From assembly GCA_965205025.1 (NCBI GenBank), contig CBDBFU010000029.1:11299-75298 (forward strand): 64,000 nucleotides of DNA, written 5' to 3'. Under the pieces are notes generated by a model. That model made no database searches. It saw nothing but the letters and a program-made list of their open reading frames with translations, and was not told the DNA's origin. Below are positions 1 to 64,000 of this stretch, piece by piece; positions within the stretch are counted from its first letter, which is position 1; each line of letters opens with the position of its first letter. Source of the stretch: Candidatus Poribacteria bacterium. Lineage in GTDB: Bacteria; Poribacteria; WGA-4E; WGA-3G. A program made the position numbers and the translations under genes.

Positions 1-78
1 AATTACACGAAATCCTATATTGTGTTTTGTATTTTGATACCGTAATCCAGGATTTCCAAGACCAACAATCAGTTTCAC
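1..78 (-). CDS. pth: Peptidyl-tRNA hydrolase, N-terminal part (runs off the window edge; absent from the ORF track)
   Basis: Manual translation from GTG at 78 gives [26 protein letters not shown], the Pth signature GLGNPG..Y..T.HN.G; GGAGAG RBS upstream. Confidence 0.93.
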
Positions 79-107
79 TGCTTCTCTCCAAAGGTGTTTC
101 TATAATA

Positions 108-363
108 ATACCATTTCTATAAATGATTCTCCCATGATTAGGTGATATTTATGTCTTGAAATACTACACAAACTGGATGAAGATTAAAATAATAATTCGG
201 TTCGGTGAATCAACGGTATGAACGCCTTTTGGCGTTCCCCGGGAAACCGAACCTACCAAGTTTGGGAAAACAGGAATTACCGAATTTAAAACTTAATCCT
301 CATGAAGTTTGTGCTACATTTAAGAGATTCTATAAATGAGATTTTAATTACCAGAAATGGTAT
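108..363. mobile_element. Composite MITE (family D) with a nested REP hairpin, family A MITE and family B element
   Basis: Terminal inverted repeats ATACCATTTCT (108) and AGAAATGGTAT (353-363) in a TA context; same ends at 29073-29303. Confidence 0.7.
177..303. mobile_element. Family A MITE (ATGAAGATTAA...TTAATCCTCAT), copy 1
   Basis: Imperfect TIR and subterminal AATTCGGT/ACCGAATT; splits hairpin CACAAACTGG|GAAGTTTGTG; empty allele at about 11297-11340. Confidence 0.85.
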
Positions 364-372
364 AGCCTTATA

Positions 373-960
373 TTAAAAGCGAAGAGGGTTGGAAATATCC
401 AGATGACCACCAAGTTTCTCTACCTCTTCACCATCAATTAGTATTTGAACATGTCTTATTTCATCAGGAAATGCTTCAAACACAGTATTGAGAATCGAGG
501 AAACTGTAATAACCTCTGCAGTAGTTCCTCCAATCTGTCCGTCAGCGAGATGATGTGAGAAATCTAAATAGGCAGTCATCTGGTTATCAATATAAATCTC
601 ATTAAGTTTCGTGCCCTCAGGAATTGGATTCCTATAATTTGGACGAGTTTCATTAACTAATGCAGTAATAATCTGCTTCATTCGTACTGTTGGATCATGG
701 AAGAGACGGAGTTCTACATATACCGCAATCAGTTCTGATAGAGTTGGATCAAAGAGGAACAATTTTACTTGTGAGGATGGTGGTAATTCGTCTGAAGTAT
801 TTGCTGTTTTTGGTAACACTGGCGGTGCATCTATGACTACTGTTTTCTTGGAATTAGAGATTAACAGCAACGTAACCGCAAGGGTAATTACGATTACGAC
901 TAAGGTAATTACCCATATAATAAATAGTCTGGAGTGTGTTATTCTACGTAAGATATCCAC
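373..960 (-). CDS. GerMN domain membrane-anchored protein
   Basis: N-terminal TM helix; IPEGTKL..I.....AYLDFS, SI.NT and VQILIDG...L.GHLD.S.PL motifs; follows an amidase gene. Confidence 0.85.
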   Translation of the reverse strand: MDILRRITHSRLFIIWVITLVVIVITLAVTLLLISNSKKTVVIDAPPVLPKTANTSDELPPSSQVKLFLFDPTLSELIAVYVELRLFHDPTVRMKQIITALVNETRPNYRNPIPEGTKLNEIYIDNQMTAYLDFSHHLADGQIGGTTAEVITVSSILNTVFEAFPDEIRHVQILIDGEEVEKLGGHLDISNPLRF

Positions 961-978
961 ATTAACATTGTATAGGAC

Positions 979-2142
979 TTATTCATCGACAGTCTTAGTA
1001 TTATCTTCAACCGATGTTGCATATAATTTTATAGAGCGTACAATAGACTTTGCCAAATTGGATATATAGTCAGGGTTGGATAGTTTAGTAGCATCATCAG
1101 TATTAGATAGGTATCCAAGTTCCAACAAAACTGCAGGCATATATACATCAGCCAGTGCAATCATTGGAAATTCTTTGAGTGTAACCTGATCTTCAGTGAA
1201 GAAATTCAGTTCGTTTTGTAGTATAGTAGCATAATCTCGGCTTTGTTTTAGATAGTTGGCTTGGTTAAGAATGTAAATTCCTCTCTGTCCAATTACTTTT
1301 GTAATACCTGCCTTGGATCGGAGATGTCCGTTTGGATTATTAATGTATAAACGCATACCTTTATGATTTTCAGCATAGGATGCGTTACAGTGAAGACTGA
1401 GAAATAGTTGTCCTTGCTTTCTATTTGTAAATTGGACTCGTTGAATGCGGGTTTTATTAATATCTTGCTCTCTGGTTAGATGTACAATTAACCCATGTTG
1501 TTTACTAAGTGTTTGTATCTGCTTAGCTACAGCAAGGACAATCTCCTTTTCAACCATTCCATTTTGGCTTTTACATCCAATATCTTCCTCCCCACCATGT
1601 CCAGGATCAATTATAACAGTAAAATGTTTAACATCATCATCAGTATTTCCATCTTCAACAGTCTTGGGAATAATTCGAACACGTTGGAGATTAGGGTTGT
1701 ATAATACAACAACATCATCAAGAAGGTGTAGAATATTCTGAAAGAAATTTATAGGCAACATTGGTTGCCCTTGTATCACCCGTGGGGGAACATTAATTGG
1801 AACATTCTTGTTATCAGAAACTATATTGACGGTATCAGATCCCATCCGTAAACGAATTTCCTTCCCTTTTGTTTTGAGAATAAGTTGTTTTTTTGGTAGA
1901 TGGTAATTATAGGTCATCTCCGAATCGAAAACATCTTTTACCGTCTCAACCGGTAGATAGACAGAATTCTCATGAAGGACAGCTTCTACCTCTGCAATTA
2001 TCTCTCCATTCATATTAACAAAACGCACGGTAGGTGCTTGCGCATAACCGTGCGTTTTAATAGAAATAATCAGAATGATATGTATGAGAAATAGGAAAGG
2101 ATAGGAGCGTAACAACGAATTATAGTTATTCTGCGTCTTCAT
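979..2142 (-). CDS. N-acetylmuramoyl-L-alanine amidase (Amidase_3) with N-terminal copper-amine-oxidase-like domain
   Basis: IIDPGHGG, EK, FLSLHCN and PAVLLELGYLSN motifs; start reassigned to ATG at 2142 because the longer ORF is an off-frame reading of the rplY tail. Confidence 0.88.
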   Translation of the reverse strand: MKTQNNYNSLLRSYPFLFLIHIILIISIKTHGYAQAPTVRFVNMNGEIIAEVEAVLHENSVYLPVETVKDVFDSEMTYNYHLPKKQLILKTKGKEIRLRMGSDTVNIVSDNKNVPINVPPRVIQGQPMLPINFFQNILHLLDDVVVLYNPNLQRVRIIPKTVEDGNTDDDVKHFTVIIDPGHGGEEDIGCKSQNGMVEKEIVLAVAKQIQTLSKQHGLIVHLTREQDINKTRIQRVQFTNRKQGQLFLSLHCNASYAENHKGMRLYINNPNGHLRSKAGITKVIGQRGIYILNQANYLKQSRDYATILQNELNFFTEDQVTLKEFPMIALADVYMPAVLLELGYLSNTDDATKLSNPDYISNLAKSIVRSIKLYATSVEDNTKTVDE

Positions 2143-2839
2143 CCTCGTCATCACGTCGTCTACGAATAAGTTCAGGTTCGGTTCTTTCCTCTTCGGCATC
2201 TTCAGCAGGTGTGCCTTCTTCACCTTCTTCACCTTCTTCGCCTTCTTCACCCTCTTCTTCTTCAACTACCTCTTCAACAATGACGCGAGGTTGACTGACT
2301 GAAACAATGACTCGTTGAAGTTCATCTAATAATTCAATTTCATCATCAAGTTCAATATCCTGTACATAAATAATATCACCAATCACCATCTCTGAAATGT
2401 CAACAGTAATATCATTTGGCATTATGGAGGGTAGACAATTAAGTGTAAGATTTCTAAGTGGAAATTCGACAACTCCGCCTTCCTGTATGCCGACCGGTGT
2501 ACCCTCCAATATAATTGGAACAGTAGATGTTACCGGTTCATCTAAAGAAATGCGTATAAAATCGGCATGAAGCAAGAGTTGTTTTTCAACAGGATGGCGT
2601 TGTATATCTTTAATTATTACCGGTTCAGGATTACCTTGTGTGATTTCCATATTAATGATTACATTTTCACCATATGTTCGGAGAAAATGCTTGAAAGCCC
2701 GTTCATTAATTTGGATGGCAATAGATTCCTGTTTCCGTCCATATAGTACTCCGGGTATATCTCCTGCACGTCTTATAGCTTTTGCATTCTGTTTTCCGAA
2801 TGTATCTCTTTGTTGTACATCTAGTTTTGCTTGTTGCAT
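2126..2839 (-). CDS. rplY: 50S ribosomal protein L25 / general stress protein Ctc
   Basis: R...GK...AIRR.G.IPGVLYG, IQRHPV and HADF motifs; acidic C-terminal tail. Confidence 0.95.
   Translation of the reverse strand: MQQAKLDVQQRDTFGKQNAKAIRRAGDIPGVLYGRKQESIAIQINERAFKHFLRTYGENVIINMEITQGNPEPVIIKDIQRHPVEKQLLLHADFIRISLDEPVTSTVPIILEGTPVGIQEGGVVEFPLRNLTLNCLPSIMPNDITVDISEMVIGDIIYVQDIELDDEIELLDELQRVIVSVSQPRVIVEEVVEEEEGEEGEEGEEGEEGTPAEDAEEERTEPELIRRRRDDEDEDAE
2212..2262. repeat. 9-bp tandem repeat encoding (EEG)n in the RplY tail
   Basis: CCTTCTTCA-type units repeated about 4-5 times. Confidence 0.7.
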
Positions 2840-2875
2840 TTTACCATTTAAACCTTTAAATCTGTGAATAAGAAA

Positions 2876-2947
2876 CAGGGCGGGTAGGATTCGAACCTAC
2901 GCATGCAGGTGCCAAAGACCTGTGCCTTACCGCTTGGCCACCGCCCT
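2876..2947 (-). tRNA. tRNA-Gln (anticodon TTG)
   Basis: Minus strand AGGGCGG...CCGCCCT-G acceptor stem; D arm TGGCCAAGCGGTAAGGC; anticodon arm CAGGT-CTTTGGC-ACCTG; T arm GTAGGTTCGAATCCTAC; no encoded CCA. Confidence 0.96.
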
Positions 2948-3838
2948 TCAATTGTCAATAAATACCCCTATTGAACTGGTTTGTGTTATAGTACAGTAAT
3001 TAACTTTATTCTTGAAGTATGTCTCACATAGTTGGGCTGCAGATTTATCCTCCATCAATGCGAAGAGAGTTGCACCACTACCTGACATTAACACTCCTAA
3101 ACAACCTTCTTGATTTGATACCTCATTTTTTAATTCAGAAAGTTTGGGATAGTTTGAAAAAACTGGTATCTCAAGTAGATTGTATAGGTTTCCTGCAATT
3201 CCAAATATATCACCAGTTTCAAAGTAAGACTTAATAATTATACAGTTATTTCCACTTCTTGTCAAGGGAATGTTTAAATTTTCGAACACTGACTTCGTCG
3301 TGATTTGTATTCCCGAATTTATTAGAACTATATATACATCTGTCAATGGAGGTAATGGATCTAAAATATCTCCTATCCCTGTTCCGAATGCTGCTCCACC
3401 ATGAAGACAAAAAGGAACGTCCGCCCCTAATTGTCGACCAATTTGTTTAAGAGCTTTATCTGATAGACCAAGATCAAATAGTTGATTGACACCGACAAGT
3501 GTTGCGGCAGCATTGGCACTACCACCTGCCAGACCTGCAGCAACAGGAATTCTTTTGTTTATATGAATGTCAATTCCACCAAAACCCCCAACTTTATCAT
3601 ATAAGGATTGTGCGGCAAGGTATGCTAAATTCTGTTTGTCTGTTGGCACATCTGAATGTGTACAATCAACAGAAATCCCATTTTTTGCACGTTTGTTTAT
3701 AATCAGTTCATCATTCAGACCAATTGAATGAAATATCGTTTCGAGATTGTGATATCCATCTTGACGTTTACCAACAACGTCTAAGTATAGGTTTATCTTT
3801 GCGTTTCCGATTACCTTTATAGTGTCTGTAGAACTCAT
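2948..3838 (-). CDS. ispE: 4-diphosphocytidyl-2-C-methyl-D-erythritol kinase
   Basis: AKINLYL, GYH.LET, KRIPVAAGLAGGSANAA, GADVPF and MSGSG motifs. Confidence 0.96.
   Translation of the reverse strand: MSSTDTIKVIGNAKINLYLDVVGKRQDGYHNLETIFHSIGLNDELIINKRAKNGISVDCTHSDVPTDKQNLAYLAAQSLYDKVGGFGGIDIHINKRIPVAAGLAGGSANAAATLVGVNQLFDLGLSDKALKQIGRQLGADVPFCLHGGAAFGTGIGDILDPLPPLTDVYIVLINSGIQITTKSVFENLNIPLTRSGNNCIIIKSYFETGDIFGIAGNLYNLLEIPVFSNYPKLSELKNEVSNQEGCLGVLMSGSGATLFALMEDKSAAQLCETYFKNKVNYCTITQTSSIGVFIDN
3237..3265 (-). promoter_or_regulatory. Consensus sigma70 promoter inside ispE, pointing at tRNA-Gln/rplY
   Basis: Minus strand TTGACA-17 nt-TATAAT, exact match to consensus. Confidence 0.8.
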
Positions 3839-4746
3839 TCAGGTGTATCTGATTTCTCAGGATCTGAAATATGTGTAATCTTCATATCATCATTTAAAAA
3901 TGGCTCAAAATCAAAGTGACTATCATCGATATCTACATTTAAATGTACATCTGATATTTTGATTATTACACTTGTTTGTTTAAGTGGTCTTTCAATTTCA
4001 ACGATATTAGGTCTCAGTATGCCGTCTACTTCGCGATAACCAGAGAAAACTGCTCTTTGTTTAATAGTATCTTTAGAGTCCTTAACTACCCATTCAGTTA
4101 CACGTGGTTCGTTATTCTTTACTTGGACAGTGATGTTTTCTGTATGTTCTGCATCTAATCCGGGACGTGTAACAATAAAATGACCTCCTGAAGTCGTAAC
4201 ACACAATTCCTTAGTTCTACCATCAAGGAATGGATTTGCGAAAATGGCACTTAACACATCGGTTACGCGTAAATCTATACCAAATATCTCATGTAAGATA
4301 CTATCAGATAGTTTTCCGACGTAAACTTCTTGTTCATCAAGTAAGGCAAGGAGAAATTTTTTTCGGTTTGCTATTGCCACCCCTTTCGTATCAGTAAACC
4401 CTCCTAATGCTTGGATTCGAAGAAGTTCACTACCATCAGATGTTTTTTTATACCATAACATCTCATGTAATTCTTCAGGAGGAGAATCTGCTTCTTGAAT
4501 CCTAACCATCATCTTGGTAGTTTTTAATGAACCTGTTAAGTCATACCGTTCCTGTAATGTTTGTAAGTGCGTAGAAAATTCGTCTGATAGTTCCGTAGAA
4601 AATGAATCAGTGTTTGATGTAGTTACCACACATCCATTAAAGATAGTTACAACAAAAAGAGTCATCCAATAACAAATCAGTGCTATTGGATGATTGTCCT
4701 GCCAAGAACTTGAGGTGGTAACTTCTATATTGATCCGTTTATTCAT
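3835..4746 (-). CDS. Putative lipoprotein, LolB/DUF4292-like fold
   Basis: Hydrophobic stretch ending in FNGC lipobox; DGILRP and LNVDIDDSHFDF C-terminal motifs; occupies the lolB position upstream of ispE. Confidence 0.55.
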   Translation of the reverse strand: MNKRINIEVTTSSSWQDNHPIALICYWMTLFVVTIFNGCVVTTSNTDSFSTELSDEFSTHLQTLQERYDLTGSLKTTKMMVRIQEADSPPEELHEMLWYKKTSDGSELLRIQALGGFTDTKGVAIANRKKFLLALLDEQEVYVGKLSDSILHEIFGIDLRVTDVLSAIFANPFLDGRTKELCVTTSGGHFIVTRPGLDAEHTENITVQVKNNEPRVTEWVVKDSKDTIKQRAVFSGYREVDGILRPNIVEIERPLKQTSVIIKISDVHLNVDIDDSHFDFEPFLNDDMKITHISDPEKSDTPE

Positions 4747-5937
4747 TTAGTAAACCTGTGACATAGACTCTTCAACTATGTTCACTGCTTCTTCTACGTG
4801 AGCAGCATTAATATTCAAAGGTGGTAGGAATCGAAGTACATAGTCGTTTGTACAGATGGTAACCAGTCCATTTTCAATACATTTTGCTGCGAGTGGTTTA
4901 GCATCTTCAGACATGACGAGACCTCGCAACAATCCTTTTCCACGTACTTCTTCAATTGGATATTTACCTTTTAGTTCCATTAGACCACCTGCCAGATAAT
5001 TTCCCATTTTCACAGCGTTCACGGCAAGATTCTCATCAAGGATTGTTTTTACTGTTGCACAGGCAGCAGCAGATGATAAGAAATTACCTCCGAATGTTGC
5101 CGCATGTGTACCTGGAACAAAACTATCAGCCACCTTCTGTTTTGCCAACATTGCCCCTATAGGAACACCACTTCCTAATGCTTTTGCCATGGTAATTACA
5201 TCTGGAACAACACCATAGCTTTGGTATCCAAAAAATGTACCTAATCTACCCATTGCTGTCTGAACTTCATCAAACATGAGTATCAGGTCATGTTGATCAC
5301 ACAATTCACGTAAACCGTGTAGATAACCATCGCTGGGTATATTTACTCCACCTTCAGACTGAATTGGTTCAACTAATATAGCACAAGTCTTTGAATTCAC
5401 AGCTGCGGCTGTTGCGTCAAGATCATCAAAAGGAACGTACTTAAAGCCTTCCAACATAGGTTCAAAACCAACGTGGTATCTTGGCTGTGCGGTTGCTGTG
5501 ATAGTAGCCATTGTGCGCCCATGGAATGAGTTATCCATGGTAATTATTTCATAAGCATCTGTTTTGCCATTATCTTTTGCGTATTTCCGTGCGATTTTTA
5601 TTGCTGCTTCATTGGCTTCTGCCCCACTATTACAGAAGAAACATTGATCCATATCAGAATTATCAATCAACATTTTTGCTAATTCTGCTTGAGGATGGAT
5701 ATAATAAAGGTTCGAGGTGTGCAATACATTTCCTGCTTGCTCACGAATTGCTTCTACAACTTTAGGATGCCCATGTCCTAAACCGTTAACAGCTAATCCA
5801 CCTAAAAAGTCAAGATATTTCTTTCCATCTGCATCCCATAAGTAAGGTCCCTCACCTTTGACAAATGCAAGACTTCTGTCTCCATAGGTATTAATTATAT
5901 ATTTTGTAGCCAACGATTTTATTTCGGCTGTATTCAT
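4747..5937 (-). CDS. argD: Acetylornithine aminotransferase
   Basis: NSGAEANEAAIK, SFHGRT, EPIQSEGG, FDEVQT, TMAKALG and TFGGN motifs. Confidence 0.92.
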   Translation of the reverse strand: MNTAEIKSLATKYIINTYGDRSLAFVKGEGPYLWDADGKKYLDFLGGLAVNGLGHGHPKVVEAIREQAGNVLHTSNLYYIHPQAELAKMLIDNSDMDQCFFCNSGAEANEAAIKIARKYAKDNGKTDAYEIITMDNSFHGRTMATITATAQPRYHVGFEPMLEGFKYVPFDDLDATAAAVNSKTCAILVEPIQSEGGVNIPSDGYLHGLRELCDQHDLILMFDEVQTAMGRLGTFFGYQSYGVVPDVITMAKALGSGVPIGAMLAKQKVADSFVPGTHAATFGGNFLSSAAACATVKTILDENLAVNAVKMGNYLAGGLMELKGKYPIEEVRGKGLLRGLVMSEDAKPLAAKCIENGLVTICTNDYVLRFLPPLNINAAHVEEAVNIVEESMSQVY

Positions 5938-6088
5938 AAACTACTCCTTAAGTTTTCTTAATACCAACTCTAATTGATTAGCTTACATTATTGGCATTAG
6001 GAAATAGTTATTTATTTCAAAGTTATTCCTATAGACATTCCGTCCCTACCAAATCAAGGAATCAAGAAATCAACGGTATGAATGTCAT

Positions 6089-6203
6089 ATGAAGATTAAT
6101 TTTTAAATTCGGTAATTTTGGAGAAAGATCCCGTGCGGTTAGGAAACCGCACCTACCGGGTTTGGGAAAATTAGAATTACCGAAATATTTACTTAATCCT
6201 CAT
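6089..6203. mobile_element. Family A MITE, copy 2
   Basis: ATGAAGATTAA...TTAATCCTCAT with internal REP GTGCGGTTAGGAAACCGCACCTAC; splits hairpin GAATGTCAT|TAGACATTC. Confidence 0.85.
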
Positions 6204-6296
6204 TAGACATTCCCCGGGTATGAATGCTATTTAGCATTCCCTGGGTGTGAATGCCATTCAGGCATTCCCCGGGACTCAAAACCAATAAATCATAGT

Positions 6297-6382
6297 CTAA
6301 AATTGACGCCTATGAATCAACGGTATGAATGCTATTTAACATTCCCCGTGGTTAGGAAACCGCACGATTAGCGTCAATTTAG
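6297..6382. mobile_element. Small TIR element (family G)
   Basis: CTAAAATTGACGC...GCGTCAATTTAG ends; orphan left ends near 21234 and 21454. Confidence 0.55.
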
Positions 6383-6384
6383 AT

Positions 6385-6632
6385 ACACCTTTCGCCCCGC
6401 TGGGGCTTAGTGTTTAGGATTTGTACGTTTTCTACACACCTTTCGCCCCGCTGGGGCTTGGTATATTGGTGATAACGATTTCTATAAACATTCCGTCCCT
6501 ATGGGACTCAAGATAGTGGATAAACACGTTTTCTATAGACATTTCGTCCCTACCAAATCAAGGAATCAACGGTATGAACGACATTTAGTCATTCCCGGGT
6601 ATGAATGCCATTTAGGCATTCCCCGGGACTCA
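6385..6632. repeat. Tandem REP-like palindrome array (family C), about 50-bp period
   Basis: TTCTA(T/C)ANACA followed by hairpins GCCCCGCTGGGGC or GTCCCTA(C/T)GGGAC. Confidence 0.8.
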
Positions 6633-6752
6633 TAAATGCGTATATGATAATCCTTGTTTCAGATAAGTCATAATGTAAACCTATAAATTGAAAATAGTAT
6701 AACAAGACTTGGGAACAATACCATGAAATTGGATGTATATATTTTCTATTAT

Positions 6753-7886
6753 CTACCAATTTGTAAAAGATCCGTCATCTCGCGTATAACCGTATGGAGG
6801 TCCATATTCTTGTGATGTAACATTCGTAAGTGCATCTTCGTTGAATTCAATCCCTAATCCTGGCGATTCAGGTGGTAATAGATAACCTGATTCAAAAGGC
6901 ACTTGAACAGGAAAGACATCGGTTAGAGAGGACATTGGAGGACGTGGGAGTTCCTGTACACCTACTAATGGAGAAGATAGGCATAGATGTAAACATGCCG
7001 CAGTAGACACAGGACCCAGGGGATTGTGTGGTGCCAAATATATATAATGTGTTTCGCACCATCCAGCAATCTTCCGTGCTTCTGTTAGACCACCAGCAAT
7101 ACATAGATCTACTCGGCAAAAGTCTAATAATTCCTCTTCTATTGCTTCACGGAATTTCCATTTACTATCATATTGTTCTCCAACTGCAATAGGAACAGAT
7201 GTTTGCTGACGGAGGCGTCTTAGACTTCCAGGATTTTCACTTCTGAGTGGATCTTCAATGAAGAATGGGTTGTATTGTTCAACTTTGTTGCAAAAATCGA
7301 GCGTATCTGCTGGATCTAAGCGAGTGTGGACATCAACAAGGATTTCAATATCATCTCCAAAAGCATCTCTAACAGCTTGTACTTGTTTTACTCCGTATTG
7401 TACTGCCCGTCTTGGTTCAAATGTGTCACTCCCAGAACCATCAGCCAAACCCCATCTAACAAATTTCCAACCTGCTTCGTGAGTTTTTCGACAGTTCTCA
7501 ACAAGAGTCTCAGGTGTAGCACCTCCATTATGTGGATAACAGACGACCTTGTCTCTTGTGCGTCCACCTAATAGTTCATATACTGGAACATTCAGTGCTT
7601 TTCCTTTAATGTCCCATAAGGCTATATCTACTGCACTGACTGCTGCTGACTGAACAACACCCCCTGGAAAGAATCCACCTCGGAACATTACCTGCCATAG
7701 GTGTTCAATCTGGAACGGATCTGCACCGATAAGAAATGGTTCAAATGAACGTATTACCTCTGCTAATGCTAAGGAACGTCTGCGAATACCACCTTCACCT
7801 ACTCCATAAATACCTGTATCCGTTTCAACTTTAACAAAGAAATGACCTGCCTCTGAAACAAAGGATTTGACATTCGTGATTTTCAT
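6753..7886 (-). CDS. Mandelate racemase/muconate lactonizing enzyme family protein (galactonate dehydratase-like)
   Basis: SAVDIALWDIKGK..PVYELLGG, DVH, FIEDP, AVGE and APHNP motifs. Confidence 0.9.
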   Translation of the reverse strand: MKITNVKSFVSEAGHFFVKVETDTGIYGVGEGGIRRRSLALAEVIRSFEPFLIGADPFQIEHLWQVMFRGGFFPGGVVQSAAVSAVDIALWDIKGKALNVPVYELLGGRTRDKVVCYPHNGGATPETLVENCRKTHEAGWKFVRWGLADGSGSDTFEPRRAVQYGVKQVQAVRDAFGDDIEILVDVHTRLDPADTLDFCNKVEQYNPFFIEDPLRSENPGSLRRLRQQTSVPIAVGEQYDSKWKFREAIEEELLDFCRVDLCIAGGLTEARKIAGWCETHYIYLAPHNPLGPVSTAACLHLCLSSPLVGVQELPRPPMSSLTDVFPVQVPFESGYLLPPESPGLGIEFNEDALTNVTSQEYGPPYGYTRDDGSFTNW

Positions 7887-7924
7887 ATATTTTCCAATCG
7901 ATTATATATAGATGTAATACGGAC

Positions 7925-8743
7925 TTACACAGCATCTAAGGATGGTGTATTGTCTTGACAGTATACAGGACGGAAAAGAGTTTGCCGTTTAAATGGCATC
8001 TCAGCAAGTTGTTGTGGGTTAGGTTCCCATTTATGCCATTTATTTCCAACGGTATTGTAGCAGTTAAAGATTGCCACACGGTCAACTTCTTCATCTGTCC
8101 ATTTTGCTCCAGTATGAGTAATAGCTTCTGTGAAAATTAGAACCGACCCTGCCGGACAACTGTAATCTTCCCATAATGGTGAATTTCTATCTTTAGTAGA
8201 TTCAGGGGCAGGAAATGCTCCTTTATGACTTCCCGTCAGGAACATAGTTCCACCACCACCTTCCTTAACAGGATTGAGTTCCCAAACCACACGAGTTAAT
8301 CCACTATGAGCTTTGTCATGGTGTAGGTGGTAAGTATGCGAGTTGCCAGGAAAATTCAGCATACCCCTACCACCATGGGGTTGGAAGTTATCGTGTCCAT
8401 TTCCTCGAATTGTCAGAAATGAACCTTCAAACCGAAAGCCATAACAGTTTTCATTGGCATATCCAGATGTCAGGAATTCATTCATGAATCCTAATACAAC
8501 AGGATGATCCGTTAATTTTTCAAGTGGACCTCCAATAGAAGAACGGTGGTGTGAGGGAACTGATTCAGGATCTTTCTGTAACTGATAACAGAAATCCCGC
8601 ATTTCTTTGGTTTCTGTTTCAGTTAGTACACCTGGGAAACAGAGCCATCCGCGTGTATCAAAGAGAAAACGTTGCTCTTCGGACATTGGAATTGTAGGTA
8701 AGTTGTCAGCATTAGTTTCAGGATTTGGCATTAGTAGCTCCAA
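7925..8743 (-). CDS. PhyH-family (phytanoyl-CoA dioxygenase-like) protein
   Basis: F...GW, T.FL.GSHK and PAGSVLIFTEAITH.G.....R motifs. Confidence 0.82.
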   Translation of the reverse strand: MELLMPNPETNADNLPTIPMSEEQRFLFDTRGWLCFPGVLTETETKEMRDFCYQLQKDPESVPSHHRSSIGGPLEKLTDHPVVLGFMNEFLTSGYANENCYGFRFEGSFLTIRGNGHDNFQPHGGRGMLNFPGNSHTYHLHHDKAHSGLTRVVWELNPVKEGGGGTMFLTGSHKGAFPAPESTKDRNSPLWEDYSCPAGSVLIFTEAITHTGAKWTDEEVDRVAIFNCYNTVGNKWHKWEPNPQQLAEMPFKRQTLFRPVYCQDNTPSLDAV

Positions 8744-8796
8744 TATAAAACTTAAATAGTGTGTTTATGAACATATTTTTCTTTAAATTGTAGAAT

Positions 8797-9966
8797 CTAT
8801 CCTTTATTTTGTCCATATAACCGTTCAGTTTCAACTGTCAACCATGTTCCATAATCTCGTGGCATCTCCTCTGGAGATCCGAGATTATTATCGTTACGCC
8901 ATTGTATTAAGGGGTGTTCACGATTCGTTTGGGGGAGTTCCACCCGTTTACCATAAATAGCGGACTCAAATATACCCATAAGAATCTCCAGGACATGGCG
9001 TCCCTCTTCTCCATTGCATTCATGTTCTCTGTCTTCATCAAGTGCATCCACATATTCGTCAACCATACAGTAGTCATCTGCATCTACCCCACTGGTGTTG
9101 TCATAATGTTCAGGATATATTGGGGTAAGTTTCTCCCATTTGTCATGTGTACCATCAGGTATATAGTGAGGTGTTGATAATAACCATGCCCCTTTCAATT
9201 CAGACCAAAACAATCTACCTTCGCTACCATAAAGTTCTAAAACATAAGCATCACTTTCAACTCTTGGAAACCTTTGTTGAATAAGTGTACCTGTAACATT
9301 ATTGTCAAATTGTAGTGAAGCAGTGACATATTCACCTGTGACAGTTCCCATTCCTGCGGGAGAAGGTAGTACATCCTCAGGTGTTAAATTACGTCCTCCT
9401 GCAGTAGCTTGCGTAACCAAACTTCTACAATGACCACCGAATCGGATCATATTATTGACAACATGTGTGCCTATGTTCATCAATCCGTATCCAGCATAAT
9501 AACCTTTTCCACAAGCATAAATATACCGTAGATCTCCGATTTTACCTTCGTCAAGTTCTTTTGCGACGGATTGCATTGTAGGACTAACACGGCGTTGATG
9601 ATGGACAACAACACGTGCATTCTTCTCTTTGGCTTTTGCCAGAACAGCATCAGCCTGAACTAAATCAGTACAAATTGGTTTCTCTACCTCTATATTTACA
9701 CCATGTTCAAGTACCTGCATACATAATGGATAGTGTAAGTCTGTCGCAGTAGGGATTGCTACAATATCAGGCTGTGTTTCTTGTATCATCTCATCAATAT
9801 CAGTGAAATGAGTTGATACGTTTACAATTTTCCCGAGTTGCTCCATTCTCTCAGGAAGAAGATCACAGAGCGCGACTATTTCAGTTCTTGGATGTGCATG
9901 ATAGGCTTTTGCTGCTGCTGTTCCGCGACTACGGCATCCTAATATTCCAATGCGGTATGTTTTCAT
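8797..9966 (-). CDS. Gfo/Idh/MocA family oxidoreductase
   Basis: N-terminal Rossmann fold; PDIV.I.T...H, EKP and NIGTH motifs. Confidence 0.9.
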   Translation of the reverse strand: MKTYRIGILGCRSRGTAAAKAYHAHPRTEIVALCDLLPERMEQLGKIVNVSTHFTDIDEMIQETQPDIVAIPTATDLHYPLCMQVLEHGVNIEVEKPICTDLVQADAVLAKAKEKNARVVVHHQRRVSPTMQSVAKELDEGKIGDLRYIYACGKGYYAGYGLMNIGTHVVNNMIRFGGHCRSLVTQATAGGRNLTPEDVLPSPAGMGTVTGEYVTASLQFDNNVTGTLIQQRFPRVESDAYVLELYGSEGRLFWSELKGAWLLSTPHYIPDGTHDKWEKLTPIYPEHYDNTSGVDADDYCMVDEYVDALDEDREHECNGEEGRHVLEILMGIFESAIYGKRVELPQTNREHPLIQWRNDNNLGSPEEMPRDYGTWLTVETERLYGQNKG

Positions 9967-10031
9967 AGGTTTTCCAATGCCCCTGAAAGAATGATTCCAT
10001 TCAATAAATTCTGTAGTATGTATTATGGTTA

Positions 10032-10060
10032 ATAATATCTAATTGATTTTGCTCTGTCAA
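10032..10060 (-). promoter_or_regulatory. Putative sigma70 promoter of the oxidoreductase-PhyH-enolase operon
   Basis: TTGACA-17 nt-TATTAT, about 65 bp upstream of the start at 9966. Confidence 0.6.
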
Positions 10061-10359
10061 GTTTTTTAGATTATAGGGTGTTTAAAATTGATACCACAAA
10101 CGCTATTCATATTTCCAAAGTGAGATATAATACCCAATTATGTTAGATGTATGGTACCTGTGACTGGGAAAAGTGTTAATATTTATCGTTTTGAGATGAT
10201 AGCACTTTCACGGAAACCTTCACGGAGCAATTTTACGAAGCCTTATTCTATAAGGGTTTATAATTTAAAGTAGACCAATTTTCCGTGAATCACATACGTT
10301 AATTACACTATAACTTAATTGTGTGTTAAGTACTTATCTGTTTTTCATAGGAAGTGTAT

Positions 10360-10552
10360 TGGGACATAGCACTCCGCTGGAGTGCAAGGTGTTGATATAA
10401 CTTTTTCTATAGACATATCACCCCTCATGAAGTTAAAGAATTTATTCGGGTAATTTCCAGTTTCTTGTAGAATCCGTGCGGTTAGGAAACCGCACCTACC
10501 AGCTCTGGGTCCAAATTACCTATTTTATTTTTTTAACTTCATCTGGGGGTGA
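10360..10552. repeat. Family C REP-like hairpins, the second interrupted by a family A MITE
   Basis: CATAGCACTCCGCTGGAGTGC, then TCACCCCTC[MITE]CTGGGGGTGA. Confidence 0.75.
10427..10542. mobile_element. Family A MITE, copy 3 (divergent)
   Basis: ATGAAGTTAAA...TTTAACTTCAT ends; internal GTGCGGTTAGGAAACCGCACCTAC. Confidence 0.8.
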
Positions 10553-10592
10553 GGAAAGTATCTGAAAAACTGTGTTGTAACGATCAAATTCG

Positions 10593-10638
10593 TTGGTGGT
10601 AATACCATTTCTATTTTGGTGGTAATACCATTTCTATT
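10593..10638. repeat. 23-bp tandem duplication containing a family D left end
   Basis: TTGGTGGTAATACCATTTCTATT present twice. Confidence 0.8.
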
Positions 10639-10707
10639 TATAACATATCTCATAAATCAGATATTTGGGATGCTTTGATCTTGCCATTTGCTATATATTG
10701 AAACAAC

Positions 10708-10730
10708 GGGCGGGGAGACCCCGGCCCTAC
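10708..10730 (-). repeat. GTAG-type REP hairpin
   Basis: Minus strand GTAG-GGCCGGGGTCTCCCCGCCC. Confidence 0.6.
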
Positions 10731-10861
10731 GAAGATAAATTATATTGGCACGAACAATTCGTATTTATGGGATACACTGTATAATACAGACATTTAATCC
10801 TAAATATTCAGACAGTAGATCGTGTTGTTGTTGCATTTCTCTATGCATCGAAAAAATGAAA

Positions 10862-10895
10862 AAAGTTACACTTTTTGTCACACAGTGTGACATTG
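10862..10895. promoter_or_regulatory. Conserved 34-bp palindromic element (second copy at 63773-63806)
   Basis: AAAGTTACACTTTTTGTCACACAGTGTGACATTG; 2 mismatches to the other copy. Confidence 0.6.
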
Positions 10896-11296
10896 AAATT
10901 GGTGTAAATTACCCCTATAACCCCTGTCATAGACTGGCTTCACTCCACTTTGAATTGACTTTATAAGAAATTCGAAAAAATGTGATTTTGTGTTATTGTT
11001 GTGCTTCCTGATTTTGAGATTCCCAACGGTTAAAAAGGTATGCTTTTTTGACGTATATGAAACTTTGTAATTAGGATCGATTTTATAGATAGTCATTAGT
11101 TTATAGTTATTGATTTTTAGTTTGTGTTCTAACCCTTAATTTTCTTCTTATTTTGATAAATACTATTAAAACGTATTTGTGTTTTTGTGATTTATGTATT
11201 TAGTTGTTAGAGATGGGTGTTTTCTTCATTTTTTTATATTTGATTGGTTTCATTTTCTTCTTGTTAATGCCATATACTTTATACACCCGTTGTTAT

Positions 11297-11428
11297 GTAT
11301 GTCTTGAAGTCCTTCACAAACTGGAAGTTTATGCTACATTATGTTTTCTATAGACATAGCACTCCGCTGGAGTGCGCGCTCTACCTGTATCGGTTTTCTA
11401 TAGACATTTCACACCGCTGGTGTGAAGA
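11297..11428. repeat. Uninterrupted GTAG REP plus two family C hairpins
   Basis: CACAAACTGGAAGTTTATGCTAC; GCACTCCGCTGGAGTGC; TCACACCGCTGGTGTGA. Confidence 0.75.
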
Positions 11429-11482
11429 ACTCTAACGATCACAAGGAAGCTAATAAACATCAGCATTCCAGCTATCCTATGG

Positions 11483-11598
11483 ATGAAGATTAATTTTTAA
11501 AATCGGCAATTTTGGAGAAAGATCCCGTGCGGTTAGGAAACCGCACCTACCGGGTTTTGGGAAAATTAGAATTACCAAAATATTTTCTTAAACTTCAT
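11483..11598. mobile_element. Family A MITE, copy 4
   Basis: Near-identical to 6089-6203; splits hairpin TATCCTATGG|TCATAGGATA. Confidence 0.85.
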
Positions 11599-11765
11599 TC
11601 ATAGGATACTATTTAGATGAAACATTAAAAATACTTCTGCCAAAACCTGATCTTATTGTTATTGAGCAAATCACACAGCATCTCGTTTCTATCGGTGCTA
11701 TTCGTCACACACAATTAGAACTAAATCCATGATAATTGGCGAAGGTATTGATACTATAAAATATA

Positions 11766-12058
11766 TTTTTTACGATTTTGCACCTTTTGGGGTATAAAAC
11801 ATGTGTCTTTAATTATAAAGGGTGTCATATTAATATTTTGTTAAAAGTGCAAATTACGAAGGTAGATTATATGTGATAGAGAATTTGAGAGCAAACGTTC
11901 TCGTCTTAAGTATCATTTCGTGTCTACAAATGGAAAGGTATGGTAATCACTGAAGAGGAATCATCACGACTGAGAATTTACATTTTTTTTACGATTTTGC
12001 ACCTTTTGAAGTATAAAACATGGGTCATTTAATTATAGAGGCAGGTAATATTTTTTGT
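11766..12058 (+). repeat. Two imperfect direct repeats of about 65-70 bp upstream of the island (possible tandem promoters)
   Basis: TTTTTACGATTTTGCACCTTTTG..GTATAAAACATG.GTC.TTTAATTATA.AGG at about 11767 and 11986. Confidence 0.75.
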
Positions 12059-12295
12059 TGGAATATATATGTCAAGCGTTGCTAAGTATTTAGGATGTTA
12101 GAATCTCTATGATTAAGGCAACACATTGACGCACATATATGGAGACACCGCCGCTATAGGGCAAAGTTATGGTTATACATAAATGTACCCAGTGGTGTCA
12201 ATAAAGTCTCCAATCAGATAGATATAGTTAAATCATATCTATCTGGAACAACATCTTCGCTAATTATCTGAATTTTAATTGTTCTACTTAGCAGT

Positions 12296-14332
12296 ATGAT
12301 GAACATAGGTAAATATCTAATAACCTTTACATATCTTATTACATTTTTACTTGTATCAGTAAAGCCTGCAACAGCATTAACCATTTTCTATTCTGGTGAA
12401 GAATATGGAAAACTTGGTTTGCATGGGTGTGGTAGCGAGCAAGTTGGCGGATTAGCACATAGACATACACTTATATCAGAGTTACGTACAGATTTTGATG
12501 CAGTCTTGAATCTGCATACAGGTAATTTCATAGATGCCACAGATGAAAATGCGGAGTGGATTTATCAGATAGGTCTTACCGCGTTAGATCCGATGGATAT
12601 TGATGTATTTTGTCTTGGTCCTCAAGAGTTATCTTTCAGTTCAGAAACACTTGCTGCACTACACGTTAATTATCCAGATATTGTTTTTACTTGTGCAAAT
12701 GCAAAACAGAGTGTTGGGAATCGCTATTTGATTCATAAAGTGAATTCAATCAACGTCGCAGTCGTCGGTTTAATATCTCAAACCTATATCAAAGAACTAC
12801 CAAACCTTGAACTGACACAACCCCATACGACTTTGACTGAATTGAAAGCGGAACTTGACACCAAAAGTGAAGTTGTGGTTGTTGTGTTTCATGCTACACA
12901 AGATGAAGCACAAACTTTAGTTGATGCGATGCCATGGATAGACATTCTGATTGTTGTAAACAGTGAACAATCGACATCTTTGAGTTATGAACGATTGCCT
13001 GATGATAAGGAACTGGCAATTGTAGTTAATGCCACAGAAGGTGCTGCTGTTGGCGCATTAACGGTGGAAATTGATAAAAACGGACAAGCACAAGCAGTTG
13101 AAAACCGATACTATAACGTCTCTGAGAAAATAACACCTAACACAAACATTTCACATCTTTTAGAGGCTTATGAGACGTTGACAACATCTGAATCCTTTGA
13201 CACCGTTGATCATCAAGAATCTGATAATTCAATACATATTGTCTATTTCCACAAACAGGGCTGCCATAAGTGTGCTCGTGCTGTGAAGATACTCAAAAGA
13301 TTAAAAGATAAGTATCCGCAGATTGTTGTTGACCAACGCAACCCTAAAACAGAACAGACACTTTTTGAAGCGATGGGTACACTTTACGATGTACCTAAAA
13401 TTAAACGGCTTACTACACCCGCTGTTTTTATCGGAGATGCGGCTTTTATAGGGGATTTGGATGAATATGGACTTGAGACTGTTATCCAAAAGTATCTTAC
13501 AATGGGTGTAACTTCTCGAATAAAGGAGGCAGAAACATATAAGGATACTGCTGAAACCGAGATTGTTAACAGGTTTCACGGATTCGGTATTTTGACAGTT
13601 GCGGGTGCCGGTTTGCTGGATGGGATTAACCCGTGTGCATTTGCTACGATTGTGTTTTTCATCTCTTATATGAATCTGGTCGGACGTGGACGCAAAGAGA
13701 TGTTGATTGCTGGAGGTGCATTTGCATTTGCGGTGTTTGGTACGTATTTGCTTTTGGGATTAGGTACGCTTTCGTTTATGAACTACATCAACCAATTTTC
13801 TGGCATCGCGAAATGTATCTATCTGTTAGCTGCTACTGCTACATTTGCATTGGCAGGACTCAGTTTATATGACGCTGTTAAGGCAAAGCAAGGTAAAACG
13901 AAAGACATTTTGTTGCAACTACCTCGCGCGCTGAAACAAATGTTTACGCGGACCATAATTTTCTGTTTACTCGCGGTGTTCTTTTCTGTAAGTAACATGT
14001 TGTATACCGATGCATGGGAGATGGCAGAGGCAGACAAACGGTGTAAAGAAGAGCGGCATGCAAGATGGGATCCTCACGCTTGTGGTGCTTTTGGAGTGGA
14101 CAATTGTGAAGGTAATGAGGTTGAATTCAAGGCGGATCCCGGCCCCTGTATCGGTAATTACGAAGGGTGGGAATGCGACCAGAATGGTCCGACAGAAGAA
14201 TATTCTGTTGGAAAAATAAAATGTAATTTGATAACGCCTAAACATCCAAAGAAACCATTTTGTAAGGGTTATGACAGAGATCTTCCAGACCTTAAAGATG
14301 TTCCGGCATGCAGGGATAGGAAAAAGTCCTAA
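12296..14332 (+). CDS. Chimeric ORF: 5'-nucleotidase-like metallophosphoesterase fold + thioredoxin-like CxxC + truncated CcdA/DsbD-type TM domain + Cys-rich secreted module
   Basis: Signal peptide; G.L..HGC...QVGGLAHR; FHKQGCHKC and TPAVFIG; AGLLDGINPCAF; abrupt switch after LQLPRALKQ to a second signal peptide. Confidence 0.7.
   Translation: MMNIGKYLITFTYLITFLLVSVKPATALTIFYSGEEYGKLGLHGCGSEQVGGLAHRHTLISELRTDFDAVLNLHTGNFIDATDENAEWIYQIGLTALDPMDIDVFCLGPQELSFSSETLAALHVNYPDIVFTCANAKQSVGNRYLIHKVNSINVAVVGLISQTYIKELPNLELTQPHTTLTELKAELDTKSEVVVVVFHATQDEAQTLVDAMPWIDILIVVNSEQSTSLSYERLPDDKELAIVVNATEGAAVGALTVEIDKNGQAQAVENRYYNVSEKITPNTNISHLLEAYETLTTSESFDTVDHQESDNSIHIVYFHKQGCHKCARAVKILKRLKDKYPQIVVDQRNPKTEQTLFEAMGTLYDVPKIKRLTTPAVFIGDAAFIGDLDEYGLETVIQKYLTMGVTSRIKEAETYKDTAETEIVNRFHGFGILTVAGAGLLDGINPCAFATIVFFISYMNLVGRGRKEMLIAGGAFAFAVFGTYLLLGLGTLSFMNYINQFSGIAKCIYLLAATATFALAGLSLYDAVKAKQGKTKDILLQLPRALKQMFTRTIIFCLLAVFFSVSNMLYTDAWEMAEADKRCKEERHARWDPHACGAFGVDNCEGNEVEFKADPGPCIGNYEGWECDQNGPTEEYSVGKIKCNLITPKHPKKPFCKGYDRDLPDLKDVPACRDRKKS
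13940..14332 (+). CDS. Cys-rich secreted mini-protein (130 aa, 8 Cys in the mature part), in frame with the upstream ORF
   Basis: Own ATG; signal peptide MFTRTIIFCLLAVFFSVSNMLYTDA; charged mature region with 8 Cys. Confidence 0.6.
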   Translation: MFTRTIIFCLLAVFFSVSNMLYTDAWEMAEADKRCKEERHARWDPHACGAFGVDNCEGNEVEFKADPGPCIGNYEGWECDQNGPTEEYSVGKIKCNLITPKHPKKPFCKGYDRDLPDLKDVPACRDRKKS

Positions 14333-14366
14333 TTCGCTTCTTGTCCCGCAGGGATCAATACTAATT

Positions 14367-14408
14367 GGGCAGAGACATCGGACTTTCTTGTTGCGCAGTC
14401 CTCTGCCC
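14367..14408 (+). terminator. Stem-loop after the Cys-rich gene (attenuator or mRNA stabiliser)
   Basis: GGGCAGAG...CTCTGCCC stem followed by TTTCCTT. Confidence 0.5.
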
Positions 14409-14431
14409 TTTCCTTCAATAAGTGATTTAAA

Positions 14432-15523
14432 ATGAAGCCAGTTTGTATTCTATTTTTTTTCATGTTGCTTTTACTGACAAGCATTCAAACCGGAGGTGGA
14501 CAAATGGATACCGAAACGCTTATTCAGTTCTTGAATTTTTCTCAAACGCTCATTCAGGATGGAGAACTCAAATTGATGATGTATAATAGGTTTCCTACTC
14601 CTCCGGAAGAAGTTGGAGCGGAAAGCCGCAAATTGGTGGCCGGGTTTGAACGCGAGCTCCGCGATCTTCCTCCTGACGCACCTAATTTTGATATGCGCCG
14701 AAACAGAATTATTAAATATATTGAAGAAGAAAAGAAGTACGGTGGTTCACGGGATGCAGACTATAATTATCAGTTCTCGGAGTTGAACCTTACGTTTCAG
14801 TTGCATCTTGATTCTGGAAGAGTAGATTACAGACTTGAACGTATTCTTCCACTTGAACACTTCCCATCACTTGCGTTGAAACGCTTCCGTGGTGCTGGTG
14901 GGCAGTACTTTTTTTTCTCAAATAGGTTTCAGTCTCTTAAGATACGGCCCCCTAATCCTTTCAAGAATATTAGAAGCATGGCAACTATTTCTAAGTTAAT
15001 TAAACAAGATAAGGACTGGGATATGGATTTTCAATATGCTGTAGTTAACGATGCTACTACATTTCCGCCCGTGTACTTGATAGATATTAATGAAGCACAA
15101 GTCTCACAGTATGAAGTCAATGGCGAAGATGTCACCACCATTACTCATGTCTTGCCCCCATCTGGTGACGCGGCAGTGAAGATTGTAGTTTATATCCGCT
15201 TTGTCTCAGGGATACCACAGATATTCCGAGAGGAGTTCTACTATCAGAGCCAGTCTCCTCGGATGGATAAAGATGGTTTTTGGTTACGAGTTGTTTATGA
15301 CTACAGGGACTTTGAAATAGTTGGAAATTTAAATATCGCTATCCCAAAAGTAAAGGAAACGAAAGAGTACCGCAATGTTGATGGGTTCGTGCGTTTTCAT
15401 TCTGTTCTCACAATAAAAGAGATGAACTTCAATGTGGGATTCCCCGCTAACTTTTTTGATTGGGATGAGAAAGAACTCACAAATGATAATGGAGAAAGCG
15501 CAAACATTCGTGAGTTGAAATAA
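14432..15523 (+). CDS. Exported hypothetical protein, possible LolA-like fold
   Basis: Signal peptide; beta-rich C-terminal half with Y.DF.....IAIPK and IKEMNFNVGFPANFFD. Confidence 0.6.
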   Translation: MKPVCILFFFMLLLLTSIQTGGGQMDTETLIQFLNFSQTLIQDGELKLMMYNRFPTPPEEVGAESRKLVAGFERELRDLPPDAPNFDMRRNRIIKYIEEEKKYGGSRDADYNYQFSELNLTFQLHLDSGRVDYRLERILPLEHFPSLALKRFRGAGGQYFFFSNRFQSLKIRPPNPFKNIRSMATISKLIKQDKDWDMDFQYAVVNDATTFPPVYLIDINEAQVSQYEVNGEDVTTITHVLPPSGDAAVKIVVYIRFVSGIPQIFREEFYYQSQSPRMDKDGFWLRVVYDYRDFEIVGNLNIAIPKVKETKEYRNVDGFVRFHSVLTIKEMNFNVGFPANFFDWDEKELTNDNGESANIRELK

Positions 15524-15535
15524 GTTCAGGAAATA

Positions 15536-16564
15536 ATGGAAAAAATGAATTATTATTTCGCGTTTCTAATGCTAATATTTTGCAGTAGTATATATTTGTT
15601 ACAGGGCTGCACATCTGATCGCGCCTCAAAAGTTGTGTTTTCAAAAGAAACACATAATTTCTCAGAACCTTTCATTGTCGGTTCAGAGATTGTCACCACC
15701 TTTTCTTTCACCAACGAAGGCAACGCGTCATTGCACATTCAAAAGATAGATTCGGATTGTGGATGTGTTGCTACAAATACCTCTTCGGATAAGATTGCGT
15801 CGGGTGGCAAAGGGAAAATTCGTGTTGCTGTTGAACGGGATGTTGGTAGGTTCAGTCAAAACGTATTTGTTTCTACCAATGATCCTACTACACCGATGGT
15901 ACGGTTAGAGGTTTCAGGTGTAATTGTGCCGCCTGTGGCATATCCCAAGAAAATCGAAATCGGAAAACTTGAAAAAGGAACACGTGTCTCTAAAAAGATT
16001 ACGTTTACAAATAACTTGGAAAACGCAGTTGAGATAACCGGACACACGGTGAGCAACAAAAACATAGTTGTCAAGCTACCTAAGAAAAGCATCCCAGCAG
16101 GTGAGAGTATTGAATGTGAAGCAGTCTTAACACTGAACAATGTAGGTTTATATAGCGAGTCAATAACGATTACTGCACAAGCACAGGAAGTACTCCCTGG
16201 CACCGATTCTAAGGAATTGGAGATGTCCATTCAATTTCAGGGACGTGTGTTAGGTGGGATTGTCGTGTTACCGCAGAACCTGTTCCTGGGTGTACTGGAT
16301 GGCTCAGGCAAGAGTCTGCAGAAGCAGGTTCAAATTAAGACAGATGGCAGGCGTCCCTTCGTTTTGAAAAAAGTAACCGCCGATAACTTTTCAGTGGCAG
16401 CGTCCCTTGCGAAGGAACCGCAAACAGCGCATGAGGTTGAACTTTCTATCACACCAAAGACTGACACTACATCATCAGGACTTGTTGAAGGCGAGATCCA
16501 AATATTCACAACCCATCCGGATGTACCTGAGATTACCATCCCCGTTAAGGCAGTAACCCCATGA
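15536..16564 (+). CDS. DUF1573 / Ig-like repeat lipoprotein
   Basis: LLQGC lipobox; F.FTNEG...L.I....SDCGC and V.TNDP motifs; three Ig-like repeats. Confidence 0.8.
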   Translation: MEKMNYYFAFLMLIFCSSIYLLQGCTSDRASKVVFSKETHNFSEPFIVGSEIVTTFSFTNEGNASLHIQKIDSDCGCVATNTSSDKIASGGKGKIRVAVERDVGRFSQNVFVSTNDPTTPMVRLEVSGVIVPPVAYPKKIEIGKLEKGTRVSKKITFTNNLENAVEITGHTVSNKNIVVKLPKKSIPAGESIECEAVLTLNNVGLYSESITITAQAQEVLPGTDSKELEMSIQFQGRVLGGIVVLPQNLFLGVLDGSGKSLQKQVQIKTDGRRPFVLKKVTADNFSVAASLAKEPQTAHEVELSITPKTDTTSSGLVEGEIQIFTTHPDVPEITIPVKAVTP

Positions 16565-17358
16565 AAAATATCTTGTGGATACTATTTTTAATATTCGGCA
16601 TAATCATGGCTTGTGAACTCCCTGGACCACAACAAGATGAACCGAACAAGGAGCAACAGATGGCACAAACTGAGATGATAAAAATAGAAGGTGGCACGGT
16701 AGACCCTTTTGGTACTGGAGAAACAGTGAATGTACCCTCATTCTACCTTGACAAACACCTTGTCACATATCAAGAGTATAATCAGTTTATTGAGGATGGA
16801 GGTTACAAAAAGAAAAAGTATTGGTCAGAAGAAGGACGCAAATTTCTTGAAAAATACGAGTTTTGGGTGCCATCTACGTATCATGAGGACTATCTAAATC
16901 GTAAAAATTTACCTGTGACTGGAATAAGTTGGTATGAAGCTGAGGCTTATGCGAATTGGCGAGGGGCACGGTTACCTACTACTGCGGAGTGGACACTCGC
17001 CTGCCAAGGCGCCACGAAGCAGCGTTACCCATGGGGAAATGAATTTGATTTTGAAGCAATTGATTATCGCGCACGTTTAGCTCCCTATGCTGTTGGAACC
17101 CGCGAAAAGAACGTCAGTCCTGTAGGGGTATATGACCTTGTTGGGAATGTGTGGCAATGGTGTTCGGATGCTTATGAGGGTAAGGATTTTCGTCTGGAAG
17201 CAGAACCGACCGGCACAAAACCGGGACCGTTGAAAATCCTGCGTGGTGGTGCATGGATGTCTCTTCGAAGACACTTTGAATCGGATTATCTCTATTACGA
17301 TAAACCTTTTCACAGACTCGCAACGTACGGGTTCCGATGTGCAAAGGATGTTGAATAG
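16561..17358 (+). CDS. FGE-sulfatase (SUMF1/EgtB/PvdO) domain lipoprotein, probably non-catalytic
   Basis: IMAC lipobox; PV..ISWYEA.AYA.W...RLPT.AEW, YPWG, GNVWQW, RGGAW and GFRC motifs; no FGE CxxxxC pair. Confidence 0.88.
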   Translation: MKNILWILFLIFGIIMACELPGPQQDEPNKEQQMAQTEMIKIEGGTVDPFGTGETVNVPSFYLDKHLVTYQEYNQFIEDGGYKKKKYWSEEGRKFLEKYEFWVPSTYHEDYLNRKNLPVTGISWYEAEAYANWRGARLPTTAEWTLACQGATKQRYPWGNEFDFEAIDYRARLAPYAVGTREKNVSPVGVYDLVGNVWQWCSDAYEGKDFRLEAEPTGTKPGPLKILRGGAWMSLRRHFESDYLYYDKPFHRLATYGFRCAKDVE

Positions 17359-17366
17359 GTAGTTAT

Positions 17367-19304
17367 ATGCGCGCTACCCTTTTTCAATGGTGTCGCACCG
17401 GCAGTTATTTTTTAGGTGCTCTCTTCTTTCTCTGGCTTGGATATTGGATCCAAGAGCATTTTGTTGTCCAAGACAGTATTCATGATAAGAACGTGCTTCT
17501 AATTTTTAGAGAGGCACCATACCAGTCACGTTATTGTCCTCTCTGGTGTGCCAATCTAATTGCTGGTGGACTTCTGTTATGCGCGCTATTTTTGATTGTG
17601 CCGGTTACCCGTGTTTTGCGCCTGCGATGGTTTCATTTCGCTATTTTTTGTTTGTTATTATTAATATGTGTATTGCCGATACAGTTACACTTTGATGCGG
17701 GACGTTTAAAACATGACACTCTTCTTACTCGCCTTTCATACCGTCTAATTCTTAACAGTATCGGTATAGTTTTATGTTTTCGAGGCTTAGTTTGTATGCC
17801 AAGACCGATAAAACTCCATGCTGTGCTTGACCGTTTTTTTCTATGGATAAGCAGCATCCGTCAACGTGCGTTTTTAGTCGGATCGTTTATCAGTTGCTTT
17901 ATGATATGCGGCTTCCTCTCTTGGTATGTTTTCGATGGGGTGCCAGGATTCGTTGACTCCTGCGCATATATGTTTCAAGCCCGCCTATTCGCGCATGGTA
18001 TGCTTTATGCACCGCTACCTATTGAACCTCAATTTTTTGAAGCCTTGCATACCATCCTCTCTGACAAATGGTATACGGTGTATCCGCCTGGGTATCCTGC
18101 AATACTTGCGATAGGCGTGATTTTCAGAATATCTTGGCTTGTAAATCCGCTTCTTGGTGCTTTTACAATCGTTTGCATTTATCTACTTGCAAAGGAACTT
18201 TACGGAGACAACATTGGAAAACTCTCTGCTATATTAGCATGCGCGAGTGTTTTTTTTCTGTTCATGTCTTCAGAATTTGCCTCCCATACTTCAACTCTCT
18301 TTTTTATTACGTTAGCATTTCTCAGTTTCGTGTGGATGGTTAAAAAGAAACGTCCACACCTTTCAGCAGTCGTCTGTGGAATATGTTTAGGGGTTGCACT
18401 CTTGTGTCGTCCTTATACAGCGTTCTGGATTTGTGTGCCGATGGGTATTGCAGCAATTGCAACACGAAAAAAGTTGTCGCTTCGGCTTGTTCTCATTGGT
18501 GCGATACCCCTTCTTCTTGCATGTTTAGCATTTCTTGCTTACAACTATGCGACAACAGGACACCCACTTCTTTTGGGGTATATTCAGATGCATGGTAAAA
18601 ACCACTATCCAGGTTTTCACCAAGAGCCATGGGGACATCAGGTCCACACTGTAAAACAAGGATTCAAATATGTTTTTGAGAACCTGAATGCACTGGACTA
18701 TTACCTATTTGAGTGGCCGATCCCCGCTCTACTTTTCGTATGTGTTTTCCTTGCGTATGGCAAAAAGAGACTCTGGGAATGGTTGCTGGTTGGATGGATA
18801 GTAACGTTGTTCGTGGGACATTTTTTTTATTTTTTCAACCAGTTGGATTTCGGACCGCGCTTTGTATACGAATGTTTACCAGCGTTAATTCTATTAACAA
18901 GCCGTGGATTATCATTGAGTACGCAATTTATAACTTCACGGTGGAAGACTTTATCTGATGCACACGCTCGAAATATCCTCTGTTATACGCTTTTTGGCCT
19001 TTTTGTGTTTGCATTTCTATTCAATGTCCCGTCAACAGCAAAGTTCTATCAAAATCAGTATGGACCAGATGTGACAATTCAGAAATATCTTAACAAAAAC
19101 GATGTTGCACAAGCATTAGTCTTTGTAAGAGGGATTCGTTCCTATCAGGTGCATTATCCATTCAACGCGCCTTTTGCCACCCCGCATATCTATGCCAAAG
19201 ATAGAGGCAGTGAAAACAAGAAACTTGCTGAAGAGTTCCCAGGCTACCGTTATTTCATTGCTGATCAAGGAAAGGTTGAGGAAGTTTCGGTTGATGAACT
19301 CTGA
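17367..19304 (+). CDS. GT-C fold (ArnT/PMT-like) glycosyltransferase
   Basis: Polytopic membrane protein; D...YMFQA, YPPGYP..LA.G, SH, RP, YNYATTG.P and GPRF.YE motifs. Confidence 0.82.
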   Translation: MRATLFQWCRTGSYFLGALFFLWLGYWIQEHFVVQDSIHDKNVLLIFREAPYQSRYCPLWCANLIAGGLLLCALFLIVPVTRVLRLRWFHFAIFCLLLLICVLPIQLHFDAGRLKHDTLLTRLSYRLILNSIGIVLCFRGLVCMPRPIKLHAVLDRFFLWISSIRQRAFLVGSFISCFMICGFLSWYVFDGVPGFVDSCAYMFQARLFAHGMLYAPLPIEPQFFEALHTILSDKWYTVYPPGYPAILAIGVIFRISWLVNPLLGAFTIVCIYLLAKELYGDNIGKLSAILACASVFFLFMSSEFASHTSTLFFITLAFLSFVWMVKKKRPHLSAVVCGICLGVALLCRPYTAFWICVPMGIAAIATRKKLSLRLVLIGAIPLLLACLAFLAYNYATTGHPLLLGYIQMHGKNHYPGFHQEPWGHQVHTVKQGFKYVFENLNALDYYLFEWPIPALLFVCVFLAYGKKRLWEWLLVGWIVTLFVGHFFYFFNQLDFGPRFVYECLPALILLTSRGLSLSTQFITSRWKTLSDAHARNILCYTLFGLFVFAFLFNVPSTAKFYQNQYGPDVTIQKYLNKNDVAQALVFVRGIRSYQVHYPFNAPFATPHIYAKDRGSENKKLAEEFPGYRYFIADQGKVEEVSVDEL

Positions 19305-19327
19305 CAATAAGAAAGGTTGGTAAAACA

Positions 19328-20794
19328 ATGCTTGGTATCAATTCATTGAGGTTAACAAAACAAAACGTAGTAACAGCACTATTTATCTTATTTCTCATTT
19401 TACTAACGTTTTTACCGCGCCTCTTTTCACTGTCAGTGCATTGGGCAACCGATGAGGACTTGTGGATGCAACGTTCACGCAATTTCTACTTCGCCTTGAA
19501 AAATGGTGAGTTTGAGGACACACACGTCGCATATCATCCGGGTGTGACAACGTGTTGGTTAGGGAGTCTTGCTATCTGGTTAACAGCTCAACCCAGTTAT
19601 TTTAATAGTTGGTTGCATTCTGATCAGTTTATGTCGCCAGGTATGCTTGCTCGCGTGAGATTTCCAATAGTCTTTTTAAGCGGGATTCTTACTTTGATAG
19701 CAGGACTGCTTCTCTATCGTTTGTTCGATGCATTGCATGCATGTATAGGTACGCTATTTTTAGCAATTGAGCCATTTCTAATTTCTGAGAGTCGCCGCGC
19801 ACATACAGATGTGTTGACAGCACTTTTCTTGTTTTTAGCATTGCTATTATGGTTATGCTATTTGGAAGGTGAAACGCGCAAACCTCGATGGAACCTCGTT
19901 TTATCGGGCATTTGTTTCGGGTTAGCATGTTTGACAAAAAGCCATGCGGGTGCATTGACAATCACGCATCCAGCACCAACTCCATTTTTGGGTGTGAGTC
20001 GTTACAATCCTGGTTTCCTATTTTATCCAGTGATGTGGTTTGTATGGACAGGGATTTTGACACTTCCATTAATCATCTTCACAATGTGTCGAACTTGGCA
20101 GATACGGCAGAAGGAAGGAAAAATATTTCGGATTGTTGTTGTGATGTTGTTATTTACCGTATTTTATTTAATTGGATTGAGTTTTGTCGCCCAAAAAACC
20201 TCTCGCTATATCGTTATCTTCCTGCCAGTTATAAGCCTTTTAACAGCAATGGGGGTGATGCAGCTTGCACAACTTTTACATAAGAGATGGCTCACTTATC
20301 TTATTCTTATAACTGTGTTTTGTATACAAGCCGTTCCAATCCTTCGTCTTTATCCCTACTATCGTGCATATTATCATCCTCTTTTATCTGCAAAGTGGGT
20401 TGAAGAAAGGACAGCTCCTATTACAGGGGCAGGATTAGATCTTGCAGCAGACTATCTTAATGCAAAACCTGACGCTGAACGGCTTCGTGTTAGGCATACT
20501 TGGTTCTGCAAAGATTTTGCGCGCTACTTTATCGGTGAAACAGGCTACTACAAATATGATCCTTCAACTCACAATTTCGATTATGATTTGGAGTATCTAT
20601 ACGATAGACAGATTATACATACCCCCATGGATACATCTGAGGATATAACTTACCGGAGAACAGCACTAAAACGCGAGCGAACAGTGCGTCGTGAACTGGA
20701 ACATGTCGTAAGTTTGAATGGCATTGATTATGTGTGGATCTATCGTATTATTAAGCCTGAATCTACAAATAACACTGACAAGTCATCAGAGTAA
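19328..20794 (+). CDS. GT-C fold (GT39/ArnT-like) glycosyltransferase, possibly internally deleted
   Basis: TDE..W..RS, HPGVT, EPF....SR..H.D, LTK and K..RY motifs; short segment between LTK and the periplasmic loop. Confidence 0.78.
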   Translation: MLGINSLRLTKQNVVTALFILFLILLTFLPRLFSLSVHWATDEDLWMQRSRNFYFALKNGEFEDTHVAYHPGVTTCWLGSLAIWLTAQPSYFNSWLHSDQFMSPGMLARVRFPIVFLSGILTLIAGLLLYRLFDALHACIGTLFLAIEPFLISESRRAHTDVLTALFLFLALLLWLCYLEGETRKPRWNLVLSGICFGLACLTKSHAGALTITHPAPTPFLGVSRYNPGFLFYPVMWFVWTGILTLPLIIFTMCRTWQIRQKEGKIFRIVVVMLLFTVFYLIGLSFVAQKTSRYIVIFLPVISLLTAMGVMQLAQLLHKRWLTYLILITVFCIQAVPILRLYPYYRAYYHPLLSAKWVEERTAPITGAGLDLAADYLNAKPDAERLRVRHTWFCKDFARYFIGETGYYKYDPSTHNFDYDLEYLYDRQIIHTPMDTSEDITYRRTALKRERTVRRELEHVVSLNGIDYVWIYRIIKPESTNNTDKSSE

Positions 20795-20869
20795 CAATAA
20801 GTTTTTAACGTTCCTTATCAGTCTTTCGGATGTTTAGGAGGTCTTGTTGCTTTCATTGGTGTTATTATA

Positions 20870-21520
20870 CTATAGTTTGGACAGTATTAAGTGTTACGCA
20901 TTTCGTCCCGCCAAATCAAGGAATCAACGGTATGAATGACATTAAGTCATTCCCCGGGTATGAATGCCATTAAGGCATCCACCGGGGCTTAGTGTTTAAG
21001 ATTTGTACGTTTTCTACACACCTTTCGCCCCGCGAATCAAGGAATCAACGGTATGAATGACATTAAGTCATTCCCCGGGTATGAATGCCTTATGGCATTC
21101 CCCGGGACTCAAGATAGTGGATAAACGCGTTTTCTATAGACATTTCGTCCCTACGGGACTCATATGTATATGATAATCCTTATATCAGGTAAGTCTTAAT
21201 CTAAATCTATCAATTGAAAATGGTATAATCTTACTAAATTGACGCCTATGGTTCACTGGGAAACCGCACCTACCGGGTTTGGGGAAAATAGAATTACCGA
21301 AATATGTTCTTAATCTTCATTTGTTTGTGCCTAATGGTGACGCAAACTAAAAGTTTGCGGTACAAAGAGAAATCCACAATCTTGTGCATATTGGTTTAAA
21401 CAAAAGGATACTTTCATTGGAACTGAATTTACCAGAACCAAGAGCATGATAACCTAAAATTGACGCTATGAATCAAGGAATCAACGGTATGAATGCTATA
21501 AAGCATTCCCCGCCTACCGG
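20870..21520. mobile_element. Composite intergenic element cluster (F left end, B and C units, E right end, half family A copy, REP, G ends)
   Basis: CTATAGTTTGGACA at 20870; family B at 20912, 21034 and 21470; spacers shared with 6385-6700; family A right half 21257-21320. Confidence 0.78.
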
Positions 21521-21581
21521 GTCTATGAGAGTAATATTGTGGGTAAAATGAAGTTCATATACCTATTATCAAACTCACGTT

Positions 21582-22298
21582 CTATGTAAAGAATTCCTCA
21601 TTGTAGGGTCTTACATCTACTTCGAAACTCCAAGCACTGCGTTCTTGTTGTATAAGTGCCCAGTAAGTTTCCGCAATAGAATCTGGAGCAAGTAATGGTT
21701 CATTAGGTGATAGTTGATACCTTTCCCGTACATCAGGGGTGTCAATAACACCGTCTATAATGACGTGTGCCACATGAATTCCTTGTGGACCTACTTCACG
21801 CGCAAGTGAAGAGGCTAATCCTCGCATTGCATATTTTGCACTACTGAATGCGATTGCCCCTGCTCTACCACGTACGGCAGAGGTAGCACCAGAAAATAGT
21901 ATGTTACCACTCCCTTTTTCTATCATTCCTGGTACAACCTGCTTAATACAATGAAAAGCTCCGAGTGTACAAACCCTCCAAGCATTTTCGAATGCCTCTG
22001 CTGTCAGTTCAGATAGATTCCCCCAAGCAGCATTTCCAGCATGGTTTACGAGTATATCAGGTGCTCCTAATTCCTCTCGAATCTGTTTAAAGGTTGCTGC
22101 CACTTGTGAGGCATCCGTAATATCTGTTGGTATTGGAAGTATTTTTACACCAGTTTCTTCCAATCTATTTGTTAAGTTGATGCTATATGCTGCTGAACGT
22201 GCAAGTAATGCAAGATTACAACCTTCACTTGCGAATTTCCGTGCGATTGCTGCACCTAATCCTGGACCGACACCTGCAATCACTGCGATTTTTGACAT
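21582..22298 (-). CDS. SDR family oxidoreductase
   Basis: AGVGPGLG, VNHAG, SGATSA.RG, FSSAK and HV.IDG.ID motifs. Confidence 0.92.
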   Translation of the reverse strand: MSKIAVIAGVGPGLGAAIARKFASEGCNLALLARSAAYSINLTNRLEETGVKILPIPTDITDASQVAATFKQIREELGAPDILVNHAGNAAWGNLSELTAEAFENAWRVCTLGAFHCIKQVVPGMIEKGSGNILFSGATSAVRGRAGAIAFSSAKYAMRGLASSLAREVGPQGIHVAHVIIDGVIDTPDVRERYQLSPNEPLLAPDSIAETYWALIQQERSAWSFEVDVRPYNEEFFT

Positions 22299-22357
22299 GT
22301 TATTTACCCCGTAATTTGTAAATATAAATAGTAAGTATTGTCTTCTCTATTCGTAAA

Positions 22358-23569
22358 TTATTCGTGCCTTAAAGCGTCGATTGGATGCAATTTTGCTGCT
22401 TTCCATGCTGGGTATGCACCAAAAAACACACCAACAAGTGCACTTACAATAAATGAAAGAATACCGTAAACTGGAGAGATAACTGTACGCCATTCCCATA
22501 TTGATGGTACAAGTAATGCTCCACCTATTCCGACTCCTACACCGACGATTCCACCTATCAATGCTAAGGTAGTTGATTCAACAAGAAATTGGACAAGGAT
22601 ATCTAACCGTTGTGCCCCCACAGCCTTTCGTAGACCAATTTCTTTTGTCCGTTCAGTAACCGATACCAACATAATATTCATAATACCAATACCCCCTACA
22701 AGTAAAGATACTATAGCAATTCCCAAAATCATATTAGTAAAAGTCTGTCCTGATGCTTCAAACATTTCCATGAATTCTGCTTGATTTCGAACGTGAAAAT
22801 CAGGTTCTTTATTTGCAGGTATTTTGTGTTGTTTACGTATTATTTCCATAACTTCAGCTTCAGCAGTTTCAAGTTCTTTATCTGAATTTGCTTGGACACT
22901 AATACTTGACAAAAATTCATTTCCAAATACACGTTTCATTGCAGTAGAATAGGGAATGAAAACCTGATCATCTGGATTCCTCCATCCACTTGCCCCTTTC
23001 TCCTTCATCACCCCTAAGACATGGAAACTTACATTCTTAATTTTAACTGTTTTCCCAACCGGATCTCTGTTGCCAAATAGATTGTCAACAACTGTTTTAC
23101 CAAGAACACAAACACGCTGTCTGTAGATGATATGATTTTCTGTGAAAAACATACCATTCTCAATCTGGAAATTAGCGGTGACAAGATATTCTGGAGATGT
23201 ACCTACAATGGTTGTGTTGGTATTCTTATTGAGATATTTCACTTGTGCCCGACTACTGATTTCCGGTGTAGCATAACGGAAACTCTTTCCGCGGACTCGT
23301 AACATGTTTAGATCTTCTACAGTAAGTGTTCTACGTGCATCAGCTGATCCCCGTCCACGAAACATGCTCTGACCGGGACGAACAGCAAGGATGTTTGCCC
23401 CCAACGTTTTTATCCTATCGGTAATATCTGCTTTCGCACCTTCACCAATTGATGTCGTTGTGATGATTGCACCAACACCGATAATTACTCCTAACATTGT
23501 CAGTATTGAGCGAAGTTTATTAGCCAATAATCCATGAAAAGCGTTTGCTAAACTTTCTAAAATGCTCAA
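22358..23569 (-). CDS. MacB/FtsX-like ABC transporter permease
   Basis: RS.LTMLGVIIGV, GGIGIMNIMLVSVTERTKEIG.RKAVGA and YPA.KAA.L.PIDALRHE. Confidence 0.93.
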   Translation of the reverse strand: MSILESLANAFHGLLANKLRSILTMLGVIIGVGAIITTTSIGEGAKADITDRIKTLGANILAVRPGQSMFRGRGSADARRTLTVEDLNMLRVRGKSFRYATPEISSRAQVKYLNKNTNTTIVGTSPEYLVTANFQIENGMFFTENHIIYRQRVCVLGKTVVDNLFGNRDPVGKTVKIKNVSFHVLGVMKEKGASGWRNPDDQVFIPYSTAMKRVFGNEFLSSISVQANSDKELETAEAEVMEIIRKQHKIPANKEPDFHVRNQAEFMEMFEASGQTFTNMILGIAIVSLLVGGIGIMNIMLVSVTERTKEIGLRKAVGAQRLDILVQFLVESTTLALIGGIVGVGVGIGGALLVPSIWEWRTVISPVYGILSFIVSALVGVFFGAYPAWKAAKLHPIDALRHE

Positions 23570-23590
23570 AACCTATCCTCCTGGTATATT

Positions 23591-25633
23591 TTATCTACCT
23601 CTGGATCCACCACCCATGCGTCGTACAGTGGAAGCAGGATTTGACATCATTCGTCTAAACATTTCACTACCGGCATTACCTCGTTGGAATCCACCAATTG
23701 CCACCATATCCCCTTCTGCGAGTCCAGAGATTACCTCTACCTTATCAAAGCTACTCACACCAACAACAATTGGTAGTGGTCGTTCTGGTTGACCATCAGG
23801 ACCAATCTTCCTGACCATTTTATTTCCTCGCATATCAAGTATCGCTTCTGATGGCAGAGTTAGAATACCAGTTTTACTCACTGCTGAGATCTTTACACTT
23901 GCATTCATTCCTGGTTTTAGAAATGGCATCTTAACGGATTCAGTCTGTTCTTGCTGCGTAACGTCTATAGGTGGTGGACTGGGTGTATCCTCTATGAGTC
24001 CACCGAAAAGAGCACCCCAATCATCTTCATCCTTATCCTCTTTTTCTTCAACGGCTTTTATTTCGTCAGGTTTTTCTGTAGTTGTCTGCTGTGGATTAGC
24101 TTCTTCTATCGGATTCGCTTGATCACCTGCTGGCTGTCGTTGTTGACGCATTTGACGGAATCGTTCTCTCTGTTCCTCAGTCATTGATTCCATACCACCG
24201 GGTCGTCCAGCAGTTCTATTACGCATTCCTTGACGTGAAACTGGTGCTCCAACATTTTTTAACTCAGATGTAACCTCAAAGGTAGTAATATTCTGAATAA
24301 CCTGTCCTAAAGGAGCGATTTTCAACACCTCTCCATCAAACGGCATATCTGGATATGCTTCAACGGTAATTGTCACAGGTTGTCCAATTTGGACTTTTCC
24401 AATATCGGTTTCATCAACCTCTGTCACAACATACACAGTATTAAGATCTGCCATTGTAACCAATGTTTGTCCTTCTGAAGAGGCAATTGATGATAGACGA
24501 GAAGTGATAACCTGTCCCTCTTCAACTTTCTTTTCAAGGATTGTTCCGGATATGGGAGCTTTAATAATGGTGTCTTCGTATTCGATTTGACGTAGGTCAA
24601 GTTGCCCTTGACTCCGTTTTAGAGATGCTCTTGAACTTTCTAAGTCATGTTCTTTTCTGTCAATCTGTTTCTCATTTGTCTGTGCGAGTAATAGTGAATC
24701 CTCAGCTTGAGCGATCCGTTGTTGCTGTAATTCAATATCCATATCTCTGGATTCTTCCGCTTCAATCTTCTCATTTGCGACTTCCAGTGAAAACTCCGCT
24801 TTTCTAATATCTGCCTGTGCCAATTCAAGTTCGACTTCACTTGCGGGTTGTTTAACTAACTTTAACTGTTCTACAGAGGAATCATATCTTGCTTTAGCCG
24901 ATTGAAACTGTGCTTCAGAAGCATCAAGCGCTGCCTTAGAAATAAGCTCCTGATCGTGTAATTCAGTATTTCTTTTATGTTCTTTCTCCGCTAATTCCAT
25001 ACTGACTTTATCTTGTGTTACTGAAGCTTGTGCGCGTTTCTTCGTTTCGTCACGCACCGTTTCAGATGTAAGAAGTTTATACCTTAGATTAGCAATTTTT
25101 AGGCTATTTTCTGCATCTTTGACACCTCGTTTATTTGCTATCTTCTCAAGTCGTATCTGCTCTTTTAGTTGTTCTAACCGTTTTTTTGCTTCACCGAGTG
25201 ATTCTTTTGCTTGCCGTATCTGAATTTTGGATTGCTCTTTCTGTAGTTGTATGTCAATTTCTGATTGTTGAAGTCGTGCTTCTGCTGCTTTTAGATCAGC
25301 TTGTGCTTGATCTAAACTAATTTCAACATAGGTCTTTTCGATGACGGCTATGATATCGTCCTTTTCCACATAATCTCCAGCGTCAACTCTCAACTCTAAA
25401 ATCTTTCCACTTGCTTTTGAGCTGATTTCAACAATATTCAACGGTTTGATTGTGCCAGTTGCATCAATTGTAACGGCAATATCCCCACGTTCAACAGTTG
25501 CTGTTTGTACAGCAGGAGCGTTAGAATCTTTATCTCCATTCTTCGTAGCAAAGACCATGCGTCCGACCACAACTGCAGCAGCAACGACAAGAACAACCAC
25601 ACCCACAATAGTAATTAGTTTCCACCTTCTCAT
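23591..25633 (-). CDS. Efflux periplasmic adaptor (MacA/HlyD family) with extended coiled coil
   Basis: TM anchor; ATGTI.P...VEISSK.SG.I, I.API.G.I, VDE.DIGKV and LKPGM motifs. Confidence 0.88.
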   Translation of the reverse strand: MRRWKLITIVGVVVLVVAAAVVVGRMVFATKNGDKDSNAPAVQTATVERGDIAVTIDATGTIKPLNIVEISSKASGKILELRVDAGDYVEKDDIIAVIEKTYVEISLDQAQADLKAAEARLQQSEIDIQLQKEQSKIQIRQAKESLGEAKKRLEQLKEQIRLEKIANKRGVKDAENSLKIANLRYKLLTSETVRDETKKRAQASVTQDKVSMELAEKEHKRNTELHDQELISKAALDASEAQFQSAKARYDSSVEQLKLVKQPASEVELELAQADIRKAEFSLEVANEKIEAEESRDMDIELQQQRIAQAEDSLLLAQTNEKQIDRKEHDLESSRASLKRSQGQLDLRQIEYEDTIIKAPISGTILEKKVEEGQVITSRLSSIASSEGQTLVTMADLNTVYVVTEVDETDIGKVQIGQPVTITVEAYPDMPFDGEVLKIAPLGQVIQNITTFEVTSELKNVGAPVSRQGMRNRTAGRPGGMESMTEEQRERFRQMRQQRQPAGDQANPIEEANPQQTTTEKPDEIKAVEEKEDKDEDDWGALFGGLIEDTPSPPPIDVTQQEQTESVKMPFLKPGMNASVKISAVSKTGILTLPSEAILDMRGNKMVRKIGPDGQPERPLPIVVGVSSFDKVEVISGLAEGDMVAIGGFQRGNAGSEMFRRMMSNPASTVRRMGGGSRGR

Positions 25634-25776
25634 CGAAATACCCCCTAAATAAAACTCTTATACAACGGTTACCTCTGTTAATTTTTATTATTCTCTTATT
25701 ATATTATGTCAAATAAGTTATTGAATAGTTCGTATTATATTACAAGGTATTATTTATTGTTATTCAAAAATTTATT

Positions 25777-26793
25777 TTATCTAATTGGCATATTAACAGC
25801 CTTATCTCTGCGTTCATGCATATTCTTTTCCATAGACTCAGGATATCTGTCAGTTAGATAAGATATGTCATTCAATCTATTGAGTTCTTCATCATTTAAC
25901 TTGCATCCATCAACGCCAAGATTATCCTGTAAATGTTCAATTCTACGTGCCCCGACAATTACAGATGTCATTGCATTTTGTTCTAATACCCACCTGAGCG
26001 CGATCTGCGCGGGACTATATCCCAATTTCTCCGAAACATCAAGGAGTGTTTGTAAGGTTTCATCTGCATTTGATGCGAAATAGCGTTGTGGAAATGCCCA
26101 TCCTTCTTCTGAACGCGATCCTTGCTGCATACGTTCTCCAGGTTTATATTTACCAGAGAGGAATCCGCCTGCTAATGGACTCCAGACAACAATCCCTAAT
26201 CCTTTGTTTTTACAGAGTGGTACCAATTCTTGCTCTATATCACGAACAACAAGATTATATATGGGTTGATAACAGACAAATTGTTCAATGTTATTGGACT
26301 CGCTAATCCATAATGCTTCAGAGAGTCTCCATGCTTGATAATTGCTGCATGCAGTGTATCGCACCTTCCCTTGACGAACTAAATCATCTAATGCTCTAAG
26401 CATCTCATCCAAAGGTGTTTGTGTGTCTACATGATGAATATAATATATATCAACATAGGTCCGTCTGAAGTCTTTTAAGACTATCGTCGATGGCTTGCAT
26501 AATATGAACTCGTGACATGCCAGAATCGTTTGGGACCTTTACCCATTGGATTGAAAAACTTAGTTGCAATAATTGCATCACGCCGGCGTCCTTTTAATGC
26601 ATTCCCGAGTATTAACTTCTGATTCACCATCTCCATAAGAATTGGCAGTATCAAAGAAGTTGACGCCAGCATCCAAGGCGAGTTGTACCATCTGTTTCGA
26701 TTCTGCTTCATCCGTTCCGTGTCCAAAGGTCATTGTTCCTAAACAGATTTCTGATACCTTTAGTCCAGATTTACCAAGTCTTTTATATTCCAC
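25777..26793 (-). pseudogene. Aldo/keto reductase with three +1 frameshifts (probably sequencing errors)
   Basis: MEYKRLGKSGLKVS.ICLGTMTFG, FDTA.SY, IIATK, LQTDY.D.YY.H and WSPLAGG.LSGKY spread across frames. Confidence 0.85.
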
Positions 26794-26812
26794 TATACCC
26801 TCACTTATTAAT

Positions 26813-28544
26813 CTACATATTATTCCCCGGTACTACTTTTTCTGCTACTTCCAAAATTCCATCAAGGACGTCTATTACCTCTTGGTCAATTTGATCTATT
26901 GCTACAAACTTTACTAATGAATGGTAGTTTGATTTTTGCATGAGATTAGGTAAATTTAACCGTTTGTAAAATGATGTAAAAAGCGGATCCAAAAAATCAC
27001 TACTTATTTTCATATCTGGAGACCATGGTGACCTTTTTCCAAGTGTAATCAGTGCATTCTCGATTTCTTCGATTGCTTCTTCCATTTTAGAAACCCAGTC
27101 CGTAATGAATAACTCTCCTTCCTCATTTGCTGCTTGTGCCCTTACCCATTCAATTAGTACATGCTTGCTATTGATGATATAATTCTCTATCTCACATTTT
27201 TTCCAAGCATATTCTGTTAATTCTAACTGTGAATGGAGTTCATCTGGTATTCGATCATATAAACAATAACCAACCAAATCAGGTTTTGCCTCGCGTAACC
27301 CATAAAAGTGATCTCGTGCCTTCCCAGGTTGATTACCGACATACACTACAAAGGGAGAGGTAAATAAATCTTTTACAGGATGATTAAGTCTTTCAGAAAA
27401 TGCTCTGAGAATTGCAAGATCTGTCGCACCTTCAAGGTAAAGAACCCATCCTCTCTGTTCTGCTTGATAATATTGCTCGAAACCTATATTTTTTAATGAT
27501 TTTAATACTTGACTGCCGCGGTCATCAATACGATGTGGTTTCCCAAGAAATGCAATGACCACATCTCGTTCTGCTGCCTCAGTTAGAATTACCTCAGAAT
27601 GACTGGCTGCAATGATTTGACAATTGAATTCAATTGCTGATTCAATTAATACTTGATAAATCTGTCGTTGTCGTAGGATTTCAAGATGTGCATCTGGTTC
27701 ATCAAGAAGTAGAACTGAACCGGGATTTGCAGCAATATAAGCAAGTAATAGTAATGTTTGTTGTAAACCACGTCCAGATGAAGAAAGGTCTAATGATATT
27801 CCTGACTCATCTTGGTAATCCATCGTCACTTCTCCCCGCTCCTGAATATAATACGGATTATTCACTTGAACGTCGAATAATTCATAGATTTGTTTAATGA
27901 GTTTATCCCATTTTTCGGCATCCTGTGAAACTTGGTAGCAAATATTACGCAAGACCTCAGCTGTCCTTCCTTCTCCAATCCGAACTCCAATAGTTCCTTG
28001 TTCTAATCTGATTTCGTTTGAAGGCAAGTCCAGACAATGGTGGGAGAAAAGCCACTGATAAATCTGAAGCTTCCTCAGCAACCGGCATCTGTTGTTCTAC
28101 TTTACCATCAATTTCTTTAATTCTGAGAGGTCTGCAGTAAAAGGATTCTTCGTTTGCATAATCAAATTCAAAACCACATTCCCATGTTTTTCCATCAGTA
28201 ACACCTTCAACAACAATATCTATCCGAATGTATTGAGTGGTTTGCTTACCTTCAACTCTTCTTACATCGCGAACATGCAAATTCCTCCAGAGCAATCGTG
28301 CATTGGGTACAGGAATAGAAATTAGATCACGGTGGTTTATAGCAACTCCTGAGCGTTTCTCTGGATTAGGTTTTCCTTTTCGTTTTTCATTCCACCGTTT
28401 CAGTCCTATTTCCCACAATGCCAAAGTCTGTAATGCTGTAGTTTTTCCCGAATTATTTGGACCAATGAATACCACTGGATTCCCCAATTCTATCTCAACA
28501 TCACCAAGGTTCTTGAAATTATGACAAATTAACTTCGTTAGCAT
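26813..28544 (-). CDS. OLD-like ABC/AAA ATPase with C-terminal TOPRIM-like domain (one frameshift near 28020)
   Basis: Walker A GPNNSGKT; signature SSSGRG; Walker B LLLDEPDAHL; SHS; YLEGATD acidic motif and later EIENY. Confidence 0.8.
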
Positions 28545-28566
28545 ATTGCTCCAGAATCAACATATA

Positions 28567-28866
28567 CTATAGTTTGGACACATTCATGCGTGAACTCAAT
28601 ATAAGAAATCGGTTTACTTTAACTGTACTATATTCTGACTCAGTATATAAAATGAAACCCTGATTGTTCCAGCGGAACGGTATGTAGGGAATCGACACAT
28701 AGCACTCCGCTGGAGTGCAAGATTGTGCCGATCATGTTTTCTATAGACATAGCACTCCGCTGGAGTGCAGTATTCTTGTAGGGTTCCACTGATATATTCA
28801 ACGTACAAAAAAGACTTATCATTAGAAGCTCAATTTCCCAATGGATAAGAATTGTCCAAACTATAG
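28567..28866. mobile_element. Family F MITE, TA-flanked, carrying two family C hairpins
   Basis: Perfect 14-bp TIR CTATAGTTTGGACA/TGTCCAAACTATAG with TA on both sides. Confidence 0.85.
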
Positions 28867-28868
28867 TA

Positions 28869-29071
28869 ATACCAACTCTAATTGATTAGTTTATGTTATT
28901 GGCATTAGGAAATAGTTATTTCTATAAACATTCCGTCCCTACGGGACTCAGTATATGTTAATGACGTATATTCTATAGACATTCCGTCCCTACGGGACTC
29001 CAATTCTTACAACTAATTAGTCCTATTTAGATGAAAAATCGTAATGTAGATATTTCAATTGAAAACGGTAT
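28869..29071. mobile_element. Family E MITE carrying two GTCCCTACGGGAC hairpins
   Basis: ATACCAACTCTAATTG...CAATTGAAAACGGTAT; first ~50 bp nearly identical to 5961 onward. Confidence 0.75.
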
Positions 29072-29072
29072 A

Positions 29073-29303
29073 ATACCATTTCTAAAAAATGGGTTCGTAT
29101 TACAGGTTTTTGTGATATGTAATCTGATACGCCACAAACTAAATGAAGATTAATTTTTAAATTCGGTAATTTTAAAGAAATACCCCGTGCGGTTAGGAAA
29201 CCGCACCTACCGGGTTTGGGAAAATTAGAATTACCGAAATATTTTCTTAATCTTCATACAGTTTGTGCTACAAAAAAGAGACATCTTCAATTAGAAATGG
29301 TAT
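29073..29303. mobile_element. Family D MITE containing a REP split by family A copy 5 (29143-29257)
   Basis: ATACCATTTCTAA...TTAGAAATGGTAT ends; CACAAACTAA[A element]ACAGTTTGTGCTAC. Confidence 0.8.
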
Positions 29304-29326
29304 AACATATAACCTGATAGAGTTTT

Positions 29327-30388
29327 TCAGGAAATGACAACTGTATTTCGCTCTGAGCGGAGTGCAGCTTCATAAACCTTCATAACCTCTAATGCGAACT
29401 CAAGCGAACCTTTTTCGGCAGGTTTACCTTCTAAGATACAATCACAGAAATATCGCATTTCTTGATAGAATCCTTGAATAAATAGACCCTTGTTTTCCAG
29501 TGACCCAAGTGAGAATTGAGGTTCCCATACTATTGCTCCACTATCAAATCCTTTCGTCATAAAACTTGTACCGCCCGAATAATCGTACTGCATACCACGT
29601 TGTAATAGAACTTGTGTGCCATTTCTAATTTCTGCATGGCATCCATTACCGAAGAATTGGTATAGTTCTGAAGGTTGTCCATGTCTTGCTCCATCGGCAA
29701 GATGAAAATTACCGAGAACTCCATTGGCAAATTCTATGATACACACCCCACCACCGTGTTGACTTCTGTGAACTGTTACAGACGAAACCTTGCCACCGAC
29801 AGCCAATAAAAGTGATAATGGATGCACACCATTCTGTAGCCAGTTCGTATGTTTACCTTCACGGATAATACGTTCACCATCACTTGGGATGATCATTGGG
29901 TAAACTCCCAACATTGTTCGTAATGGACGGTATTGCTCTGTTTGAAAAATCTCAACAATCTTTTCGGTTGCCGGCATAAATGCCTTCTTGAAACCTACAA
30001 CTACAACCCTATCCTTTTGATGGTGGATCATCTCCTCAATTTCACTTGCAAACATTCCTGGCGGTTTTTCTAACCACACATGTAGACCAGCATCAAGTGC
30101 TTCACACGTCAGTTCTGGGTGTAATCTTGGTGGTACACAGAGAAAAATAGCATCTAAGTCTTCATTTTGAAACATCTCTGCCATGTTGTCATAGCATGCT
30201 TTTACTCCGTATTGCTGTGCAGTAAGTTTGGCACGGTCAATATTTACATCACAGAATGCTTGTAACTTTACAGGAAGAAAGGTCATTGTTGGTAGAACAT
30301 TGCGGTATGCATGGGAACCAACACCAACGACTGCAACGTTTAACCTTTTTTCAAAATCTCTCTGGTAACTCATACTATAGTTGAACAA
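29327..30388 (-). CDS. Gfo/Idh/MocA family oxidoreductase
   Basis: VGVGSH, DAIF.C.P...H, HVWLEKP and NGVH motifs. Confidence 0.9.
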
Positions 30389-30449
30389 TTTTCAGATATT
30401 TTAGGTTGATCTAATACTAAAGCAGATGCTTGAATCAAAAAAATATCAA

Positions 30450-30524
30450 TACACATTTCGCCCCGCTGGGGCTTGGTTGTGGGCTTTATCCGTTTTCTAC
30501 AAACATTTCGCCCCGCTGGGGCTT
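30450..30524. repeat. Two family C hairpins
   Basis: ACATTTCGCCCCGCTGGGGCTT present twice. Confidence 0.8.
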
Positions 30525-30572
30525 CTATTATTTTACATTGAAATATTTTCTTTGAGTAAATTCTGTGTGTAT

Positions 30573-30716
30573 ATGAAGATTAAAATAATAATTCGGTAAT
30601 GTGTTAGAAATTCGAATCAACGGTATGAATGCTATTTAGCATTCCCCGTGGTTAGGAAACCGAACCTACCAAGTTTGGGAAAATGGGAATTACCGAATTT
30701 AAAACTTAATCCTCAT
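30573..30716. mobile_element. Family A MITE, copy 6, containing a family B element (30614-30647)
   Basis: Ends match copy 1; splits hairpin TTCTGTGTGTAT|TTACACACAGAA. Confidence 0.85.
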
Positions 30717-30800
30717 TTACACACAGAAATATAACTATACTTGAAAGTATAACATGTTAGTGGCTTAAACTATCCAAATTATAGTAACTCATACAGTTTT

Positions 30801-32294
30801 TTAATCAGAAAGAGTTGCTTCAAGATAAGCATCCAAATCGTTTTTCATTTTCTTAAGTTCATCCATATCAATATACATCATGTGTCCAGCACCATAATAT
30901 GCCATAGTGATGTTATCTTGTAAGGACTTATCCAACCCGAGATGTGTGAAAGTGTATTCAGTAGCTAAGAATGGTGTTGCTAAATCGTAATAACCGTTAG
31001 CAACGAATACTTTTAGTGAAGGGTTTGTTGTCATTGCTTTGCGTAGTGTATCTGCAACGTTGACATAAGCATTTTGAAATCCGCTATAATCCCACGGGTG
31101 TACCCGTCCACTTAGAATTTCATAGGGTAGGTCACTTTCGAACTCAAGATCACCACGTACATAATCGTTTAGTGTAGCCGTATATGCTCCTTGTATAACA
31201 GCAGAACTTGGGTCATACTCATAAGTTTCGCCAGCAGTGTCACGGTCAATTCCAGTAAACCGACTATCAAACCGTCCCACAGTTTTTCCTTCTTCACGGA
31301 GTAATTCTTTTGTAAATCGGAAGATCTTGATCCGTAGATCAGTCTTCTCAATATATTCCGGTGATAGTCCGGTATACATAGCTAATTTCTTAACTATGGT
31401 TTGTCTTCTACGATCCGAGATGTTTGAACCCTGCATCAAAGCCAAGGTATAATCACCTAAAGCGAACTCTCTGACTTCGTTCATGATCCGTTCAAAACTG
31501 CCTTTTGATTTAGTATCTAAGTCAGTGAGTTTATTGTGCCAAAAAGCTGTAGCAGTATAAGTCGGTAGAAATAAAATATATGGCAATTCATTTCCAAGTG
31601 TAAAACTAATAGTCTGGAAGTTCAATACAACTGAAACGAGCATAATCCCGTTGAGATATGTTCCATTCTTGTCCTGGAGATAACCTGATAAACCTGATGC
31701 ACGTGTAGTGCCATAACTTTCTCCAATGAGAAATTTAGGAGAGCGCCACCGTTGATACCGTCCTAAATAGAGAAGAATAAAATTACCTACAGATTCAATA
31801 TCTTGTTGGAATCCGTGAAACTGCTTTGCTTCTTCACCGGGTACAGCGCGACTAAAACCTGTGCTTACTGGGTCAATAAATACCAGATCTGTTTTATCTA
31901 AAATAGAAAATTCGTTGTTAGTTAATTCATAAGGAGGTTGTGGCGGATTTCCATGTTCGTCAGGTTTGACTCTCCGTGGCCCTAACACTCCCAAATGCAG
32001 CCATACAGAAGATGAACCTGGACCTCCATTGAATGAAAATGTGATTGGACGATTTGAAGCATTTTCTACATCATCTAAAGTATAGGCAATAAAGAAAATA
32101 GACGCTTTTGCTTTCTCACCCTCTTTGTCGACTTCTTTCTTTAATACAAGTGTCCCCGTGGTAGCAGTATACTTATATTCTTTATCATCAATGGTAACAC
32201 TATGATGTGTAATAGAAAGATTATCCTCTGGAATTGAGTTTTCATTATCCTCTGACTTTTTCTCTTCAGAATCTTTATTTTCTTCTTGACTCAT
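30801..32294 (-). CDS. Serine carboxypeptidase, peptidase S10 family
   Basis: FNGGPGSSS, FIDPV.TGFS, GESYG, G.YDLATP and GHMMY motifs; start reassigned to MSQEENK. Confidence 0.92.
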   Translation of the reverse strand: MSQEENKDSEEKKSEDNENSIPEDNLSITHHSVTIDDKEYKYTATTGTLVLKKEVDKEGEKAKASIFFIAYTLDDVENASNRPITFSFNGGPGSSSVWLHLGVLGPRRVKPDEHGNPPQPPYELTNNEFSILDKTDLVFIDPVSTGFSRAVPGEEAKQFHGFQQDIESVGNFILLYLGRYQRWRSPKFLIGESYGTTRASGLSGYLQDKNGTYLNGIMLVSVVLNFQTISFTLGNELPYILFLPTYTATAFWHNKLTDLDTKSKGSFERIMNEVREFALGDYTLALMQGSNISDRRRQTIVKKLAMYTGLSPEYIEKTDLRIKIFRFTKELLREEGKTVGRFDSRFTGIDRDTAGETYEYDPSSAVIQGAYTATLNDYVRGDLEFESDLPYEILSGRVHPWDYSGFQNAYVNVADTLRKAMTTNPSLKVFVANGYYDLATPFLATEYTFTHLGLDKSLQDNITMAYYGAGHMMYIDMDELKKMKNDLDAYLEATLSD

Positions 32295-32407
32295 ATATGT
32301 TTCCTTTATGTATAGATATATACTATCATCATAGCATATAATACAAAACAGGTATATAATTATGTTTGAAGCTAAGCCCCAAAAGTGGTAAACTCTAAGG
32401 AAGGAGG

Positions 32408-33461
32408 ATGACAATGGATAAACCGTTACGTTTGGGTCTAATTGGTTGTGGTGGAATAGTACAAAAGACACATGCTCGTGCTTACCACTCTCTTTCAGAT
32501 ACTATAATAGTCAGTGCCATTGCAGATGTCGTTGGAGAAAATCTACAGAAAATTGGTGAAGAATTTAACGTATCTGAGAATAAACGATATACAGATTATC
32601 GAGATATGTTGGAAGATGGTGAGATAGATGTTGTTACGATTGCCACACCACATTCACTGCATGCTGAGCAAGTGATTGAAGCAGCAAACGCTGGGGTAGC
32701 CATTATATCTGAAAAAACCTATGGCTACCTCAATGGAAGAAGCAGATGCGATTTTGGAGGCAGTAAAGAAACATAATGTCGCTTATACAGTAGTGCATAA
32801 CTATCTTTATACTGCGGGAATGCAGGCAGCAATATCAGAATTACCAAATATCGGTAAGACCTACTATGGTCGTAGTACTGGTATGGGATTAAGAGGGTCA
32901 GATTTTAATGCTAACCATCCAAATCCTGCTTTTGCATGGCGTGCCAGTAAAGCCACTGGGGGTGGCTGTGTAAGTGATTCGAGTTATCATGAGATTTATG
33001 CTGTTTGGACATTGGTGAATTCACCCGTTCGGTATGTTGAAGCACGTGTTTTAACGATGCGTCTTAACATTGATGTTGATGATTTTGCAATGTTAATGTG
33101 TGAACATGAAAATGGAGCTATATCAACAATCTCTGGTGCATGGTCAGTTCCTGCCCAGGAATACGGTTGGTGTGAAGTTCACGGTGAGAATGGATCTCTC
33201 CGTGTTAAGCATCGCTATAATGTCCGTGATGCCTACCAGAAATTTACTGGACCGACGGGTTGGAGACTGCAGGAACTTCCTGATCTTGATGATGAAGGAC
33301 TCAAAGATTCCAGTGGACATGCAGGTTATTTTAAAGCAACCTTCAATGCGCTTGCTAAAAGTACAGAACTACCAATCAGTGCTGACAAAGCGTATCATAA
33401 TCTTGCAATTATTAATGCTGCAAGAAGAGCAACGGTAGAAAGGCGTGCTATTGAGATTTAA
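32408..33461 (+). CDS. Gfo/Idh/MocA family oxidoreductase (one +1 frameshift in an A6 run near 32715)
   Basis: LGLIGCGGI and IATPH..H; removing one A restores SEKPMA and joins the two ORFs. Confidence 0.87.
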
Positions 33462-33639
33462 AGTATGCTGAATATAACACACGACATACAATGCCCAACC
33501 CATATAAGCTGAATATGATTCAATTTAGATGAATGTGCGTGGTGTTAATTCGAAAGAATAGAATTGAAGATTGTTATGAATTGAACAGAAAATAGTAGGT
33601 TTATATTAATACACACAACAACATTAAGAGGAGTAAAGA

Positions 33640-34065
33640 ATGCATATTAGTTCAATGTTTCATGTTTTTGTTTGCTTGATGATTTCTTTGGTTTTCAGTT
33701 TTCCAATGATAGGTCTTGCTCAACAAAATACTATACAACAACAGGCTATTGCAGATGCTGAGCAAGATGTTTCAACGAATGTAAATGGTAATCTTTGGTT
33801 TTTAGGTGGATGCTTTGGTAATATTACAGTGATTATAATCGCAAATGTGTTTGAACCAACTCCACCAGCATCACGACTCTTGGGTAAATCACCAGAATAT
33901 ATAGCTGTATATACAGATACCTACAGAGCAAAGGCAACGAACCTTCAAACTTCCAGAGCTCTTGCTGGTTGTCTAACTGGAACTGCTGTAGCTTGTGTTG
34001 GATACTCATTCCTTATTATTGCTGCTATCAATGAATCATCAAATTCAAACTTTTATTGGTATTAG
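33640..34065 (+). CDS. Small exported/membrane hypothetical protein
   Basis: AGAGGAG RBS; signal peptide; two Gly/Cys-containing hydrophobic segments around PTPPASRLLGKSPEY. Confidence 0.7.
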   Translation: MHISSMFHVFVCLMISLVFSFPMIGLAQQNTIQQQAIADAEQDVSTNVNGNLWFLGGCFGNITVIIIANVFEPTPPASRLLGKSPEYIAVYTDTYRAKATNLQTSRALAGCLTGTAVACVGYSFLIIAAINESSNSNFYWY

Positions 34066-34793
34066 GCTTAAATGATATCATGGCGAAACATAGAAGATTA
34101 CTTATACTCTTTCTATATTTATTTGTTCTCATACCAACGGTAATTGCCGATCAATTAGCGTCATTATCATTAGAATTTACCCGTGAGGTTACGGAACAAA
34201 AGAAGACCGAACATCTCGCTGGAATCCTCCATTATGATGTAAAAGCTGCACGAGTAATTGTTGAGGTGACAGAACCGATTCAACAGATAATGATAGTGAA
34301 AGACCGTGTATTAGAAATCTACTATCCTGTTGAAGGACTGGCATTCCGATTTATTGCTGAAGGTAGGATACCACTTCCATTCATAGAATCCATCCGTCAG
34401 TCTACACAAGCGGAATACGGATTAACCGCAATAGGGTATACTCTGGGAAAACATGAAATGGTGGATAAGATACTCTATACCCATTGGAATCCTCCTGAGA
34501 AGGCAAAAGAAGAGCTTGGAACTGTTATCTTAGGTATGTCGGATGAAAAGCTTATGACGACTGAGGTGAAACATCCGGAAGGACATATAATAGCAAAATC
34601 ACTCTATCAGAATCATAAAAAGTTTGGGAATAATTATATCCCTATGAAGGTCACCTCAAGTACATACGGCACCAAATCTGAAATCCTACTTCAGGAACAT
34701 GTTGTCTATAGCAACCCACAGACCAATACAAAAAACCCAATTCTTAGTTTTAAAATCCCTGAAACAGTATCTGTCAAGGAAGTAAAATGGTAG
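34056..34793 (+). CDS. Exported protein, LolA-like lipoprotein carrier/sorting fold (putative)
   Basis: Signal peptide; beta-rich; P..Q.MI....L.IYYP and C-terminal FKIPE.V.V reminiscent of LolA. Confidence 0.55.
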   Translation: MVLGLNDIMAKHRRLLILFLYLFVLIPTVIADQLASLSLEFTREVTEQKKTEHLAGILHYDVKAARVIVEVTEPIQQIMIVKDRVLEIYYPVEGLAFRFIAEGRIPLPFIESIRQSTQAEYGLTAIGYTLGKHEMVDKILYTHWNPPEKAKEELGTVILGMSDEKLMTTEVKHPEGHIIAKSLYQNHKKFGNNYIPMKVTSSTYGTKSEILLQEHVVYSNPQTNTKNPILSFKIPETVSVKEVKW

Positions 34794-35239
34794 AACATCG
34801 TTGGATTCTTAATAAGGTTTCTCAGATTTTTAATTCAATTTTTCCTATTCTCCTTATATCATTCATCTTATCTATACCGACTGATGCAGGAGAGATAGAG
34901 GATTTACTCTATATCCGGCAAACCAACCCTATATTGAAAGAAAACTTTGAAAAAGAAAAGAGTATTAACTTGACTAAAACATCAGAACTGAAATTAGTAG
35001 CCACTGGAATGATACGGTTATATCAGAAGTTTATTTCAAGTCAGGATGGTCCTACCTGCCAATTTGCACCTACCTGTTCCCACTTTGGGATGGCATGTAT
35101 TCATGAGTATGGAATGTTTCGCGGAATTCTCCTTGCAGCTGATAGGTTAATTCGTTGCAATGGTCAACAATCAAATTTCTATCAATTAGATTTTACAATG
35201 AATAAATATTTAGATCCGATTACTGATTATGCCAAATAG
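34787..35239 (+). CDS. yidD: Membrane protein insertion efficiency factor YidD-family protein with N-terminal extension
   Basis: IRLYQKFIS....TCQF.PTCS.FG...I..YG...G.....DRL.RC. Confidence 0.8.
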   Translation: MVEHRWILNKVSQIFNSIFPILLISFILSIPTDAGEIEDLLYIRQTNPILKENFEKEKSINLTKTSELKLVATGMIRLYQKFISSQDGPTCQFAPTCSHFGMACIHEYGMFRGILLAADRLIRCNGQQSNFYQLDFTMNKYLDPITDYAK

Positions 35240-36113
35240 ACATATTTGTGGATTATTGCTTCTAATACTTTCCATTACAAATTTCACCTATATGGCAAAT
35301 TCGGAAGATCCACCTGACTATTACAGTCCTGAGAATGTACTTAAATTCGCTAATTACCTATATGAACAAGGTGATTATCTACGGGCTGTTAATGAATATC
35401 AACGGTATCTATTTTACCAACCTGATGATTCTAATAAGATCAAATATAGAATTGCTTTATGTTATCGTTTAGGTGGAAAACCTGAACGATCCATTACAAT
35501 CTTTAAATCATTTCTTGAGAATTCAGAAAACAGTGAACTAATTAATAATTCCTATTATCAGATTGGTATATCCTATTTTCTCATGAAGCAATATGAGAAA
35601 ACTACCTCCTATCTTACCAGTTCAATTAACAACATAAAAAACGAACGGTTACGTTCTGAATCACATCAACTGATTGGACTATCTTTGTTGAAGCAGCAAA
35701 AGTGGTTAGAGGCAGAAAACAGTTTTAAAGGACTATTGAATTCTGATATATTGGAGGTGAGTAGGAAAGCAAAAATATATAATGAGTTTGCACTGGGGGG
35801 CAGACAATTACCCAATCGAAGTCCGTTATTAGCAGGACTTTTCTCCACAATACTTCCTGGTTCAGGAAGACTGTATACTGGCAGGATAGGTGATGCATTA
35901 AATAGTGTGTTTATTATCGGAATATCAGGGTGGCAGGCTTATGATGGATTCAACCGTGATGGTCTTTCATCTGTTAAAGGGTGGACACTTGGGACAATTT
36001 GTGGAATCTTTTATGTTGGAAACATCTATGGTTCAGTCATCTCAGCACGTGTATTCAATGACAGAATCGCAGATGAGTATTTAGCGACATTATATATAGA
36101 ATTACCGTATTAA
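35229..36113 (+). CDS. TPR protein with C-terminal TM2/DUF5683-like membrane domain
   Basis: Signal peptide; TPR helices; SP.LAGL.S.ILPGSG.LY.G; FY.GNIYG. Confidence 0.75.
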   Translation: MPNRHICGLLLLILSITNFTYMANSEDPPDYYSPENVLKFANYLYEQGDYLRAVNEYQRYLFYQPDDSNKIKYRIALCYRLGGKPERSITIFKSFLENSENSELINNSYYQIGISYFLMKQYEKTTSYLTSSINNIKNERLRSESHQLIGLSLLKQQKWLEAENSFKGLLNSDILEVSRKAKIYNEFALGGRQLPNRSPLLAGLFSTILPGSGRLYTGRIGDALNSVFIIGISGWQAYDGFNRDGLSSVKGWTLGTICGIFYVGNIYGSVISARVFNDRIADEYLATLYIELPY

Positions 36114-36150
36114 GATTTGATTTATTTCGAAGGTAATATGTATATTGTAA

Positions 36151-36762
36151 TTATAAATCCTCGAGCGGAAACTTCTCAGTTATTAACATGAGTGGATTCT
36201 GATTTGCAAGGATTCGGTAGGTTCGGCTTAGAAATAGTTGTCCTTCAAAATGTGCAATACTACTTGGCAATCCTGTTACTCTTTCTATTCCCCACCAGAG
36301 TAGATCTCGCCTTGTCTCTAATTGGCTATTCTGTAAGAGAGCACCTAAACCCACAATACCAGCTTCAAGTCCATCCATTACGTTTTGTGGTAAACGTTCA
36401 TAGACAATTTGTGAGACTGCATAGACATGGGTATGAGGAGTTTGATTGTTAGCAGAAGGTGTCTGTAAAACGACTTCCCGTGCTATGATCTTTCCTCCTG
36501 ACGGATGCTTTAGCCATGTGTGTTCACTTTTGAGTGTTCGTCTGCCTTGATATAGAAGTATGACATCTACAGGAGATAATTTATATGCCTCAATAAACCG
36601 CGTGACCGTACCATCAGTAATTAGTAAAGCCCGATGAAACGGAGACAATTTTGTAAGACTTATTTCCTTTAATGCATCTGGTCTTTCCGACTGTGCAATA
36701 AAAAGTTCTTTTACTTGTGTGTTAACAAAAACATCATAATTTGATAGTGATTTAATTTTCAT
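36151..36762 (-). CDS. Chorismate pyruvate-lyase family protein (DUF98/Rv2949c-like)
   Basis: RALLITDGTVT.FIEA, REV.L, G.LL....LETRR and SRTY.I.....P.M.ITE.FP motifs. Confidence 0.8.
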   Translation of the reverse strand: MKIKSLSNYDVFVNTQVKELFIAQSERPDALKEISLTKLSPFHRALLITDGTVTRFIEAYKLSPVDVILLYQGRRTLKSEHTWLKHPSGGKIIAREVVLQTPSANNQTPHTHVYAVSQIVYERLPQNVMDGLEAGIVGLGALLQNSQLETRRDLLWWGIERVTGLPSSIAHFEGQLFLSRTYRILANQNPLMLITEKFPLEDL

Positions 36763-37089
36763 TGTAATTTTTTTAAATTAAACGACATTCCTATTTGTTT
36801 CTGATGATTTATGTCTTATATAGCATACCTTAAAACAGGCGTATGCTGCAACTTGAATAGAGTAATCTATCGGGAAATTTAGCAACAATTTTCATAATCT
36901 GAGAAACTATTGATATCTAAATAGACAATGGCAAGGTAAATATGTTCGGTAACCAACATCTACAGTATGGAATGTTGTAAGATTTATAGAGATTATGGTA
37001 GACTATGAATTGCAATTTCAACACTTTGGTCATAATGACTTATATAATTGCATACGAACTGAAAATATAGTAATAATCCAAAAAGAATT

Positions 37090-37932
37090 TTGAAACAGAT
37101 TTTAACATCTCTCATCATATATTCCTTTCTACTTTGCACCTACAATTCACAGGCGGAAGTTTCTCCTCTTGCTCTTGCTGACCATTATGCCAAATTGAAC
37201 AATTATGATGCTGCAATCACAGAGTTCAAACGGTTTCTCTTTTTTCATCCAGATGATGATAAAGTTCCTGCAATTTATCATCGTATAGGTATTCTTCATC
37301 GAAATCAAGGACTACTAACAGAAGCAATTGATTCAATCAGACAAGCTGTAATCCGTACTTCAGATAAAGACCAAAAGTCTGAGTACCAAATAGATCTTGG
37401 GGTAACCCTTATAGCTAATAAGAATTATGATCTTGCTCGTTTAGAATTAATTAAGGTGTTATTTCGTAATCCATCTGAAGCATTGTATAAACGTGCACTC
37501 CTTTTTCAAGGGGTAACTTACATTTATCAATTCCGATGGGAAGAAGCACAAGAAGCATTTAAAAATTACACACAAGATGAACAACTTGACGAATTTTTCC
37601 TGAAAACAGATAATCTTCCCTATAAATCCAAGTTAGTTGCTAAAATTCTATCTGGAATTCTTCCGGGGAGTGGACAAATCTATGCTGGAAATTGGAAGAG
37701 TGGGTTAAATGCCCTTGCTCTTAATAGTGCACTTGGATATGTAACTGTTGATAGCATTTTAGATCAGAATTATGTAGATGCTATCTTGTGGACATATTTC
37801 ATCTTCCAACGGTATTATAAAGGGAATTTATATCGAGCAGGTAGAGCAGTGGATGAATATAATGGTGAAGTGAATCGTAGTTATGCTGATAGTATCCTGA
37901 CCCGACTTCAAGAGATTACAACCTCACATTGA
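37090..37932 (+). CDS. TPR protein with C-terminal membrane domain, paralog of 35229
   Basis: Signal peptide; A..EFKRFLFF.P; KS...A.ILS.ILPGSGQIYAG; YY.GNLY. Confidence 0.75.
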   Translation: MKQILTSLIIYSFLLCTYNSQAEVSPLALADHYAKLNNYDAAITEFKRFLFFHPDDDKVPAIYHRIGILHRNQGLLTEAIDSIRQAVIRTSDKDQKSEYQIDLGVTLIANKNYDLARLELIKVLFRNPSEALYKRALLFQGVTYIYQFRWEEAQEAFKNYTQDEQLDEFFLKTDNLPYKSKLVAKILSGILPGSGQIYAGNWKSGLNALALNSALGYVTVDSILDQNYVDAILWTYFIFQRYYKGNLYRAGRAVDEYNGEVNRSYADSILTRLQEITTSH

Positions 37933-37939
37933 CCTATAT

Positions 37940-39844
37940 TCATGATTTCTTCTGAATATAGGAGACAACACCGAGGATTCCCAGTCCAAGAATAAACATC
38001 CAAATCACATTTGTAAATGCGAGGAACGTCGATAGAGCCAATAGAATTGTTTCATACCAGTGTGTTTTCCGTATGAAGTATCCCATCGTCAGTATTGAGA
38101 ATATAATTGTACCAACTAATGCAGTCGCAACAGAGAATGTATTTTGTATGAGTGTACCTTCTAAAAGTATGTGTGTATAGGCAAAAAGAAGCGGCATTAT
38201 ATACAACATTTTTGCGAACTTAAAACATGCCCATCCAGTTTTCCACGGGTCTGCCCGTGCTATTGCAGCACCAGCATACGCCCCTAATGCAACAGGTGGG
38301 GTAATATTTGAATCTTGACTCAGCCAAAAAATAATTAGGTGTGCGACAATAACGGAAATCCCTATCTCTGTGAGTATTGGAACTGCTAACTGGGATGTAA
38401 TCAAATAAGCAGCGGTGACCGGAATTCCCATTCCTAAGACTAAGGATGCTGCCCCGAGCAGTAATATTGCGATTGCCCGGTTATTTCCTGCTACGGAGAG
38501 AATCAATTCTGGGAACATACCACCCAATCCTGTTAAGTCAATAACAGCAACAATAATGCCTATTGTTCCAACTGCTCCACCAATGGCAAGTGAGTTTTTC
38601 GCTCCTGTCACCATTGCTTCCCATATACGTTTAGGGGTTAATCGGGTTTCAGTTCGGAAGTAGCTTACTATTATTGTAACAAGTATTGAGAAGAAAGCTG
38701 ACTTATATGCTGAATACCCCTGCATAAGAGAAAGAATAAGGGTTATCAATGGTAATAAGTAAAACCATCCGGTCTTTAGGAGTGTTGTGAATTTTGGGAT
38801 TTCATCTTCTGGAATAGGTTGAAGACCTTGTTTTTTTGCCTCAAAATGTACCATCACCCATACAGATAAAAAATAGAGTACTGCTGGCACAATAGAAATG
38901 AGAGCGATTTTGCTATAGGGTAAACCTGTTCTCTCTGCGATCAAGAATGCCCCTGCCCCCATAACGGGAGGTAGAAATTGTCCACCTACAGATGCAGATG
39001 CTTCAACTGCCCCTGCTATATGAGGACGAAATCCTGTCCGTTTCATTAAGGGGATTGTAAATGCACCCGTAGTGACCGTATTTGCAATAGCACTGCCAGC
39101 AACGGAACCGAAGAATCCAGAGGTGACAACCGACACCTTCGCTGCACCACCAATTGACCTGCCTGTTAGGGACATAGGTAGGTCTATGAAGAACTGTCCT
39201 ACACCAGATTTTTCTAAGAATGCACCGAAAAAGATAAAAAGAACAACATAGGTTGCCATGACCTTTGCCATGATGCCAAAAATCCCATCTTGACCAAAGA
39301 AGCAGTGTTCAATAATTCGACGAGGCGTAAATCCTTGGTGGGAAATTACTTCTGGCATATATCGACCAAAAAGTGCATATAGAATACCAACTGCGGCAAT
39401 TATCGGTAATCCCCAGCCTACTGTACGTCGACTTACCTCTATACTTATAATGAGTCCAATTGCACCCATCACAATATCTAAGGATGTATATTCGCCAGCA
39501 CGATATGCGATATTTGTGTAATCTATTATCCAATACCCAATTGAACAGATGCTCAATATCATGAGTATGGTGTCAAAAATCGATGGTCGTGAGGAGGGTG
39601 ATTTTGAGGAGACCTTATAGAGTATTCCAATAAGAAAAAATGTGAGGAGAAGATAGAAACCGAGATGATACTGTTCTGAAGCGGAACCAAAACCTGCGCT
39701 ATAAATATAGAAACCAACGAAAAAGACAGCAATGACTTCATAAATCCATTTTGAAACACCTTGTAATTCGTTTCTATGTGCTTCAAAACCTATTAACTCT
39801 TTTGATTCTGTTTGTTCCATTAGATTAACTTTCAGATATAGCAC
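37940..39844 (-). CDS. TRAP transporter fused 4TM/12TM permease (TAXI-type)
   Basis: GIFG, FI.FGAFL, SGSAIAN-like and TG.FTIP.MK, EA.AS.GGQ.LPPVMGAGAF, LGMG.P.TAAY and ITPPVAL motifs. Confidence 0.92.
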   Translation of the reverse strand: MLYLKVNLMEQTESKELIGFEAHRNELQGVSKWIYEVIAVFFVGFYIYSAGFGSASEQYHLGFYLLLTFFLIGILYKVSSKSPSSRPSIFDTILMILSICSIGYWIIDYTNIAYRAGEYTSLDIVMGAIGLIISIEVSRRTVGWGLPIIAAVGILYALFGRYMPEVISHQGFTPRRIIEHCFFGQDGIFGIMAKVMATYVVLFIFFGAFLEKSGVGQFFIDLPMSLTGRSIGGAAKVSVVTSGFFGSVAGSAIANTVTTGAFTIPLMKRTGFRPHIAGAVEASASVGGQFLPPVMGAGAFLIAERTGLPYSKIALISIVPAVLYFLSVWVMVHFEAKKQGLQPIPEDEIPKFTTLLKTGWFYLLPLITLILSLMQGYSAYKSAFFSILVTIIVSYFRTETRLTPKRIWEAMVTGAKNSLAIGGAVGTIGIIVAVIDLTGLGGMFPELILSVAGNNRAIAILLLGAASLVLGMGIPVTAAYLITSQLAVPILTEIGISVIVAHLIIFWLSQDSNITPPVALGAYAGAAIARADPWKTGWACFKFAKMLYIMPLLFAYTHILLEGTLIQNTFSVATALVGTIIFSILTMGYFIRKTHWYETILLALSTFLAFTNVIWMFILGLGILGVVSYIQKKS

Positions 39845-40404
39845 AAAAAGATTATACTTGACTTTTAGATCAGGGGAATATCATCCGGCATAATAAACCC
39901 CCAACTTAGGAGACTACCTTGTGTTAACATCTTATCAAATCTACTATGTACTTTCAAATACTTCTTTTCAAATTTCAGAAACTAACCACACATCCGGTAG
40001 AAACACTGTTTTTGCTCTAACTTTCCAAAGTTTGTCAGATTTTGGATTTGATAGAATACTCATTCATAGTGCTACGACAAACGCATCAAACCTATAAAGA
40101 ACTGTAAAGTAAATTATACATTTCACTATAAATTTCCCAAAATTATATTATATCTCAATTTATTTTCATTTTTTTCTTGCTTTTTTTTTTTAAAACTTGG
40201 TAAAATAGTTACATTAAGACATTTATGTTTTACAAGTTATTATAATATATTCTTAATATGACTGATTTGTGAGACAAATTCGATAATACAATGAGTAACA
40301 ATTTTATTGTTGATAATGAACCTATCAATTGTGTCGAATTTTAAGCTAAAATGATAATTCATCAAAAATGACAAATTATGTGAATTTTTGATGGATATAT
40401 GTAT

Positions 40405-40460
40405 CAATACCTTCACCAAAAATACTTGAAATAAATCCAGGATAATTGGTGAAGGTATTG
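40405..40460. repeat. Perfect 15-bp inverted repeat (mini-element); related copy at 11629-11750
   Basis: CAATACCTTCACCAA...TTGGTGAAGGTATTG. Confidence 0.7.
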
Positions 40461-40480
40461 TCAAAGTTTATGTTATTTTC

Positions 40481-41235
40481 ATGCTGAATAAAACAGGTAA
40501 TCCAAAATCAAATATTTATTAGGCTTAACTTTTATTTACATAGTATTGATTATAGGATGCTATTTTTGGTATCAGTGGCATGTTCAGTCTTTTCGTGAAT
40601 CAATTATTGATGACAATGTTAATTCAAAAAAGACTATCAATAATCAACATGATCCCGATAAACCTGCCCAAAATACATCCGATAAAATTAATACTATATC
40701 AAATGATCAATCTATGACTGTAATTGAATCCATAGATAAAATCGATATTACCACAGAATATCAAGCTGAAAATAAAACTGAACTGCTAAATCAACCCCAA
40801 GCCCACCCTGAAAACAACATTGAAACTGAACCCGTTTCACCGTTCGGATTTGGGCATTATCCAAAAGTGCCAGATGGATACCCATATCAAAATCCATGGA
40901 TCACTAACGGACTAACAGAAAATGAGGCAAAAATATCTGAACTGCTTGAACGTGTCCGAATAAAACTATGGAATCAAGGTGAACCTCCAGAAGGAATATC
41001 TTGGGAAAACGGCAAAGTTTATCCGATTTATCCAAATACAATATATGTATCCTGGGACTATTCCGAAAATGAAGATGGTGTTTTAGAAAAATATCCGGGA
41101 GAAATTATTTCTGGTACAATGTCTGATGAAGCAGATATGCTTTTAGATGAAGGCGTAATACCTGATGGTATTACCGTATATGAAATGAGCGAGGCAGGTA
41201 TAGATCCCTATACCTTTCTCAATTTAAATAAATGA
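40481..41235 (+). CDS. Membrane-anchored acidic hypothetical protein (probable frameshift near 40499; ORF track starts at 40546)
   Basis: Adding one A gives MLNKTGKSKIKYLLGLTFIYIVLIIGCYFW; low-complexity linker; PVSPFGFG.YP.VP..YP domain ending GIDPYTFL. Confidence 0.65.
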
Positions 41236-41243
41236 GGTGAAAA

Positions 41244-41642
41244 ATGAGATTTATCGTAAGTCTTACTATCTGTGTCATGTTGTTAATGCCAATAGGCAAT
41301 CATTTAGATTCAGCAATAAATCGAGACGGAAAATTAACCGCACACGCAACCGCTAAAAAATCTAAAAGAGATAATCGTCTTAGATGTCTAACTAAATCAA
41401 TAAGTGATGACATCAGAATTATTAACGGTTGGTGGGGTATGACAATCCAAATTGACGATAAAACCTGGGATAGACCTACTGGAAGCGAAAGCCCACAGTA
41501 TAAAGGGAAAATAAATAGACGAATGTATAAACGCGAAAGAACCCATAAGGATAAAGGATATGCATGGGCATATATCAGTGGTGTTCATACAAGCGGTAAA
41601 GGATTTTATGCAGGCGCCTATGACGATGATATAACAAAGTGA
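41244..41642 (+). CDS. Small secreted basic hypothetical protein
   Basis: GAGGTG RBS; signal peptide; Lys/Arg- and aromatic-rich mature part. Confidence 0.65.
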   Translation: MRFIVSLTICVMLLMPIGNHLDSAINRDGKLTAHATAKKSKRDNRLRCLTKSISDDIRIINGWWGMTIQIDDKTWDRPTGSESPQYKGKINRRMYKRERTHKDKGYAWAYISGVHTSGKGFYAGAYDDDITK

Positions 41643-41764
41643 AGGGTATGTAAAGTTCATGGCATTAAAGCATTGGAAGGTATGTACTTTGACTCACGAT
41701 ACGTATGTAGTTAAGATCGTGGATCGGAATTTCCTCACACAGAAGAGTTTAATCATTAATTGGT

Positions 41765-43179
41765 TTAGAAATTGGTGCTGACACCAACCATGAATGTAGT
41801 CTTATGTATTGGTTCAAACTCAGAGATTCCATCATCCGTTACAACGCGTCTGAACCGATATTCATTAACAACGATAGTTTCAACTGGGGGGAAAATGGCA
41901 TAGCGGATCTCAAGATTAAGGGCAGATTTCTCATCTAAATCAAAGAGATCTTGAAAAAAGTTGTTGTTGCTATCCTGTCCAATATTTCTCTTGGTGTAAT
42001 AGGCGCGGAAGCCGAGACGTGGTATCAATCCAGATTCTGAAACTCCTAAATATATCTTTGAGGTGTCATTATTATAATTTTCAAATGCGGTTAAGAAATA
42101 GAGTTGTTTCAGTGGATGCCAAATGAGTTGTGTGAAGAAACCGTGCCTTGCTTCAATATCCTTTTCTAACCCCCAAAATACAGGCATTCCAGTTTCATAA
42201 GTATAGTCAAATACACCTGGTATATATCCATCACTAAAAGTACGATACTCAATCTTGAAAAGTGCTTTTGTATGAGCGAACCCGAAACCGACAGCATTAC
42301 CCCATGCCAATTCTAATGTAGATAAATCATTGTCCATATCGGATTTTGATGTTTGTTCTTCCTGTACCTCTGTTTCAACTGCTTCTATATCAAGATTCTG
42401 TGGATTTGGTGGTGGATTTAGAACAGCATAGTCATTGTATAGATCTAATCTAAATGTACTTGATTCATAAATTGGGAATCCGATATCTGCTCCTACTGCG
42501 TTAAGGGGTTGTTCATTTTCTTGAGATGAATCAGGGTCAATATCAGTAAGATATGTTGCACCCAGTTCGAAGCGTGTTAGGAGATTGTTGTTTTCAGTCT
42601 GTAGTATTGGTCTCACAAAACCCCGTCCACCGAAGATTGTAGGATTACCGAGATCATTAACCATCGTTTCAATGCCATACCTACTATCTGATTCTCTCAA
42701 ATTCAGGTGTAATCCACGACGATCATGATTAGCGTATCCGGACATAATTGATCCATGTCCGATTGTTAAATAATCAAATTCTCCTAAGCGAAAATAGAAT
42801 GGGTCGTAAGGACCGGCATAACTGATATACCGTATCAATCGTAGCCATGTGCTCGGACTATCCCACTTCTCCCCATCTTCAGCAAGGAATTGGTCTTCGC
42901 CACTTTCAGCATAAGGATTGTAAAGTAGGACAAGGTCAAAACCTAACCCAACTTTACCTAACGGAATTTCAGGTTGTAGTTGAAGACGGACATAAGCATC
43001 GCCATTAATGAAAGTTAATCCACCTCCATAGAATCCACTTGTTAAGAAATTTTGTTCAGCATAAGGTGTTAAACGATCTTGTGCTGAAATCGACTGACTT
43101 AAGGATAAAATTGAGATAAATAAAATGGCAACTATAGTTATGAAACGGGAAAACCTATTATCAATATTTAAGATGCAAT
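41765..43179 (-). CDS. Putative outer-membrane beta-barrel protein (true start about 340 nt upstream of the ORF-track start)
   Basis: Frame stays open upstream of 42838 through a signal peptide (RFITIVAILFISILSLSQSISAQ); amphipathic strands; C-terminal Phe; start codon uncertain. Confidence 0.6.
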
Positions 43180-43842
43180 TATCCTCCCATCTTTCATTTG
43201 TATCACTCTATCAGCGTTTTCTTTTAACCCTTCATGGTGGGTTACGATTGCTATAGTTGTTTGTTGTTCTTGTCGTATTTCCTGTATTAGGTTCATCATG
43301 TTATCGCTTTGACGACTGTCTAAATTTGCTGTTGGCTCATCAGCGAATATAATTTTCGGTTGGTTGGCAAGTGCTCGTGCAAAAGAGACACGTTGTTTTT
43401 CACCACCCGACATTTGGGCAGGTCGATGATGGAGACGTTCACTTAATCCTACCCGTGTGAGTAATTCTATTGAGCGTTTTTCTGATTCAGTACGGCTTGT
43501 TTTTGTTATGTCCATAGCAACCATTACATTTTCAAGTGCTGTTAGGTAAGGTAATAGATGAAACAATTGAAAAACAAACCCTATTTTTTCCCGCCGGATC
43601 ACACTCAAGTCTTGATTTTCTGGATCAATCACTTCACCGTCAATTCGTAACTCCCCAGAATCCGGTGTTAGAATACATCCAAGGAGACTAATCAGTGTAG
43701 TTTTACCACACCCACTGTCTCCCATGATCATTACTAATTCGCCTTCTTCTATTTGGATATCAACAGAATTAATTGCATCAACAGCGGCATCTCCAATACC
43801 AAATTGTTTATTTAATCCAATTCCTTCTATAATAGTAGCCAT
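43168..43842 (-). CDS. ABC transporter ATP-binding protein (LolD/MacB type)
   Basis: GDSGCGKT, GFVFQ.F.L, MSGGEKQR, ADEPT.NLD and VTH motifs. Confidence 0.93.
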   Translation of the reverse strand: MATIIEGIGLNKQFGIGDAAVDAINSVDIQIEEGELVMIMGDSGCGKTTLISLLGCILTPDSGELRIDGEVIDPENQDLSVIRREKIGFVFQLFHLLPYLTALENVMVAMDITKTSRTESEKRSIELLTRVGLSERLHHRPAQMSGGEKQRVSFARALANQPKIIFADEPTANLDSRQSDNMMNLIQEIRQEQQTTIAIVTHHEGLKENADRVIQMKDGRIIAS

Positions 43843-43864
43843 AATTAATTCCTTATTCTATGCA

Positions 43865-45061
43865 TCATGCATCAGAAAGTGCGAATGTTTGTACTTGAGG
43901 TGTATAACCCATATCAATTTCGCCACGAAATGCAATCATTGGATCAACACCAATCGCCCTACGTGCCGCAAGATAACCGCTACCACAGCAAACAATTATA
44001 CTAATGACGGCAACAATGATTGACTCAGTAAAGTTTATTGCAACAAATATCGGAGCTGCTGCAGCGAAAATATATGAAAGGCAAAATCCTAATGAAACCC
44101 CGATAACTGAGATAATGGCTACCTGCTTGAGCAATAGTGACATTACGTATTGGTTAGACCCGCCTATAGCTTTTAAGACACCGATTTCTTGTGTCTTCTC
44201 AAGCATTGTTACATAGGTAATCATACCTATCAATAAGCCGGAAGCAATCCACAACATAACTCGTAGGAATTGTACCGCTTTCATCGGTTCGTCAACATAA
44301 TATCCAATAATATCATCAAGTGTTTGTTTTACAGTCCGTGCTTCAATAGCATCTGAAGCATCTAAATTAGCCGAAATTGTAGCAGCTTGATTGGTTTTTC
44401 CAGGAATTACACTTGGTTTTGATTTAGCAATCATCATGTTAACACGAGGATAGTTCCCAAGAAGAACTTTTTGTGCGACCCGAATATCCATAAAAAGCAA
44501 GGGTGTATCTAATACAAACATAAGACTCTTTGTTTTCCCAACGACTCTCAGAGTGTCTGTACCTATAGTAATTTGCTCTCCAATTTGAATCCCCATTTTT
44601 TCATCAACAATAACTTCATCAGGCACAGGATCTTCTGGTCGGTAGTCTTCAAATTTACTTGATTGGAACATTTTTCCTTCAATTACCCCGGTTGGACCAC
44701 CAAGTTTGTCTGCCATATATCCAACAATAATTGCTTTAGTAGACTTCCCTCGTATCAAAGGACGCGCTTGTGCAAAAATCAATGGAGATACAGATCCTTT
44801 TTCTAAGTCTTGTGAAGCATTCAATGGTGCCATATTTTCTTCTATAAGTAGTGAAAATCCTATGAATGCCCCGCCCGATCCTTCTGCAGAAATCCAGATG
44901 TCTGCGCCAGTTGATTTCACGTACTGTTGTGCTTGAATACGCATACCGTGCATAATACCTCCAAGCAAAAGGATGAGTGAAACCAACACGGTTATACCTA
45001 CAGATGTAAGTATCACACGTGTGCGCCGGTATCGCATATCTTTGAGGAATAGTGTATTCAT
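43865..45061 (-). CDS. FtsX/MacB-like ABC transporter permease
   Basis: 4-TM topology; ADIW; E...EIGVLKAIG; AARRA..VDP...FR. Confidence 0.88.
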   Translation of the reverse strand: MNTLFLKDMRYRRTRVILTSVGITVLVSLILLLGGIMHGMRIQAQQYVKSTGADIWISAEGSGGAFIGFSLLIEENMAPLNASQDLEKGSVSPLIFAQARPLIRGKSTKAIIVGYMADKLGGPTGVIEGKMFQSSKFEDYRPEDPVPDEVIVDEKMGIQIGEQITIGTDTLRVVGKTKSLMFVLDTPLLFMDIRVAQKVLLGNYPRVNMMIAKSKPSVIPGKTNQAATISANLDASDAIEARTVKQTLDDIIGYYVDEPMKAVQFLRVMLWIASGLLIGMITYVTMLEKTQEIGVLKAIGGSNQYVMSLLLKQVAIISVIGVSLGFCLSYIFAAAAPIFVAINFTESIIVAVISIIVCCGSGYLAARRAIGVDPMIAFRGEIDMGYTPQVQTFALSDA

Positions 45062-45074
45062 TTATCTACCTTTA

Positions 45075-45968
45075 TTATGAGGATAGTCTTTCTGGCATAA
45101 TTTGTCTTTTACGTCTATGGAGTTGGACATGGTCATTGTATGTTCCGAAATCTGCATCTGTACCGGATTCTCGGTCTAAGAAAAGAGGAAATTCGGATGC
45201 AGGAGGTTTTGCATTATGGTATGCGTGGTTATAACTCCGCATAATGATGCGTTGTTCACGGTTAAGGGTATCTAACCATTCAGGTGATGAATGAAACCGA
45301 TCAGCCGGTGTTACCCAGGATGGACAATATGCAACAAAGATGTTGTAACGAACAACATCACTTTCGTTAGTCTCAACACGGTGCCATATACTGGAATGCA
45401 TAACCGTCATTGTTCCTTTTTGTAAGCAGACAATTTTTTCTCTGGGAATACTCTCATGGGTGTCGTATTCATCCATATATTGGTGACGATGACTACCGGG
45501 TAATACTACAAGATTTCCCATTTTTTCTTCTGGTAGGTCTGTTAACCAATAACCTATTTTGATTTGTAAGGGTAATTGTGGTGAGAATACTCCGTAAGGA
45601 AGTGCACGCGCTCCATCTGGGTGCCATTGGTTATACTGTTTGCCTCCGGGTGGACGAAGAAAGAATTGACTCTGATGTAATTTGAGTAGTTCTCCAAACA
45701 GGTCGTAGGCATACCCAACATGTCGTTCATGGTCAATTAAATTTGAAAAAACTGGATCACGTTCGACTATATTTTCAAGATGGAGATATCCACCAGGGGT
45801 GTATTTTGGATTGTTTGCTGCTGTTCTATCTATTGCATCCTTATACATCTGGATATCTGTTTCAGGAATGGCGTTTTCAATGAAGATGATACCGTCTTCA
45901 TTAAATGTTTCCCACTGCTGAGGTGTGAATCCTGGTGGTGCGATGCGATATTTCTCTTGCTTATCCAT
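45075..45968 (-). CDS. PhyH-family dioxygenase
   Basis: F...G, WH.D, L.VLPGSH and G......S.WH......R motifs. Confidence 0.87.
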   Translation of the reverse strand: MDKQEKYRIAPPGFTPQQWETFNEDGIIFIENAIPETDIQMYKDAIDRTAANNPKYTPGGYLHLENIVERDPVFSNLIDHERHVGYAYDLFGELLKLHQSQFFLRPPGGKQYNQWHPDGARALPYGVFSPQLPLQIKIGYWLTDLPEEKMGNLVVLPGSHRHQYMDEYDTHESIPREKIVCLQKGTMTVMHSSIWHRVETNESDVVRYNIFVAYCPSWVTPADRFHSSPEWLDTLNREQRIIMRSYNHAYHNAKPPASEFPLFLDRESGTDADFGTYNDHVQLHRRKRQIMPERLSS

Positions 45969-46185
45969 TGTATTTCTCCAGATTGGTTTTATTCTGGTTC
46001 TACTTCTGAATGTTTACAAATTCTCAATTGAACATTTATATAATCACAATTCAAGGATCAATATTTGAATGAAATCACATTAGGCATGCTTCTGAAAATT
46101 GGAGAAAACAAATTTCCTAAGATCGAACTACAAGATAGCATACTTACTCTTCACTCCAACACTGAATTCGGTGAACATAGTTATT

Positions 46186-46370
46186 ACCTATAACCGGCAA
46201 GTAGTTCTCATTCAACCAAAAACAGATTATCCGCATCCAGATTGTAATTATTCACGAAACTAAATCTATGCAATCACATAATATCTTTGCTGTTTTCGTT
46301 GAATAAAATAAACACATTATGAAGCTGAATAAACCAGTTATGGTGAATTTCTCAATTGACGGTTATAGGT
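46186..46370. mobile_element. Putative MITE
   Basis: 11-bp inverted ends ACCTATAACCG/CGGTTATAGGT; single copy in the window. Confidence 0.4.
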
Positions 46371-46504
46371 TAAACTTATGATTTAGATAGATTCAACAGT
46401 AGATAGTGGTAACATAATGCAAATACCATACCATACTAACTATTTAACAAGGATATTATGGATTGAAACACTAAGGCATTCGTCAAAATCAATCAAGAAT
46501 TAAT

Positions 46505-46520
46505 AGCAATATCTATGCCA
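46505..46520 (-). promoter_or_regulatory. Sigma54 (-24/-12) promoter
   Basis: Minus strand TGGCATAGATATTGCT, with correct GG-N10-GC spacing. Confidence 0.65.
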
Positions 46521-46572
46521 GTCTAACTGTTATTGCCATAGCCATATTCTAAACAATATGTTCATATCTAAC

Positions 46573-46619
46573 TGCCCTAATTGGTGCAGTATATCAACAG
46601 AATTGCACATCATAGGGCA
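46573..46619. promoter_or_regulatory. Paired NtrC-like enhancer sites
   Basis: TGCCCTAATTGGTGCA and TGCACATCATAGGGCA, 31 bp apart, 53-99 bp upstream of the -24 element. Confidence 0.6.
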
Positions 46620-46702
46620 GAGTCGTAATCGATTCAATAAACTATTACCAGTTTACCTTTATCCAGTAAATAACTCTATGTAGAAAATAATATGAGTGCA
46701 TA

Positions 46703-48100
46703 TTATGGACTATTATTCTCCAAAATATCTACTAAGTGAGGGTGTATTTCTACATCATACGGTTCAGAAATTATCAAACCTTTATGAGTTTCACGGAGTC
46801 TTGAGAGACCATTATTTGTCTGTTCTTGGATTTCTTTCAGATGTGGGAAATTATATACCAATTCTCCATCCTTGACAATTGGTATTAAGAGTGGTTGACC
46901 ATCAGAAATAGGTTCATCCCACAATGCTATACTGTCTTTACTATAATAACCATCCGTGTCAACATATCTATAGACTTGCTTTCTCCCAGGAAGAGTTGCT
47001 TTATCGGGTTCATCCAACGATAACTTGCCAACCAGAACTCCATCCTTTTCAACTAATTTATACACACCACCGAGAGCAGCCACACCTCCTTTATGGACTT
47101 CGGATGTGTCACCTGTTGCGAGCCGTGTGCCGACACCAAAACCATCTATTGGTGCACCAGCCTGGAGTAGTGATTGGATGTGATATTCATCGAGTTCATG
47201 ACTTACTATAATCTGGACATAATTCAATCCCTCACTGTCAAGTATACTCCGTACTTTTCTACTGAGTGATAATAAATCCCCGCTATCTAATCTTACTGAG
47301 CGTAATTTTGCCCCTTTAGCTTCCATCTCATGTGCAACGATACAAGCATTTTTAGCACCTTCAATTGTATCATAGGTATCAATTAGGAATGTAGTATTAT
47401 CAGGAAATACATTCGCATATTCTTTAAATGCTTCGATTTCGGTCTTGCGTTCCATGACGAATTTATGTGCCATTGTACCGACAAAAGGTATGTCAAAATA
47501 ACGACCTGCCTGAACAAGAGATGTACCGCTTACTCCACCGATGTAAGAAGCACGTGCAGCTAAAATACCCGCATCCCTACCGTGTGCGCGTCTTGCACCA
47601 AAATCGTAGACTGGTTTTCCTTGTGCTGCATATACAATACGGGAGGCTTTGGTTGCAATCAACGTCTGGAAATTCATTACACATAGCAAGTATGTTTCAA
47701 ATAGTTGTATATCCCTTGAACGTCCGGTAATGTTAATGATAGGTTCATTTGGGAATACAAGTGTCCCTTCAGGGACAGCATAAACCGATCCTTCAAATCG
47801 GAAATTCTTTAACGATTGAAGGTATTCTTTTCTTAAATTTCCATTTTCTAATAACCAATTGAGAATCTCATCAGAGAATTGAAGGTTCAGAACATAGTGA
47901 ATTGCTTGTTCAAGTCCAGCTGCAATGAGATATTCACCTTGTGGAATCTTTCGGACATAGTAATTGGCAGTAACGGTAGAATTGTTCTTGTTAATAAAAT
48001 CTGCTTGCCCCATGGTGAGTTGATAGTAGTCAACAAACAACGCTGTATCTGATTCAGTTAATAATGCTGAAATTGGAGAGAGATAGGGATCGGGTTGCAT
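46703..48100 (-). CDS. pncB: Nicotinate phosphoribosyltransferase
   Basis: D.YQLTM, DFGARRAHG, GTMAH, LIDTYD, VRLDSGD, FGVGT and GVYKL motifs. Confidence 0.94.
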   Translation of the reverse strand: MQPDPYLSPISALLTESDTALFVDYYQLTMGQADFINKNNSTVTANYYVRKIPQGEYLIAAGLEQAIHYVLNLQFSDEILNWLLENGNLRKEYLQSLKNFRFEGSVYAVPEGTLVFPNEPIINITGRSRDIQLFETYLLCVMNFQTLIATKASRIVYAAQGKPVYDFGARRAHGRDAGILAARASYIGGVSGTSLVQAGRYFDIPFVGTMAHKFVMERKTEIEAFKEYANVFPDNTTFLIDTYDTIEGAKNACIVAHEMEAKGAKLRSVRLDSGDLLSLSRKVRSILDSEGLNYVQIIVSHELDEYHIQSLLQAGAPIDGFGVGTRLATGDTSEVHKGGVAALGGVYKLVEKDGVLVGKLSLDEPDKATLPGRKQVYRYVDTDGYYSKDSIALWDEPISDGQPLLIPIVKDGELVYNFPHLKEIQEQTNNGLSRLRETHKGLIISEPYDVEIHPHLVDILENNSP

Positions 48101-48163
48101 AGGAATGGTTTGTGGTGGAGAAAAAATCCACTATGGGTCAGTTATTGGTTATATATAGTCTGA

Positions 48164-49998
48164 TTATGGTTTCTGTGTGATTTCGATCTGCTGGTTAATA
48201 TTTATATCATTCAGAGATTGTGTTTTTCCGTTGGTCCAGGTGATCTGAATTGAGTCTACCTTGGCTGATTTTCCTAAGCCAAAATGAGCAATGTAACTAT
48301 TAGATGACATATAACTCTCTCCTGCATAGATCTCTCGTATCTGATTTGCATTCGTAGTTTTCAGCAGTATTTTTGCCCCAATAGCGTTCTATTCTTATTC
48401 GTCCCAACCAATTTAACCTGTAGCCAATTATTACTATTCTTGGATTCGATAGTGTTATTTCGCAACAGTCTTGCTTTTGCATAGTTATTAACTATAAAAA
48501 TATCTATATCTCCATCATTGTCATAGTCTCCAAATGCTGTACCGCGACTAACCCGTGTAGGTAAAATGCTAATACCAGAACTCTTACTGATATCCGTGAA
48601 CGTACTGTCACCTTCATTGCGAAAGAATTGATTGTGTTGTGGTATAAGCACTTCAGGTTGGTCAAGGCGTTGAAATGTACTCCCATTTGCGACAAAAATA
48701 TCTAAATCCCCATCGTTATCATAATCGAAAAGAGATGTACCCCAACCGATTTCCTTTAATGTAGCCTCCGCAAGCATAGCAGAATAAGATTCATCAACAA
48801 ATCTAATACCTTGACTTGAGGAATTTAGAGATGTGTTTTCCTCCTTCAGCAAGTTTCTATATATGACATACTCTTGATCAATCCAGTGGCTAATAAATAG
48901 GTCAATATCTCCATCGGCATCGTAATCACCTGCAGCCAATCCCATTGATCCACGAAAATCTGCAGCCCAAGAATCAGCACTTACATCTGTAAACGTAGCA
49001 TTTCCTTCGTTCCTATAGACGTGGTTATCAGAAGTATCATTTGCAACATAGAGATCCGCATCGTTATCCTCGTCAAAATCGCTGAAAATTGCCTGCATAC
49101 TCCTACCACCAGTTGCTGCTACACCTGCCATTGATGTAATATCTGTAAATGTTCCATCCCCATTATTTCTATAAAGCACGTTATCTTGCGGTTCAAAAAC
49201 AGTAGGATTCAATGCGTTCGGTACGAATTTCCCTGATTGTAAGGATTCTTCCTTTTTATCTTCAAATTTCACCAGATCAAAATCTACATAGTTACAGACA
49301 TATAAATCCAAATCATTGTCATTATCTATGTCAGCGAAGCAGGCACCAGTACTCCACAACGGACAATCAACTCCAGCAACATCGGTTACATTCGTGAAAG
49401 TGCTGTCTCCATTGTTCTTATACAAGACATTATTGCCAAGATTAGTCACATACAAGTCTACAAAACCATCCCCATTATAATCAGCGAATACACAACCCAT
49501 TCCATATCCTGTATCCCCAACTCCTGCCGAATTGGTAATATCCGCAAACCCACCATTTCCATCATTTTTGTATAATACGTTTCTTGATTTTGGAGATAGT
49601 GTTGAAGGATCTGTTATATACATCCCGGGAATGTTCACAATATACAGATCAAGGTCACCGTCATTATCAATATCAGCGAAACCAGCACCTGAACCCATAT
49701 CTTCAGGAAGCATACTTGTCCGATCTCCGTTGGAGTGGCGAAAGTGTATACCTACTTCCTTAGTCACATCAACAAATTCGACTGCCAGAGCTATCTTAGG
49801 AGTTAATAAGATAATGAATATAGACAGGATAAGTAGAAAATTACCTACCAGACTTCTACTTGCAGTTATTGGAGAATTTGATATGAGAATCAGATGTATG
49901 GTAGAAAAAGCATAAATTATATATACTTGCCACAATCTGAGAAATGTTAATGAAGATTTTGGATAGACTTCCCCAGATGTTTGACGAATAGGTGTCAT
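48164..49998 (-). CDS. CRTAC1 family protein (FG-GAP/VCBS repeats + ASPIC/UnbV); frameshift near 48385
   Basis: Repeated D.DNDGD.D and LY.N.GDGTF; adding one A restores NRNAIGAK...G.SY.S.....HFGLG...W. Confidence 0.88.
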
Positions 49999-51356
49999 GA
50001 TGTTTCAAGGAAGTTAGTAAAAATTGTTCTATTTAAAAAACGTTCATCATTTAATATATTCAAATGGAGTGGGATAGTCGTTTTGATGCCATCAATTTTG
50101 AATTCAGAAAGGGCGCGTTTTAATCGAGCAATGGCTTCTTCTCGATCTCTACCATAAGCAATGAGTTTTGCGACAAGGGAATCATAATGGGGTGGTACTG
50201 TATATCCAGTATAAATACAATCATCAACTCTTATGCCATTCCCCCCCGGTGGATTATAATGTGTAATTAATCCGGGTGAAGGCATGAATTGATTTGCAGG
50301 GTCTTCTGCATTTATTCTACATTCAATTGCATGTCCTTTTATATCTATATCCGACTGCCCATATCCAAGTTCCTCTCCTGCAGCTATCCGTATTTGCTCT
50401 TTAATTAGGTCAATACCTGTAATGCTCTCAGTAATGGTATGTTCAACTTGTATACGCGTATTCATTTCCAGGAAAAAGAATTTTTCATCCTTATCCACAA
50501 CAAATTCAATTGTTCCTGCATTTCTATAACCGATTGATTTTGCAGCTTTTACCGCAGCTTTGCATATTTCATTTCGAACTTTAGAAGAGATTGAAGCGGA
50601 TGGTGCCTCCTCTAAAAGTTTCTGCTGTTTTCGCTGAATTGAACACTCGCGTTCCCCTAAATGGACTACATTACCGTGTGAATCCCCTAAAATCTGTACC
50701 TCAATATGTCGTGCATCCTCAATCCATTTTTCAATATAGACATCACCATTACCAAATGCTGCTTCACTTTCCGCTTTTGCTATATGGAATAAGTTGAATA
50801 AACTTGGACGATTATGTGCGATACGAATACCCCGTCCACCCCCACCAGCAGATGCCTTTATACCGATCGGATATCCAATTTTCTCAGCAAGTTCAGCTGC
50901 TTCCTCGGCTGTTTCGACAGTTGCTTTTTTATCTTTTTTCCGTTTTCTCCCTTGACTACCCGGGACATGTTTCAAGCCAGCTTTAACAACAGTCTCTAAT
51001 GCGCGGACTTTGTCACCCATTGTCTCTAAGTCTTCTATAGATGGACCGATAAATGTAATTTGGTGTGCTTCACAAATTTCAGCAAACTGTGCATCTTCAG
51101 CAAGAAAACCTGCTCCAGGATGAATGGCATCAACATTAGCAAAGTCAGCGACTGTTGTGATATTTGCATATTTTAGATAACTCTCTTTGGAAGGAGGTGG
51201 ACCTATACAGATGGCATCATCCGCATACTCAACATGTAAAGCATCTTTGTCTGCAGTAGAATAAACAGCGACGGTTTTAATCCCCATATCTTTACAGGCA
51301 CGAATTATGCGGATAGCAATCTCACCACGGTTTGCAATTAGTATTTTTTTGAACAT
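49995..51356 (-). CDS. accC: Acetyl-CoA carboxylase biotin carboxylase
   Basis: KILIANRGEIA, GGGGRG, ERECSIQR, EMNTRIQVEH and ECRINAED motifs. Confidence 0.96.
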   Translation of the reverse strand: MFKKILIANRGEIAIRIIRACKDMGIKTVAVYSTADKDALHVEYADDAICIGPPPSKESYLKYANITTVADFANVDAIHPGAGFLAEDAQFAEICEAHQITFIGPSIEDLETMGDKVRALETVVKAGLKHVPGSQGRKRKKDKKATVETAEEAAELAEKIGYPIGIKASAGGGGRGIRIAHNRPSLFNLFHIAKAESEAAFGNGDVYIEKWIEDARHIEVQILGDSHGNVVHLGERECSIQRKQQKLLEEAPSASISSKVRNEICKAAVKAAKSIGYRNAGTIEFVVDKDEKFFFLEMNTRIQVEHTITESITGIDLIKEQIRIAAGEELGYGQSDIDIKGHAIECRINAEDPANQFMPSPGLITHYNPPGGNGIRVDDCIYTGYTVPPHYDSLVAKLIAYGRDREEAIARLKRALSEFKIDGIKTTIPLHLNILNDERFLNRTIFTNFLETS

Positions 51357-51359
51357 ATT

Positions 51360-51851
51360 TTATAGTTGCTTTACTCGAAAGAGAGGCTGATTATATTCGA
51401 CAGCATGTCCATCCTCTACCAAAATCTCAAGGATTTCGCAATTGAAGGGAGCTTCCACATCATTATATGTTTTCATGACTTCAAGTGTCGCCAATGACTC
51501 CCCCGCAGTAACTGTATCACCAATTTCAACAAATACGGGTTCATCGGGAGAAGGGGATCGATAGAAACGTGCAGGCATTGGAGAAGTTATAATGTCGTCA
51601 CCAGATTCATCCTTTCCTGCTGGTATTGTTGCTGTACCTGTCGGTAGGGATGGTTGCGATGTTATTGAGACCGATTGATCAGATATCCTTGATATTTCTA
51701 TTTCCACTTCTCCATCCCGTATCCGAGCAGAAGCCAAATCAGCATCTTGTACTATGGATATAAGTTTTTCAAGACGTTGGAGTATTGGATCTAATTCAGC
51801 ATCAGTCTTAGCAGAGGACTTACCGGGTTCATTCTGTTTCTTTTGCTTCAT
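51360..51851 (-). CDS. accB: Acetyl-CoA carboxylase biotin carboxyl carrier protein
   Basis: ITSPM...FYRSPSP, EVMK biotinylation motif and VEY.QPLF. Confidence 0.93.
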   Translation of the reverse strand: MKQKKQNEPGKSSAKTDAELDPILQRLEKLISIVQDADLASARIRDGEVEIEISRISDQSVSITSQPSLPTGTATIPAGKDESGDDIITSPMPARFYRSPSPDEPVFVEIGDTVTAGESLATLEVMKTYNDVEAPFNCEILEILVEDGHAVEYNQPLFRVKQL

Positions 51852-51854
51852 ACT

Positions 51855-52412
51855 TTATACCCTTTCAACATATTTCCCATTCCGAGTATCAACTTTTATA
51901 ACAGTGTCATTTTTGACAAACAGTGGGACATTTACCACTCCTCCTGTCTCTAATTTTGCAGGTTTAGATCCACCACTCACAGTATCCCCTCGCAAACCGG
52001 GATCAGTTTCAACAATCTTTAATTCAACGAATGTTGGCAATTCCACTGCAAGCGGAGTGTCCCCATCCATTTTTACTGTTACAGTTTCACCTTCTTTTAG
52101 AAACTTTAACCCATCACCGAGTAAATCGCTATCAAGTGAATGTTGATCAAAGGATTCGTTATCCATAAACCAAAGTAAATCACCTTCACTATATAGAAAC
52201 TGCATTTCTTGATCCGTAAGTCTTACAGTCTCAATAGTCTCATTGGTTCGGAAAGTTCGGTCTAATACTGCACCATCGGTGACACGTTTAATTTTTGTTC
52301 GTGCAAATGCCCCTCCTTTACCAGGTTTTACATGTTGACAATCTACAATCGTGTAGATGATATTATCCAATCTGATAACTAATCCATTTCGTAAATCATT
52401 TAATGCTGCCAT
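51855..52412 (-). CDS. efp: Elongation factor P
   Basis: HVKPGKGGAF, TDPG.RGDT..GG.KPA.LETG and Y.ER motifs. Confidence 0.97.
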   Translation of the reverse strand: MAALNDLRNGLVIRLDNIIYTIVDCQHVKPGKGGAFARTKIKRVTDGAVLDRTFRTNETIETVRLTDQEMQFLYSEGDLLWFMDNESFDQHSLDSDLLGDGLKFLKEGETVTVKMDGDTPLAVELPTFVELKIVETDPGLRGDTVSGGSKPAKLETGGVVNVPLFVKNDTVIKVDTRNGKYVERV

Positions 52413-52565
52413 CTTCTTCCTTTCTAAAAGACACCTATTTTTTTGTATAGTATTTCGTTTTTCTTATATCGGTTTAATGTTCTATAGGTTATTCTCAATC
52501 AACCGTATTTATCTCGTTAAGATTTAAAGTTTTAGGGTTTATTTATGCTTTTCCTAATTAGCATC

Positions 52566-53207
52566 CTATAATAAATCAATTGTCTGACGTAATGCATCAC
52601 TTCTATGACTGATTCTATTTTTAATTGTCTCCCCTAATTCGGCAAATGTCTTCTCATAACCATCAGGAACAAAAATCGGATCATATCCAAAACCATCCTC
52701 CCCTGCTGGTGAATGGGTAATATATCCTTCACATTTCCCGACGACAACTTGTATATTGTCTGCTATCGCGTTCTGATTTAAGCTGCCATTTCGTATTGTA
52801 GGTTCAACGATAGCAATAGCAGCTACAAAACGTGCCTTACGATTTGCAGCACCATCTAATGCTTCAAGTAGTTTTTGAATCCTGACGGTATCAGTTACAT
52901 TCTCTCCTGCCCACCGTTTTGAATGCACACCTGGAGCACCACCGAGTGCATCTACCTCCAAACCGGCATCATCAGCAAGAGCCCGGAGTCCAGTATATTG
53001 TGCTATAACTGAAGCCTTCTTAAATGCATTTTCCTGATATGTCTCCTTATCTTCCTCAACTTCAGGAGCATCAGGAAAATCTTGTAGTGAGAGAACCTGT
53101 ATATTCTTAAGATTCCGATTTTTCTTAGAAGATTCTCGACTTGCGGTCAACATCGCTGTGAGTTCTTTCACTTTACCGAGGTTACGCGTTGCCAGAACTA
53201 ACTTCAT
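52566..53207 (-). CDS. rdgB: dITP/XTP pyrophosphatase (HAM1 family)
   Basis: [36 protein letters not shown] and KN.ISHR motifs. Confidence 0.94.
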
Positions 53208-53940
53208 TTAAATTCTCAAGCATAATTTTATTTTGTAATCGGACAAGTTCTTGAATCCCACTAACCGCTAAGTCAAGCATTTGATCATATTCTTCACGTG
53301 AAAAGGGATTATGTTCGGCTGTTCCTTGTACTTCAATAAACTTGCCACCACCCGTCATAACGACGTTCATGTCAACATCTGCTGTAGAATCCTCTGTATA
53401 ACATAAGTCTAACATTGGAATTCCATCAATAATTCCAACACTTGTTGCAGCAATATTTTCTATAATCGGCAATTCATTTATCTTACGCTGTTCCTGAAGT
53501 GTTTTACATGCATCCCAAAGTGCGAGAAATGCCCCCGTGATTGCTGCGGTACGTGTTCCACCATCTGCCTGTATAACATCACAGTCTAACCAGATTGTCC
53601 GTTCTCCTAATGAGGAAAGATCAATCGCAGCCCGTAGAGATCTACCAATAAGTCGTTGGATTTCTTGTGTTCTTCCACCGAGTCTACCTTGTGATGCTTC
53701 TCGTTGCATTCGCTCAGATGTTGATCGGGGTAGCATAGAGTATTCAGCTGTAACCCAACCTTGATCTTTTATATTTTGTTCACGCATGAACCGGGGTTGT
53801 CGTTCTTCAACAGATGCAGTGCATATTACCTTTGTATCTCCAGTTGTGATTAGAACTGCCCCCTCTGCATGTTTTATATATTCCCGAATTATTGTCACAG
53901 GTCGCAACTCATCAGTTTTCCGGCCATCTTCCCTACTCAT
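53182..53940 (-). CDS. rph: Ribonuclease PH
   Basis: [26 protein letters not shown] and [14 protein letters not shown] motifs. Confidence 0.97.
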
Positions 53941-53986
53941 AAAGCCTTTATTTAACCTTTCTCTTTGATTTTAAAAACAACAAGAC

Positions 53987-54199
53987 TTAACTGCCATTCA
54001 GTTCTTTTAGGTAATCCAATGCTTTTGTATAACTCTTACGTTCAAGATAATGTATTAGTTGCTTCGGAGCAGTTGATTCTACTTGCTTGGCTAACTGGTG
54101 TATTAGGAGAAGTGGTTCAGTAATGTCATCTCCTGTAGAGATATTACTTAGCATTGTTTCTAACGAATTCTGCAATTCAGTGAACTGTTCTGCCGTCAT
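53987..54199 (-). CDS. Small hypothetical protein
   Basis: GGAGAG RBS; abuts the upstream stop; L.HYLERKSY.KAL.YL motif. Confidence 0.7.
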   Translation of the reverse strand: MTAEQFTELQNSLETMLSNISTGDDITEPLLLIHQLAKQVESTAPKQLIHYLERKSYTKALDYLKELNGS

Positions 54200-54200
54200 T

Positions 54201-55124
54201 TCACTCTCCCCCTTCTGTCATTGGAGGTAAATCCTCAATAGCCTTACAGAAACGTGAAGAAATTCTCTTGGGAGGTTCATCATAACCTTTCCAGGCATAG
54301 GGATCAACACCAGATACAGGAATGATACACCTTCGATCAGCATCCGCAGGGCGTTCACCTTCCTGGATTGACCATGGTAGTAAAGACCACGAATTACAAT
54401 AATGATTTACCAGAACACGACGGAACGTATCTCCCCTATTCTTACGAGACCGGTGAAGTAGATAACCATTAAAGAAAACGAGTGCCCCTGTTTCGACTTC
54501 AACAGGAATTTCGTCTGCTTCATCAAAACCGAAACTCTCCTGTGCAAAATCAAACTCATCAGGATTTTCATGATTTCGTTGAGGATACAGATAACCTTGA
54601 CGATGTGATCCCGGTAAAACCCATAAACAACCGTTATCTGTAGTAGCATCATCCATTGCAATCCATGCACCGATAAGAGAACGATCTCGAGTTGGTATAT
54701 ATATTTCATCCTGATGCCACGCCTGACCTTGAAAGTTCGGTGGTTTCACGAATAGCATTGACTGCATACACTTTACACTCCCATCCCAAAATGGAAGATG
54801 AGCAGCAGTAATTTGGCTCAGAATACCACAGATTTTTGGATGTTTAACATACTTTTCTATGGTCTCACTAACAAAATGAGGTTGATGAATACAAAGAATT
54901 CTACCAATAGCCTGTTGATCAGTAAGGTTATCAGGAACAGGATCAATTCCCTCGCAGTTATACTCACCCCGTGCAAGGGTAACAGTATCTTTTCTTAGTT
55001 CTTCAATCTCACTATCTGAAAGAAGACCTGGCACAACCAGATATCCATTCTCAATGAAGAATTGACATTCTTCGTCAGATACTATATTCGGCACATCAAT
55101 TCGTTCAGATGTTTCATTATTCAT
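54201..55124 (-). CDS. PhyH-family dioxygenase
   Basis: FF.ENGY, WHQD, WIA.DDA...NGCL.VLPGSH and LHRS..N.....RR motifs. Confidence 0.92.
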   Translation of the reverse strand: MNNETSERIDVPNIVSDEECQFFIENGYLVVPGLLSDSEIEELRKDTVTLARGEYNCEGIDPVPDNLTDQQAIGRILCIHQPHFVSETIEKYVKHPKICGILSQITAAHLPFWDGSVKCMQSMLFVKPPNFQGQAWHQDEIYIPTRDRSLIGAWIAMDDATTDNGCLWVLPGSHRQGYLYPQRNHENPDEFDFAQESFGFDEADEIPVEVETGALVFFNGYLLHRSRKNRGDTFRRVLVNHYCNSWSLLPWSIQEGERPADADRRCIIPVSGVDPYAWKGYDEPPKRISSRFCKAIEDLPPMTEGGE

Positions 55125-55230
55125 TGTTTTCTTTCCTTCTCAATATACAGAATTATATGTACATTTGTTCTATGATATTAGGTTAAATGCAGCATATAAT
55201 TCTGTCTAATGATGTTTTGGTCGTTTATAG

Positions 55231-57327
55231 TTATACCCTATTCGCCAGAAACATTTCAGAAATAGCTAATGCAAAGACAGCAAGGAGTATATATGTAGAA
55301 ATCCCTTGATTCTTTTCTACCCCTTCGTGGTATTCTTGTTCAATTTCAGGTGTAATTTCAACTGGTGTACGTTCAACCTCGTTTGAACCAACCAACATAC
55401 TGGTAAGTTCTTCCGAGTTGCGAGTTGTTAGATCAGACTCAATAGAATCCACATTTATAACAAAATACTGTGGTGAATCTCCAGAGCTATGTATAGAATA
55501 TATACCTGGAATATTCGTATTCTCATAGAAGAGATTTCCTTGATCATTTAAAGTCTTACGGACTTCTTTTTTATCAGGATCATAGACAGCTACTTCTTTC
55601 CCTGCTGTATCTTTAGATCCTTTATATTCAATTCCATCTCCCACCATATAATCGGGAATGTCAGTTCCATGTGCTATTGCCAGATATCTTATGGTTTCAT
55701 GTAAGAACGGTAGGTATACACCATGTATAGGCATATCATTCCATTCACGATCAATTGTAGATGTAAAACATAGTACTCTACCATTTCCATACATTTTTTC
55801 AATTAGAGCGGGATTCCCATTATCAAAGGTAGCGATGACAGTTGCTTCAGGTGTGGGAACAGCCTGAAAATAACGGTAAAATCTTCCCTTACCAAAATCA
55901 CCATGGTTTGGATTACTAAATGACACGAAAATCGGATGACGATAATCTACACTTGCGATGACTTGGAATTCATCTTTACCGATAGGATCACCAACTGCTT
56001 GCATTAATGTACACGGCATTAGAGAAGTATCAGTACTACCTAACAACTGCTGATATCCACTTGAGTCGACCTGATCACCTACTGTAATCATTATGGTTCC
56101 ACCTTCATTTACATAACTCATAATTCTCTCAGCTTCGACTGATGTAATTCTATTTAAATTTGCTAAGATGATTACATCAAACTGTTTAATAGAATCAGTT
56201 GATGGAATTGTAGTAGATTCGGTATATTTTATTGGAGCGGCTTCCGCTCCTGTGTTCTGAAGTGCTTTTGTCAGATAAAAAGTCTCATCTTCAATTTCAG
56301 TTCTTCTCTGTTCTCCATTAACACAATGAACACGAATAGATTTCATGCTCTGCACTGTAAAATATTGTCGATTGTCTATTTCAAGTTCATCTGATCCAAT
56401 TTCTACCCAACCCGTATGAACTGATTCTGTTTGGAGATCAATTCTCATATTGAAAGCAGCGTCAAAACTACTTTCTGCTTCAATATCAATCTCTGTTGAT
56501 TCCACTTTTTTATCATCAATAAATAAAGTAACGTCAAGTTTTTCGACTTTCTCTGTACCGAAATTGTGGATACGGGCAACTAATTCAGTATCTTTTTGTT
56601 CAATTAGGACGACAGGTGGTACGTTAATATCAGTTATTGCCAGATTTTTGGATTGCTCTACACCTACATTTACAAATTCGATATCAATATCTGCCGCAAG
56701 TCGATCAATTTCAAGGAAATTATCCCAACCTGATTTCTGTAAATCACCAATTAGATATATCTGTTTCAATCCTACAGCGATACTATTCAGTATTTCTTGA
56801 GAAGTTTGAATGGCATCAAGATAATCTGTGGTGTAATATGTAAGTTCTGCATTTTCTATAGCCGATTTAATATGGTTGCGTTCCGAATCGATTGGTAAAA
56901 TTTTCTTGACTTTGTCTGCGGATAGTATAAGTGCTACGGGGTCAGCAACATCTAATCCTTCAAGACGTTTGATTGCCTCTTGTTTAGCAGTTTCAAATAC
57001 ATCTGCATACTGCATACTGTAAGATGTATCAAGTATGATGACAGAATTACGTATGCCACCTAATTCAGGTGCGGAGGCTGCATCCTGTGCAAAATATGGA
57101 CGAGCAAATGCAAAACCGAGTAAGATCAGCATCAATATACGCATGAGTAGTAACAATAAACGTTTCAACTTGTGCCTTTGTACGTTTGTCTGATGAGACA
57201 TCTGGATAAAACGGACTGTACTAAACACAAGACGGCGCGCGCGTTCTCTATTGAGAAAATGTATGATTAGAGGTATCGATGCGCCGATCGCACCTGCGAT
57301 AGCAAACGGCCAAACTAAAAAAGCCAT
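55231..57327 (-). CDS. BatA-domain / VWA / glutamine-amidotransferase-like membrane protein
   Basis: PLIIH.LNR, LLL..R...LAFARP-like, ILDTSYSM (MIDAS-like), D.L..DN, G.GRV....WND.P and E..LANR motifs. Confidence 0.88.
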   Translation of the reverse strand: MAFLVWPFAIAGAIGASIPLIIHFLNRERARRLVFSTVRFIQMSHQTNVQRHKLKRLLLLLMRILMLILLGFAFARPYFAQDAASAPELGGIRNSVIILDTSYSMQYADVFETAKQEAIKRLEGLDVADPVALILSADKVKKILPIDSERNHIKSAIENAELTYYTTDYLDAIQTSQEILNSIAVGLKQIYLIGDLQKSGWDNFLEIDRLAADIDIEFVNVGVEQSKNLAITDINVPPVVLIEQKDTELVARIHNFGTEKVEKLDVTLFIDDKKVESTEIDIEAESSFDAAFNMRIDLQTESVHTGWVEIGSDELEIDNRQYFTVQSMKSIRVHCVNGEQRRTEIEDETFYLTKALQNTGAEAAPIKYTESTTIPSTDSIKQFDVIILANLNRITSVEAERIMSYVNEGGTIMITVGDQVDSSGYQQLLGSTDTSLMPCTLMQAVGDPIGKDEFQVIASVDYRHPIFVSFSNPNHGDFGKGRFYRYFQAVPTPEATVIATFDNGNPALIEKMYGNGRVLCFTSTIDREWNDMPIHGVYLPFLHETIRYLAIAHGTDIPDYMVGDGIEYKGSKDTAGKEVAVYDPDKKEVRKTLNDQGNLFYENTNIPGIYSIHSSGDSPQYFVINVDSIESDLTTRNSEELTSMLVGSNEVERTPVEITPEIEQEYHEGVEKNQGISTYILLAVFALAISEMFLANRV

Positions 57328-57372
57328 CGTGTTTCTCCTGAATTCTATGTCACTTAGTTTGTGTCAATCCTA

Positions 57373-58335
57373 TTATACGAACCCTTGACGTTTCGCAAGA
57401 TAGGCTGAAAGAGATCGGTCTATTGGGGTTGATGTATTAATTATATTATAGTCGATATCTGATTGATTCAATGTTGTACGGTAATGGTCAATAAATTCAT
57501 TAAAGTTGCTGAGATAACTATCCCTTATAACCTGCGGAGTTGTTATAATTTCCTGATCGTTTTCTGCATCAACAAAACGGATGAGTTTTTCAAATTCAAA
57601 GTCTACCTCTTCTTGAGCAAGTAAGTGAAAAACAATTACCTCGTGTCCTTCATAACGTAAATGTTCAAGTCCTTCAATAACCTCATCAGGATTCTCATCG
57701 TAAAGATCGGAAATAAGAATAACTAAACCTCTTTTCGTCAATCTCTCAGCAATTTGGTGTAATGGTTCTCCGATACGTGTCTCTTTTACGGTTTGTATGT
57801 TTTCCAGTGTTACTAAGATAGAATGCATGTGTGATGCGCTACTACGTGCAGGTAAGTATTGGTGTACTTTTTCATCAAAATACGCGAAACCTACTGCATC
57901 ACGTTGTTTCGCCATAAAATATGACAGAGAAGCAATAAGAAAACTGGCATACCTTAACTTGGATAACGGTTCTCCATTATTGGATGAATCCCCTTGTTGA
58001 GATATATCCAAATCTTCTAAATCCTCCGGTGAAGGGTGTGCCATAGACTGACTGGTATCAAGCAGCAGGTAACAATTCAGATTCGTCTCTTCTTCAAACT
58101 GCTTTATGTAATATCTATCTGTTCGTCCATAAACTTTCCAATCAATATGTTTTGTGTCATCTCCAGGCATATATTGTCTATATTGAGAAAACTCAACACT
58201 AAACCCATGGTATGGACTTTTGTGTAACCCAGAAATAAAGCCTTCAACTACAAACTTGGCTATAAGTTCGAGATTTCCAATTTGAGCAAGGATAGTAGGA
58301 TCTAGGAATCTTCGACCTTCCGTTCTTTGTTGCAT
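57373..58335 (-). CDS. DUF58 family (MoxR-associated) protein
   Basis: GLH.SP..G.SVEF..YR.Y.PGDD...IDWK, LD.S.SM and ISD motifs. Confidence 0.93.
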   Translation of the reverse strand: MQQRTEGRRFLDPTILAQIGNLELIAKFVVEGFISGLHKSPYHGFSVEFSQYRQYMPGDDTKHIDWKVYGRTDRYYIKQFEEETNLNCYLLLDTSQSMAHPSPEDLEDLDISQQGDSSNNGEPLSKLRYASFLIASLSYFMAKQRDAVGFAYFDEKVHQYLPARSSASHMHSILVTLENIQTVKETRIGEPLHQIAERLTKRGLVILISDLYDENPDEVIEGLEHLRYEGHEVIVFHLLAQEEVDFEFEKLIRFVDAENDQEIITTPQVIRDSYLSNFNEFIDHYRTTLNQSDIDYNIINTSTPIDRSLSAYLAKRQGFV

Positions 58336-58345
58336 CTTTCACCAC

Positions 58346-60247
58346 CTATTTCTTCCGCAATACAAGCAATGTCAAATCGTCGAATTGGTCGGCATCACCT
58401 TGAAAATCAGTGACTGCCTTTTGTATAAAGTTACATATTGAAGGTGCATCATTATCAGCACATGATATTGCATCTTGTTCCAGACGTTCTTCATCATAGA
58501 ATTCATCATCAATATTAACAGTTTCTGTAACACCATCAGTATAGTAGACAACAACATCTCCACTTTCAAGTTTAACCTGTTCTGCTTGATATTCTGCAAT
58601 CGCTGGTACCATTTCATTTGGGAACATACCTAAAGGAAGTCCCCCAATTTCTTGACCAAGCCATTGGATATTCCCCTCTTTCCTAACAATTAAGGGTGGA
58701 TTGTGTCCACCATTCAAAGATGTAAGTATATCTGTATCTGGATTGAGATGGCTATAGAAAAAAGTGGCATATTTCTCTTCAGTTCCACTCACATACAACA
58801 GTGAATTCAGAGTCATTGCCATATCAATTAATTCATCATTCATATCAATTAATTCACTATTTGTACGTGCTTTTGAGCTTGAAATTTCAGAAAGTAGACC
58901 TGCTCGAAGGGTTGCCATCAACAATGCTGCCTGCATTCCCTTTCCAGACACATCCGCAATTGACAGTCCCCATCCACCGTTAGGTAATTCGATACAGTCA
59001 AAATAATCACCACCAACAGGACCTCTTGGTACATAATAACCTGCTACTTCGTATCCAGGAATTTCAGGGAGGGTATCAGGAATAAGGTTTTCTTGTATTT
59101 TACGTGCTTCCTCCATTTCTGACTGTAATTCCCGTGCTTCAAGTGCTTCTTGATGAAGATGTGCATTTTCAATAGCTACTCCAGCTTGTTTTGCAAAGGA
59201 GTCCAATAGCATTTCATCCTCTTCGGTAAATTCTAAGGTTCTACCACCTCGCTCCTCTTTATCTCCTACTACAAGTACTCCTAAAATATCACCATCACGT
59301 CCTTGTATCGGACCCACCATTAAATTTCTTCCACCAAAGATATCATCCATTTTTGCTGAACATCTGTTTGTCCGTCCTTCTTCTACTACACTGGCTAACA
59401 TATTTAATGCTGATTTATTTTCTATTTCTGTTGATGCCCTGTTGATATCTTTCAAGGAAATAGACTGTAGATGGTCCCCATTCTCAGACATTATTGATTT
59501 TGGAAATGCATCGAGTAGTTCCAGCATCTGCTGTTCTGGGTGAACTAACATTAGACATCCCATGTTTGCGTCAAGTAAAGCAACTGCTTGATGAAGAACT
59601 TGTTCAGCAGCATCTTCAGGTTGAAGGAGTTGACAAATCTGTGGTGCACTCTCAGCTAACATAAAAAGTCGGAATTTCTCACTTTGAATCCCTTCAACTA
59701 TACGCGAATAGGCAATAGCAATTGAGATTTGATGTGCCAATATAGTTAGGAGTTCCTGTTCCCATTCTTCTAATTTCTCTCGCCCTAAGAATTCCCCCAA
59801 CCCCAAAATACCGAGAAATTCGTCATGGATTTTTAGGGGTACCCAAAGACGATGCATCGCAATACCGTTGAATATGTCGGCATTCCTATTGATGAAATTT
59901 TGGAGTTCTTCTGGAGGTGTCCCAATCTCAACATGTGAGCATTCAAGAAAACTGGAAACTTCGTCGGGTTCAATTTCAATCGGTTTAGATTCAAGATTGG
60001 GGGCTGAAGCCGCAACCGTCAGGTAATTATCAGTTGGATGATAGCATAGGATGGCACCGCGAGTTACCTGAAGGGTTCCAAGAGTAATCCGAAGGTAGGT
60101 TTTGCTTGATACATTGAAATTACTATGTCCAGATATCAGCGTCTGACCTAACTGTTCCAATTCGGATAAACTGAATATCAACCTTTGTATAGTTTCTTCT
60201 GCAGAACTGGTGGGCATATAATTTTTTCCTTTATCTTCTGCATTCAT
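58346..60247 (-). CDS. GAF-GAF-PP2C (SpoIIE/RsbU-like) phosphatase
   Basis: Two GAF domains (A.Q...AI.NA); VGGDYFD, ADVSGKG, NGGH.PP, YTDGVTE and DD.T motifs. Confidence 0.93.
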   Translation of the reverse strand: MNAEDKGKNYMPTSSAEETIQRLIFSLSELEQLGQTLISGHSNFNVSSKTYLRITLGTLQVTRGAILCYHPTDNYLTVAASAPNLESKPIEIEPDEVSSFLECSHVEIGTPPEELQNFINRNADIFNGIAMHRLWVPLKIHDEFLGILGLGEFLGREKLEEWEQELLTILAHQISIAIAYSRIVEGIQSEKFRLFMLAESAPQICQLLQPEDAAEQVLHQAVALLDANMGCLMLVHPEQQMLELLDAFPKSIMSENGDHLQSISLKDINRASTEIENKSALNMLASVVEEGRTNRCSAKMDDIFGGRNLMVGPIQGRDGDILGVLVVGDKEERGGRTLEFTEEDEMLLDSFAKQAGVAIENAHLHQEALEARELQSEMEEARKIQENLIPDTLPEIPGYEVAGYYVPRGPVGGDYFDCIELPNGGWGLSIADVSGKGMQAALLMATLRAGLLSEISSSKARTNSELIDMNDELIDMAMTLNSLLYVSGTEEKYATFFYSHLNPDTDILTSLNGGHNPPLIVRKEGNIQWLGQEIGGLPLGMFPNEMVPAIAEYQAEQVKLESGDVVVYYTDGVTETVNIDDEFYDEERLEQDAISCADNDAPSICNFIQKAVTDFQGDADQFDDLTLLVLRKK

Positions 60248-60340
60248 ACTAATGTGGTGTAAATACTAAAATATCCGTACTGGGTTTATAACAGTTTGAG
60301 TTAATCTATCTAAGATTTAGGGTGTTGTTATCTCTTATAC

Positions 60341-60688
60341 TTACTGGAAATCAGCAACAGCAGTTTTCTCATCGGGGAATATTCCAGCATATTTAGCAAT
60401 AGCCATCATACGAAACGTACGTTCTTGAGTAGCAGACAAACCACAGAAATTTAATGTTCCTTCTCTTTCATCAAGAGCTTCAATAATTTCTATCAGAATG
60501 GATATCCCAATACTATTAATAAGTGCAGTTTTTGCCAAATTAATTACAAGTTGAGTATATCCTTTTTCTATTAGGTCTTGTGCTTTTTGTGATAATTGCT
60601 CACCGAGAGCATCATTCAAATAACCTTCTGTCTCTAAAACTGCGTACTCTTGCTCAGCACGAATATTTATGTCAAATTTGTTAGCCAA
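60341..60688 (-). CDS. STAS anti-sigma factor antagonist (RsbV-like)
   Basis: G.L.......V.NL.....INSIGI phospho-Ser motif; AGGAGG RBS. Confidence 0.9.
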   Translation of the reverse strand: MANKFDINIRAEQEYAVLETEGYLNDALGEQLSQKAQDLIEKGYTQLVINLAKTALINSIGISILIEIIEALDEREGTLNFCGLSATQERTFRMMAIAKYAGIFPDEKTAVADFQ

Positions 60689-60716
60689 ACCCTACCTCCT
60701 TACAATACAACTGCTC

Positions 60717-61160
60717 TCATGAACTCTCATTAGTCTTCTTCTTGACCATACTAATGGTAGTGCCGTTCTCCCCACTTCTAATATCTACTTTATCCATGAG
60801 AGCATGAATTATCTCTAACCCCCATCCACGCTTACGCATTTCTGGATATAAGTCTTGCTGGCCATTCTGACGAACCGGGCGATTCTCTGGACTAAAACCG
60901 ACTCCTTGGTCTGTAATTTTGAATTCTAATTCATCTGCTCTCATGATGTACTCAATGATTACATTCTGATCTGGACTCCTGCTATGTTCAAAAGCATTAA
61001 TACAGGATTCGATCATTGCATATTGAATTTCTTCTATCTGTTCATCATTAAAACTCATAGATTCTGCGATGAAAGATGCAAGATTAGCCGCAGCAAGTTC
61101 CATATCCGGGAGCATCGGTATTGTCAGGAGCACTTGGTCTTTGGTAAGTGTATTTGCCAC
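60717..61160 (-). CDS. Anti-sigma factor Ser/Thr kinase (RsbW-like)
   Basis: E...NA.EH, I.D.G.GF, RGWGL.II..LMD.V and GT motifs. Confidence 0.9.
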   Translation of the reverse strand: MANTLTKDQVLLTIPMLPDMELAAANLASFIAESMSFNDEQIEEIQYAMIESCINAFEHSRSPDQNVIIEYIMRADELEFKITDQGVGFSPENRPVRQNGQQDLYPEMRKRGWGLEIIHALMDKVDIRSGENGTTISMVKKKTNESS

Positions 61161-61244
61161 GCTCAGTTCTCCTCCTTATTAAATTAACTGATTATCCTGT
61201 CTATGAAAAATGGAAGCCGTAAATAATGATATCTTTAGCATCTA

Positions 61245-61273
61245 AAAATACCAGAGTTTTTACTATATGTCAA
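61245..61273 (-). promoter_or_regulatory. Putative sigma70 promoter of the RsbW/V/U-like operon
   Basis: TTGACA-17 nt-TATTTT with an extended -10 TG. Confidence 0.55.
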
Positions 61274-61529
61274 GGATTTACAATGATTCTCATGTGATTA
61301 ATTTTAATTTCACAACTATAATTATTACATATAAAAGAGGCATTCGTCAAGATTCTTTTAATGTGTAAAAATTCGATTTTCCATTCTCATTGTATGTGTT
61401 TCATATTCTATATTTTGTGTTTCATAGAAAAACCTATATATAGTAGATTTTGTTGTCAACTCTGGCAATTCTTACTGATTGTCTTAATGACTTATAATAA
61501 GTTAAGAATGTTCGTCTAAATGTATTCTA

Positions 61530-61651
61530 CAGGACTTACGCAACTTAAGCAGAAAAAGGTAAAATTTGACTTAAAAAACCGTCATTTCGGTGTTTTAACC
61601 CCCTAAATCCCCCTAATCAGGGGGACTTTAAGATGAAATGCGTAAGTCCTG
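61530..61651. mobile_element. MITE with 13-bp perfect TIR and 5-bp target-site duplication
   Basis: TTCTA|CAGGACTTACGCA...TGCGTAAGTCCTG|TTCTA; internal hairpin TCCCCCTAATCAGGGGGA. Confidence 0.88.
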
Positions 61652-61693
61652 TTCTATATTAGATGATCAATTGGAAGATTAACTAAGACCGAT

Positions 61694-62224
61694 TTACGAC
61701 ATAGTTGTTTTAATTATCCAACGGGCATCTGTCATTCTTTCATCTGCTTCAGATGTATTCGGTAGATAGGAAGCAAACTTGACTCGATCACAGTTCTTGA
61801 GAAAGTTTTTCATCCTGTCAATACAAGGCTTATCCACCTCATAGCGGGTCATCTCATGTAATAGACTTGAAGTCGTCAGTTCCAATGCAGGAATCTGGAA
61901 ACGAGCAGTTATATATTCCCGAATAACATGCGAAATTTGTATGTGATAAAACTCCATATCCGTGTTTTCTGTTTCAAGTGCATTTAATTGTTCCAAGGCA
62001 ATTTCATGTGCAGGACGACTTTCGACTTCTTCAATAGGAATTATTGGTCTATTCTGTCTTCGTTTTCGTAAATACAATACTCCAAAGATTACCCCAACGA
62101 CAATCACAAGACCTAAAATTATAGAGGGCATGTAATTTGGCGGAGGATCAAAAGGGGGTTTGATATCACGTATAGTTTGAGCGTTGATAGGTGTTTGCAG
62201 AATTAATTCTGAGAGTAAGAACAT
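61694..62224 (-). CDS. BatD/DUF4381-like single-pass membrane protein
   Basis: IRDIKPP; TM helix followed by basic stretch; PAHEIAL..L; R.YI..RF...ALE.T; D.VKFA. Confidence 0.7.
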   Translation of the reverse strand: MFLLSELILQTPINAQTIRDIKPPFDPPPNYMPSIILGLVIVVGVIFGVLYLRKRRQNRPIIPIEEVESRPAHEIALEQLNALETENTDMEFYHIQISHVIREYITARFQIPALELTTSSLLHEMTRYEVDKPCIDRMKNFLKNCDRVKFASYLPNTSEADERMTDARWIIKTTMS

Positions 62225-62228
62225 GCTG

Positions 62229-62821
62229 CTATTGTGATTGCAGAATGGGTTGAATCACGATAGATTTTGGGTCTGTTGGACAGGCATATTGACATACTCC
62301 ACATCCAGTACAACCAGAATCAAAGACTTCTACAATATTTTCTTGTGATAATACGATGGCATCTTCTCCAATCGGACAAGTATCAACACAATATGAACAT
62401 TCGACAGATTGTTTTCGTAGACATGTTTCAGCATTGAAAACAGCAAGCCCGATTCGGATATCTTCTGCGAAGACAGTCTGTAGAGCACCAGTTGGACAAA
62501 CATACATGCATGCTAATGAATCACAGATAACACAGGGTTGTTCTTCAGGATCAATATATGGTGTGTTAACAAGGTTTGAATCTTGGCTTTGGAGAGGTTG
62601 TATAGCATTTGCAGGACAGTTTTTTACACAATTCCCACATCGATGGCATTTTTCTAAGAATTCTTGTTCAGGTAATGCCCCTGGGGGACGAAAAATAACA
62701 TCAGTTGGTGGGTTTTGCGGAACACCTACACCCATAGTATCATCAAGCAGTTCTGCTACAGGTTTAATGATTTGCGTGAAAGCATCCTTGAAGAAATCAC
62801 GACGGCCTTATTTTCAGACAT
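62229..62821 (-). CDS. NapF/MauM-type 4Fe-4S ferredoxin (frameshift near 62808; ORF track starts at 62735)
   Basis: RPPGAL.E..F...C.RCG.C...CP and multiple CxxC clusters; adding one A restores MSENKGRRDFFK. Confidence 0.87.
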
Positions 62822-62874
62822 TGAAACTACCTTATAGACAGATTGGCAGATGATACATTAATGGAAGTGGTATT

Positions 62875-63551
62875 CTATTTTTGTGACGATTGTTCATCGG
62901 TTGAAGATTCTTTGGTCAATTTTGAATCATCAGTTTTTGGGATTCGGTAACAACACTTATGACTACCCTGTATGAGATGGTCAACTCTGTAGACCTTCGT
63001 TCCTAAAGATTGTCTAAATAAACCCAATTCAATATCACAGACAAGAGGATATTCCTGTGCAATCGCTACAATAGGACAATTGTGTTCAGTCAATACATAA
63101 TCATTCTCATCCTCTTCAAAACGAGCCATATAACCTTCTTCATCACGAATTCTGGCAAGTTCCTTTATACGATCTATCAGTTCTTTTCCGTCAAGTCGTT
63201 CCTTATACATCTGGAATTGTGATTTCATACGACTGCGGAAAATCTTATTTATGAATTCAGGTCCATTGAATTTAGCAACCTCATTCATCAGTCCTACAGC
63301 AAAGTTAGCATAAGTTGTAGGGAAAAGGCTGCTTGCATCATCAGTCAGACTATAAATATGATGTGGACGACCACGTTCCTGTTTTCAATGTAATATTCGA
63401 CCAATCCTTCTTCTTCAAGGATTGATAAGTGTTGTCGAATACCCATAGAACTAATATTGAGTGCTTCTTTGAGTTGATTAACAGTCATATTGCTGCGCAT
63501 TTTCAGAAGCTGAAGGATACGCATGCGTGTTTCACTCATTTCACAATTCAC
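62875..63551 (-). CDS. SufR-like HTH transcriptional regulator (frameshift near 63383)
   Basis: TR.RIL.LLK....T...L...L.IS.M.IRQHL..LE; restored RGRP...Y.LT; EGYMA, EHNCP, C..E and CCY motifs. Confidence 0.85.
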
Positions 63552-63772
63552 TGTATTTCCCTCTTACTACATAAGATTATGAAATTATACCATAGTGATA
63601 TTAAGTTTTTCAAGTATATCCATGTAAGTGTGTGAATATTTTAGCATGTGTATCACGGAATCATAGAGTTCTTTTTTTGCCATGTATAATATTGAACCAA
63701 AGGTAATTCTTGTGTAATTTTACAGCCTTTAATATTCACAACTGTTATATTAAAATTTTCATTATGTTGAAC

Positions 63773-63806
63773 AAAGTTACACTTTTTGTCACATGGTGTG
63801 ACATTG
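63773..63806. promoter_or_regulatory. Second copy of the 34-bp palindromic element
   Basis: AAAGTTACACTTTTTGTCACATGGTGTGACATTG. Confidence 0.6.
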
Positions 63807-64000
63807 TTAAAACCCCTCTCCCGTCAGTACTGTGTTATGTTTATAGCCACTTTTTTTAAGTTTACAAGAATTTGCAAAAATTACGATTTTTGTGTCTTTT
63901 ACTTTCTTCTAATCCATTGAATTGGGAACGTATGAATGTGAAATATCTTAACCGTCCATTTTGACAAGATATTCGAGCTTATCTCATAAATCATATATTT

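Follow-up and report, generated by a model that had tools for sequence, protein, structure and literature searches.

Hairpin tips as insertion sites of an IS630-family element and its derived MITEs

MITE copies in the window

The window analysed here is a 64,000-nt stretch of contig CBDBFU010000029.1, from the genome of what is probably a poribacterial sponge symbiont. We found six full-length MITE copies in it, numbered by position and all on the forward strand; they lie exactly where the initial annotation had placed them, each flanked by the two arms of a palindrome, and all begin ATGAAG and finish CTTCAT or CCTCAT, as it had claimed. Copy 1 (177..303, 127 bp, nhmmer 84 bits) is in the hairpin at the centre of a larger, MITE-like host repeat, with arms at 167..176 and 304-313 and g on both sides of the element. 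Copy 2 (6089..6203, 115 bp; arms 6080-6088 and 6204-6212) is in a REP-like hairpin within a cluster of such hairpins. Copy 3 (10427..10542, 116 bp; arms 10418-10426 and 10543-10552) represents a diverged subfamily that starts ATGAAGTTAAAG, and its hairpin family has six insertions genome-wide. Copy 4 (11483..11598, 116 bp; arms 11473-11482 and 11599-11608) has g on its left and t on its right, the sole window site with unlike flanking bases. Copy 5 (29143..29257, 115 bp; arms 29133-29142 and 29258-29267), where base a is duplicated, forms one continuous hairpin with its arms (-32.2 kcal/mol, z = -7.1), and none of 200 shuffles was as stable. Copy 6 (30573..30716; arms 30561-30572 and 30717-30728) is of a 144-bp subtype with a nested REP-like hairpin, and its stem is unique among the filled sites of the genome.

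Two further claims about these copies were borne out: there are five stem sequences among the six sites, and the same single base is present on both sides at five of the six. Sites 1 and 5 are the two with a common stem family. What had been called an empty allele of site 1, at about 11297-11340, is indeed an unoccupied hairpin (11315..11333, with 8-bp arms, loop gga and a single right-arm mismatch), but a paralogue of the host repeat rather than an allele. The window also holds a MITE 3′ fragment on the forward strand (21251..21320, matching profile positions 53-123), directly adjoined by a 15-bp right-end remnant (21236-21250) of the IS4-family IS whose insertion site is the inner hairpin of the MITE (compare copy L001). 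With Rfam covariance models the sole match in the window was a tRNA at 2876-2947, and the MITE corresponds to no curated RNA family there.

The parent element and genome-wide site statistics

The initial annotation predicted a transposase elsewhere in the genome and proposed a search for it; this yielded a 1,241-bp IS630-family IS with the same ends as the MITE. Seven IS copies have both flanks (L047-L053) and share the terminal ~28 bp with the MITE. Six of them are 1,241 bp long, with 99.9-100% identity in same-orientation comparisons, and the seventh (L053) is 1,244 bp; being virtually identical, the copies are recent. There are eight intact transposase ORFs, seven identical to the query and that of the 1,244-bp copy nearly so. 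The 384-aa protein is a DDE transposase that has two helix-turn-helix domains at its N terminus and scores 181.7 bits with the NCBIfam IS630 model NF033545 (cut-off 100) and, in Pfam, 80.6 bits with PF13358 (DDE_3) together with matches to HTH_32, HTH_29 and HTH_23. Its AlphaFold model (mean pLDDT 88) has Mos1 mariner transposase complexes as best fold matches (E 3e-10 to 2e-9). The MITEs are short, non-coding and present in many copies, with terminal inverted repeats like those of the IS in the same genome, and are non-autonomous deletion derivatives of this 1,241-bp IS, probably moved in trans. IS200/IS605 elements and their palindrome-associated derivatives have a HUH/Y1 transposase, subterminal hairpins where others have inverted repeats, and no duplication, and insert 3′ of a short motif; assignment to them was ruled out by the terminal inverted repeats of at least 11 bp and by the DDE parent.

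Flanking stems were scored as perfect Watson-Crick pairing of at least 6 bp directly adjacent to the element, skipping at most 4 nt per side. Such stems flank 99 of the 116 full-length MITE copies in the whole genome (104-181 bp, mostly 113-148), as against 0.83% of positions drawn at random (200,000) and 0.95% of 1,154 local control positions 100-300 nt away (binomial 8e-187). The genome-wide test of flank palindromicity, in which flanks at background level would have refuted the initial annotation, gives an excess of about 100-fold over background and excludes chance. With the geometry fixed and mismatches allowed the figures are 97 of 116 copies and 0.52% background. The stems are diverse, with 43 different 8-nt cores across the copies, and at least 12 of the arm-bearing stems occur once. 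Permissive clustering of flanks gave 25 families, 19 of them with a median stem of at least 6 (5e-35). The two largest clusters hold 61 and 19 copies, that is 80 of the 116, and copy counts overstate the independent events because the 61 share a single family of host repeats, which is mobile in its own right.

Loops, empty sites and sequence bias

At 81 of the 99 stem-flanked sites two bases are unpaired on each side, consistent with duplication of the middle base in a 3-nt loop. In 104 of 116 copies the two element ends are flanked by one and the same base (A 46, T 27, G 19, C 12). Of the genome's 3-nt-loop copies of stem family ACAAACT, 48 are filled and 81 empty, and the empty loop gga corresponds to filled sites reading gg before and ga after the element, hence a 1-nt duplication. 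Within one stem family the filled and empty counts are 24 and 25 for loop GAA, 10 and 31 for GGA, 8 and 20 for AAA, 5 and 5 for AAC, and 3 and 55 for the 4-nt loop GGAA. The closing pair is pyrimidine-purine at 84 of 85 sites; counted over distinct arms this is 20 of 21, compared with 69% of empty hairpins (P = 0.004). Apart from the closing pair no base is conserved in the arms. Hairpin families differ in occupancy, from 1% to 50%: in a GC-rich family with 3-nt loops one member is filled and 109 are empty, and further families have none filled of 33-67. Targeting is partly sequence-dependent, through the closing pair and a strong preference for 3-nt loops, and so is not fully sequence-blind. 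The initial annotation had proposed recognition of hairpin or cruciform structure rather than sequence. Its central reading, a MITE mobilised in trans by a transposase directed to the tips of unrelated hairpins with a 1-bp duplication, is supported, and the closing-pair and loop biases qualify it.

A comparison of empty sites with a related genome had been suggested as well, and was run with the closest species, G004, which is about 10% diverged. Three orthologous sites lack the element there: C28:188069, whose hairpin shows a compensatory change, C20:153385, and C20:305357, where G004 keeps the arms. Loops at these empty sites differ by 1-2 nt from the prediction of a clean 1-nt duplication, a difference that at this divergence is uninformative either way. 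The site C27:122588 is occupied in both species, with MITEs of opposite orientation and an identical junction. Since empty paralogues have matching loops and orthologous sites lack the element, the arms pre-exist insertion.

These observations bear on whether the arms are targets at all, as they might instead be part of the element and move along with it, or arise through the insertion event. Such an account could draw on the REP-type targets (17 filled), for which empty alleles with a 3-nt loop, as predicted, are absent from the genome; empty REPs have centres of 2, 4 or 5 nt, so the pre-insertion state is putative at this type of target. It could also draw on composites of host repeat and MITE that are missing as a unit in G004: the host repeat with copy 1 (~109-369) has no counterpart at the syntenic location, and 15 bp are found instead of the REP cluster with copy 2 (~5960-6713). 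At the copy 6 locus the orthologous intergenic DNA of G004 is unalignable. Against it, at least 19 clusters have arms unlike one another but constant element ends, the 81 empty paralogues carry loops as in filled ones, and the G004 sites without the element nevertheless have hairpins. The initial annotation would have given up its reading had the arms travelled with the element and empty alleles been absent; empty hairpins were found, and the idea of travelling or insertion-made arms is largely refuted and has hardly any probability left.

It is likewise highly improbable that insertion is random or TA-directed and that selection made the pattern by leaving elements where they are tolerated. 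A MITE and its arms do refold as one long hairpin, and insertion is expected to be neutral in many of the targets, which are repeats or terminator-like hairpins. However, the eight virtually identical IS copies have left little time for selection, yet all seven evaluable ones are at hairpin tips with the same 2+2 geometry as the MITEs. Tolerance in neutral intergenic DNA also leaves unexplained the nucleotide-exact position at 81 of 99 sites, the flanks lack the TA duplication of the family, and the same junction was struck independently in two species.

Relatives, mechanism and known systems

In all eight hairpin-type transposases 59-60 residues separate the second D from the E, whereas both neighbouring DD35E relatives have 35 there and lack a 25-27-aa insertion. 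The catalytic triad is invariant across 47 sequences, and the insertion has an invariant motif Pro...Trp...Leu-Pro-Ile. The DD35E neighbour in G006 (37% identical, with shared ends ATGAAC...GTTCAT) is flanked by TA duplications and is not at a hairpin. In G020 and G038, two genomes that belong to another family, 25 of 26 distinct MITE copies are at tips, and the stems are different ones, such as the GCGCTCC type and unique stems of 13 bp. Among IS relatives of 60-82% identity, 10 of 12 copies with both ends readable are in hairpins, in six of seven genomes; the comparison covered the two G001 copies only in part. For distant insertion-bearing relatives from soil, sediment and lake metagenomes, 16 of 44 sites are in palindromes as against 1.1% of controls, the other 28 have no palindrome, and several of the targets are GTAG-type REPs. 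The insertion may be the targeting determinant, although its link with targeting is a clade-level correlation with one origin. Its topological place would be that of the insertion domains in the hairpin-handling transposases Tn5, Hermes and RAG1.

The concentration of copies in two flank clusters, the up to 50-fold variation in occupancy between hairpin families, the closing-pair bias and the GTAG-type REPs of the distant clade would all suit recognition of a few repeat families by sequence, in the style of IS1397 or IS621, with stem diversity made of preferred repeats plus noise. We consider this very unlikely: arms are present in 19 of 25 clusters and at least 12 stems are seen once, other genomes use other stems and the distant clade adds 16 further unrelated palindromes, and the arms share no base beyond the closing pair.

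Given the observed parentage, site statistics, geometry, pre-existing hairpins and recurrence in other genomes, the best explanation is, with good probability, that an IS630-family IS and its derived MITEs insert at hairpin tips by means of a structure-capturing transposase. The site statistics, which describe present element positions, point to structure-directed targeting; the transposase itself, rather than a host factor, would read the structure, and the target would be a cruciform in duplex DNA. The IS transposase would mobilise both IS and MITEs by cut-and-paste, and where its relatives use TA this lineage would capture extruded DNA hairpins or cruciforms at their tips. An ideal target would be a palindrome with a 3-nt spacer closed by a pyrimidine-purine pair, stem sequence hardly mattering. 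On each strand the transposon 3′ end would join the central loop nucleotide, and as the joints would be staggered by one base, gap repair would duplicate that base. Hairpin tips would plausibly benefit the element as safe landing sites, as it is itself a long hairpin and so lengthens the target hairpin without destroying it.

Tips could alternatively be reached indirectly, through a host protein that binds hairpins or cruciforms, or as single-stranded hairpins at replication forks. MITE orientation relative to the host loop is 50:6 in G000, a departure from the symmetric cruciform prediction that hints at an asymmetric target, while a hand count in G020 and G038 (7:5) shows no bias; stems of 6-17 bp would moreover set cruciform loops at varied distances, awkward for a fixed transpososome. 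Occurrence of the same targeting in hosts of different families, probably of different phyla, favours a property borne by the element, and double-ended DDE insertion into one folded strand should give no simple insertion. We judge indirect recognition unlikely. Direct capture by the transposase could extend to a DD60E sub-clade of IS630/Tc1-mariner, spread across sponge symbionts and bacteria of soil, sediment and lakes, in which TA recognition was replaced by recognition of unpaired DNA at the palindrome dyad, with the insertion as structural adaptor. This is a tentative proposal, to which we give somewhat less than an even chance; if true, the enzymes would be natural structure-directed integrases and their insertion maps a fossil record of cruciform or hairpin formation in living bacterial chromosomes.

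Canonical IS630/Tc1-mariner elements (ISY100, Mos1) and MITEs (RUP, Correia elements) belong by NCBIfam, Pfam and fold to the same transposase family; as here, a pair of N-terminal helix-turn-helix domains, short terminal inverted repeats, one ORF and trans-mobilised MITEs are typical of them. Canonical members are described as inserting into and duplicating TA, with DD34-35E/D spacing (PMC5481204, PMC2170065), and Mos1 as bending its target and flipping the adenines there into an extrahelical position (PMC5481204). The elements studied here differ from them in duplicating 1 bp of any base, in the hairpin-tip site and in DD59-60E spacing.

REP-targeting ISs (IS1397/ISKpn1, IS621, ISPpu9/10, ISPa11, ISRm22) insert into extragenic palindromes, ISRm22 exactly on the palindrome axis; the families named for them are IS3, IS110, IS4, IS256 and IS5, IS630 not being among those in that account (PMC1525189). 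IS110 members are described as recognising sequence by bridge RNA (preprint 10.64898/2026.03.19.712850). REP-targeting ISs have one REP consensus each, whereas here some targets are REP-like and there is no single consensus. Assignment to REP-targeting ISs of the IS1397/IS621 type was ruled out by the 43 stem cores and 25 flank clusters.

IS1272, of the IS1182 family, targets inverted repeats of varied size and sequence; a cruciform model has been proposed for it, including a loop-attack pathway that duplicates loop bases, and in its 'stem-loop replacing' insertion the target stem-loop is deleted with no duplication, as documented by three new insertions and database cases (PMC5678879). The RAG transposase in vitro shows strand transfer strongly stimulated at hairpin or cruciform tips, with the four tip nucleotides altering efficiency more than 100-fold (PMC1618415). 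Going by these sources, hairpin targets of varied sequence were already known for IS1272 and, in vitro, for RAG, so that the background of the initial annotation, IS1397 and IS621 targeting REPs of one sequence family, was incomplete; we found no report in the literature of hairpin-tip targeting by IS630 elements.

Unlike IS1272, the present elements keep both arms (99 of 116 sites) and duplicate one base, at more than 100 sites. In the NCBIfam search of the transposase no IS1182 model matched, the only hits being IS630 and a sub-threshold IS481, and this together with the retained arms ruled out an IS1272-like assignment. The effect of tip nucleotides on RAG parallels the loop and closing-pair effects seen with the hairpin-tip MITEs. 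RAG, whose transposition leaves a 5-bp duplication, is of an unrelated lineage, and its tip preference is an in-vitro property with rare in-vivo events, whereas here the hairpin tip is the natural and near-exclusive in-vivo site of a bacterial element.

Insertion of the MITE at hairpin tips

Sequence inspection and alignment confirmed six elements in the window, at 177-303, 6089-6203, 10427-10542, 11483-11598, 29143-29257 and 30573-30716 (sites 1 to 6), with the ends quoted in the initial annotation (ATGAAG...CTTCAT or CCTCAT) and inverted flanking arms. Its claims of an identical base at both flanks of five of the six sites and of five stem sequences were borne out, the count of stems being five because sites 1 and 5 belong to one stem family. 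A partial seventh copy was found by profile search at 21251-21320, and an Rfam search found no RNA family matching any MITE copy. The supposed empty allele at 11297-11340 does contain an empty hairpin (11315-11333), but this belongs to a paralogue of the site-1 host repeat and is not an allele.

That host repeat (window about 109-369, ends ataccatttct...agaaatggtat) is larger and itself MITE-like, while the host of site 2 is a REP cluster (about 5960-6713). REP-like hairpins (gaatgN...Ncattc, with conserved tails) are clustered genome-wide, for example at window 6204-6270, and are also nested within the 127- and 144-bp MITE subtypes (177-303 and 30573-30716). Another abundant dispersed element, a repeat of about 320 bp at 10783-11104, has 78-87% identity to dozens of contigs of G004, the closest species; a stretch similar to it was also matched in a further comparison. 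An identification of the small hairpins as cyanobacterial dispersed repeats, and of the MITE as a relative of Nezha, lacked support and was rejected, as relatives point to Poribacteria.

The window is part of contig C29 in an assembly of 5.66 Mb and 33 contigs. A profile built from the six window copies gave 336 matches in this assembly, 116 of them full length. Counting only perfect stems of at least 6 bp that directly adjoin the element, with at most four skipped bases per side, 99 of the 116 full-length MITEs lie between palindrome arms; by the same measure stems occur at 0.83% of 200,000 random positions and at 0.95% of 1,154 nearby positions. Under a fixed geometry that tolerates mismatches (at least 7 of 10 pairs), the figures are 97/116 versus 0.52%. 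The 17 weak sites mostly have one-mismatch stems or truncated flanks. Since many copies share repeat families, sites were also clustered permissively by flank, and 19 of the 25 resulting clusters have a median stem of at least 6 (binomial 5e-35).

Exactly two unpaired bases separate element and stem on each side in 81 of the 99 armed sites (2+2 geometry), and both ends are flanked by an identical base in 104 of the 116 MITEs. Such spacing and matching flank bases fit the expectation for a 3-nt loop with its central base duplicated. The largest stem family proves this reading, since filled and empty paralogues there bear identical loops (filled/empty: GAA 24/25, GGA 10/31, AAA 8/20, AAC 5/5), and hairpins with the 4-nt loop GGAA are filled in 3/58. 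Empty perfect hairpins with stems of at least 7 number 900 with a 3-nt loop and 801 with a 4-nt loop, so that the preference for 3-nt loops is real. An alternative framing, with TGAAG...CTTCA ends and a duplicated TA or TNA, is contradicted in the genome under study (G000) by the matched empty paralogues.

The closing pair, scored at 85 sites, is T-A in 66, C-G in 18, A-T in 1 and G-C in 0; counted by distinct arm, 20 of 21 close with a pyrimidine-purine pair, compared with 69% of empty hairpins (P = 0.004). Occupancy differs widely among hairpin families, one GC-rich family with 3-nt loops having 1 filled and 109 empty members, which argues that targeting is structure-led, though not blind to sequence. 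The suggestion that structure rather than sequence is recognized finds support as regards the leading role of structure, but the closing-pair bias and uneven occupancy tell against sequence-blindness.

For each of the 17 REP-like hairpins that host MITEs, the implied loop is the trinucleotide ata; none of the empty REP-like hairpins in the genome has this loop, their centers being 2, 4 or 5 nt long. In the main host-repeat family of G000, the purine-rich loop strand is on the MITE top strand in 50 of 57 MITEs, a bias that is seen in 15 MITE subtypes versus 4 and that is absent (7:5 by hand count) from G020 and G038, two genomes of another family. Three causes are conceivable: asymmetric targeting, host-plus-MITE composites that have spread, or selection. 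The bias was set aside as support for a single-strand target because those two genomes did not reproduce it.

The IS630-family parent and its relatives

Pairing of end motifs located the transposase-coding element that had been predicted to share the MITE ends: an IS of 1,241 bp in six copies, plus one 1,244-bp variant, whose terminal 28 bp or so are common to IS and MITE. Its 384-aa protein passes the NCBIfam IS630 model at 181.7 bits and has Pfam DDE_3 and HTH domains. Identity between copies of matching orientation is 99.9-100%, and protein search found eight intact ORFs, seven equal to the query and that of the 1,244-bp copy nearly so. All seven IS copies with both flanks lie at hairpin tips with 2+2 geometry; REP-like hairpins host six of them, and the seventh occupies a unique stem.

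Three 1,590-bp long copies (C26:41879, C32:142925 and C28:18525) were considered as the autonomous parent and rejected, being MITEs invaded by an unrelated IS4-family IS, which has CAT-type ends of its own, sits in the inner 20-bp hairpin of the MITE and is flanked by a duplication of 20 bp. This invader (NCBIfam IS4_1, 211.7 bits; about 1.45-1.49 kb, with CAT-type ends; L001-L043, L001 being G000:C26:41879-43468; window 21236-21250) also moves alone in Poribacteria MAGs, and 70%-identical copies are present in Candidatus Poribacteria MAG chromosomes. Target duplications of 19-20 bp accompany 31 of 37 copies, at targets resembling GG-N16-CC, and in 20 of the 37 the duplicated target is an entire 8+4+8 hairpin, either MITE-internal or free. 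Duplications of this size are about twice as long as the 9-13 bp given for the IS4 family (PMC2266710).

Genomes of the same genus, and of a second family within the order, encode transposases 60-82% identical to that of G000. Of 12 related IS copies with both ends readable, drawn from six of seven genomes, 10 have hairpin arms; the two copies of genome G001 were cut short in the comparison. In G020 and G038, where the stems are partly unlike those used in G000, arms of at least 6 bp flank 25 of 26 distinct MITEs, with the 2+2 geometry at 23 and the duplicated base at 24. An IS630 element of genome G006, 37% identical, has similar ends, with TA...TA flanks and no hairpin.

The AlphaFold model of the transposase (mean pLDDT 88) has the Mos1 mariner transposase as its nearest structure. 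The spacing from the second catalytic D to E is 59-60 residues in 8/8 hairpin-type proteins and 35 in both canonical neighbors (DD60E and DD35E). The extra 25-27 residues are confidently modeled (block pLDDT 83-96) as an extended loop into a short strand; topologically, their place would correspond to that of the insertion domains in hairpin-forming transposases. Clustering of a protein library at 50% identity reduced the whole clade of at least 59% identity to one representative; among 12 more distant clusters (32-42% identical) the insertion is kept in six, with an invariant Pro...Trp...Leu-Pro-Ile pattern, and absent from six.

Distant insertion-bearing loci, from soil, sediment and lake metagenomes, likewise end in ATG...CAT. 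Perfect palindromes of 6-30 bp surround 16 of their 44 distinct sites (control, 1.1% of 8,800); T stands two bases before and A two bases after the element at 42/44, and the same base is on both sides in only 10/44. These counts indicate a taste for palindrome centers common to the wider clade, but in a T-N/N-A context, the slash marking the element. The 1-nt duplication was not visible among these 44 sites, for which no empty sites were found, and the TGAAG...CTTCA framing suits only some of them. Several of the distant DD57-69E relatives (L172-L251, metagenome contigs) lie in GTAG-type REPs.

Pre-existing hairpins and a proposed mechanism

Unique sites were compared with G004, which is about 90% identical, yields no copy of the IS630-family transposase in protein search and gave only 11 MITE matches when searched; repeat load is sharply unlike between the sister species. 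The search for empty sites was answered at C28:188069, where G004 is empty with an imperfect hairpin at the same spot, one arm position differing between species by a compensatory change. C20:153385 is empty in G004, and at C20:305357 G004 lacks the MITE while the arms are still recognizable. C27:122588 is filled in both species by MITEs of different subtype and opposite orientation at an identical junction, so a single tip was struck twice. For window sites 1 and 2 the entire host repeat or REP cluster is missing at the syntenic places in G004 (C109), and for window site 6, C16:32546 and C25:8257 the orthologous intergenic DNA of five species is unalignable or non-syntenic. Contigs from public runs break at repeats; none has a joint skipping exactly one MITE, and they are silent on presence or absence. 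Adjacent to one MITE site common to both species, about 140 bp of additional DNA are present in G004 (L171, G004:C60:97120-97480) but not in G000; bounded by the 5-nt direct repeat ctaaa, this DNA is possibly another small insertion.

Canonical family members sharply bend the target and flip target adenines out of the helix (PMC5481204). In a hairpin loop, bases are unpaired from the start. Read symmetrically, the data suggest that on each strand the transposon 3′ end attaches to the middle nucleotide of a 3-nt loop with a pyrimidine-purine closing pair; the joints would amount to a 1-nt stagger in duplex coordinates, and repair would yield the 1-nt duplication. Symmetric joints would fit a cruciform with both loops attacked alike. 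We infer that the target form may be a cruciform, that the transposase probably recognizes it directly, and that the insertion loop may have a role.

Significance and known systems

The original observation is confirmed and much strengthened; its interpretation gains support, and the transposase has been identified. The accepted target of the Tc1/mariner/IS630 superfamily is the TA dinucleotide, and a natural lineage choosing hairpin tips of arbitrary sequence would depart from this rule. More than 100 natural sites, an intact IS, a single-protein enzyme of 384 aa and an obvious candidate element to mutate would make this a tractable bacterial system in which to study the recognition of DNA shape by a DDE transposase, and a structure-directed integrase could serve as a tool. 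Formation of cruciforms or hairpins in vivo has long been debated; the sites would support their forming often enough for exploitation, with insertion maps as a read-out. Targeting of this kind would also account for the Russian-doll nesting of repeats, each palindromic repeat being a landing pad for the next, which makes these sponge-symbiont genomes difficult to assemble and annotate.

Among the openly accessible papers covered, which included PMC5678879, PMC1525189, PMC2266710, PMC10969869, PMC4853749, PMC2817692 and PMC1618415, none was found to describe targeting of hairpin tips by an IS630-family element. Neither "hairpin" nor "IS630" occurs in a 2024 review of prokaryotic MITEs (PMC10969869). 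REP-targeting IS are assigned in PMC1525189 to families IS3, IS110, IS4, IS256 and IS5. The inverted repeats that IS1272 targets vary in sequence and are replaced by the element (PMC5678879), and RAG is linked to hairpin tips (PMC1618415). The finding is therefore not wholly new in kind, as IS1272, and RAG in vitro, show DDE enzymes aiming at hairpins: the element is an IS630-family member with structure-directed targeting, both of them known kinds, and forms no new category.
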